From: Takakia lepidozioides
Taxonomy: Eukaryota; Plantae; Bryophyta
DNA length: 64,000 nucleotides
Direction of reading: 5' to 3'
NCBI GenBank assembly: GCA_030704615.1
Contig: CM060734.1
Coordinates: 22,134,001-22,198,000 of the forward strand
This document shows positions 1 to 64,000 of this stretch, in pieces; the first letter of the stretch is position 1; the number at the start of each line of letters is the position of its first letter. Under the pieces are notes generated by a model that had not been told where the DNA came from, searched no databases, and was given only the letters and a program-made list of their open reading frames with translations. The position numbers and the translations under genes are program-made.

Positions 1-2090
1 ATAGCAATTTGTGATATGCAGTCGGAGGACACTGAGTCCCAGATGCTCATGTGGAATTCGCTCCTGGCCGTCATGCAGCGCAATGGAATACAGAACACAA
101 ATTTGCGGGCTTCATGGCTGATAGTGCACAGGCAAATTTCAATGCAGTGCGGCGCGTGTTTGGTTCGGGGGATCCTAAGGTCCCAATGGAAAATAGGGAA
201 CGCACATGCCTATTCCATTGGAGTCAATCTCTGGCACATCATACAAAGCGTTGTATTCGCCCTGACCTTCAATTGGAGCACAGAAGGCTCTGCCTCAAGT
301 ACAAAAATGTCACCTCAATGGGAGAAGCTGAGAGCACTTACCAAGCAATCCGGGCTTGGTGGTTCTTCTCTGGTGCTGCTACTGGTATCCACCTGAAGGA
401 GTTGGAGGACTGGTTGGTTTTCTGGCACTTCAGGTACAGACAGTGGGGAGCTTCATGACGACGGTAAGCCTCTTCAATCCAGAAACACAAATTTCACTTT
501 GCATCGTGCCTGTTCATTTGGGGTTGTTGGATTGTCACTTGCAGAACCTCTTCCATTTCTTTACGTTCCTCACATTTTCATGCAATGCCTCCTGCAGGAC
601 ATGTCCTTGGAGGACTTGGCTGACATGCCATCCTGTAATTTGGCGGAAACTGTTCACAACGCCTGGATGCAGCAATCTACCAAAGCGGTCCCGAGAGGGA
701 ACTGTCCTAGCAGCAGCAGATGTAGGACGTTACTTGTATGTGGCCACTGCTGATGACATGGTGTGGGCACTTACACAACAAACCAGGTACCGCAATTTTT
801 TGATGGGACGGGGTGGAGGCAAGGGCCCCTGATACGACTTTGTTGATGCTAAGGGCTGCGAGTAGGTCCGGAGACCATCGAAGATGGCCAGAGCTCTGAA
901 CAGGTGCACTGAAGGCTCCCCTTTGCAATCCAGGCTCCCCCATTTGGAAGGCGAGGAAAGATTTGGATCATGCGAAAAGAAATTGAACACTCCTCCAGGG
1001 TCGGACGGAGATTCCCATCGGCCGGACAGGGTCAATTTCTATGTACCAAAGGTGTCTCCAGTGCAGACTAAGTCGTGTGCCCGCCCCTTCCCAGGTGGGT
1101 CCTCCTCCAGTGGAGCAGGTGCAGATCATGCAAGCACAGCAGCAAGAATCCCATTGGAGGAGGTGGTGGCCATGGTGCATGAATCTGATTGCATTGATAG
1201 TGAGTGGCATATAGAACGCACACCCCACCAGGATCTAGAGTGGCTTGCATGGCAATTCGGACCCCCTCTTTCAAGAAATGCAATCAAAAAATATGCAAAG
1301 GCTCTAGGGGGACTCTAGCTCCAACATTCACAGGGTTGTTCCGACCTTATCATAGTGGGGAGTCAAAGGACCACAAGTTCTGGTTCTGCCGAGACGATAT
1401 GGCACGATGTGTCAAGGGAACAGTTCGTTCTTCGGTGATAATGAAGCCCCCTCCCCCCGCAATTGGCCTGTGAAACTTGGGACGTCGCGTCATCAACCGA
1501 GATAAGCATGCTGGAGGAGGGAGGGTTCTGTCTTGCACGGTCAGGGGTGGTGCCCTCATGCACTGTCAGCACAGATGTGCCACATGCTCCGGCAATGCCT
1601 CCACTCGGTGCCGACTCCCACCCAAACAAAAGAGATAGAAAAACAGTGCGCCGTGTCGCTTCGGGTGCAGATCATGAATGCAAGATGGAATCGGCTAGAA
1701 TTTTGCAGGCTCAGGTGACTCGTATCACCGAAGTCCCTGCCCCGGGGTATGGACGGAATTACACAGTGTTGTCTATTGGCTCAGTTCTTCATGGCAAAGA
1801 ATAGCAGGTTACCGTGGGGAATTTCCCTACGTGCACTTGTCTGGATTTTGTAACGATGCGTGAGGGTGCTCGGCATGAGAGGGAAGTGGGTCCCTGCAAG
1901 CATCAATATTACATATACCTTGTAATTATGTGTTGCGACGGTAAGAGAGACCAATTCATTCACCAAGCCACACTAGGCTACGGAGAAACCTTCTACAGCG
2001 GGACACCTCACGTAGGGCTCCGCCAAATTCTCTTTGAACACATACGAGCCATGCCCGCTTCCCATTCTGGTTTCCATGTTACTGTGTGAA
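1..2090 (+). mobile_element. Degenerate MULE-like transposase with C-terminal SWIM zinc finger (frameshifted, 5' end outside window)
   Basis: Overlapping frameshifted ORFs read CDMQSED..QMLMW..GFMADSAQANFNAVRRVFGSGDP..RERTCLFHW..EDWLVFWHFRYRQWG..CNLAETVHNAW, then the SWIM motif CTCLDF..PCKHQYY (1814-1930). Probable GT-AG intron ~464-597. Several stops and frameshifts. Confidence 0.65.
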
Positions 2091-2289
2091 GACTTTGCAT
2101 TTAGGACAAACACATACATTTCGTTCATGGAACCAGGGCAAATGCACATGCCATTCATTGTAAGCGTCTATCTTTGAATTGAAATAAAGTGTGTCAATCA
2201 TTCTGAGCTCAAATCTGCCATATTTTCATATTCATCTTTTGTGCAGGCATTGCAGACATGGTGCATGGTGGCCCCCTTTGTTTTGTCCA

Positions 2290-5200
2290 CGGTAATAGGT
2301 CCTGCAATCCTCGCCTATAGGACCTACTTCTCCAGCAGATTTGTGCCGCTCACGCTATGCAGCTACAACGTGAGCTCGGCTCCCAGGCTCACGGGGCTGG
2401 GCTCACGCCGTAGCTACGCTGCTCTCGGGGGGTCTTCCAATGATACCACTGTCTTGCCACCACCCGATGACCAACCACAGTTGCCACCCTCCCCCACCTG
2501 GTCTCCATCACAGACATGCACCCACCCCCATATACTCTACCCACACCACACTCTCACTACTCTACCCCACCACCCTCTCCCCCCACTAACCCCAACATCT
2601 CCAACGTCTTTGTCATTGAAGCTATACTGGGTATTAAAACCCAAACTTCCACAGACTCATTTGGTGCAACTTGTCTAGACTCATACTACCTATGCAAAAT
2701 GGCCGGTTTTTCAGATGATGAGAATACCTGGCAAATTGAGGACGACCTATTTGGTCAGCATGATGACTGTGACCCCGACCATAACCTAGCCCTTCTTACT
2801 GCCTTTCATAAACATACTAATACCAACTACCTCACACACTTGCATAGACAACATGTATCCCAAACCCAAACCGAAGACAACCGACACGTCTCTCGCCCGC
2901 TGCCTGCCACCAACATATACTAATTGACATCACTAAATGCAACCCTGACAAAGACATCTTGCATGTCTCTCCCGCCATATGCGCCGGCCCCCAAATGTCC
3001 TCTATTTACACTAACAATGGTCGCTTCTTCAGTCTCGTTCCCAATGACAGGGTAGCCTGGCTGTGGGCCCGGTACTCCTCCCATTCCCCCACCACCAATC
3101 TAATACACCCACCTCGTCAAGACTTCGCTACCGAAATATGTTGGCTCTTGGATAGATACCTCCGCAACACCCCTCCCAAAAAGCCCCGATCTCAAACCAA
3201 ACTCTCCCAAGCATATACCCATAGTGTTATTTCCCAGGACATACTCACCTTCCTCAACACCTCGTTCCAACTAACCCACTCATACTACTCTAGCCCGCTT
3301 ACATGTCCCATGAACATCCAATCATTTGCCAGCCCCCACCCTAGAGACTGCATTTTTGGGGCCTCTGGCTTTGCAACCCAACACTCATGGTCTGGTAGAG
3401 AGACCCCCCCCCCCCCCCCCCCCCCGGACTCCACACCTAGGAGGCCCTGCAATGGGCCCGTTTTGCGGCCCACGTATCTCCAACATCGACCAGTATCCTC
3501 GTACTCACCAACCAGCAGTCACCTGACACCCCCCACCCCTTATTACAACTTCCACAAGGAACCACACTTCTAGCCTCCATAGAGCCAGGCCAGCCCATAT
3601 ACTCAAAGAACCCACCCTTCCCTAAATATCTTAAATATGATGAGCCCACCATTACTCTCCTACTGCATATCCAACACGCATCCGCCCCCCCCCCCCATTC
3701 CACATACACTACACGCCCACCTCGTTCACACACTCAAGCATACTCATGGCTTAAAGATCACCGCCGACAACCCCCACCTACCCCCTCCTCTACCTCACAG
3801 CCCCACTACCCCTGCTCCTAGCCCATCTCCCAAAGTCAACCTGAGCAAAACCTGGATTAAAGCAACTCCCCGCCCACCCCCTGTCCTCTCACCTATACCA
3901 ACCCACCATGTCACCAACATATGCCCCTCAAGTACCCACCGCTTAATTCCCACTATACCGATGGCTCCCACAAGGAGCCAACGCTGGGTACGGCGTTTAT
4001 CACGCTGCCTTGAACCAAGGCACAGCCGCGAGACTCCCTGTAACTGCCACAATACTCCGCGTTGAGCTTATGACCATCTACATGGCCCTCGCCCAATTAC
4101 CCTCATTCTCTCCTCCCCATTACATCTTCATGGACAGTCTCACATCGCTTTCCCTTATACGTAACTACCTCTCCTGCCCCTCGTCACACCACCACCACCC
4201 AAACCGTAACCTTATTGCAGCCATAGCCAGACTTGCAATAGGCTTGGGCCAACCCATCCACTTCCTGATAGTCCGCTCGCATACCGGTATTGTCGGCAAT
4301 GAGGAGGCTGAGCACCTCGCTCAAACTGGCGCTTTCGAGCCCCTTGTTGATCCCACCAATGATCTTATTCACACTGCGCACACCCATCCATTCTGGCTAA
4401 TACACCCAGTCCCAAACCCCCCAGACCCTAAGCCTATACGTAACCTCCTTACCATCCCCACCAGGGAGGCCAATCAACAAGCTATGACATCTATGAGTCA
4501 CACCAAAATCCACATTAAAAAAAATGGACCACGCTCCACTATACTCCATCGTAAACTCTCCAACTAGTTCTGGCACTCCAAAGCTGCGACTGATGCTCAA
4601 ATTAAACAAACGCTTAAATTTTGATACGCTTAATACATGGGCCATCACCGCAAACATGTCTTCTGGCCACATATATTTCCCTCACCAAACTGCCCTCTAT
4701 GCTCTCACACCCACCAGGTTAGAGACACATGGCCGCATCTTCTGAGCCAATGTACCCACCCGGTCATCCATGGTCTACATATAACCCGTCCTAACCAAGT
4801 AGTATGGCACATCCACAAACTCCTTATGCAACGCTCCGAAACCCGATGGTTCTCACTTGTCAATGCAGGCACCTACCAAGGTAAACCTCCAGAACATTAC
4901 TGTACCACCGGCTACTCCCCATGCCTGTGCCCGCGCTTCTCCTTGTACATGTCATGCAAGGGATATGCCCTGACATCTGCTTGTTCACGACCTACCCATC
5001 AATACCCAGCCACCACCTCCCATCCCCACATATCACCATCTAATTTGTTCGAATTCATTACTGCATGATCATTACCCACCTACTCCATTTTAGAAAAACG
5101 ACAAAAATATGCATCACTTATCTTTGCTCTCCGTTGCAGGGGTTGGAATACTGGCCCCCTCTCGATTATTACGGCCGGCACTCGAGGTGGTATCCACAAT

Positions 5201-5526
5201 GCTAGCATAGTGGCACTACACGATAACTTCCATATCCCAATATCCCCTATCCACAAATGCTTTAAGGCAATTCACCTCACAGCCCTCCGCTCTCTCACAA
5301 CCATCATTACAAACAAGCGGAAACTAGAGTCCAACCCACTCTCGGTCCCATAGTCCTCCACAATACCTCAGGTACCATGGGTACCCACGGGTACCCTTGG
5401 TACATCACCCTAGGTTCATGGTGTCCCCTGGACACCCGCATTACTTATAGGGCCCACCTCCGAAAGGGGGTAGTAGTCGCAAGGCGAAGTGGCTCTACGC
5501 CGGCCTCGGCTGGAGTCTTCTCTCTG
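2290..5526 (+). mobile_element. Non-LTR retrotransposon copy 1 (Dualen/RandI-like): chromodomain, RNase H, CCHC knuckle, restriction-like endonuclease; degenerate, no RT seen
   Basis: Chromodomain-like VIEAILG..YLCKMAGFSDDENTWQIEDDL (2516-2923 ORF). RNase H ..LRVELMTI..IFMDSLTSL..VRSHTGIVGNEEAE. CPLC..DTWPHLLSQC followed by PD..E..EKRQKY..L..RGW. Structured 3' UTR ending in a CT-rich tail. The 5' boundary is approximate. Confidence 0.75.
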
Positions 5527-5639
5527 ACCTGTCCAAATCCTGAGGAAGTTTTTATTTTCCTAGATGACCTTCTAAAACCAGAGAACATGAGTAAGGATAT
5601 CTCAATTTATGGCAAACTGGTGGTGTGTGCACTGGTTTA

Positions 5640-7100
5640 AGTAAACATCGATGGAGATGACAACAACTCCCTTATTTTCTCAACTTGAACAATATATTTT
5701 CCTTGCATGCAAACTACACCATGGAAAACATTCATGTCATGACGTTTGGGCAGCCACGGATTGGGAACTCTGTGTTTGCAACATTTTACAATGAGCTCAT
5801 CCCCTGGAGCATTCGATTGACACACAAACATGATGTGGTGCCACATTGACCTCCCTATTATCCTCACATGGGCCAGCGCACTTACCATCACTTTGCCACA
5901 GAGGTATGTTCATGTGTCTTTCCTTTCCTGTATCCTGAACTTTGCTTTAAATTCATCACTGCCCCAATTCAGTTGTAATCAATTTTGATATGAGCATTTT
6001 TGAGGACTTCTTGTTCCATAAGTATGATTAGAGTAGTTTATTGAGATCGTAGATGCTCAAGGACGAAATAAAATGTATGTATGTAGCTACATGTTATATA
6101 CCCAGATCTTGGGCTGTTCTGGAGTGATCCCCAATGATGGTTTTGCCTGGCTTGAGGTGTTCAGGATCGAGGGATGCTTTGGCTATGTTGAATGCAGGTG
6201 TGGATCTTCAAGATAGTTCTGGGGAGGACCCTACCTGTAGCAGGTTGACTTTGCAAGGCATTCTCTCCCTCTCTCTCTTCTGGGCAGCCGTCAGACTGAC
6301 ATCCTATTCGATCCTGTAGCCAAATAGGATCATGCCTTGTCCCACAAGCAGCAATCTGATTTTCTAGGGGTTTCTGAAGTTTCAGGAGGTCTTTGAGCGT
6401 CAAGGGAAGAGCAATTCGTGATGAACCCACCATATCAATGAAAGATTGTCTTGAAGATTGCATCTGCTCCCTAATTATGGCTACTCCTTCAATATGCTTT
6501 TATCTTGTAAGTGTCAGCAGTTAGTTGTGTTGAGATGGCGTGATATGATCAAGTTAGTCTGGGCAAGGTGGCTAGCTTTCACTTTTTCCCACAGAGGGAG
6601 TGTATCAGAAAACAGCTACAGAGCAAGAGGTAGAAAATGGGGGTGTAGTTTACTCCATTGTGGATTCACTTTGAGTATTTTTGTTAGGTTGACTCTCTGC
6701 GTTGTTGTCTTCACCCATAGCTTGCGGAGCCTGCATTCTTCTTTTGAGTCCTGACCACTGAGATCTTTAGCCTTGGTTACAGTGCTCTCGCACCTGTCAG
6801 AAACATACCTGAACAGAGAGACACACATGTTAGCGCATCTATTTATGTAAGAACCTGCCTAGTCTCAGCAGTCTGTTATGAGTTATGACATAGAATGGGC
6901 ACTGTACAAAAGTGTTTTCAAATTGCCAATGACAAGTGTGGTAGAGAGTACCTACCTTCCTATCCAGCAGCATGCAACGAAAGACACCCATTGGGATGGC
7001 GAAGGCTGATGGAAGGTCCTTGAAACTGCAACAATCCTGCAGGAAAACACACACTGGAAGTTGGAACGGACAACCGACCCACTGTCATCATGGCGTGGAC
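5640..7100 (-). pseudogene. Unidentified degenerate spliced gene fragment (exon-like blocks with stops)
   Basis: Minus strand: ATG near 7097 gives a transit-peptide-like MMTVGRLSVPTSSVCFPAG.. with a premature stop before a GTAGG donor. Further AG/GT-bounded blocks at ~6810-6230 and ~5935-5640. No recognisable domain. Confidence 0.25.
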
Positions 7101-8071
7101 TAAGGATAGCGATTTGGAGTTTTATGTCCGAAGGGCCAAGGCATAGAGATCCTTCTTGTTGATTGTATGTTTAATGTGTCGCTATGTGGCTCGTAAGGTT
7201 TCGGCCACTGGGAATGCTGCACTTGCCACTAAAATCCCGGATTCTACGAAAATTCTGATGTATGTACGTATGTATTGCATAGCAGCCGCACATTTGGAAT
7301 TTGGATTCAAGGAGGTTGCGTCATCATGTACTGTCCTGATGCAGAGAATAGGTAGGTTGCTGCCAGAAATATAGACTGCAAAGATAGTAGACTAACCTGT
7401 AGTGTGGAATGCATTGGTAAAATGAGGCACAAGCAAGAGACGAAAGCAATATTAAAAAACATTTTTTAATCATGTCCAAACTGGACTATGTGTTCACACT
7501 ATGGAGTCTAGATTTTGCAACGCCATTCACACTGTTGCCGTGAGGTTTTTAAGGGCCTCTACAGTAAGGCGGCTTACTTCTCCTCAATCTGCCACCCGAG
7601 TCTCACACCATAGATAGTAGTTGGCAGGCAATTATATCGGCTCTGATATACGCTATGTTAAAATCATAAATCTTATAACTTTTTTGTTCTATCTCTCTCT
7701 CCTCCACTCAGTTACAATTCGTCATTGGTAGTGCGGAGCATCGCGAAGCCTTAGAAGATATTTTTTATTCCAGTGACGACAAGGTCAGAACCGGTTTTAG
7801 CATAGGCGAGAATAGGCTCTTTCTCGTTCGTTTCGTTACGGCGCCAATTTCCGAGCTATGTATGTCAAATCCGCGCACTTGCATCATATGTGCAGCAGGT
7901 GTGTGGAATGGAGGCTTTGGGGATGTGCGTATACTATGTACTGTGTTGTGCATGTCCTCAGTGCTGGGTCAGATGTCTTGGTAGCGCTCAGATGTGTTGG
8001 CTTCAATGCTCCGCCCTTAGAATGTTGGTGAGCTGGATGTGCCTACCTTGATTTTTATATATGGGGTGCAG

Positions 8072-13423
<5,352 letters not shown>

Positions 13424-13589
13424 GTGAGAATATTGTTTACATTAAGTGTAGGAACTGGTGTGTGATAAGTAGGGATGGGACGTTTGCTAGAAAAAAATGT
13501 AGGCTGTTTATGTCTCCTGCTAGCAGCAAAGGGAGGATCTGTGCATTATTGGGCTGTGGCAGGGATAGCTGAAGGAGCAGGGATGGAAT

Positions 13590-14743
13590 GTGGGTGCAGA
13601 TCAAGTGTTCAAAAAAATGACTGAACGAGGTTTGGTCACATGGAATATAATGATGGCTGGATTTACCAAGCATGGGTGTGCTGAGAATGCCTTGGAGACA
13701 TATGAGCAAATGATGTGGGAAGGGGTGAAGCCTGACCAGGTCACATTTATTTGTGTTTGTAATGCATGTGCGAGCCTGGCAGCCCTGGAAAAGGGCAAAG
13801 AGGTTCATGCTGACATCATCAAAGCTGGGATTGTACCAGATGTCATTCTGAACACAGCACTGATAAACATGTATGCCAAATGTGGGAGCATCAAGGATGC
13901 GAAGGGAGTGTTCAACAATATGTCTAAAGGAAATGTGGTATCCTGGAGTTCAATGATTGCAGCATATGCCCAGCATGGGTATGGGATGGAGGCTTTGAAG
14001 ACCTATGAGCAAATGATGTGGGAAGGGGTGAAGCCAGACCAGGTCGCATTCATTTGTGTTTGCAATGCATGTGTGAGCCTGGCAGCCCTGGAAAAGGCCA
14101 AAGAGGTCCATGCTGACATCATCAAAGCTGGGATTGTACCAGATGTCATTCTGAACATTGCCCTGGTGGACATGTATGCCAAATGTGGAAGCATCGAAGA
14201 TGCAAAGGGAGTGTTCAACAATATGACTAAACGAGATGTGGTATCCTGGAGTGCAATGATTGCAGGATATGCCCAGCATGGGTGTGGGATGAAGCCTTTG
14301 GAGACCTATGAGCAAATGATGTGGGAAGAGGTGAAGCCAGACCAGGTTGCATTCATTTGCATTTGCAATGCATGTGCCAGCCTAGCAGCCCTGGAGAAAG
14401 AAAAAAGGTCCATAATGACATCATGAAAGCAGGAATTCTACCTGATGTCATTCTGAACGATAGCCTCGTGGACATGTATGCCAAATGTGGCAGCATCGAA
14501 GATGCAAAGGGAGTGTTTGACAGTATGGCTGAAAAAAATGTGGTGTCGTGGTGAACACAATGATTGCAGGATATTCCCAGCATGGGTGTGGGATGGAGGC
14601 TTTGGAGACCTATGAGCAGATGATGTGGAAAGGGGTGAAGCCGGACCAGATTACATTCATTTGCATTTGCAATGTGTGTGCCAGCCTAGCAGCCCTGGAA
14701 AAGGGGAAAAAGGTCCATGAAGACATCATGAAAGCTGGAATTG
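13590..14743 (+). pseudogene. PLS-class PPR array, N-terminal half of a disrupted RNA-editing-type PPR gene
   Basis: About 3.8 near-identical 303-nt P-L-S triplets (VVSWSAMIAGYAQHG..GVKPDQVAFICVCNAC..GIVPDVILNTALVDMYAKCGSIEDA). Frameshifts near 14403 and 14553. The array ends abruptly at KAGI, where LINE sequence begins. Confidence 0.92.
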
Positions 14744-16456
14744 CCTCTTGCCTCTATCCTAAAATGCACAACTCCAAAACATGGTCTCATATGATCGCCC
14801 GCCCACTCGCCCCCCCTCCCATACCTGTCCGCACCAAACCCCCGATAGCCCAGATGGACCTTCCCCTCAGATACCCACCTGCCAACTCTCACTACACCGA
14901 CGGATCCCTAATAGCTGGCCCCAGGGCGGGATATGGTATCTACCACGCCGCCACCAGCCAAGGCGTCTCCCTATGCCTTCCCGGCCCGGCCACCATCCTC
15001 CGGGCCGAGCTCATGGCAATACACGATGCCCTCACCCAGCTCTCCTCATTTTCCCCATCTCACTATATCTTAACCGACAGTCTGACCTCACTCTTGATCC
15101 TCATCCGTAACCACCTTTCCCGACCCTCCTCTCATCACCACCACTCAGACCGGAACCTCATCGCTGCCATAGTTCATCTCGCTATCTCCATAAACCAACC
15201 CATCTACTTTCTCAAAGTTCGCTCCCACACTGGCATCACAGGCAATGACATGGCTGACTTCTTTGCCCAGCAAGGAGCCACACGGCCCGAGGTTGACCCT
15301 ACCTCGGATCCCATCCATGTGGCCCATGCACACCCATTCCGGTCCATACATCCAGTCCTGGCCCCACGGAGCCCCGCCCCATCCGCAAATCTAAAAACCA
15401 CTATTACACGAGAAGCAGACAAGCAAGCCTTGACATCCCATAGTCACTTTAAACTGCATGTCTAGAATTGGACACAATCTGAGGTGCTCCACCATAAGCT
15501 GTCTAATCACTTCTGGCACACTCGCTTCGCCACTGATGCCCAAATCAAACAGACTCTCAAATTCAGATACGCCCAATACATGGGCCACCAGTGCAAACAC
15601 ATCTTTTGGCCCCGCCTTTTTCCCTCTCCAAACTGCCCATTTTGCGCTAGCACTCACTCGGCCCGCGACACTTGGCCTCACCTACTCAATCAATGCATGC
15701 ACCTCGTCATCCATGGCCTCCGTATCAACCGACATAATCAAGCTATCTGGCACATCCACAAACTACTCCTTCGCCGCCCTGAGACATGGTTTTCACTCAT
15801 CAATGCCGGAACCTACCAGGGAAGGCCCCCTGACCATACGGTACCCCACTGGCTCCTACCCTGTCCATGCAGACCGTCTACACCCTGCACTTGCCCAGCC
15901 AGACTCTGTCCATACATACTTCTAATCCAAGGGCTACCCATTGACGCCCCACCGCCAAGTTCCCCGTCCTCCAACCTTACCATATACTTTATAGAATTTA
16001 TATATTGTAACGACCGCTACCCCGGCCCATCCACACTGGAAAAACGCCAATAATACGCCCCACTCATTTTAGCCATTCGCCGCCGTGGCTGGTCCACAGG
16101 CCCTCTCACGGTCATTACGGCCGGCACCAGAGGCGGCATTCACAACGCTAGTATCTCTGCCCTCCACGATAACTTTAATCTACCTATCACCCCTATCCAC
16201 AAATGCTTCAAAGCTATCCACCTGACTGCGCTACGCTCCCTCACTGCTATCATCACTAACAAAAGGCAGCTTGAAAACCACACCTCATAGGCCTCTTGTC
16301 ACCTGGGGCACCCCAGGGGCCCCCCCCTGGGGTTCCCCTCCGCTCGCCCCCCTGGGCACCCGCTAGTTTTATAGGGCCCACCCCCGAAAGGGTGCAATAG
16401 CCGCAAGGTGAAGTGGCTCTTAGTTACGCCGGCCTTGGCCGGAGTCATCTCTCTCT
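14744..16456 (+). mobile_element. Non-LTR retrotransposon copy 2, 3' half (RNase H, CCHC, RLE, structured 3' UTR)
   Basis: RNase H with D-E-D-D residues (HYTDGS..RAELMAI..LTDSL..KVRSHTGITGNDMAD). CPFC..DTWPHLLNQC..RHNQ..IEFIYCNDRYP..EKRQ*Y. Colinear with copy 1 from ~3820 to its end. Ends in (CT)n. Confidence 0.8.
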
Positions 16457-17074
16457 CACTGAAACTCCCCAATCCCAGGAAACCTCCATGGGCCATCCAG
16501 GAATGGATAGGCTGGATGCCTGAAACCAATTCCAACCGCCACATCACTGTTTGGAGCTTTAAAGTTTGTGTCTAGTAAAAAGGACAATCGAGATAATAGG
16601 ACAAGACAAAGAAAATATTGAGTACTTCCACAGGAGGCCCAGAAGACCTACAGGATATAGTAGAAAGAGAAAACACAATGGAAGCTTAGCCAATTTTTTG
16701 TGGAGCCAACTTCCCTAAGCTTTAGGCAAATGATTTTAGGGTTGGCATTGACATCACATCGAAAGACAAGCGAGAGACAAACAGGCGTGTGTGCACAGGT
16801 TTCTGTCAAAAATGCACCCCTGCGGAATGCAGAAGGCCAAGGCCAATAGTAACCTCAACATTACGGGGAGGAATGTAGCCACAAAAATTGTGCATAAAGT
16901 CTTGATGCACTTAGGCAAGAGACAGACATACATATCTGAATCTGCTGAAATGCCTCCTTGGTTTAAAGTCTGTAGTGCCTCACATTAAAGCATCTTCACA
17001 TGCACAGAAGTGCCAGAAGAGGCATTGTGGACTCCCTCAATGATCCTCTTTCAGAAATTGTGGTCATCGTTGAG

Positions 17075-17990
17075 GTGCCTGATTTTATCATTTGTGCCGC
17101 TGCAACTGCTGCCTCTAGTTGACCATCTACCCATGTAAGTTTCTTGTAGCTATTGATCCACATGGAATCATAGGTAATCTTGTGCTTGAAAAATTTGGCC
17201 CCCTTCATTAGCAATGCCTGATTTTATCAATTGTGCCGCTGTTGTTGCGGCTTCCAGTTGAGCATCTACCCATGCAGCTTGTAGCTATCCTTCCACAGGG
17301 AATCATAGGTAATCTGGAGCTTGAAATCCGACCCTCTAAGATGAATGTGGACCCACACTCTATCCCTGCTCCTTCAGCTATCCATGCCTTTGCACAAATC
17401 ATGCTTATTACACTAGTTCCTATGCTCAATTGCCTCTGCTACTCTGATAAGAGGGGAAACAAGGTGAAATGTGTTGAAGAATGCCTTGATTAGCAGTGCC
17501 TGATTTTATCAATTGTGCCGCTACTGTTCCGGCTTCCAGTTGACCATCTACCCATGTAGGTTTCTTGTAGCTATCCTTCCACAGGGAATCATAGGTAATC
17601 TAGAGCTTGAAATCTGGCTCTCTTGGATGAATTTGGACTTGTTTCTGGATACTTTCTTGTTGTCACATGGTAGTATCATGTCAAAGTTACTCCACACTAT
17701 CAAAGCTAACTTGCAAAATTCAACATGGAAATTTAGGGCCGATTCTGATAAGAGGAAAAAACAGGGTGAAATGTGTTGAAGAATGCCTTGATTAGCAGTG
17801 CTTGATTTTATCAATTTGTGCCGCTGCTGCTGCGGCTTTTAGTTGAGCATCTACCCATGCAGCTTGTAGCTATCCTTCCACAGGGAATCATAGGTAATCT
17901 GGAGCTTGAAATCCAGCCCTCTTGGATGAATATGGACCCACACTCTATGCCTGCTCCTTCAGCTATCCATGCCTCTGCACAAATCATGTG
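17075..17990. repeat. Four imperfect tandem copies of a ~130-300 bp decayed coding-like unit
   Basis: The core gcctgattttatcaattgtgccgct...gtagctatccttccacagggaatcataggtaatct recurs at ~17075, 17215, 17497 and 17798. The minus strand reads ITYDS.W.DSYKK.TWVDGQLEA..AAQ.IKSG with frameshifts. Confidence 0.8.
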
Positions 17991-18254
17991 TACATCCTCG
18001 CCTTGCTGCTAGCAGCTGACAATGACAGCCTAGAGCTTCTCCTCGTCTTTGTTATCTGAACATGCATCTCAGGGCCGAGTCCGATGAGAGGCAAAATAGG
18101 CTGAAATAGGTCAAAGAATAAGGTGTCGTCATCCCCATCACTGGTAGAAAATTAGAGCTGAGTTGACAACATCCACAAAACCACAATGTTGGTTGATTTG
18201 CAAACTCTACGGATTCACTCTGCGAGGTTCCTTTGCAAAAGAAACACACACGCC

Positions 18255-18505
18255 GCAGTTACTTACGTCCGTTCAGGAAGTTTTTATTTTTGTGCTTTTC
18301 TCTTTGGGCAGTATGGGCAGCTCAAAACAAAAATGACGACGACAACGTGGCGTGACGACGATGACCTGGCTACGATGACATGTCTACGATGATGTGGCAA
18401 CGATGACGTGGCACTTTGGCACCCTATTCATGCTCTACGCTAAACTAGCTCTCGACCTTCGGTCGTCGCTAGAACTAGGGCTTCGCGTTGCTCTGCACTA
18501 CTAGC
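18255..18505 (+). mobile_element. Possible short non-autonomous Helitron-type element: tandem G-box-like repeats and terminal hairpins with CTAG
   Basis: ~15-bp units acgatgac(g/c)tggc at 18335-18415. Hairpin cgac-cttcg-gtcg followed by CTAG (18452-18480), then a second GC-rich segment followed by CTAG. Confidence 0.3.
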
Positions 18506-20235
18506 GACGATTTCTGAGAAGGACGTCCGGATGGATGGGCCGTACTCAAGGTTTATGAGAGAGTACGAACATGAGCCCCAGCCACACTGCCAGCAATCTG
18601 TAAAAGCCATCGTCACGTGTCCTCTCGCTTTATCAGACAAGGATGAATTTTTGAATGCCCTATAAGAAGTCATTTCCAAATTGTTAATGACCGGTGGGGC
18701 AAACAGTAACAATCCAATCAGCATACATCGCAGTTCTCACCAGTGGAGGAATCAGTGATCAATACTGCTAAGCCTTGTTCGTGAACCAAAATCACATTGT
18801 ATTGGACACTGAAAAAGTATGCATAGTTACTCTACTGGGCGTAGCATTCTCTTCCTCCCTCTTGAGTTATCACAGTAAAACAAAACAATGCCTCTCTTAC
18901 CAGCACCTCCTTTTTTGGATCGGTGATACTGTAGAGGCGAATGGTGTACAAAATCTGCATCCATGAGACAAAAGTCAACTTTGATCTTCATAACATAGGC
19001 ATTGCTCTAATTATTGCTGAATCTTACAGCGAGTCATTAGTTGATATGCTCGTTTAATTTTCTATCGCATTCCTCCCTCAGATTTTCTTAAAACTCAAGA
19101 TTCCCAACTGAACCTTCTCCTCTAGTCCACATAATGCAAACCTCCCCCAACCCACCCACCCCCTGCCCTGCCACCCAAGCAAAACGTCTTTTATTGATAT
19201 CCTTCTTCTTCCCTTATTCTTCCCTTATTCTTAGCATTCATTGTCCCATAAGCTCTTTGTACATTATCAAGTTCATCTTCTCTGTTATTGTGGTTATGTT
19301 GTTGTTATACTTAGCCCCGTAAGCCCTCACAACCCTCTACGGACATTGTAACATCTCTTTCATTGTCTCTCTATTATGTCCTTAGAAATGGTTATATGCA
19401 ACAAGATATACCCCAGTCCAGAACCTCGGATTTTTAACAGTAAGAATCACAATCCAGGTGGCGAATCCTATTTAGAAAACAAGCGTCACATGGGTAACCA
19501 TAATAGGCAGCTTGGGAAATACCCTGCCATTCACAACTTGTCGGCCCGTATCTTCCAGACGGTGATCCAAATCAAGTAATCCTGATCGCAAGCGCATTGA
19601 TCCAGCTCCTCATGTCTCTCTCCCTCTTTGACTCCCCTTCTTTCCTCCCTAGATTTTCCCCACACTCTCTTCACTACAAAGTTCCACTCGTCATCTCTCT
19701 TTGCGCAAACAGACAGTTGCCGGCTAGTCGAAGCCTTTCGCTACTCCCGCTCCTAAATCTCTCTCTCTCTCTCTCTCTCCGCGTTCAAGAAATTACGGTT
19801 AAAGCAGTTCAAGAAGTTTTTAGACGGTTCAAGAAGTTTCAGACAGTTCAAGGAGTTAAAGAAGTTCTTGTTCTTGTTATTCATTAGTAGAGAAATTGGT
19901 TTTTCCTACACCAAGGGTACCTCACACCTGACTCAAACATAAGACAAAAAGTTGCTTGTTAGGGTTGCGGGGGCACGTTCGATGTACACGGGACTTCGCG
20001 TTTTGTTTGTCTTCTGTGCCACCATCTGTGTTTTCTTAAGGTTCGCGAACCAGGATAAGAGGTTTCTAAAAGACTGGTATCGGGTTGGCGGGGGGAGGAG
20101 AGAATAGAGAGAGAGAGAAGTGCCGCGCAACGAGTGTACTGTTTGTGGGATCGAGGATCGACCTGTATGTTCGCTCTTGTTGTGTCGGCCATTGTCACGA
20201 CGTGTGCTATACGGGAGCTTTAGAGCGGAGACAGC

Positions 20236-21730
20236 AGGGAGTGTTCAACAGTATGGCTAAACGAGATGTAGTGTCGTGGAGTGCGATGATTGCATGCACA
20301 GCAAGGGCACGGGATGGAGGCTTTGGAGACCTATGAGCACCTTCTTTCATAACTTTTGTTTGCATTTGCAATGCGTGTGCAAGCCTGGCAGCCCTGGAAA
20401 AGTGCAAGGAGGTCCATGGTGACATCGTCAAATCTGGAATTGTACCCAATGTCATTCTGAACACTGCCTTGGTGGACATGTATGTCAAATGTGGGTGCAT
20501 CGAGGATGCAAAGGGAGTGTTCGACAGTATGGTTGAACGAGATGTGGTATCGTGGAGTGCGATGATTGCAGGATATGCACAACAAGGGTGCAGGATGGAG
20601 GCTTTGGAGACCTTGAGCAAATGACGTGCGAAGGGGTGAAGATGGTCAACTGAAGGCAGCAGTTGCACCGGCACAGTTGATAGAATCAGTTTGTGTTTGC
20701 AATGCGTGTGCAAGCCTGAGAAAAGGGGAAAGAGGTCCATGGTGACATCATCAAAGCTGGAATTGTACCAGATGTCATTCTGAACACTGCCTGGTGGACA
20801 TGTAGGCCAAATGTGGGTGCATTAAGGATGCAAAGGCAGTTTTCAACAATATGGCTGAACGAGATGTGGTGTTGTGGAGCGCGATGCTTGCAGGGACGTG
20901 GGGCAAAGAACTTCCCTGAACTTGTTTCCAGATGCAGAGAAAAAAGGTAGATTGTCAATACCTGATGTGTGGGCACCTAATTGTTTATATCAAGGTAGGC
21001 TCAGCCTCGAGATTTTGGAAGTTGTTGAACAGAGGTGATGAGCAGAAAACAGATATTGTCTTCAGGCTGCACTGGCACGTCCTGCCGTCAGTGTGCATTT
21101 GCAAATCGTATGCAAGCCTGGCAGCTTTGGAAAAGGGCAAAGAGGTCCATGGCGACATTGTCAAAGCTGCAATTGTACCAAATGTCATTCTGAACAATAC
21201 CCTCGCAGACATGTAGGGAGTGTTCGACACTATGGTTGAACGAGATATGGTGTCGTGGAGTGCGATGATTGCAGGATATGCACAGCAAGGGCGCGGGAAC
21301 TGAAGGAGCAGGGAACACTGAACACTGCTCTGGTGGACATGTATGCCAAATGTGGGAGCATTGAGGATATGAAAGGAGTGTTCAACACTATGGCTGAACG
21401 AGATGTGGTGTCGTGGAACGCGATGCTTGTAGGGTATGCACATCAGGGGCGCGGGATGGAGGCTTTGGAGACCTATGAGCAAATGATGGTGGAAGGGGTG
21501 AAGCCCGACCACATCACGTTTGTGTGCGTTTGCAGTGCGTGTGCAAGCCTGGCAGCCCTGGAAAAGGACAAAAAGGTGCATGGTTGCATCACCAAAGCTG
21601 GAATTGTACCAGATGTGATTCTGAACAATACCCTTGTGGACATATATGCCAAATGTGGGGAGCATTGAGGATGTGGTGGGAGTGTTCAACAATATGGCTG
21701 AACGAGATTTGGTGTCGTGGAACGCGATGT
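20236..21730 (+). pseudogene. Second, heavily scrambled PLS-PPR cluster
   Basis: Repeated GVFNSMAERDVVSW / ALEKGKEVHGDI.KAGIVPDVILN.. pieces, similar at the DNA level to 13590-14743. Many deletions, stops and foreign fillers (20641-20689, ~20905-21090). Confidence 0.88.
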
Positions 21731-22484
21731 TTTTGTTCATTGCGAAAAAAAAAGAAATCCTGCAATGCGTGCACGGCTATTGCACCCATTGAACGGATGT
21801 GGTTGAAGCCCCTCTTTTGCCCGCATGTGCTTGAACATGTGTGCGACACAACAGACGAATAAATCATTTGCCTCCCCATCGACACCAAGCCATTCCATAA
21901 TGTAATTGAATTTAAATTAATTTTAAGCCAATAAATAGGTTTGCAATGCCTTTCATCGGGGGTTTCTGGCACGTATCGATTTTGTTTTTAGCTCAATTTT
22001 GTTCTGCGGCTTCCAGCATCCCACCACTACTTCCCCGCCAAAATTTGGGCCAATCAAAAATGCCCCCCAAAAAAAGTGTTCTCTTTCGCTCACTATTGCA
22101 TAACTCTCTATGAAAGAGATGCATGAAAGTTGAACACAAATCAAGTTTGGAGTGCAAAACAGGGAAGAAACTGTGGTTTTGGGTCCAAATGAATTATGTT
22201 CGCTCCCAAATTTGGCACGCACGTTGCATATGGTTACATTACACGCCCCATTCAAAAACCGAATGAAAAAATAAAATCGTGAGCACGCGCAACACAGTCC
22301 AACAGGCCCCAAAGCAATAGCAGATCCAGCGGAATACATTCAACGGATGAACGGATGGTTGCCCATCCAAATCATTTTTGTTTGCTTCCAAACTTTGCCA
22401 ATACGTTCGAGACACCCTCTCACAGGTCCCGGACTAATATCAGATCAATCGAAATTCATTCGATGGCTCAACGGTCTATGTTCC

Positions 22485-25400
22485 CTGTCACATGGGCAAT
22501 TCGATTGATTGCTTGATACAGCCTTTGTCTACAATAAGGTGCCACAGCCAATAGCTGTCCAATGGTAATTTCCGATTTGGACTGGCATATTACTTCAGCC
22601 AAAGTCCCTTCATTACTCTGCATTTTTGCAGCTTCTTTCTTCCCTTCATCCTCACTCACTTCCTCTTCTCTTTCAGAATCAGAGGAATCTGCCATATGAA
22701 TATCAGTACTCTTCTGCATTTCCCTTATGGTATCTGCCACTTCCTTGTGCAGTTCCTTCTCATCTCTCCAAGCCTCATCATCTTCAGGCACATCACTGTC
22801 ATCTTCATTATCATCACCTTCCTCATCTACTTGAGGTATTATCTTGGCTTTGCTTCTGGTTCCTATCATTGTACTTACTTCTGGTACAACACATGGCCTA
22901 ACCATGTGAGCTGCCACCACTGGCCCCTCATTCACAGGAGCTCTCATCTCATTCTGGTGTCTGATCCAGAATGGACAGGCTGCCTTGCGATGTCCTGCCT
23001 GATTACAATAGTAACACAGTTCTTCCCCATTAGGTCCTCGCCCTTGGTCTGTTATGGGATTGTTTCTGTAATCCTGATTCCCTGGCTGGTAATTCCCCCT
23101 TGGATTACCCTGATAGTTGCCTCTGGAATTTCCTTGGTAATTCCCTCTTGGATTACCTCTCCCTTCCATGCCATTGTTATAACCACCAGGCCTACCATAG
23201 TGGTCCTGATCACTGTTTCTTCTTGGCTGGGGCTGCACTTGATGCACCCTTACTTGCCTAGGTTCTCTTGCTGCTGTCCTTCTGTTGTAGTAACAATTCT
23301 CAGTAGAATGCTTATCCATTTTACAGATAGTACAGTGTTTCTCCTTCATGTGGCATTCAGTGGTGGTATGGCCTTCATTCTGGCATTTTGCGCACCAAAC
23401 ACCCTTCCTCCAATGTGTTGCAGCCTCTGTGGCATACTTCTTCAAGATTTCTTCTAATCTTTTCTCATAGTCATCCCTCTTCAACTTTTCCTTCCTCTTA
23501 CTCTTCCTTTTAAACTCTTGCTCTTCTTCCTCATCCTCAGAGTCCTCATCATCCCTTTTCTCTCTGAGCATTCCCGATTGTTCAATTCTGTTCGCTGTTT
23601 CAAATGCCTCCTCCACTGTATTATGGGGTAACATATCCACTTTCTTTTGCAACTCTGGTCTTAGTCCACTCACAAACCAACTCTTCTGTAAACCTAGTGC
23701 TGGTACAACAGCCAGCTTTTTCATCATCAATTCCATCTTTTCCATATACTCCTCAACAGTTTCATGCTTCTTTTGCTTTAACTGTTGTAAACTTCCATAC
23801 ACTTCATCCTCAGTTTTACTTGTCCTGAACATATTTCGGAATGCTGTATTCAAGCCATTCCAGGTTAGGAAATGATTATCAGGGAATCTTGCATACCATT
23901 CACTTGCTTTCTTTATAAGTGAACAAGGAAACAGTCTCATCTTGGCATCATCGCCATTCTCATTGTTCACAATACACATGTGCTCAAATTGGCTAATGTG
24001 TACATCAGGATCCCCTTTTCCTGAATATATTGGAAAAGGTGGTTTTGCCCGTGTTGGTTGTAACGCCATCTGTGGCCCTACCTCCTGCCCATTGACAGGT
24101 GCTGGCCCCCTTGCTGGTGCTGGTCCTTGAGGACCTGTTGTAGTTGTGGTGGAACTTCCACCAAGTGCAGGCCCTTGAGCACTCCCTGCTACTGGCCCCA
24201 CTATATTCACAGTTCCCAGCTCCAGTTGCACTACTTCCCACACTCCCTGTCCTCCCAGAGCCAGATCCAGGCTGCCCGCCTGATCCCCCTGAACCGACAC
24301 CTTCGTTGGCCTGTGATCCAAGTGCTCCACTTGATCCAGGTCCAACGGGTTGGGATGTCCTGGTTGTAGTCTCAACCTCAGCTGTTGGGTCTAGTTCTTC
24401 ATACTCTTCCTCTTCCAATTTCTTCTCTCTGATTTCATCTTCCTAGTTCTGCCCTTGGGTTTCTTCTTCTTCACTCATGTAACTCAATTGTAATGGTGTT
24501 GGAGAGTCTGAACTCTTCGTTGGTTCTGCCACATCCTCTCCTCCTTCTTCGTCTTCCGTTTCAGAAATTAGAGTTCCTGCTTTTGGTGTTCCATGCCAAC
24601 TCTTATCAAAGATTTCTGTCAAATTTTTTATCCAGGGATGTACCTCAGATCTTTCACCTCGTGGTTGATCTTCTTCCTGTACCAATTCCCTTAATATTTC
24701 TTGCAAAGAAAAAGAAGGAGTGGCATCCAACTCTAGTTCTTCCGGTATGGGTGATGTACTCTCTGATCTTAATGGTGTGAGAGGTCCAGATGATTCCCCT
24801 ATGTCTATTCCCCTCTCCCAAAAATATGGATAATTAGCTTTCAGATAACTTTCTCTTTTTGCTGAATATCTCTGGAGTCTAGCTTCTCTTTCATCACTCA
24901 TGTCCCATGTCTTTCATTTCCTTAATGTGGCAATAACCAAAACTCTCTTCTGTAGTATCTCTCGTATATGCCCGGGTTTCTTTCAAGCTTCAATGCACCC
25001 TTGGCTATACTAGAAGTCTCCGTTACCATATAACCATATGGCAAACAAGTCTGGAAAGCTGTTCTTGGTGTGAGTTTGATCCACAGAATATCCTTTGGAA
25101 TCCAATTCTTTACCAGTACAAGCTCCTCATGCATATGAGATGCTATCACATAAACCAGTGTTGGTAACCAACGTGCTCTTCCTCTACAGGCCACCTGATA
25201 AATCTTTATCACTCCTTTCTCCAGACCCCACTCAGGGTCAGCATCATGCACCATCTTAAGAATGTTTTCCTTACAACCGTCTGGCAATTCCAAGAACCTC
25301 TGAAAGAATTGTTTGGACAATCTTTCCTTCTCAGTTTCACAGGGAATTTGATTCACATCAAATTCTTTAATTCTCCAGCCACCATGATCCCACCAGATGT

Positions 25401-25566
25401 CTATCACATCTGGTTGTTCATGACCCAGTTCCCCAGAATGGTCGCCAAATGTCGAGCGGCTTTTACTCACCCATCCCTTCGCTATCCGAGGTGGAAACTC
25501 CAAGATAGAAGAGTTGGATATCTCTAAGCACTCAGCCTGCTCAGAACAATCAGTCATGACCTGCAA
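22485..25566 (-). mobile_element. Truncated Ty3/Gypsy-like LTR retrotransposon: gag (24901 to ~22485, one stop and one frameshift) plus an upstream 214-aa ORF; pol absent
   Basis: Retrotransposon gag motifs (YSGKGDPDVH..LFPCSL..ASEWY..LKQKKHETVEEY..FVSGLRPEL). Three CCHC knuckles (CAKCQNEGHTTTEC, CTICKMDKHSTENC, CYYCNQAGHRKAAC) and GNYQGNPR repeats. Ends at ITIGQLLAVAPYCR.., just before the expected protease. Confidence 0.85.
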
Positions 25567-26034
25567 CTAGTGAATCATGGTTGTGCTTCCTATTTGTATT
25601 CCTTCCTGCCTTCATGTTATCAATTTACCTTACCGTGTATACTGAAGCATCAGATTGCTTCAGTATCTACTAAGTTCCAGTTAATCATGCATTCATTTAT
25701 GCAACATTGAACATGATCAGACCTGAATCACAAGAACACACAAACCACCACCCCGAAACCAAAAAAATCTAGACCCTAACTGCAATCCAGCACCTAAGTT
25801 TTTCTTCTATGGAGCCGTTACCATGCATCATAATGTGCTTGTGTATGAAGCAAAAGCCTACAGGATTGAACTGGAAAAATGGCACTATCTGTGTCTTGTA
25901 TATTGGTATCAAGCTCTGAGTTCTAGAGAGTTCTGAATATGAGCCTGGTAGTTGGGCTCCCATAATAGGGTAGTACTGGTATGCCATAGGTTTAGTGGTT
26001 GACATGTATCTACCTGGTGATATCAGGTTGATAC

Positions 26035-27650
26035 CAGTGTTGTGCGGGTTGTGCCTTTTTAAGGAACCCGCCGGGTCCGGGTCCGGGTATTTTTTTGGAG
26101 CCTAATCCGGGTCCGGATCCGGGTTTTTGAAATTTGAAAAATCCGGGTCCGGGTTTCTCAACACGTACTCGGGTTCGGGTCCGGGTAGTTGTTGGAAAAT
26201 GTTAGCGGGTTCAGGGGTTCGGATCCGGGTCCTAGTTAATTTATTAAATAAATTAGAAAAATAAGATTAATTAGAGATAAACTTATTTTTGGCTGAAATA
26301 AAATTAAATCCTAATAATAAAATTTATTTTAAGACACATTCCTTCAATATGAATTGCTCATTTAACACAAGAATTAAAATAGAAATTGAGTTCCATTCTT
26401 CAATATCAATTCTGAAACATGTTAACAATAGTAATATGCTTCAGGGCTCATAGATCACTATAGCATGGATGTGTGGGAGCCAGCCTCATAATAATAATAA
26501 TATATGACGCCTCCTTGGGGAGGCATAAATTATGGTGTCACTCAACCAGCGTTTTTTTTATGCGCGAAATTTCGCCACTTTTCGATCCAGAAATTGGCCT
26601 CAAGAAATTTACAAAGGAATTATGGGTTAAAATATGGCACTGTTTCGCATTACTGCCCTCCCTAATGCCATCATGTCGCTGCAATGAGGACGCTGCCTGT
26701 ACAACTGTCGCACGGGGAAAGAGCCACATGCCATTTGGGTTCGTTAGATCCAGATGATCTTGCCTATTGATTTCTAGAAACCCTACCACCTTGCCAGCGC
26801 AAGGAGCAAAGCCTTGGGTTCAAACTCTTCCCGCTTTCGCAAAGGGGTCGAGCTATAGAGGGAACTCTCATTTAGGTTTTGCTTACCCGCCTAGTATCCG
26901 TGTCATGCACCTCCATTCAGACTTGCACCGCCTCTTGCACTGGCACATGAGGCTTTGAGCAGAGTTGCTGATCTTGCACAAGATTAGTCATATTTGTCAA
27001 TGGATTGTATCCATGTGACAGAGTTATGCTAGGCTTTGCAAGATGCAGTGTCATTGTTAGTTAGAAAAAATTACCTCCCTTGTCGCTCACAAACCGAACA
27101 CTACATGAGTTGAGTTCGCATAAAACTCATCAAACATTCTTGATAGTAGCCACCGGTTCGAGATCACATGCCACAGAGTCGCCAATTGATCTTCCTCATA
27201 GGTAAGCCAGGAGCCAACATGGCTCAAGTTCTTAAATGAAAAAAAAACGCTGCACTCAACCGAAGGGGCACAACTTTGTGACACCAATACGTGGATTGAA
27301 CCCACAACCACTTTTTAGGTGGTATGTGGCCATTACAAGTGGGCTACAACTTGGTGGGGGCGGGTAGGGTGCAGCTGCCTATTGCTCGCCACATTGACCT
27401 TACCACATCTAAGGTGGACCCCGCATGCCCCACCTGATATTAAGGCCATGACCCGCTACACTTCCCCGCGGTAGCGGGTTTACTGGGTTCTGGACCCAGC
27501 AGGCAGGTCCGGGCCCGGGTCCGGTTCCGGGTTCATTTTAGAAATGAATCCGGGTCAGGGTCAGGGTTTTTGCTGATAGCACGGGTCCGGGTAATCCGGA
27601 TCCTAACCCGTCGGGTACCCGGGGTCAAAACCGGGACCCGCACAACACTG
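26035..27650. mobile_element. Non-autonomous hAT-superfamily DNA transposon, 1616 bp
   Basis: Perfect 15-bp TIR cagtgttgtgcgggt / acccgcacaacactg. 8-bp TSD gttgatac at 26027-26034 and 27651-27658. Dense subterminal ccgggt repeats at both ends. No transposase ORF. Confidence 0.93.
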
Positions 27651-29069
27651 GTTGATACCTAGTATTGATAGCCGACGAAACCCTCAATACCAGTACAACA
27701 CCGAATCAAACCGTGCATCTCATCACCTCCATTACCATTACCTTATCAATGGGCTACTCACCAAGTGGGGAGGATTTGTCCGCCAAAGGAGTCCACACTC
27801 TCTACATCGGACTACCATGAGATTGGATGCCTGCATTAAGTTCTTATTCTTTTTATTGTTTTCCGCACAAAACATATTTCCAATCAAAATGAAATAAACA
27901 TTGTAAAATTCGGATATTGTTCCCATAAGTGGTAAGGAGCAACATGCAAGCCTAGTATTTCAAATGCAAAAGGTTCCTGTACACTGATCAGTAGCCTATT
28001 GGTAAAGTGATGACAATGGTAGCTATGAGGTACAGGCTCAATTCTTGATGGGTGGTGGTGTCACCCTAGCTCCAGTAGTTAGTGTCACCTTGGTTTGTAT
28101 TGCCTCACTTGTGTCAACCCAGCTAGTGTAATTTGTGTCACCCCATGTCTCACATTCCTCTAATTAGTACATTTTAGACTCAGTCAAATTTCGTGACACC
28201 AAGTGGGAGGTGCAGCAATTGGAATGACACTCCCTTCCGTATCACCTCGGTGTCATTCTGGCCATTGTGTCACCCCAATCTCGAGAAAGGGTGGGGAAGA
28301 TTTAACATGCTAAAAACCGAACGTTGTGCATTAAGTTCTTACATTATTCCTGCTGTTCTCCAATTTCAGGGCTCCTCTCCCTTTTCTTTTTTCTCTTAAG
28401 AAAATCATCCGATAACACTAGGGACATGATGGATGAGAAGAAGACGGATGGGTGCATGGATGGATGGATGAATAGCTGGCAAGATTGAGATTTGGCGAAT
28501 TGGCAGCGGGCCCCACAGCGGGGACCCGATTGCACCGTGGCCGCTGTGCTGGCGCGCTATCATTTTTCCACGCGGCGGAACAGGACCCAGGTGTCAAAGC
28601 AGGTGCTGCCGGTCGCATTAGTAATCGGGGCCGTGCACATGGACGCTTCGACGGTCAGAATCGCAGGGGCGGGGCATATGTAATGTCGCGGGAGTGTAGG
28701 GAATCTGCGTGTTCTCGGGCTCCTCATCACTGCCTCCCTGCCCTCCTCGCCCTCTCGCTGGGTGTTGTTGCAACGACTCTCGAGGAGTGCCAAGGATTTA
28801 GTCCTCACGACTGATTCCCGTGATTGATTTTGGTAGATTTGATAGAATCATCATACGGTAAGATTGTATTTCTAGGTGCCTCTGCAGCTGTTTGGTGCGA
28901 AGCAGAAAGTGTGCAACTGTGCACGCAGAGCTGAATTTCGCATGCCATCGATAGACCAACAAACTTCACAGTTTCCTGTAGAGGTTGGGTTCAGTGTGTC
29001 GGTAATTGACATTCTTATTACTGGGAGGACTGTAATCCAGGTACGTTAAGCACTCTGAGTCCAATCAGC

Positions 29070-31830
29070 ATGAAGGCGTTGTTTGCGAACTCATTCGGAG
29101 CAGCTGCACATGTAGGCAGTCGGCCCTCTTACCCATCTGGCGATACCAAAAATTCCACCACTGCAGCGTTGCGAGACAGAATTGTGTCTGGGAAGCAGTG
29201 TTCGAGTTCAGGGGTCCGTCAACCTTGCAAGCGCAGGGTGGGATTGATGTCAAAACACGTGTGGATAGAACCGCCTCGGGCACCCAGGCGGCCTAAAGTT
29301 ACCGAATTCGTAAGCTCGGTAAAATGTTCTAGCTTGCAAGGAGGCGTTGCCGCCGAATCTGCACGAGGGCAGATCAGTGTCAAGAACCTGCGATGGACGG
29401 AGGAGGATATTGAATTGTCAGGGTATGATGCAGGCGATGTCCGAAGGGTAACACTAATACGTACCATGTCCGTGGACATGGACGGGGTGCCTGTGCAATG
29501 CGATGGTATGTTAGATCAATTACAGGTCGCTGTGGGTTCCTCTCAATCGGAGATTGAAGCTTGGCCGCAGCCTGCAGTTGGTGGATTTACTAGCAGCAAT
29601 CAATTCTCCCTAGATATGTCTTCTGCTATAATTGGAGCTAGCGCGGCCTCGGACGTGCAAGTTCTGGCAGCTCCTGTGTATGAGCCCAAGCTCGTATGGT
29701 TCGCAAAGTCCGAGAAGGAAGAGGATAGATATCTCGACAGAGCTATCAATGTCACGTTAGCCGGGGCTGCCTTCTCGTACGCCGTGGCAAAAATCTTCAC
29801 GATTGACCATGACTATTGGCATGTAAGTAAAAAACTTGCAGAGAGCATCATAAATTCCTTCCATAACTTTGAAATGTTTGCTGTAAGCTGCGCGTGTACA
29901 AAAGTAAATGTTGTGTACAGAGCTCTTCAGTGATCCTTCTAAGTAATTTATGCAGGAAAAAAGTTTATATGAACTCAGGCTGCCTTGAACAATTAGGCGG
30001 AAGGTTCTGATGTGCAGGAAGGATTCAACTAACGCAATTTCCTTTCCTGGGGGCAGGGATGGACTATTTTTGAAATTTTGAGATATGCGCCGCTGCACAA
30101 TTGGAGTGCATATGAGAATGCTCTACAGAGAAACCCAGTGCTGGCGAAGATGATGATTAGTGGCTTCGTCTACTCTCTTGGTGACTGGATTGGCCAGGTT
30201 AGGAGGATTCCTTCATCGCACTCATATCTCCTCCTTCAAGAGTTCAGAAGTAGGAAGGTTCAGTTGGACAACCAATGCCATGTAGATGGGCAAGTCACTG
30301 CCTTTTGTTCATCCAAGAAGGGTCATATGGAGTGTAAAGAAAGACACACATGTGGACACCAATTGGGAATGGGAGGAGTGAGATGTGCGCAATACAAGAC
30401 AATGGGGGACAATGAACCTGAATACAAAAAGGGTTCAGAACATAAAGGATGCACAGTTGGAGATAGAGCAAGACATGCTGAAGAAATGCGGAACCAAGCA
30501 AGAGTTAGTAGCAGGGGATGATTATCTTGATCATGATACCGCCACCACACCAATATACAGAAATCTTAATGTCATCAACAACAACAATGTGCAAGGGTTG
30601 TGTGGTCAAAATTTATTGAGTGAAGATTCAAACATCATTCCTGTAATGGCACTTTTTCTGGACTTTTTGATGAATGTGTCAGGCACTACTGTAGTTTGCA
30701 ATTATAAACTAAAGTTGATTGTACTGGAAGCAGGGGACTTTCTGATGTAGTTGGCCTGACCTAACAAATATTGGTGCATGTCCCTTAATTTCCAGTGCAT
30801 GGAGGGGAAGTCCGTGTTCGAGTTTAACAGAGTACGCCTACTAAGATCGGGCCTCGTTGGATTCTGCTTACATGGGTCCTTGTCCCACTATTATTACCAT
30901 GTTTGCGAGGTATAAATTCTCACCACCAGGATTTTGTTTCCTCTTGTCAGCTGTGTGCTTGTTTTGGGTGAGAAAGGAGCGTCAGGTGCGAAGTTTGTCT
31001 TACAGCTGGTAACTGATTTGGCATTTTGTCGTTCTGTCTTTGCAGTTCTTGTTTCCATTCAGGGGTTGGTGGGTGGTTGCACTCGAAGTCTTGTTCGACC
31101 AGACAATCTGGTCAGCCATATGGAATAGTGTGTATTACATCGTGCTGGGGCTTCTACGGTTTGAATCACCTGCCACCATCGTGAACGAGTTAAGAGCAAC
31201 ATTTTTCCCTCTACTCAGCGTAAGAAACTCTCCTTGAAATGCCAATCGTCCATTCAAACCCTTGGTTGTTTCCATTCCTGTCCTGGATGTAAATCAAGTA
31301 GTTCGTTATTGAACAAAACTTCAGCCATGGTTTCCAGCTCTATAATGTAAACATTGTCTGAATGGTTTGCAGGCTGGGTGGAAACTATGGCCATTTGCAC
31401 ATGTAGTGACGTACGGGTTTATCCCAGTAGAACAGCGACTACTGTGGGTGGATTGTGTTGAGATAATCTGGGTCACTATCCTCTCCATGTAAGTATGCTC
31501 CCACAATACATTCTATATCTAAGTTGAAGTGTAAAGTGAACAATCTTCAGAGCAGCAGTTGGCGACTAAGTTAGAAATGAAATTTAGGCACAGTTGAGAA
31601 TATAGTTTGAATAAATGAAAGATGGGATGATTATGATGCAGAGCCAAAATCCATGATAGTATTAGACAATGTCCTCCACAATCTAGCCTATGCAAGTTTG
31701 CAGATGTTGAATTTACACCTTGTGCAGGTTTGCAAATGAGAAAGCCGAGAAGAGATCAGGAGAAAGCGAAAAGGTTCTCATTTTATCATCGGGATTGGTT
31801 GAAAACATACCAAGCGAGAAGCTGCAATAA
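29070..31830 (+). CDS. Mpv17/PMP22 family membrane protein with long, probably plastid-targeting N-terminus; 6 exons
   Basis: Exons 29070-29822, 30057-30197, 30796-30909, 31046-31219, 31373-31488, 31728-31830 splice in frame. Motifs DHDYWHGWTIFEILRYAP.HNW, LAKMMISG.VYSLGDW, FDQTIWSAIWNS, GWKLWPFAH..TYG.IPVEQRLLWVD. Confidence 0.92.
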
Positions 31831-33129
31831 CGAATAGTGTTCTCTAGTACCACGGAGGGGCGTCGATTGTGCAAAGAGGTGCTCAGTAGTGAAATTTAGG
31901 TTTGCGGGGCTGTTAGAGCTCCAAAAGCAAGTAGTGGGCAGGTTAGTCATTTACATGAATTGTGCCAGTAAGATGATGGTGAAAAGGAAGCAAAAGAAAA
32001 TAGACAATTCCAACTCCATAGATACATCAAAATCAGAACAGAAAATATGTAATGTTTGATATCAATCAAAGACATCAACTGCCATTGCCAAAATCCACAA
32101 GACTCGATTTTCTCCAGTTTACATGTTTTGGTGGGGGGATAGAAAGGAAAAATAAACATCCCTAGGAAGTTGAAAGAGCTTATGAAGCTATACAAGCAAG
32201 ACAATAGACAGTATCTACCACTCGTTCTCCAAAGGGGAGAAGACCACCACTGCACCACTCATTCTACAGTGGGGGCTATAAAAGATGGGAGCATGGATTG
32301 AATGGACACCTTCAGACATGTCCAATGATCTTGCTTAATTCTTTCATTCACAGCACAAGGACCCGCTGCAAAGGCTACAATATACCATTGATTATCCCAC
32401 AAATCAGTTCAGATTTTTTTCCTTGTCTAAAGAGAAACACCTGGAAGTGACAGTTCACAAATCAGGCCCTCCTTAATTACATTGAGAGGAGAAAATAACC
32501 TCTTTCACAGTAACCTCGCCGTGACACTTGCTGATGGGACAGGAAGAGGGCGTTCAGATTAACTCATCCATGCATTAATTCACCAATCATTTGTCAGTTG
32601 ACTGCTTAATCAGTAAACTTAACTGCCGAGCCAGAAAATTCCATCAGTTAACTGACATGGATAACAGTTGCTCAAAAGCCTCTGAACTCACATGGACAGG
32701 AAGGTACATGATCTCTCCTAGATTAACTCAAATCAAGAATTTCTGTCAAGCTAGAAACCTTATTGTAATATTGCTTAGTCGGCTCAGACCGGGAACCAAT
32801 GGATAAAGAATTACAAAACTTAGTCTCCAAAAGTGTCTGCTCAGGAAAAAGGTTAATTACTGAGAGGGGAACCAACCCTCCTAAGATGATAAACTGCTCA
32901 TTCTTTGAGGTTACTTTGTCTGAACTCGACTATCACAACACACTTGGTTGAGGTGGGAATGGAATGACTCACCATCCCCAATGACTCCGTTGAATCTCAC
33001 AGCCCAAATTAACAATTACTCAACAGTCTTTTCACTAACCAAACAGTGCAACTTCCAGGTCTAGTGCAAAGACCAATTCAAGCAGTTAATCTAGGGCTGA
33101 TCACCTCTCGTCTTCGGGCTATAAAGATC

Positions 33130-36100
33130 TTACTGCTCCTGCATCAGCTCTTCCTCGTTGAGACCATTAGTCTGAGCAAGCCGATAGTAAAGAAGCAATG
33201 CTGTAGCCATGCAGGACCTGCTACCCACAAACCACAGTTACCCTTATTCTGGACAAGTAACCTTCATTAGGCAGTTCATGGAGGGTTGCCCAAAAGATGT
33301 TATGGAAGTTCAGGTGTGATAGCAGTAATACCCCATTTAAAATAGGACTGGACCAGCCTAGCAGGGACTATCATTATTTTTGTTGCCAGCGAGAGGGATC
33401 GGATTTCCTAGCTTAGGAGTTTAATTATGATCAATCATTTGGCCCAAGTGCAAATTGACATTTCTGGCTAAAACAAAGTTGTTCTTGGAACAAACAAGCT
33501 CCATGGCATGAAGCTTTGACAATGTTGAGCCTAACAGGTTTATGAGCCAGCCAAGTTGACCAAGAACTTCAGTGAGCAACTTGCCAGGCCTACAGACTCG
33601 CTCCTTAAGATTAAAGATCCAGAGAAATGGTGGTAACAATACCAAAACCACCACCCATGGGTTTCCCACACACTAACAAGACTGAAGTTCATGGCCTACA
33701 CTGCCCACCCCAAAGGTTGATCCCTACGACCAAGAAATAGAAATAACTGAACCCATTAGACTGTTCATCAGAGAGGCCATATACACTGCAATGCTTGGAC
33801 CACAGAAAAGTAGACGATGTACTCTTGCCATTCCCTACGAAGGTTGGCTTGCCACAGCCTTACGGCCATCGACCCCGCGGGAACTAACGTCCCGGAGCCT
33901 TTTGTGGAGTTCACACCCACTAGAGTTTAGCTGCAGGTATTAACTTATTTTCCCGCCACTGCCATTAAGGTGCTCACAGAGGCACTTGTCCACATGCAAA
34001 GTCAAAAGCCCGATTGCAGAGATATTGACTTTATATTTTTAGCCCTGCGTTTACCACACAAATGACGTGCAGGGGGAAGACATCTGCCCATCACACTGGT
34101 TGTGTGCAGGGCGAAAAGAGGGACGGTAGAGAATGACCCAATGAGAAGAAAGAGGGGCCACTTCTGTGAATGTGAGACGCACACAAAGGTTGACTTACAG
34201 GATTGCAAAAGCAAGAATGATCTTCCTCACATCCATTGTGGAGGAGCGCTGGCGTCGCCGCGAACGCCCATCAATGAGTTCCTCTGCCTCTGGGCCGTCG
34301 CGCCCATCCTTCCTGGCAGAGGCGGTCACGGGCAGCGTTGGCAATCCTGGAGACCAAAACGGTAGCAAATACCTCACCAGTTGCCTATGCACAGGACCTG
34401 CCCAACAACGGCATTTTTGTTACAAAGATAGCCTAACACCAGATATACAACATAAAAAGCATGTTGAAATCAAGTTCTTGCCTGCCAGGGAGTCATCTCT
34501 AAATTTTCAACCACTTCAAGCAAATGACTACGATGCTTCATTAGTCATTAGAATGTAATCATAAGAGATTGTTAGCCATGTGACTTTGTGGCCATAGACC
34601 CCGTGCCCAGTTTGGGCATAATAATTCATAATTCATCAGAGAGAAAGACAGTGCTGATGGAGAAACACTTGATTGGAACTCACCCCGCCGAGAATACTTG
34701 CGGCTAATCCCATCTTCATCATCCTCATAGTCCACAAACCCTGCACCATTTAATCTATCTCCACGAATTGACGTCTTTCTAGTCATAGTTCCCGTTTGTA
34801 GTTGCTGTTGCATACAAGGAAGGGCATCAGATAACAGTCATTCTGTGCAGCTGATAAGAAGCAGTGAATGTAGAATTGATGCACTGTAATTTAGTGTGTG
34901 GATTTTGTCTGGTACAGTACTCATGAGTGCTACTGGTTACAAGGATGAATTGGGTTACTAATACAGGTCCCTGTGAAGTAGACATCCTTACTGAGAAATA
35001 CTCCCAAGCCATGATGCAAGTCTGATACATGGTGATTCACGTTGTCTAAGAAGAACATCGGACCAGGTTTGACAATGTTCCACCCACAGGTTGGTGATTT
35101 AGTACTGAATCCATTTAACAACCTGAAGCAAGGCAGGGACAGTGAGTCAGGAGGGAAGGAGTTTCACTTACAGCTGCTGCCTTAGAATAGCGGGGCTCAT
35201 GAGATATGACACTGACTGTGGGGCCCCCGGATACTGTGGAAGAAGATGCCTCGGCCTCTGGTGCCATGTCGGATTTGGAACCAACACCTGGCCCATTCAC
35301 CCTGGCCATGGGCAGCCCATCTCCATTGGCCAAAGAACCCTCACCCAGATGGTTGTCTACTGAGTGGTCATGCCCATTTGCCATGTTGACCTTAGTGGTT
35401 GACGGAGATATGGCAGCTACCTCAATCTCAGAAAATCCAGATGTAGGCGCTGTAGTATCGGGGAGTGAAGTCGACACAAGTGGCCCTGTAGAAAATGCTG
35501 GTGGAGGTGCCCTTGGGCCAGTCTCATCATTTCCTAGAAGAGTGTTTGCAACACCACTCTGCAAGCATAGGCTCGTGCTGAGATAATATAGAAAGACCAC
35601 TCCCTTGCAACTTGTTGTTTGGTTTCTGTTGTATGTGTTGTTGCACTGTCTCACATGGGCCCTCTGGGCCTCTGAGCATGTATAAACTTCTCCTCTGTTG
35701 CTCCTCACTCTGTAGGAATTAAGATTTTCTACTGCTTCATCGTTTGTGGTGTGTTCTTGTCCAATAAGCTCTCTGGGCTTCCCATGGACATTACATGGAC
35801 ACAATCATATTCCCCCTCCATGTCACCCAATTAGGCTGAGCATATGACCATTCCAGAGCAAAGATCATAACAAATAAGCTGAGCAGAGAAGCATACCCGA
35901 TACAAACCTGAGAGATGACATCTTTCAGCTTGTTGTGCAATGTAGACCCCACATCTTTAAAATGCTTGTTTGGAGGCCATATCTGTGAAAATGAAATGCA
36001 CATGAAAGGATTCGACCAAATCACATTCCAGCTAGTGCTCATTATTTGTTACATATATTTGTTACTGACAAACAGCTATTTTAAGAGAGTGCAACCACCA

Positions 36101-38497
36101 TGCAGACTGACTGCTTCCCTAATATACAAGGTGCCACCATGGGCTCCTTAGACACAGGAATGGCTTACTGGTGTGGCGCATGTAGGGCAGACATAGCCAG
36201 CAGGAGCAGTGTGCGGAGGAAAGCTTCGAAGATGAGACTCCAGGCAGCTCGTATGTGTGATGTCTGTCATCCCGACACGGACACCGAACAATGATAAAGT
36301 TCAGCAATAAGAACTAAACAGCTGAAATTAGCCAGCAATAGTAGATTAGACTTGTTAAACTTAAATCCTATGACTGTAGATACACTTCTTAGAAGATTGA
36401 CTTGGCAGAACATATGCAGCTCACAGACACTAGGAACAGCTGAGGTACATCAATGAGAAAAATGCTCCCAAACCAATCTATGGCCACTCAGATATGCTAT
36501 GGAAAAACAGATATTGGGCCCTCAATCCCCGCTTACCAGTTCTCCAAAGAAATTGGTTAAACCCTTCCAGAGAAGCTCACATGTGGGTCATGTCCTAAAT
36601 TTGAGATCTGTTTGAACCATCTGATGCTTCGTTTAAGACTGCTGTGAGATTGTCACCAGAAATCCAACCACTCGGATACAAGTAGCAGAGATTGAAGGTT
36701 CTGCATCAGAAAATAATAAGACAAATGAAGGGAAACTTACGTAAGCAACCAAGGCGAGTCGTAGCTGTGTCACCATCTTCGAGAATGTGTTGGCAAGAGC
36801 TGCATTTGGGTGGCCAGTCAAAATCACCATCTATAACCCACTCTGAATATGTCCTGACCTGCCACAGAGACCCCGAAAAAAGCCTTTTCTATCAAATTAC
36901 ACATTTGACATCAATGGATCATTTCTCCATTGTTTCAAAGGATTGCTTTCAACCCATACCACAAATTCAGAAACAAGATTTGCTCATGACTATTCAGTGT
37001 TGCTCTTGCTCCTGCACACACAACTCATTCCCTGATGGTATCTCTGACAACCACACTCACCCTTATCCCACACATCAAAGCTTACCTATCTGAAAGATGC
37101 AAACTAGCTCTAACTTGCCCCCCTCTCTTGGACAAAACAGAATCTACAGGGAGCTCTAAGTCTTCTGAACAGCAAACATACTCAAAGACAAATTACAGCT
37201 GGTCTTACATCTGGCCAGAACTTGTTCAAGTTGGGAATATCATATAAGACGGGATAGCAGAAGATAGTACCACACAGAATTGATGCTCTGGATGGCAGAT
37301 GCATTCAGCACACACCGGCCCCTTGTGCACAAAACAATAGAGCTTTGTTGCCTGTCATCACCCATTGATCAAATTCTATTCACATTTTAGCACACTCAAA
37401 CTAAAATTGAGGAAGAGGACAGCAGGAGAAAGGGAATAATAAGAACCAAGACTTGATCCAACAGAGGGTAGGCAGGCAAGGGACACCCTTGGCGACCAGA
37501 GTGGGTCAATGATGTGCCATCGAACAGAAAACAACTCAATAAATACATAAATAAAAAAGTTGGAGATTAAAGCATTCCAATGATGGGCATTCGGCAACTG
37601 CAAGTGTGTGCAAAGGACATGATTAATTTAATGTGAGACTGCAGGAAAGGGCTTCTCCAGAACAAGAACCATAAACGCGGTCAAAGGACATTTTCCTACA
37701 AATCAATCCACACAACCATGATGCGCAGCACTTTGAAGTTGTGCCCAGGAAGCAGTCACTTGCAAGAATCCAGATACAACACATCTCTGGCCTTCTCTAT
37801 TTGATGAGGGGCAACAAAGAGGGAGCAAGGGCGGGTCAAGAGAAAGAGTAAAACAAGCGGGACAAGGTGAAAGAGATGTTTGAATTGGAGAAAACCCACA
37901 CATCAACTCTAGTGAGGGACACATCCCCAATCTGCAATCTGCAATTCGAATGCACGAAGTTACATGCACATAAAAGCTTCTGCACTAGACAAAAACCTAG
38001 ATCCTCCGTGCAATGTCGCACTATAGGGACAATTAAACATAGACGGGAATGGTTGGCTCATTTCTTGGCAGGTAACAAGTGAAAGCAGGATGGAAGTTTA
38101 AGTGTTGTATGGTTAGCATCTCCCTACGATATTGCAAACAAGTCACGAACTACGATTTCAGTACATACAAATGACCCCACGGGGAAGTAAATGTGAGATG
38201 CAGTAGAACCAGTTTACCATCCGCCTGACCAGGATGCTCAAATGTTGCATAGAAGTACATGTTTGCATCGATCCACAGACCTTATCTGACCCTCGATTGG
38301 TGGAATGGCTATGGTAGTATTCAATTATCAACTTGAAGCTGCAAACTTTGAGACTAATCAAAGAGACGCTCAAAAACATAGAGGAAAAACAAGAAGATAG
38401 AAAGGCATTAGGTTGATCTCAGATTGTAACCCACTCCTCTGACACATCCTAGAGAAACCGGATAGGAACATACCTTGCGGCATCTGCACACCACCAT
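33130..38497 (-). CDS. ZFPL1: Zinc finger protein-like 1 homolog (B-box-like + RING/PHD, C-terminal membrane anchor); 9 exons
   Basis: Exons 38497-38474 (MVVCRCRK), 37351-37271 (ATKLYCFVHKGPVCAECICHPEH), 36858-36741 (VRTYSEWVIDGDFDWPPKC), 36263-36169 (SFPPHTAPAGYVCPTC), 35982-35908, 35558-35172, 34804-34684, 34397-34199 (RKIILAFAIL), 33217-33130 (SCMATALLLYYRLAQ..*). All introns are GT-AG. Confidence 0.92.
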
Positions 38498-38994
38498 GGC
38501 CTCTACAGCCAATCACTTAAGCACCCACCCACGTTCTCCCTTGGACCTTCCTGCTTGTTGCGTGCGGCAATCCTACAATCTCTCTTTCTTTTCCTCTCAC
38601 TCTCTCTCTCTGATCTATGGAGATGTGTTCTTCACTCTCCATATCGCACTCGGAGCATCTGGAAACCGGCTAGCACGGTCGCCCCCCGCTGGGCCGAGAC
38701 CTACCCGGTCACCAGAACAACGGATGCCGATGATAGCGGATCAGCAGGGAAAAAGCTGCTACATAGATTGATTGAGCAGCATAATAGATGGATGATGGTT
38801 TTTTCATCCAATGAATATTATCATTGGGCATGGATGGTTGTTGGGGTCTTTTCGGTATGTAAATGGTTAGACGAAATCAGTGTGTTCCTATGGAGCGCGC
38901 CCTCAAAGACAGTGCGGTATGTAAATGGTTAGCCGAAACCAGTGCGCTTCTATGGCAGATTGCCGACTCCATTCTCAAAATTCAAAAATTTAAG

Positions 38995-39468
38995 CCCTCA
39001 TGTGCTGCAAGCACGTTCAACCATCTCCACATTGCCATGAATCTTGCAGGCACCAAGCAAGGTCCTCCATACCACAACATCTAATTCAATTGGAATTTTG
39101 TTAATGAAGTCCTCTGCCTCATCTAATCGCCCTGTAGAAGGTCAACCATGCAGACAAAGTGCTCTGCTGTTGAAGTGACACCATGATCTTGACTCAGTGA
39201 ATCAAAGTAGTGTTTTCCTTCATCTACTAGGCCAACAGGGCTATATACGGAGAGAACACATATGAAGGTGTAACTGTCCAGTTCAAGCCTTCCTTTTGCA
39301 TTCCTTCAAATAGTTGCAGGGCATTCCTGTGACAACCATGCTGGGCATATCATGTGATCATTGCAGTCCATGACACCAGATTTCGTTCAGCCATATTGTC
39401 AAACACTCCTTTTGCTTCTTCGATGCTGCTGCATTTGGCATGTCCACCAGGGTATTGTTCAGGATGAT
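38995..39468 (-). pseudogene. C-terminal half of a PLS-E class PPR gene (S-P2-L2-S2-E1 remnant)
   Basis: Minus strand, frameshifted: ILNNTLVDM..VFDNMAERNLVSW..HGCHRNALQLFEGM..GLVDEGKHYFDSL..EHFVCMVDLL..GRLDEAEDFINKIP..VVWRTLLGACKIHGNVE. No DYW domain visible. Confidence 0.85.
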
Positions 39469-40800
39469 TGGTGAGAGGGGATATGGAATGTAGTGGCTTT
39501 CATGCCATGTGTATCCGTTAGGAGGCATTTGAGGCGGGTTGGGAAGTCGGCGGGTATAAGGGAGCATGTGGTGGAGTAGTGGACAAGTAGTATGAGGGTT
39601 AGGGTGGGTTGGAGGTATTTAGGGAGGGGTGGGGTGCGATGGTATTGGAGCTGGTCTGGGTCAATTGCGGCTAAGGGCATGACCTCGGGGGGGGAGCTGA
39701 AGAAGGGGGTGCGGGTTATTAGGCAGTTGTTGGTGTGTTAGTATCAGAATGGTGGTAGCAGTGGGGGAGGATTGCGCCGCGAGGCAGGTCCATTGTAATG
39801 CCTCATGCGTGGAAGAGCCTGGGGGCGAGTGTGCATAGCCGTGACCGGCCCAGATGTGTTGGGAGGCAGAGCCAATGGCTCCAAATAGGCAGTCGCGGGG
39901 GTGCGAGCTTGAGTATGATGAGAGGAGCATGAGACATGTAAGTGGGCTCGAGTAGTAAGAGTGCGTGATTTGGAAAGATTATATAAGGAGTGCTAGAATG
40001 TCTGGTGGGAGGGTAGTATGAGACTGGGCTTGTGTGAGCTTGAGGGGGGAGCAAGGTTTTTTTGGGGGGGTATAGATCAAATAGCGGTCTACGAGCCAAC
40101 AGACTTCTGTGGCAAAATGTTGCCTATCTGGCGTGAACTGACTGGATGGTGGGTTTGAAGTAGAAAATATGTGCCAGAGCCAAGTGAGTGGGTCATTCGG
40201 GATGAGTCCCATATAGCGACCATGAGAGACATATAGCTTGGACAGACGTTTGCCGAGACGTAAAATGGGGGAGATGTGTAGTATGTCTTTGTCCGCGTTA
40301 CATTCTGCGATGCAGACATGTATCTCAAGAGCATCTAGGGGGTTTTGTGGATGACCCAAGTGTCAATCTAGGGGCCAATGTATATTTAGACCCTGGAGTG
40401 GTTATCTTGACGGTAGATTGCGGTGGCTCATCTTTCTCGAGTTGAGCCTCACCGCGTCTAGCTATGGCGCCGTACTGTGGATTCCCCAATGGCATGGGGT
40501 GCACTTTGCTCAACTTAATATATGAGTGATGTTTTCATGTGTAAGTGTGTGAGCTTGGTAGAGAGCTTGTGTGCTTGTGTCCTTCCTGTTTATCCCTAGT
40601 GGTTGGACTAGTGGCTGCACTAGTGGTGGCTAGTGACAGCCTAGTGGCTGCACTAGTGACGGACTAGTGATAGACTAGTGTTTGGTGTGCACATGTGTTG
40701 TGTGGTTTTGGACGACGTTGTAGTTGTGTAGCGATACGTATGCGCACGACACAAGATTTGAGCCCTGAATCACCCGGGTGGCACGCAGGGTAATATCCTC
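39469..40800 (-). mobile_element. Non-LTR retrotransposon copy 3, 5' half of the same family
   Basis: Homologous to copy 1 ~2920-3790 (ECNADKDILHISP..WLW..RQHFATEVCWLVDRYL..SSHPRDCLFGA..). Stops just before the point where copy 2 starts. ctagtg tandem repeats at 40597-40681. The 5' boundary is approximate. Confidence 0.75.
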
Positions 40801-41339
40801 ATTTATGGCATGCACAAGAAGTTGAACTCCAGACCTAAAGGCCAAACAAAACTGGTTATGACCATGAAACTGTTCATCCAGGGGATGTCATTCATTAGAA
40901 ATATGGATAGAATATTCTAGTGGCAACTGTCTCGATCGAATTGGAAGCCTAATCGAAAGTATCGGTGCTAAAGCAGCCTAAAGCAGCTGAACCCTTTGCG
41001 TAGTCTTATCTTAGGAAGGTAGGCCAACAAAAGTTTTTGGCAGTGCTTTACACTCTCAAAATTATGACCAGTTTGACTTTATAAAATACTAGTTACGGAC
41101 GGTGCCCCCTTTCTCATCCTCATGGTCTGTTTTTTCGAGGTTATTTTTTCCTCACTTTATTAATAAATTCCCGGCCCTTCCATCGGCCTTCTCTAAATTT
41201 AAGGGAAAAAAAAAGACCATTAAGGTCCGTAGCCTCTGATTGGCAGAATGGGCAACGGCTTGCCCATTTCATAATACATAAGAAAAAATGTGGCACTTGA
41301 CTTGAGCTTCTCGTAGGTAATGCTCCTCCTCCTCTCTCT

Positions 41340-42000
41340 CATTTGGTTTTTTTGTTCTTTTAGGGCGTGGCGTGCGATTTTTCTTCAAGCTATAATGACC
41401 TATGAGGCATTTTAATTTTCTTACCATGTTTAAGAATTGAAATTTATGGATGGATCTTAACTTATATTTTTAATTATTGTGTCATCATGTATATAATTTG
41501 TGAAGGAGCCATCTATATATAGTAATGGGCACATATCACCTCGGAAGTGGTTGTGGGTTCAATCCACCATATCATAAAGGTGTCCACCTTGCTGCATGAA
41601 GACAGTAGAGTCAAAAGACATCATAATTTACGTTTCCTTTGGGAGGCGTCAGATAATAATAATAATAATATTGTACATCTTGAAAGAATATGTCCTAAAA
41701 TAAAAATTGGCATTAAGATCTAGTTGTTTTTTCCAGCCAAATATATATATATGGTTATTCTTAATTATCTAATTTATTTAATCAATTAATTAGGACCCGG
41801 ACCCGAACTAGTGAAACCCGCTAATATTGTCCAACAACCACCCGGACCCTGACCCGACCCTGTGTTCAAATACCCGGACCCCCATTTTTCTCAATTTTAA
41901 AAACTTGGATCCAGACTTGGACTTGGCTCTAGAAAAAACTTACCCCAACCCCAAACTGGTGGGTTCCTTAAATAGGCACCACCCGCACAACACAACACTG
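41340..42000 (-). mobile_element. Partial, diverged relative of the hAT element at 26035-27650
   Basis: Ends acccgcacaacacaacactg at 42000. 41790-42000 is an inverted match to 26035-26260 (acccgg repeats). 41525-41568 is an inverted match to ~27290-27335. Confidence 0.75.
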
Positions 42001-42011
42001 GTACTAATGGA

Positions 42012-42268
42012 GGAGCTCCTAATTAAACAGAGGAGCCAAGGGCCTTCCATCTTTTCTTAATGCATTTCTGGCCTTTTTTTTGTTCTTTTTTTCTGAGGAA
42101 AGGAGAGGAAGCCCAAAGTTATTGAAAGCTTTATTTAAATTATTGGAGGGAAAAAAATTAAAACCCTTACAGGCCCCAAGGTTGCCATAATCGGTAAATG
42201 GTGTTGCCTTTCTAAAAAAGAAAAAAGAAAAGGGTTTAGGAATATAGGTATTTAAGGCAGGAGCTCCC
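42012..42268. mobile_element. MITE-like element bounded by ggagctcc; related partial copies at ~41140-41230 and ~42790-42950
   Basis: ggagctcct...ttaaggcaggagctcc termini with an AT-rich interior. The end taaggctggagctcc recurs at 42934-42948. Confidence 0.45.
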
Positions 42269-43229
42269 ACTTCAGCAAAGTGTTTAGGAAATAAGACATA
42301 CAAAGATTATATAGGCTCGTTGTGCGCAACACTTCAATGCAGTGTATTGGGTTTTGTAAATTTCATAAATTGGGTTTTGAAGCCAACTTGCCAACCTCCC
42401 CCTAGGTCCAAATTTTGCACCATAATATGATCATATGAACAAGTTATGGCCTCTCAAAGTCTTAAATGGGATATTAACTGGAAGCACATAAAGAGGGGAT
42501 CTAAATCTAAGTTGATCTTCCTCAAATAGACATCTTCAGAGTTTCGCTCCTTGGCCGTTCTGGCCTGTGTTCTTACTGTTCGTCGTTCCGTCCGGTTCCA
42601 TCTACACTGGGCCACCTCTCTCTTGGAGTCCTTTCGAAGCTATGAACTAATCGCACATTAGCTCTCTGCGCTATGGCAAATCTTGCAACCAATAATAGAT
42701 GGCTCTACCAGGCCTGCATGCATAGCCAGGTCTATTTTCTACCCTGTTATCTGATCGTTGGAATCTCCAACATGGCCTCCGTGTGTTAAGCCTCATGGCA
42801 CTTGTAAGGGTTTAATTTTTTCCCTTTTTAATAAATTTTCAGGGCCTCTCATCCCTTTAAATTTAAAAAGGAAAAAGAAAAAGAAAAAGAAAAGGGCAAT
42901 GATAGGTACAGTTACCCTACAGGTAGTAAGTATTAAGGCTGGAGCTCCTAAGTAAGCAAGGGATTAGGAAGGTGGTGTGAGACGTGACTTAGTCAGCCCA
43001 CACACACAACCCTTGTTCCTTGTATGTGTCACGGTGAGAGCCTGCACTCTGCATCGTCGCACTTTGCATTCCAGGCCAGCTTGACCTACTCCCGCTGTCT
43101 TGGAGTCTGGGTGTGGAGGAATTGTGGGTGATCGGAAATTGTGGGTTGTGTCCTCCGGACTTGGATCGCAAGTGCTTGATTGAGGGGCTGAAAAACTCGC
43201 AGCATGGCGCCCCATGGCTTCTATCAAGC

Positions 43230-46200
43230 ATGAGAGACCCGGTGCGTCCTCTACCTTTCTCTATTTATACCATTTCGTTTTGCGGTTTCTGTAAGAAAAT
43301 TTCTTCTATCTCTTCCTCTGGTCCCCTCTCCTGAGTGAACGGCTTAAGTTCGTCTCTTCTCTGCTTCTTACTCTTGCATGAAATCGGCTGCATTCAGCCT
43401 TGGCTTGGAGGCACGGCCAGCTGAGATTCCTCACATTTCCCATGTTTGGTGCTGTAATTAGCACGCACTACTGATTTTGTTAGACTGAAGAGGGCCGAAA
43501 CGGTATTATATACTTCAAGCTTTATTGTTGGTAGGCACGTGGGTTGCATTCATCCCAGAAGTGGTTGCAGTTCTGGGAGGTGCTTTTCCAAAGCCTTATC
43601 GAACAGGACTGGTGTAGATCCCAAGTGCTTGTTTTGGGCGTCTGACAATTGTCTAGGAAGTTCTAAGAAAATGCTATGTGTTTGCTCGTCGTATCATTCT
43701 TCGCTTCCCTCACCTTCCACTCTGTCACCTTCAAATATTAGAAGTACTAGTTCTTCTCAATTCGTAGCATGCTTCTTTTGTCCCTTACGGTGGCACACAT
43801 CCGGTTGTCCAGAGTGAATGTGTTGGATCACTTTTTGGAATGGTGCTATTTCACCAAAGAAATTATAAGTCTTGGATTTTGCAAGGCAGAATACGTTATC
43901 TCCTCCGTTCAACTAGTGGCTCCTCCAGACTGGAAGATTCTGTCCTTTGTCGAATACGAGGTTTTGAACTGGAAGGGAGGGGCAGGTTTTTGTGTTTGGG
44001 TCCTTTACGGAAGATGAGGCCTGCTTCTTTCAGGCGCAGCCACTGGTGGATCACAGCCCTCAGTATGGGCCTCTTCTACCATCACCCCCGCATTTGAGTA
44101 CATGGCATGACTCTGCAGGTCAGAGTGAATCTGTGGTCGGACACTGGGCCTCTGCAAATGGAAAGGTGAAGACCCCCAAGGAGGATGGAAGTCATGTGGC
44201 CCATGGGAGCTGGAGTCCAGCAAGCCCTAAACATCCGCATGTGCTTGATGAATGTCAGAAAGGAGCAGTCAGCAGCTGCAATGAGATCTTCACTACTTCT
44301 GTTCCTGCAAATGGAGGTGCTGCCATTCAAGCTAGTCCCCAACAGCATCGGGGAATATCACTTAACACCAAGCAGTCACCCATACAAGATAGTGAGACTG
44401 CTGAAGAGTCTAAAGCAAATGGTTTGGAGAAAGTGCAATATCTGGAGCCAGTCAGTTCTCTAGAAGGGGCTGGAAAATATGGCACAGAAGAGCTGGCAGG
44501 TACCGCTGAGGAGGTGCCTTCAAAGCTACTCCCAAAGTCATGGGCAGCACTTGTGGGAGTCCAGGGAACCAAGGGAAGGGGCAGGACAACACAAGTGCAA
44601 GCTAGGCTAGCAGCAGGAGTTGGAAAGTCTACTGGAGGCAATGCAGGGGTGCAACCCCGGGGGCTACTCAACACTGGCAACTCCTGCTTCCTTAATGCTA
44701 CTTTGCAGGCCCTGCTCTCCTGCCCGCCTTTCTTACATCTCATTCTTGTCCTTCGCTCTCGCACTGTTCCCGAGGTTAGCTTCAACCTGTTCTTCCTGGT
44801 CTGTGCATCTTTCGTTAGCTTTAACAGGTGAAGGTGTGGATGGGAATAAATGTTTACAAAGGAAAAGGTTTGCCAGGGATGACAAAAAAGTGGGTTTGTG
44901 GAGTTGATTATTATATTGTTGTTCCTTTCTGTAGCAAGAAATCACATGGGAAAAGTGGGTCCCTGTTACGAGCATGAGTTTAGTTTAAGGAGAGCCATTG
45001 AAGGACTAGTTAAGCAGCTGAATGTGCTATGATGATGGGCCGAGAGGGGTTAACAGGATACAATTGCCGTGAATGAGTAGGCCCAGGAAGGCTCATTAAG
45101 AGAATGGAAGGAAGAGCTATAGCTTGGGAAATGGAAATGGTGTTTCGTATATTTGGTTTTAGTTCATGCTAACAGTTATGGCTGAGAGGGTGTTCATGAG
45201 AGAGAAATGAGTGAATGGGTTGTCATCAACAATATACAGGGTTTTGTAATACAGTATTCCGGGTGGAATGATCTGCATGAGTATCATGAAATTAGAAGCA
45301 ACAGGTGCAGTTAGGCAATTTGAAGGGTGATTTTGAGATATTGTTTTAGCTTATGCTAACATTGATGGCTAGTGTTTCAGAAGGGCTACCCTACGCTTCG
45401 GGCTTTTGTGGATTTTGCTGGAGAGTTTGAACTCAAGTCCGCAACAGAGCCAAAGGTCTTAAAAGTGGGGCATGAGGACGATAGGAAGACCAGTGGAGGG
45501 ATAGATGTTGGCAAACCATTTGCTCCAGGGATGTTTGACGTTGTGTTGCACAGTTTCAGTCCGGACCAGCCTGCCCGTGGCACAGGCAGGTCAAGGTACG
45601 CTCCTGAGTCAATTACCTTTGCCTCTGAAATGTCCGAATCTAGCATGGGTGGCTAGCAAGAGAGTCTGTGAGGTGGACGATTTGTTAGATGAAGGTAGCT
45701 GCAGATATGATGACTATGTTATGCCACAAGTTGCTTCCTGTCCTTGTTAGTGGAAAGAGTGGTTATTGGTATCCCTAAGCTCTCCTCCGTATGCTCAAAG
45801 TCTTTCCAATGTCTTCATTTCTTGCAGTTTCCTAGAATATTCAAGTTTGTGACAGGGACGGGTGCCAATCACTGTATTAACATTCAAGATAGGTGAGAGG
45901 ACTCCACTTTGAATCCAGTTGATGCTGGTCTTTTCCTAACAGGTCCAGTCCCTGCCTTGTATGGTACAGATCATCTGCAGGGATTGAGTAGTGCTACTAG
46001 GGGAGTGTTCTCAGGTGGGTATGGCACTAATGCATCCTGTGGGTTCATGAGATGTCACAGGCAGGAGGATGCCCAAGAATTCTTAAGCCATGTGATGGAC
46101 CTCATGCATGAGGAGCTACTGCGGCTGGAAGGGACTACTATTCTGGGCCAGCAGACAGTGGTTGTTGATGATGATGACTGGGAAACTGTGGGTCCCAAGA

Positions 46201-48326
46201 ACCGCACAGCTGTTACACGTACCCACACCTTCACCGAGTCTCCTCTCAGCGACATCTTTGGTGGTCAACTGCGCAGTGTCGTCAAGACAAAAGGTATTGC
46301 AACTGTTCTACCACTCATGTGAAGGGTGAGAACCCTTTTGAGATCTGCAAGCATCCACATTCACGAGAGTAAATGACATGGCTGCTAAGCACACAAACCA
46401 CATGATTAGCATACAGCATGTTCCTGTCAACTTGAGATCATGTACTGCATCTATTTAGTACAAAACTTAAGGGGGAGCCGACCAAGGAGCAACAGTGTCA
46501 TATTATTGATACAACTATGGTCCATGTGCCCCAAGTTCACGTCCGATTCTCGGATTCCTGAACCAATCAGAAGCATATTCAGTAACTTTGCTGGAAAGAA
46601 CAGACATGCTGTGGGGATTAGTTGTACTCATCTCTCGATGGAGGTCATGAACTTTCTTCCTTCTTTCTCCTTTCTTTCTTTGGCAAATGTAATGAGCACC
46701 TTGAGAAATTTGGCCTGTGAATATTTTGCTTTCAAAAGAAAGGTGCGAAATACTTCTGCTGAGCAGCTGTAAAACTTCTGCAAGCCAGGCAAGGCTCACT
46801 GGTTGTCATATCAACAACTTGACACTCCAACACAAGTGCACAACATTTGTGTAACATGTATTCTTAACATCCTTCTGAGTTACATACTTTCTTGTGGTAT
46901 TGCTCTATGATATTTCCTAGCATGTTCTTTTGATTGGACAGAATGGAATACCTTTGTTTACTTCATAAAGCTGCCCTTCTCTGTGTGTTCGTGTGTCCCT
47001 CACAAATGATCAAGATCTCAGTGCAAGTCATGAAAATTGGCTTTTTGTGTAGGTGGTAGCTGCTGACCAATAATTTGCAGAAACTTTTCATTAAAAACTA
47101 CAGTCCATAGAGTTGCTCCAGAGATTCTGTAAAGAGACTTCAAGGATATTTGCCCACTTGTTACTAGCTCAAAGAAATTGTGCTGCAAGCTTGTCAAGTT
47201 AGGTTGTAATTGTCAGTTCCCTGTAGTTTGCTCGTGAAATTTCCATGAAACTCCATCTGTACACTGACTCATTGCAGCTAGTATTGAAGTTAGTACATGT
47301 GTTGACATATCGACAGGTTTTGTGAAGCTCAAGTCTTTGAAAGGTGAAGACGGAAGGGCTGGGGACCTTGCAATTTGGAAATGGTGAGGCGTGGGAATGC
47401 ATGCGCAATCTTGTTGATGGATTTGTGTTATGTGAGCAGGAAACAAGGCGTCAGCAACAGTGCAGCCATTTCTTATTTTACATCTCGATATTCTTCCGGA
47501 TGCTTTACATTCGGTAGAGGATGCGCTGAAGTTCTTTGCGGCTCCTGAGTCATTGGAAGGTTACAAAGCAACCACTGGCAAGGTTATTTTTCCTTGTCTT
47601 CTTCCTCTTCTGCTGCAGTGAGAAATATCATAGTTGAGGGCTGTAAACGGTATGCTGCAACCAAGGAGGGTACTGGACTAGTAAGTTGCCTTGTTCAATT
47701 ACAGGAGTGCGTACACTCAAGGAAACCACAAGACATACTGAGTGTGCTGAATTGGGTTGTATGAGGTTTAGGGTAGCGAAGCGGTGAGTGCAAGCAAGGC
47801 AGTCAAGATACAGGCGCTCCCACGGGTGCTGCTACTCCATCTCATGCGGTTTAGTTATGGTGCTGGCAGTAGTAGCAAGCTTCATAAGCCAGTGCGGTTC
47901 CCTCTTGAACTCGGTCTTGGCCGTGAACTTCTTGTTTCCCATGCTGGTCCTGTGAGTGAGGTACGTTCATCACTTTGACCTTACGGTCAGCTATCCAATC
48001 TCTCTCCTGTTCTGGCTGGTTATTTGATGTTATTGCTAATCAACAGCCTTGGTTTTGCTTTGTTGTTTGACTGTAGGTACAGTCATGAGTGGCAGGTTGC
48101 ATGTGTAAAATTGTGAAGTTGGTGAATGCAGGCACGCAAGTATGAGCTGGTGGCAACAGTGACTCATCATGGGAAGGATCCGTCAGGGGGCCACTATACG
48201 GCTGATTGCAAGCAGAGTGATGGCTACTGGCTTCGGTTTGATGATGGGGTGGTATCAATGGTGAACTTAAGTCGCGTGCTCCATGATCAAGCCTATGTAC
48301 TCTTTTACAAGCGTGCCTCTCTTTGA
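43230..48326 (+). CDS. UBP24: Ubiquitin-specific protease, UBP24/USP10-like (peptidase C19); 7 exons
   Basis: Exons 43230-43241 (MRDP), 43986-44774 (VFVFGSFTEDE..Cys box GLLNTGNSCFLNATLQALL), 45381-45595, 46061-46293 (QEDAQEFL..SDIFGGQLRSVV), 47440-47582, 47772-47960, 48132-48326 (His box YELVATVTHHG..GGHY..WLRFDD..AYVLFY). Confidence 0.93.
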
Positions 48327-51300
48327 AGAAATGTGCACAACTTACAAGCAAGGAACTGGTGGATAGTTAGGTCATTGAGGATTCACCTAAAAGGCCATCA
48401 CCCTCCTTGAAATCTAAATAAACTGGCAGTTTGTTGCTGCAGTCATGTCAGGGTTTCATAGTTTTTCATAAGATAGTGGGTAGTGGTAGGACTGACAGGT
48501 TAGGTTGTGGTGTAGTTTAAACATCATATATTCTGGGACATTGGCGCTCTTTGGGCAGCCCGGTAGTCTGTCAAGGACATACGTGTTGAGGATTACGTTT
48601 GAAACAGGTAGTCAGGATGGCTCCTAAGGTGGGTCTTTCCAAAGAATTTGCACTGGCGTCACAGTGTCTGCAAGATGTGGAACTGACACCTTTCGCCCTT
48701 CACCAATATCTGTAGGCAAGAGGGAGGTGTCAAGCTGCTTCAATTAACAAGCAGTTGCAGCAGAAAGCTGCTTGAATTGCAGAACCAATAAACAAGGATG
48801 CGAAGAGAACACATCTCATGGGAACTCTTTGACGAGTAGTTGATGACCCCCAGTAGTCAAATTTGGACCCATGGAACCTTGTATGTCTTTCTTCCCTTCT
48901 GACTTGTGGGCATTTCCAGCTCTTGGTGATAAAAAGATTCTATTGCCAACACAGAACTCTCATTGGAAGAGACCTGGAACTACTGCCTTGTATGCTTTGT
49001 AATGGCCTTGGTTACACGGTTAGGATACAGTTGCTGGATATGACCAAGAGGAAAGAGTAGGAGAGGTGAATGAGTTTCTAACATTTTATTCGTAAATATT
49101 TGCCAATCACCTTATTATGCCCAGGCACTGCCATCAAGACAGCCAATTCCAGATCCAGGAAGGGTACTAACACCATCTTCAGAATGCATATTCCCAAAAA
49201 GAGATCTTGTTGTCTTTAAAAGTTTATGCCCGGCATTGAGAGTTATAGATGTTTGGGGAGAGATGGAGATTTTTTTTTGAGAATTGGTGGGAAGTGAAGC
49301 AATACATCCTGTTGACTCTAAAAATTTTCTGCATGTCTCCAATTTCAGACAAAATCCGCCTTCGCCTAGGTACAGACATGCTCAAGAGTCTTCAAGGATC
49401 TGTTTGTAGAAACTGTGTGAAGTGTGAACCTTTCCTTTCCTCACCAACAATGAAGAATGCCAAGGAGGGATTCTATAACTGTGCTTTATAAAACTCAAAG
49501 ATGAAAAATTCATGTGCAATTGGGCAGGCCATCATCATGTTTGAAAGTGTGCATGCTTGATTGGTTCTCCAAGCGTGGTCTCGTTAGCAGGGTTGCTTGT
49601 TGCGCCTGTCACAACGCATTTGAAAGGTAAAAAAAAGGACAAGTAAAAAACTGCCTGTCAAAAGAAAGGCGATGACAAAAAAATGCCCGTCACAGTGAAA
49701 AGCAAAATAAATTACAAAAGAAAGGTACACATTACTGGTAATTATCAGTAATCTTACTAGTAAGTCCAGCTGGAGTCTGGGGGAGGCTGCCCTTCTTTTT
49801 CTTTCAAACTCTAAACCTATCCCTCTTTCCTGTACGTCTTCAAGCACGCTCTCCCATGGCTCTCAAACTTGAGTATTCCAATAGTGGTACGCTGGTACAT
49901 GCTGAGACCTGATCTTCGATAGTGATCTAATGCTGGTTGATCTTGAAATTTGGATTAACCAGTGTTTTCTTTTTCATTTTTCCAAAATTGCAAGCTGGGC
50001 CACATGAGAATTCTACCTGTGGCCAGAATAACGAGGTGGCAGATTAGAAAAGTGGCTATATACCAGGTGGCACGTTTTTACTGGTCCATGTTGGCAATAT
50101 CAGGCTCTTGATATTAACTAGTAGCGCTTTTTAGCAATTTTTTTGGATTTTACCCCCATAATTTCTTTGTACAAATAGTTGACCCATTTTCCAAGTCAAC
50201 AATTTTTCGCCAAAAGAAAAACAAGACAGGCTGAAAGTAATACAAGTAAGAGCTGAGTTGCTTGAGTTTGTAGAAACCTTAAGGCATGAATGAGAAAACA
50301 AATCACTGTTTGAGGAGTGGCATACTAAATGGTGGCGGTGTCACAAAAAGGGTAGGCCAACCTGTCAAAAAACCCAGCCGCTGAGTGCACTGAATATTAT
50401 AACATGCATATGGAAACTTTTGCCTAAGCATTTATAACCATTTTTAGTGCACTGTTTTTCTTTCCAGCCACAAAGACTAATGTTGAATGTGACAGAGCAC
50501 TAATACAAATAGAAACAAAACCATCTTCCCCCATCTCTAGGCTACGCGCATTGATACCTGAACGGCGATACCAACAACAGAGTTCCAGCGAAAAAAACAA
50601 GTAACAACATCAACAATGGTGAGCCGAGACCAGTCGGCTAGGGTATCGGCCTCCCCGAAATCCTAATCATACCCTACAGGTAGGTTACTCGACACATTTC
50701 CTTCCTATCTGGAACCAGCTGGTAGGGGCTTCCATTCCCGGGTGCATAACCTGGTTGATACCCGTATTTTTGTACATATCAGACCAACACTGGTATAAAC
50801 TACACTAGATCTGGAACAGGCCCTGTAAATACTTGTATGAAATTGAGGAAAGAGCATCCAATCATGATAGCCCAATACAATCCTTTATGGCTTTCCAGGA
50901 GTACTCACTCTCTTAAACTTATGACCATTGATTTGCACTGCACATCACGAAGTCCATTATGGAGCTGCTTGTATGCGGCAGCTCTGAGAACTAACATGCA
51001 CATTGCGAGCCTTGGAAGCATCAAGTGAGATTCAAGAGCAGATTTGAATTCTGTGCTGCAGAGACACAGTGGCCGAAGTGGCCGAAGCAATGAGCTATGG
51101 ATGGAGGGCTGCAGTGTGACAGTGGAGAAAGAGCATGTACCCACAGGAGAGAAGATTGTACTCTGTACAGCACGGGGATAAAAGCGTGGGCTCTGCTCCG
51201 TAAATGAGCACGGAACGGAAGATACGCCGTTCAACGGATACTCGTCGACCCCCCTTGCCCATTCAGCACCGTGTTTCATTTCCGACCCCAGAGCGCGTCC

Positions 51301-53604
51301 AGAGTGTGAAAGAATGCAAGCAGGTGTTGTGCTTTGTGCCATGGCAGAGTGTGAAAAGAGTGTAATGAAGGAAATGAAGAAGATGGGGAGAAGCAAAGCT
51401 GCAGACCGACAAACACAGCGCCAAAACAGTACCGCCCTTCCCCACTAAATTGACTTGCCCCCCCACCGTACTCACGCGTGTCTCGTGCAGCCTCCCATTA
51501 CTCCATCGCTTACCTGCACCCCCCTCCTCCCCATTCAGACTCACGTTCCTAATAGGTCTTGCTAAACCTGCTTTGTTAGGAGTTATTCTGTAGCTCTAGT
51601 TCAGCTTGGCAGGTAAACTGCTGTCTGTAGGTCTGTAGTGTCACACATTGTTTGCACATGTTAGGAGCTTTTGTACATGTGTATATCCTTGTAAGTAGAA
51701 TTCTCGGATACCAGCGTACAATTAGAGAAGATACAATGTAGCAAATGAGTCAATCGGGCCATTGGCCAATTGTGTACAACAAGCTTGAAATGGTCACACT
51801 ACAAATCCCAAGACCTCCATGCTAACGCATCGAGCAAATGGATGGCAGGTACTTCAAGATTCCCAATGCCTAACCTAGAGTGCAGACACCTTCAATCCAC
51901 ATCAATACGTTCTGACATCCTGTAATCTTCTGGGTGTATATCGGTGAGCTGTATTTCTCATTAACTTAGTTCCATGCAGGATTGTGTTTATGAAGCTTAT
52001 AGCAAGGACCAACATTCCCACCTTCCCCCCACGTGTTGGGTAGTGTGATGAGGCCAGTGCGCATTAACTGCTCTCAATCATCACATTGGTCTGGCACTGC
52101 AGAACTACTCATCACTTTGAATGTATGTAGCTACCGAGCTAGTCCTGCTTCTTTATCTTCTCTAGGCTCTGGAGGAATTTGGAGCTCGAATCCTTTTGAA
52201 TTTGTTGTAGAATAATGGTTCTCATACTTGGATTCATGGTACCCATTACAAATAAATTTACGGGTATAATTCTGATGAAAGGAGTTTGGAGGAGATTCTT
52301 GTTCCGACAAAAACATATACAAGCCTATGTAGTAGGCTGACTGACAATCGAATAAGTGTTGCTTATTATGGTCGGCATCTGCCAACACAGCACTGCCCTG
52401 ACCAAGCTTTGGGGTAGATACATACTAACCTACTGGAAGACTAAAAAATGACGAGAAACTGCGACGGCCACCCACAGTGTACCAGCCCTTGATAGCCAGG
52501 CCACACATACCATTTGCCTCCGTTGGCAGGACGCACGTCGAAGAACGGCGTCTTCCCAACGTTGCGCTATGACTAACAAAACCCTAATATCTACCAACCA
52601 ACCATACAGACCATGTCACCTTTTACGGGTAGCCGTCGCTACACACACACAACGTCAGGGAAACCAGTACATTATTAGGCAGAGCACACATCTTCAGTTG
52701 ATTAGTGAGGATTGTCAATTAGTGAGTACGGTTAGTCAGCCGCAATATCAGATATGTCGCTCCACCAAAGGCCATGTGAGATTCTACACATGGGTTGGGG
52801 ACCTTTCAGTCTTGTTGTCCCAATTGGTTGTGCTACAACAGAGATTTTCAAGCTCTTGTGACAGTACAGACAACTTGAATATACATTTTTAATGTTGCTC
52901 TAACTTTGGGTTGTTTATGAAGTTCGGATTTCATTACTGCTCAGTTAGTCTGTTGGGTCTCGGGAGTCGGGACACTTGGATTTTGTTACAAAGACAGATT
53001 TTCAAATTTGTTGGGACTGGGAAGGGAGGATTGGCAACGCCTGCAACAAGGCAGATGCAGAAGCATCAAGGGTCCAAGGGGGGAAAGGCGAACAAGGTGA
53101 CATGTGGCAGGGGGTATATAATAAGGAAGGACATTGTTGGAACACGAGCACTCCTGTCACCCCCATTTCTGCATCAACAGCTGCACTGGTGACTGCTGCT
53201 GCAGCTTGCTCATCCAAAAGGTATAATTTGAAGCAAGTTTGCCCAATGGCAGGTCGTGCAGAGCGGCGGGATTTACAGACCGCCTTTTCCCCCGAAAAGC
53301 TTTCTCTATTCAGCATGAACTCTTCATCAGTTGTGTCGAAAATGGACCTGCTGGTGATGCCAGCTTGAGGCTGGTGACAACAATGTAACGTATACCTACA
53401 TCAACACTTCCGCACCTACCCTTGACCGCACCATAAGTTTTCCCATGTGCGGCTCAAGGGTGATAGCTGGTTGCTATTGACCAAGCCCTTGGCCCCAAGA
53501 CCCCTCTGTCTAGAATTTGCCATACCGAGCTTTATAAGCTTCCATCCTACCCATCATTGGAGAAATCTGGCTGAATATTCCATATGCCGGGACTTGAGCT
53601 TGAC

Positions 53605-53760
53605 ATTTCATGTAAGTAAAAAAAAGCAACCATCCTTCAGGTCGTCTGTGGAAGAGATTTTTCAATACTTACAAAAGTGGGTTCTCATTTCATGTAAGAA
53701 AAGAAAGCAACCATCCTTCAGGTGGTCTGTGGAAGACAAAATTTTCAATACAAAAGTGAG
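53605..53760. repeat. ~80-bp tandem duplication
   Basis: atttcatgtaag..aagcaaccatccttcaggt(c/g)gtctgtggaaga..ttttcaatac occurs twice. Confidence 0.8.
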
Positions 53761-54114
53761 TCCGTGAACAAAGTAACGGGGCACACAGGCCAGCTCAAAC
53801 AGTTGTAGCATTCCTTTTTAGTATAATGCAGCCCACCCACTGTCCTTGCTAAAATGTTATCAACCTACAACATGTACCTTTCCTTCTTGAAAGGGAAGGG
53901 AGACACTTTTGTGGCCTGGCATTTGTTGGCATCTTTCGCCATGAATAAAGCGGCCCTTGGACCCTACTACGGACAACAAAACCACAGAAAGGTGGCCTTT
54001 GTCCATGGCCGCAGATCAGAGAACGGGTCTTCAATCTCGGCTCAGAATTTTGTGTGGCCTCGTCGTTATGAGGCTGGTCAGACGACTGTCAGGCCGTCTC
54101 ATTAATATAGGAGC

Positions 54115-54287
54115 AAACTACCTTCATGCGTCAAGGACTTCGAATTTTTTTGACATATGAATTTTACAACTACCTCCATGCAGGTAGTTTTAGGATTTTC
54201 TACATGAAGGTAGTTGCAAAACCAGGCTGAACTAACTTACCTGCATGAGAGTAGTTGCATAGCACCTCCATGGAGGTAGTTACAGTA
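54115..54287. repeat. Short element made of direct and inverted actacctccatg / catggaggtagt units (MITE-like foldback)
   Basis: The motif and its reverse complement occur repeatedly within ~170 bp. Confidence 0.55.
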
Positions 54288-55662
54288 TACGCCAACCACC
54301 GGAAACACGTTCAAGGACTGGGTACCCGAGAACTGCATAGCCACATTGCCATCGACCTACCACCAGACCACAACCTCCGCCGTGATAACTATCTGACGTT
54401 TTTTTCGATATATAAGAGAAACAGGGGAATAGGGATCCTTTTAATGTAGCGGGCCCGCTGTCACGTCCCTGTCCCCTCTGCACCGTGCGGCCTCATTACG
54501 ACGAGGCCACACAAAATTCTGAGGCGTCAATCACCAAACAACACTGTTCGCATGTACTGCGCTGTATCCATTCCTAGGATATATATCAACGCTCTCGACC
54601 GCCAATATCCAAATTTCCGTGTTGACGCATGCTTCGAAGGTTTCAAGTTTCAATAAGAAAGGCTACCCATATGAGATTCCTGCCGAGGCCCTAAACCTTC
54701 ACCACCTCCGACTCGCTTTTGACCTGGCTCTTATCGTCAACGTTGCAAACAATCAAAGGCCGTACCCAGGGTGTGCTGTGTGCTCATAACAATTAATTCA
54801 ACTTTGTCAAATCGTGCCCAGTCAGATAGGGCATGGGCACTTTGACTTATTGACCACCACGGATTTGAATTGAAGTCCCACGAGCCCTGGTGGGGTCACA
54901 GCTCGGCTGGAAATTGCGTGTATGTTGAAGTGGAAGTGAAGGATCGAGAGAGCTCCGAAGGAGCCCGTTCAGCAGGGCTAGAAAGCTCACGGGATCAAGA
55001 GCAACCCAAAAAGCTTGGATGATTGGGTCTTCGGATAGGTAGCTGTCTGTAGAGTATACGAGAGAACTACACGAAGAACAGCGAGCACGCGCAGAACGAA
55101 AGAGACGGTGACTGATGTGGCCGGTCTACCAACGGGTGCGTGCCAATGCTGCACCCGTCGCCTGTCGTCCGGTAGTCCTTCCACCGGCACGTCTCGGTCC
55201 TCGCGTCCGTCAAAGGTTCATGCGTCAGGCTGCACTCCGTTCGCCCATCGGGCGTCGTCATTCATCTATGGGGATCGTCAGTCGTCGCCGTGGATTTCAT
55301 CCATTCTTAAGCGGTGCGACTCACAACAATGAGGATCGATGGATGAAAACGGCGAAGGGTTCACAGACCGGAAGTTTCCGGGGAGGTGGCAGGGCAACGG
55401 TTTGGCACAGAGGTCAGACCGGGTACAGGCGGTCAGTCGCCGGTCAGAAGTCTTCACCTTCTAAAGTCGAGTCTTCTCACCCCCTTCACTTTCTCTCCAC
55501 TCAACTCCTCAGCTCCACTTCCTTCCACTTTCCCCGCTCGCTTTTGGATCTTTTCAAACCCTCTGTCCACCTGTCTGCTTCCACTGTGCCATTCCGGTCA
55601 TATCGCTAATTGTCAATTTGTTGGAGTCTTCACACAGTATTCGACTTTGAAGGTGTGAAGAG

Positions 55663-58600
55663 ATGGCGAGGTGTGGTAGTCCCTGCTCTTGGAACCAGAC
55701 TAGGCTCAGAGCTCAACATGGGTGGGTGCTAGTGATTGTGGCAATCGCCACTGTTCTGCCTCTTGTCCTCGCTAATTCTGAAGGTGAGGATTCTTCCCTT
55801 CCAATTGTGAACCCCAACTTTGTGAGTAAAAGCCTAAGCTGAGTTGCCGTCTATGAAGCCGTAAATGCCTTGAGTTCAAGATAGTGTGACCCAAAATGTA
55901 AGGCAACCCCATCTAGCTTTGAAAACTCCAGATGTTAAGGGAGGGCAACGAAGCCCAGTGCTATATTTCTGCCGAGCATTGTTTGATGAAATTTCTTTAC
56001 CTGTCTCTTCCATCCTGCAATTCGATTGTTGGCTACTAACTCTAGCATCGACTCATACATAGATTTGTGCGTTATATCTCGCGGATGAATTTATTTACTC
56101 TACTCCGTGCTTTGCAGTAGAGTCTCGGGCTCCTCGTTCCTGTTACGTGGACCGGTGGTCTCTATTCCTGTCTCTTACTGTCGCTTAGATCACTGCCTCT
56201 CTCCTATCTATCTCTGTGTGTCTTTTATCGACAGGTTACGCTCCGCTTATCCTACTTCCCCGTCGTCTAGAACGCTTCTACTTATTTTTGTTGGTCATGG
56301 GAATCCCTATGTGGTTGTGTGGCGCGGGGAGGTTGGGCACAAAGGAGACGATGTTGTAGATGTAGCATGGAGCTATCCAGTTAGAACAGATCAATACCAC
56401 GTTAATTGTAGATGACCTTCTTTCCCATTGACAGCTTGTTGTTGTGGTTGTTGCGGGGTCATACAGGTGATGCACTGTATGCCCTACGACGGAGCTTGAA
56501 AGATCCCTCGAACGTGCTACAGAGCTGGGACCCAACGCTAGTCAATCCGTGCACTTGGTTCCATGTCACATGCGACAGTAACAACCGTGTCATTCGAGTG
56601 TATGTTTCTGTATTTGTGTCTCTCTCCCCCTTGTTTCGTCTGTCCTGATTTTGGTTACGATGGCGAGGGTAGCTCAGCTCACATGCCACAAAGCCATGCC
56701 CAAAAATGGAAAGCAAACAAATCTAGACAATTTACACTAGAGGAATTAGACATAGTTTCTCTGCTTTAAACTTGCTTGGAGTATATGGCTGTCTGTCTCC
56801 GTTTAACAAGTAGTCGCCGGTTGAGGTTGCAGGGATCTAGGTAATGCACGGTTGTCGGGCTCGTTGGTCCCTGAACTTGGGAATATCCAAAATTTGCAGT
56901 ACCTGTATGTATTCTATCTCCCTTCTATTTCCCCTCCTTGCTCCCTCTTTGCCCCACTCTTTTTCTGCTTTCTAGCTTTGAATATGGTGCTAGAATATGC
57001 AATATCATGGACAGGCACAGCTGTTAGAAAATGTCAAACAAGTTGACCCTGTTTCTGTTTGTCTTGACCCTTGGGATAAGGTCTATCATGTGCTTGAGTG
57101 AGAGAGGTAGCAGGAGGATGAAAAGAAGGATGTGCTTATGATCTTTGAAATTGATATGGACAGGGAACTGTACAAGAACAGCCTTACGGGCCACATACCA
57201 GTTGAGCTTGGGAAAATAAAGGTAGCTACCACTTGCGAAATGTACTCCCTGTGCATCCTGTATTACAGGCTCATTTGAATGATGAATTAGTGTTGATGAG
57301 CTCAGTTCAGTACCAACCGTTGATGGCCATGTCTTAATCCTGTCTTATGCTTGTGTCATGCAATTGTGATTCAAGATGCTGGTGAGCCTTGATCTGTATC
57401 ACAACAACTTCACCGGCTCTATTCCCCACTCTCTTGGGAAGCTCTCTTCTCTGTCATTTCTGTAAGACCTCTCCCTCTTGTCTCTCTCCTTAGATTTGAT
57501 GCAGGATGCCTAAGCTGTCCAGCAGAATTCTTTATTGTGTACTTGCCTGTGTTTTGTACATGTTGCACATTACACTATGTTGCAAGTAGGTTTATTCTGG
57601 CAACTCCGTTGTCATTAGACTGTTAAGGGCAGTGAGGGAGGTGACCTGCTAGTATTTCTGTTTGGATGCTGTATAGAGGTTGCTTTTGGGCTGCTTGTTG
57701 AGGGCCTCACTTCTTTATTGTAGTTTGTATAAAAGCTCTTTAATCTTCCCGTGGATGCTGTGAAGTTTATTCCTTCTCTTTTTATTTTAGGTCTTTTAAG
57801 CAGACTGCTTCATGGGAGCTTGCTCCAACAACCTGCCCTGCTTGGAGTCCTGGTAAGATGATGCTGGGCATGCATATAACTTTTAGCTTGGGTTGGGAAT
57901 GTGGCTTCTTACAACAGGCGCCTTAACAACAATCAGTTGACAGGTCGCATACCCCGCCAACTCACGGCTATCTCTAGCCTCAAAGTCGTGTAAGTCTCTC
58001 CCTCATCCTTCGTTCATGCATGCTTGGCTTCAGATTGGTCATATATCATGCCAGTTGACTCATGACTGATGTTAATGGAGTTTGTTGGATGCGTGCTGTT
58101 AATGTTAGCAATTATATTAGATATGTTACTTTTGGAAGCTTGTGTTCACAATTGTTTGGACAACTGCAGGGATATGTCAAATAATAATTTGTGCGGGACA
58201 ATCCCAATATCTGGCTCTTTTGCCCATCTCCAGGCTAAAAGGTGTGTGTGTGTGTATTTGAGAGTGCCCCGTGGAGAATAAAGGGTGTGAGGTTCGTACA
58301 GAGTCCAGGGTTTGTAAGGGTTGACATTGTGCTAATGAAGATTCTTGGTTTTAAGATGTCATATGAACCAGATATAAGCATCCAGACACAGTTGACCATG
58401 GGCATCAGTGATTGAGAGAGCAGAAATGATAACAATTATGATGATGTGGCTTGGAGAGACTCGGTTCTGACGGTTAGAAGTGGAAGGTGGATCAATGCAG
58501 TTTTGGGAACAACCCCCGTCTTAATGAAGACTGCTAATGAAGATTCTTGGTTTGAAGATGATGTCACACTCATGAACCAGATATAAGCATCCAGACACAG

Positions 58601-58798
58601 TTGGCCATGGGCATTCTTTCAGACACGTTCAGTTATTCGGAGAGCAGAAATGATAACAATTATGATGCTGTGGCTTGGAGAAACACTTGGTTCTGACTGT
58701 CGGAAGTGGTTGGTGATCAATGCAGTTTTGAGAACAACCCCCGTCTCAATGGACCCGAGCTTGAGGGCTTCGTACCATACGAAATGTTATGCCACTAG
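55663..58798 (+). CDS. Secreted leucine-rich repeat protein (LRR1/SERK ectodomain-like, no TM or kinase); 8 exons
   Basis: Exons 55663-55783 (signal peptide..ANSEG), 56467-56599 (133 nt, [19 protein letters not shown]), 56833-56904 (72), 57164-57221 + 57376-57461 (58+86=144), 57918-57989 (72), 58170-58241 (72), 58726-58798 ([14 protein letters not shown]). Confidence 0.93.
58331..58752 (+). repeat. ~200-bp tandem duplication spanning the last intron/exon boundary of the LRR gene
   Basis: gctaatgaagattcttggttt...atcaatgcagttttg(g/a)gaacaacccccgtct occurs at 58331-58526 and 58533-58752. Confidence 0.9.
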
Positions 58799-60293
58799 CG
58801 AATGCGTTGAAGCAGTTTCATCCACCGGGGCTGAGGTTGCAAGAGATGGGTTATTCCTCTTGCCTCTAATGACAAATGATAAGAATATTACGTCCTTCCA
58901 CCAGAAAAGGTGCAGTTAGAAAGTTGTGTCACTAAGTGTCTGAACTGGAATGAGAATGGAGAGATGCATCCCTTGGCTGCAGTGGATCTCAGGACCCATT
59001 GTAGATGAACTGCAAAGCGTAGCTTGGACATTTTCATTTTCATTTAGCACGAAGTCCTGGGATCTAAGAGTAGCTGGTTTCTCTTCCCTTTGGAAATATA
59101 TGCTTTCTAGTAGACAGTGTTTCCATCACACATTCCGCCCTGCCTCAGCGGATACATGACTAGAAGCCTTGTAAACAGCTTCTGCTTTTTATTCAGGGTA
59201 TATCTAGATCTTTGAATCAGGGCAGCTGTAGTTATTAGAAGCTGTGTTTTGTACAAACATTATTCAAGCTGTAACAGGTCTCACTTTGAGGTATACATTC
59301 TGGTGGCCATGGTTTGGTTGCTTGCAATCACCAACTTCCTTCTAATCAGTTTGCACATTGGATGCCCATCAGTTCATTTGCAGTAATCTGCTGGTCATGA
59401 AGTGAAAATTTTAGTCCTGCCTGGTACAAATGAAGTCCTGTCTACCTGTATTGTAGATCATCAATCAGATTTGCGCATTGTAAGATGCTGTTCTTCTTTG
59501 AAATGACTTCAGTTAATGGAAGTCTTGGGGGTGATTGGATAGAAAATCAGACCGATCAGACCGATGTGACGTTGAAAGATTCATGTTCCTCTCCACTTTC
59601 GCTGGTGAAGCACTCACTCCCTACTTCAATTTGTTCGCATGGACGCAAACAGCCCAAGCCAGGAACTGCAGGCTTGGACTTGTGACCATTGGAAATAATC
59701 ACAGGAGTAGCACGAGTGCTTGCCCCGGTATCCGTCTAGCTGAACTCTCAAATCCCATGACTTCATCTCCATGAACTGCTTAAGGCTATCGATCAGAGCA
59801 GGGTGTAGTTTTCCAAGAAGCACTCCAGAGAATGTAGTCAAACAAACAGTTTTTCCATACAAATGGACGATTTTCATCCATTTCAAATAAGCGCGGGTAC
59901 CTAGTTTTGGCTTCGAGCACAAGCTATGGCGACAAGGCGATTTCTGTGCCGCGTAGTTTGGTGCTCGTACTCTTCCATCTCTGAATTGCTTATTTGTGTT
60001 TTCAGGCTGTAGGGTTTCTTCCTGAGATTTAGAGAGCTCCTTTTTCGTCTTTTCCTTTGACACGTTTCCTACCCCTTTCGAAATTCGTTTCTTTCTTCTT
60101 TCTTTCTCTTGCGCAGATAGTCACTGCTGTGGATTTTAAGACTGCCATTCATTCGCATGGTATTTCTATGACGTCACAAGCTGAATCGGAAATTCCTAAA
60201 GTGTTTTCTGGTGTAGGCTGAATTGAAATTACGTTGTTGAAAGCACATTATCGTTTTGGATTTTCGTTGCCACGGCAACGGGGACAGAGCGAG

Positions 60294-63200
60294 ATGCCAG
60301 TAGAATTGCTGCAGAGGTATCCATTTACGGTGGATACTTGGACAGAAGCATCAAGAAGGAAGCTTCATCATTTTCTAACACACGCTCACAAGGATCACAC
60401 AGCAGGCATTGAATCTCATGGTTCCTACCCCATTTACTGCTCCTCCATCACTCGAGAACTGGTTCTTCACCGCCATCCAAAGGTTTTTCTTCTGTCTGTT
60501 CACTAGTCAGTCATTTTCAGGTTCTGTGCTTCTTACTCTTTCTCCGTCCGTCCATCCCTTCCCTGTATCCAATACTGGTCACCGCTCGCAACGTCATAAA
60601 CTGCGTTTCCTTTTTCCCGTCCTTGTCTATCAGAATTGATATCTTCTGTTCCTGTGCGTATGGTTGCATTATAGGTCACATTGTTGTGGGGATTATGTCA
60701 GATTTACGACAGGAACACATCCAAGTGTGGAACAGCAGAGAGCTAGAGCTAGGTGTATAGCATAAGTTGGATTGGAAAATGAACTTACCAATGGTTTTTA
60801 TTTCCATGGGGATTTTGCAGTTGAACAAGTCAATATTTAAAACGCTGGTGATAGGGGAGCCAAAGCTTATTACAGATGAAGAGCAATCATTCATTGTCAC
60901 TGCTTTCGATGCTAATCATTGCTTTGGTATGATGTTGTCTTGAAGGAGTGTGATTTCATGGTGTAATCTTGCTCCTATTATCAAAAGTGTGAATTTGAAA
61001 GGGGGCATGAATTCTTTCTTTTGACCTCATGGCTACAATTCGTCAAATGAGATTCATTTTGGAACTGCTGTAGTTGCTCCCTGAATAGACACTATTGGCA
61101 CAATTTCAACATGGAGGAGAGTGTTTTGGCTGGTAGCTTTTCTAATTCCTGGACATCTTCAGTGATTAGGATTGAAGCTCCTCTCTTTGCAGGTTGTGAA
61201 GGTTCTTTCTTGCACTCCTAGCCAAGAAAGGCTATTTTTTCAAGGATATTAACCAACCATGAGAGTGATGTTCAAGAGTCCACACTTGCATAAGAAAGCT
61301 ATCAAGTTGTGTTTACAGCACTTGAAAACCAACTTCACTGTTGCTCTTGATCTTCTCATGACAGGTGCTATCATGCTACTGTTTGAAGGTACCTTTGGGA
61401 ATGTATTGCATACTGGTGACTGTCGTTTAACAACTGACTGCTTGAACAAGCTGCCACACAAGTTTTTCGTCAATGAAGGCAAGGCCAGATCTGGGGCCAT
61501 AGACTGTCTGTATCTGGACTGCACATTTGGCAAGGAGGCCATGGTAATGCCGAGCAGGGAAAATGCAGTCCAGCAGGTACGCAATATTGTCTGGTTTCTC
61601 CTTGCTTGATTGAAGTCATTGCTTCCCATCAGAAACACTTAGTTTTCTCCTGGTTCCACCTGCAAAATAAAGTAAACCTTTACAAGTGCCAAGCTGTTTG
61701 AAAGTAATTTGGAAGGCTCCAAAGTGCCTTGCTGTGAAGACTTTTGCTGTGAGAACTGTTGGCTCTTCCAAATCGAGTTTGAGTGGTTGTTCTAGTCACA
61801 AACCTGTGGAATTATTGGTTGATTTATACTCCCAAAGGGGTGATCATGAACACAATGGAAGCTAGAAGTGCTATGCAATCAGTTATGGTACATCTGTAAG
61901 AAAGTTGACTTCAAATCTTGATTGGGAGGTCACAGGTGATTCGGTGCATATGGAATCAGTCAACTGCGCCCCTTGTCTGCCTTGCTTGTGACCTTCTGGG
62001 GCAAGAGGAGCTGCTCCAAGAAATATCAACCACTTTTGGGATGAAGATCTTTGTTGACAAAAGCAGATTATCTGAATTCTATGCCGATCTGGCTATTGTG
62101 GCTCCTGATCTTCTCACTGATGACCGGGACTCAACTCGATTTCATGTGTGTGCCTCTTGTTACATGAGTGAAGAAGAAAAAACCCAAGGGCATAACTTGG
62201 AAGATGAAAACAAAGAGAAGAAATTGGAAGATGAAGAGTATGAAGAAGTAGACCCAATAGCTGAGGTTGAGACTACAACCAGGACATCCCAACCCGTTGG
62301 ACCTGGATCAAGTGGAGCACTTGGATCACAGGCCAACGAAGGTGTCGGCTCAGGGGGATCAGGCGGGCAGCCTGGATCTGGCTCTGGGGGGACAGGGAGT
62401 GTGGGAAGTAGTGCAACTGGAGCTGGGAATACTGTGAATATAGTGAGGCCAGTAGCAGAGAGTGCTCAGGGGCCAGCTCTTGGTGGAAGTTCCACCACAA
62501 CTACCACAGGTCCTTAAGGACCAGCACCAGCAAGGGGACCAACACCTGTCAGTGGGCAGGGGGTAGGGCCACAGATGGCGTTACAACCAACACGGGCAAA
62601 ACCACCTTTTCCAATATATTCATGAAAAGGGGATCCTGATGTACACATTAGCCAATTTGAGCACATGTGTATAGTGAACAATGAGAATGGCGATGATGCC
62701 AAGATGAGACTATTTCCTTGTTCACTTATAAAGAAAGCAAATGAATGGTATGCAAGATTCCCTGATAATCATTTTCTAACCTGGAATGGCTTGAATACAA
62801 CATTCCAAAATAGGTTCAGGACAAGTAAAACTGAGGATGAAGTGTATGGAAGTTTACAACAGTTAAAGCAAAAGAAGCATGAAACTGTTGAGGAGTATAT
62901 GAAAAAGATGGAATTGATGATGAAAAAGTTGGCTGTTGTACCAGCGCCAGGTTTACAGAAGACTTGGTTTGTGAGTGGACTAAGACCAGAGTTGCAAAAG
63001 AAAGTGGATATGTTACCCCATAATACAGTGGAGGAGGCATTTGAAACAGCGAACAGAATTTAGCAATTGGGAATGCTCAGGAGAGATAAAAGGGATGATG
63101 AGGACTCTGAGGATGAGTCAGATGAGGAAGAAGAGTTTCCCGCCCCTCTCTGTGCTTGTAACAAAAGTGGCTTTCTCTTTCTTTCTCCTGTTTGCTCTTT

Positions 63201-63537
63201 GGTTTCTGTGGTTCTACTGCATTGTTTTGGTTATCCCACAGGCCCTTTGGGCCTCCTGGCAATGTTCTCTGTTTCTTTCTTTCTCTCACACGCATTTGGG
63301 AAGCAAGCCCTGGGCTGTGCTCATTTTTGTCAACTTAAACAAGAGACTGACTGTGTCACAGGTATGTGAAGCATTTCCAAAATTGTATGAGCGAGCCAAG
63401 CAGGCATTTGCAGATGCACGTGCAAAACTTCAACCAGAGCCTCTGTTTATCCGCCCCTCAGCTCAGTGGTACACATATGAAGAAAGGCTCCAAGGCACAG
63501 GATGTGGCATCCTTCCTTCCTCAGGAAATTTATTGAG
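60294..63537 (+). CDS. SNM1/Artemis/Apollo-family beta-CASP metallo-beta-lactamase DNA-repair nuclease (3' end beyond window)
   Basis: Exons 60294-60482 (MPVEL..FTVDTW..HFLTHAHKDH), 60821-60926 (DANHCFG), 61365-61576 (LHTGDCR..LYLDCTF), 61936-62145 (LACDLLGQE), 63362-63537 (FIRPSAQWY). Confidence 0.9.
62159..63135 (+). mobile_element. Isolated ~1-kb internal gag fragment inside an intron of the nuclease gene
   Basis: Highly similar to the reverse complement of ~23520-24483. It carries its own stops (62515, ~62623, 63061) and has no LTR, poly-A or obvious TSD. Confidence 0.92.
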
Positions 63538-64000
63538 GTGAAATGCACATGACATAGATTAAAAGTGCCTGTGATGTGCATGTTGTGATGAACGTAGATG
63601 TATGGGTTTCTGACATCATGATGCCATCAGCATATATTCATCTCTTTGAGCATGTAATTTACTGTTGCCAGCATCAAACCAGTGAGGATCTCGTTGTCTC
63701 TTGCCTGCTTTGTTCGGAGGAGTCCTTAGGGGGCACAGTAGCAACCTGATAGATTTCCTAGCAAATGCATGAGATCTCTCCCTGACACTCTTGCGACAAA
63801 ATGTTGTTCTTGATAGATGGGTATTACATCCGGCTCCACATCTCTGAGCTGCAACAGTAGATGTTTACTCCTACATCTCATATGTTGGTAGTAACTTAAC
63901 ATGACACTCTCCTGGGTTGCTTGTTTATACTTGGTATCTGCACTTCTGTACAAGTTTTCCTGGATTGGGTTTACATTGTGCTACTTGACTGTCAGGCCTG

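Follow-up and report, generated by a model that had tools for sequence, protein, structure and literature searches.

A segment of 24,725 bp in the nuclear genome of the moss Takakia lepidozioides (contig CM060734.1) has probably been reversed by a single paracentric inversion of positions 14744-39468, with two breaks and end joining. Both ends of the segment lie in the window, that is, the whole stretch of 64,000 nucleotides that was analysed, and all positions given here are window positions. A single end-joining inversion had been proposed in an earlier note on this DNA. We find this core proposal well supported by the geometry of the locus and by two complementarity tests, one on each of the sequences that were split.

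The two ends of the segment are PPR/retrotransposon junctions, and both were found, with their sequences, where the earlier note had placed them. At 14743/14744 (J1; ...gctggaattg / cctcttgcc...), a PLS-type PPR array on the plus strand adjoins a retrotransposon's 3' part. On the minus strand, at 39469/39468 (J2; ...ctctcacca / atcatcctgaac....), the 5' part of the same retrotransposon family adjoins a PPR tail. The four junction sides pair up as two sequences, one PPR and one element, which makes the junctions reciprocal chimeras. These joins can be read directly from the window, as can the way in which the parts of each pair complement each other and are oriented. The features that bear on the two pairs are as follows:

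2918-5526, plus strand: copy 1 of the same element family, with Pfam matches to PCIF1_WW (weak) and RNase_H; used as the ruler for both element parts
11737-13424, plus strand: glutathione-reductase-like (GR-like; Pyr_redox_2) mid-gene fragment, directly upstream of array A
13585-14743, plus strand: PPR array A, the left-hand piece of the split PPR fragment, in which ~3.8 PLS triplets repeat every 303 nt
14548-15465, plus strand: chimeric 305-aa ORF spanning J1, with PPR P/L motifs, linker and RNase H
14744-16456, plus strand: 3' part of the split element, running from the linker through RNase H and putative zinc (CCHC-like) and restriction-like endonuclease (PD..E..K) motifs to a conserved 3' end
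38950-39468, minus strand: PPR tail C, the right-hand piece of the split PPR fragment; from the end of L it passes through S, P2, L2 and S2 and covers only the first ~12 residues of E1
39469-40322, minus strand: 5' part of the split element, with the PCIF1_WW-like domain and the beginning of the linker (identified against copy 1 by tblastn and blastn)

The two PPR parts fit each other. Array A carries tandem P-L-S motifs with Pfam PPR, PPR_1 and PPR_2 matches, and its units are 82-87% similar to each other. At the DNA level, tail C matches units of array A best (82% and 81%) and a further PPR fragment in the window, fragment B, less well (74-77%). In the unit alignment, the neighbouring repeat unit has 14438 as the counterpart of 14743 and 14447 as that of 39468. 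Exactly 8 nt (tacctgat) are missing between the parts, which sharpens the offset of ~8 nt proposed earlier.

What the flip restores is nevertheless not the PLS-E PPR gene that the earlier note had envisaged: the rejoined PPR sequence has no N-terminus, is cut inside E1, is frameshifted and has no DYW. Homology in array A sets in at ~13585 (unit alignment), only ~160 nt past the GR-like exon, and includes neither a start of its own nor an N-terminal (targeting) region. Because a GR-like mid-gene fragment lies directly upstream, array A is not a complete gene. No further exons of the GR-like fragment were detected on either strand of the window, including the place where they would be expected before the inversion. 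At the other end, the continuation through P2, L2 and S2 is present as described earlier, whereas a full E1 is not, the tail stopping ~12 residues into E1 near 38950; neither E2 nor DYW was seen in the rejoined sequence. The reading frame of the rejoined PPR is not open. The 8-nt loss shifts it, array A contains a frameshift and stops near 14426-14548 (translation), and tail C has lost 4 nt and contains a stop and more frameshifts. The idea that the inversion broke a putative RNA-editing factor is thus overstated and without support, because the restored PPR lacks a start, E2, DYW and an intact frame. Before the flip, the PPR may have been no more than a dead fragment.

The element parts are likewise complementary and do not overlap, in agreement with the earlier reading of two LINE halves. 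Measured against copy 1, the 5' part (40322 to 39470) corresponds to positions 2918-3794 and the 3' part (14744 to 16454) to ~3817-5525. Between them 1-22 nt are missing, an estimate taken from one relative at ~65% identity in an indel-rich linker; a gap of 22 nt has the form 3n+1, which agrees with the reading-frame offset across the join. DNA identity to copy 1 is the same in both, 64.9% in the 5' part against 64.8% in adjacent blocks of the 3' part, and the two are similarly decayed. At the protein level, the 3' part is 62% identical to copy 1 over 467 residues, and it matches Pfam RNase_H with E=4e-14 (7e-6 for copy 1). The 3' part contains two in-frame stops and no frameshift (translation in frame 14746). 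The 5' part is itself 5'-truncated, at copy-1 position ~2918, and contains one stop and one frameshift. No shared word of at least 7 nt, as a target-site duplication would leave, was found between the outer flanks of the split element, a test with little power in a copy of this age.

The domain content of relatives connects the two element parts. A search with the PCIF1-like domain identified a 1628-aa relative (P0071) whose domains follow the order RVT_1, PCIF1_WW, RNase_H. Relatives carry the PCIF1-like domain, the linker and RNase H in one ORF, which places both parts in a single architecture. The label LINE given in the earlier note is supported by these RT/PCIF1-like/RNase H relatives; the copy itself is 5'-truncated, has stops and lacks RT in the window. 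No RT was detected in either element copy within the window, nor in two contigs (L001 and L002) that encode RNase H relatives, where a weak zf-RVT match was the only hit. CCHC-like and PD-(D/E)XK motifs are readable in frame 14746 and in another relative (P0014). For this CCHC/endonuclease piece, the Atlas gave zf-RVT leads only, profile searches gave no match, and a PDB sequence search returned only chance-level matches to the SPT4 zinc ribbon. Non-LTR retrotransposons of the Dualen/RandI type combine RT, RNase H and a restriction-like endonuclease, with APE as the second nuclease of Dualen. The split element may resemble them, having RNase H followed by the putative CCHC-like and PD..E..K motifs, with RT upstream in its relatives. 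Its family differs in also having a chromodomain and a PCIF1_WW-like domain between RT and RNase H.

We infer a break-and-rejoin mechanism and its presumed polarity, that is, which order is ancestral. Two double-strand breaks would have occurred ~24.7 kb apart, one within a PLS-type PPR pseudogene fragment and the other in the proline-rich linker of the element, between its PCIF1-like and RNase H domains. At that time the element would have been an old, 5'-truncated non-LTR copy on the minus strand. The segment would then have been rejoined in reverse by end joining, with the loss of 8 nt from the PPR and 1-22 nt from the element and with microhomology of at most 1-2 nt. The outcome would be two chimeric junctions and, by an accident of frame, the 305-aa ORF, with the genes in between, the Mpv17-like and ZFPL1-like ones among them, reversed and not cut. 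A two-break NHEJ inversion has the same reciprocal chimeric junctions, refitting parts, small deletions, microhomology of at most 1-2 nt and lack of flanking inverted repeats; nothing essential is different here.

The interior of the inverted segment, past the 3' part of the element and before tail C, spans 16457-38949 and contains the following:

17202-17988: tandem repeat
20226-21780, plus strand: PPR fragment B, cut at both ends
22468-24375, minus strand: LTR-retrotransposon gag
29010-31827, plus strand: Mpv17/PMP22-like gene, exon-complete
~37354-34000, minus strand: ZFPL1-like gene, read from motifs and an Atlas lead

Two intact genes, Mpv17 and ZFPL1, had been thought to be reversed with the segment. 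Of these, the Mpv17-like gene is present and exon-complete, and its first exon matches proteins of Sphagnum and moss-like metagenomes; for ZFPL1, the motif reading and the Atlas lead suggest a gene. The Mpv17-, ZFPL1- and GR-like exons, the PPR halves and the element halves were each searched as separate pieces. The nearest outgroup contig with an Mpv17-like gene (L003, 72.7 kb) shares that gene only and has no ZFPL1, PPR or UBP neighbour, and microsynteny with this contig is not conserved. A check of the junctions against public collections returned no matching protein or contig.

The locus is pieced together from gene fragments: the GR-like one, array A and fragment B. As such a mosaic, it has seen more than one rearrangement, and its history may not be a single step. 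In a multi-step history, at least two rearrangements (nested or overlapping inversions, or an inversion with deletions) would have acted, and the PPR fragment would already have been truncated and moved earlier. Such a history would take in breaks that are otherwise unexplained, namely the GR-like end at ~13424, the start of array A at ~13585, the cut of tail C at ~38950 and both ends of fragment B. One flip, however, fully explains both junctions with small losses only, and no other break end matches up with either junction, so that we regard a multi-step origin of the junctions as unlikely. A shared left break point of array A and fragment B was not found.

It is less likely still that the 24.7-kb segment is simply mis-oriented in the assembly. 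Mis-orientation normally occurs at long near-identical inverted repeats, and comparison of the window with itself revealed no long inverted repeat at the breakpoints. Two reciprocal chimeric joins with small, unequal losses are not expected from such an error either, and the window contains no Ns or gaps. We infer that the assembly is correct here.

The two junctions could also have arisen independently, J1 as a 5'-truncated insertion or template-switch chimera in a PPR copy, and J2 as an unrelated join of another truncated element copy to another PPR fragment. PPR fragments are numerous in this genome, and non-LTR elements are often 5'-truncated and often switch templates. Two unrelated events would nevertheless need both end pairs to be complementary by chance. 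In a simple simulation, the chance of both fits was ~1.3e-3, falling to ~3e-4 when the required topology was included. In addition, PPR sequence does not resume past the 3' end of the element, and the 3'-truncated element part at J2 is unlike a product of target-primed reverse transcription. We consider an independent origin highly improbable.

Three further readings were rejected. In LINE twin-priming inversions, as here, a single LINE has its 5' part oriented oppositely to its 3' part, but those parts form during insertion and are adjacent without host DNA, whereas here 22 kb with host genes separates them and a second sequence, the PPR, is split reciprocally. Recombination between inverted repeats would have only PPR-unit matches to act on, which are 106-155 nt long, 67-82% identical and in no case span the joins. 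Simple insertion of the element into a PPR sequence fails on the absence of PPR beyond its 3' end. The single inversion is favoured because both pairs fit, long inverted repeats and a twin-priming layout are lacking, and the PPR does not continue past the element.

The chimeric ORF at J1 is a by-product of the join, as the earlier note had recognised; its translation and Pfam matches confirm that the reading spans the junction. It is absent from public collections, where a homology search gave only metagenomic RNase H proteins of 38-39% identity. Chimeric ORFs such as this PPR-RNase H fusion have an accidental origin and should not be annotated as genes.

The 24.7-kb flip cleanly illustrates a rearrangement of a known kind and is not a new mechanism. 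A literature search found no papers on nuclear inversions in Takakia. Alone, the inversion matters little; it is a small end-joined inversion, well resolved at base level, in a bryophyte nuclear genome. Its immediate use lies in annotation, where the PPR pieces 13585-14743 and 38950-39468 belong together, as do the element pieces 14744-16456 and 39469-40322. More weight would come only within a genome-wide count of such inversions. Inversions get noticed where recognisable coding sequence is cut, which is an ascertainment bias. That the flip samples an unusually high rate of kb-scale end-joined inversion in this moss genome is a tentative idea, and we think it rather doubtful. If true, it would point to a mutational regime acting across the genome, one that contributes to breaking up the very large PPR family and might also reshuffle it.

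The 64-kb window contains gap-free nuclear DNA of a plant; among named proteins, those of Sphagnum come closest to its Mpv17-like gene (~41–47% identity). On the plus strand, an array of PPR units ends with ...gctggaattg at 14743 and unrelated sequence begins at 14744 (junction J1). On the minus strand, unrelated sequence runs to 39469 and PPR sequence returns as atcatcctgaac... from 39468 (junction J2). When both joins were re-read, they matched the two junction sequences of the earlier note exactly. The sequences abutting the PPR are read as two parts of one retrotransposon copy, here called the split element; a further copy of the family (copy 1, 2918–5526, plus strand) served as a ruler for both. 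The features concerned are:

11737–13424, plus strand: fragment of a pyridine-nucleotide-disulphide oxidoreductase resembling glutathione reductase, in exon-like pieces (Pfam Pyr_redox, Pyr_redox_2)
~13585–14743, plus strand: PPR array A, PLS triplets with a 303-nt period and strong Pfam PPR matches
14744–16456, plus strand: 3′ part of the split element
20226–21780, plus strand: PPR fragment B, a second PLS-type PPR of ~5 units
22468–24375, minus strand: LTR-retrotransposon gag ORF (Retrotrans_gag, zf-CCHC)
39468 down to ~38950, minus strand: PPR tail C, which runs from the end of L through S, P2, L2 and S2 into E1 (its first ~12 residues)
39469–40322, minus strand: 5′ part of the split element

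In unit coordinates, 14743 corresponds to position 14438 and 39468 to position 14447, and rejoining array A to tail C leaves 8 nt absent (tacctgat). The first 136 nt of tail C are 82% and 81% identical to units of array A, which is the level seen among the array's own units (82–87%), but only 74–77% identical to fragment B. Fragment B lies within the segment 14744–39468, carries many frameshifts and lacks N- and C-terminal parts; on the opposite strand, the ORFs of 177 aa (20207–20740) and 251 aa (20985–21740) are antisense artefacts of the fragment. Close to the end of E1 homology in tail C (~38950), there is a 41-nt tandem duplication, 88% identical (38853–38955, minus strand).

Searches took the halves of the PPR, those of the element and the exons of spliced genes one piece at a time. 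Local alignments, blastn and tblastn placed the two element parts on copy 1. Minus-strand 40322→39470 corresponds to copy-1 positions 2918–3794 and plus-strand 14744→16454 to ~3817–5525, so that they complement each other without overlap. Reading frame limits the loss to 3n+1 nt, since the 5′ part stops after a complete codon and the 3′ part opens on the second base of one; the gap of 22 nt on copy 1 agrees with this. The break falls in a proline-rich linker whose length differs among relatives, and the true loss may be anywhere from 1 to ~22 nt. Near the break the two parts are 64.9% and 64.8% identical to copy 1, and they have decayed alike: the 5′ part shows a single stop and a single frameshift over 854 nt, the 3′ part two stops over 1711 nt. 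About ten short repeats containing cactag occupy 40600–40690 (minus strand), with ~280 nt between them and the downstream point at which the split element is truncated.

Reverse transcriptase is absent from both element copies in the window. The 3′ part encodes RNase H (Pfam, E = 4e-14). Behind this domain, motif reading of a single frame gives a CCHC-like motif and then a PD..E..K motif as in restriction-like endonucleases. The 5′ part matches the copy-1 region that contains a weak PCIF1_WW-like domain, which found 119 relatives as the query in an exhaustive HMMER search. One relative of 1628 aa carries RVT_1, PCIF1_WW and RNase_H in this order in one protein, another has a chromodomain ahead of the PCIF1-like domain, and a third, of 715 aa, runs from PCIF1-like through RNase H and CCHC to PD..E..K. 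Judged by these findings, both parts are pieces of a single retroelement ORF architecture, and the non-LTR (‘LINE’) label appears reasonable. A target-site duplication was looked for around the split element and none was found. Across the family (2290–5526, plus strand; metagenomic protein relatives P0071, P0011 and P0014), a PCIF1_WW-like domain, resembling cap-adenosine methyltransferases and unusual for a non-LTR retrotransposon, sits between RT or chromodomain and RNase H. Upstream of copy 1, at 1–2200 (plus strand), motif reading points to ORF pieces of a Mutator-type transposase with a SWIM zinc finger.

The plus-strand order is PPR-left, element-right, 22 kb of other DNA, reverse-complemented PPR-right and reverse-complemented element-left. 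Flipping 14744–39468 places PPR-left against PPR-right and makes the element contiguous on the minus strand. In a simple simulation, two random element ends fell within 25 nt of each other in 1.9% of cases, and two PPR phases on a 303-nt period agreed to 10 nt or better in 6.6%. Both fits arose jointly by chance with a simulated probability of 1.3e-3, or ~3e-4 with the topology requirement.

As the locus as a whole is a mosaic of gene fragments, several steps may lie behind it; the J1/J2 pair, however, needs a single flip only. Mis-orientation of the segment during assembly may be the cause, but with low probability: two small deletions of different size would not be an expected outcome, and it normally needs long inverted repeats. 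So does recombination between inverted repeats, which would leave like-with-like junctions, but the inverted matches are PPR-unit stretches of only 106–155 nt at 67–82% identity that do not span the joins. Twin priming predicts adjoining parts without host DNA between them, whereas here a Mpv17/PMP22-like gene (Pfam, E = 3e-14; all exon pieces conserved with a moss-like contig), the gag ORF, a probable ZFPL1-like gene (motif reading and an Atlas lead) and further features lie between the two element parts. A simple 5′-truncated insertion into the PPR is ruled against, since PPR sequence does not resume beyond the element's 3′ end (~16456).

Just past that end lies a tandem repeat (17202–17988, plus strand; units of ~280–300 nt, 88–93% identical). 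Outside the segment, a partial gag copy, 95% identical and in inverted orientation, is found at 62159–63131.

Losses at the junctions are small (8 nt; 1–22 nt), ambiguous bases number at most 1–2, and J1 and J2 contain no recognisable filler. Most likely, two double-strand breaks arose, one in the PPR and one in the element's proline-rich linker, and canonical end joining then sealed the reversed segment with small losses. The junctions and their fit are seen directly; that the breaks were simultaneous and end-joined we infer from the make-up of the junctions and from what is generally known of how inversions form. A literature search on nuclear inversions in Takakia turned up no paper.

The earlier note held that the flip restores a PPR gene. 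The parts do fit, but a working gene does not emerge. PPR homology begins abruptly at ~13585, the rejoined PPR lacks both a start and an N-terminal region, and homology is lost past the first ~12 residues of E1 (~38950), with no DYW seen. Frameshifts or stops occur at 14426–14548, with several more in tail C. The rejoined PPR is not a gene, and loss of a working editing factor through the inversion is therefore not demonstrated. Directly upstream, the glutathione-reductase-like fragment ends ~160 nt short of array A. It is the middle of an intron-bearing gene only; neither 5′ FAD-domain nor 3′ dimerisation-domain exons were found anywhere in the window. Exon pieces resembling a proline iminopeptidase-type alpha/beta hydrolase gene were read from motifs at 8000–10800 (plus strand). 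The inversion adds one more case to a known kind of ordinary structural variant, and it may have cut a PPR fragment that was already dead.
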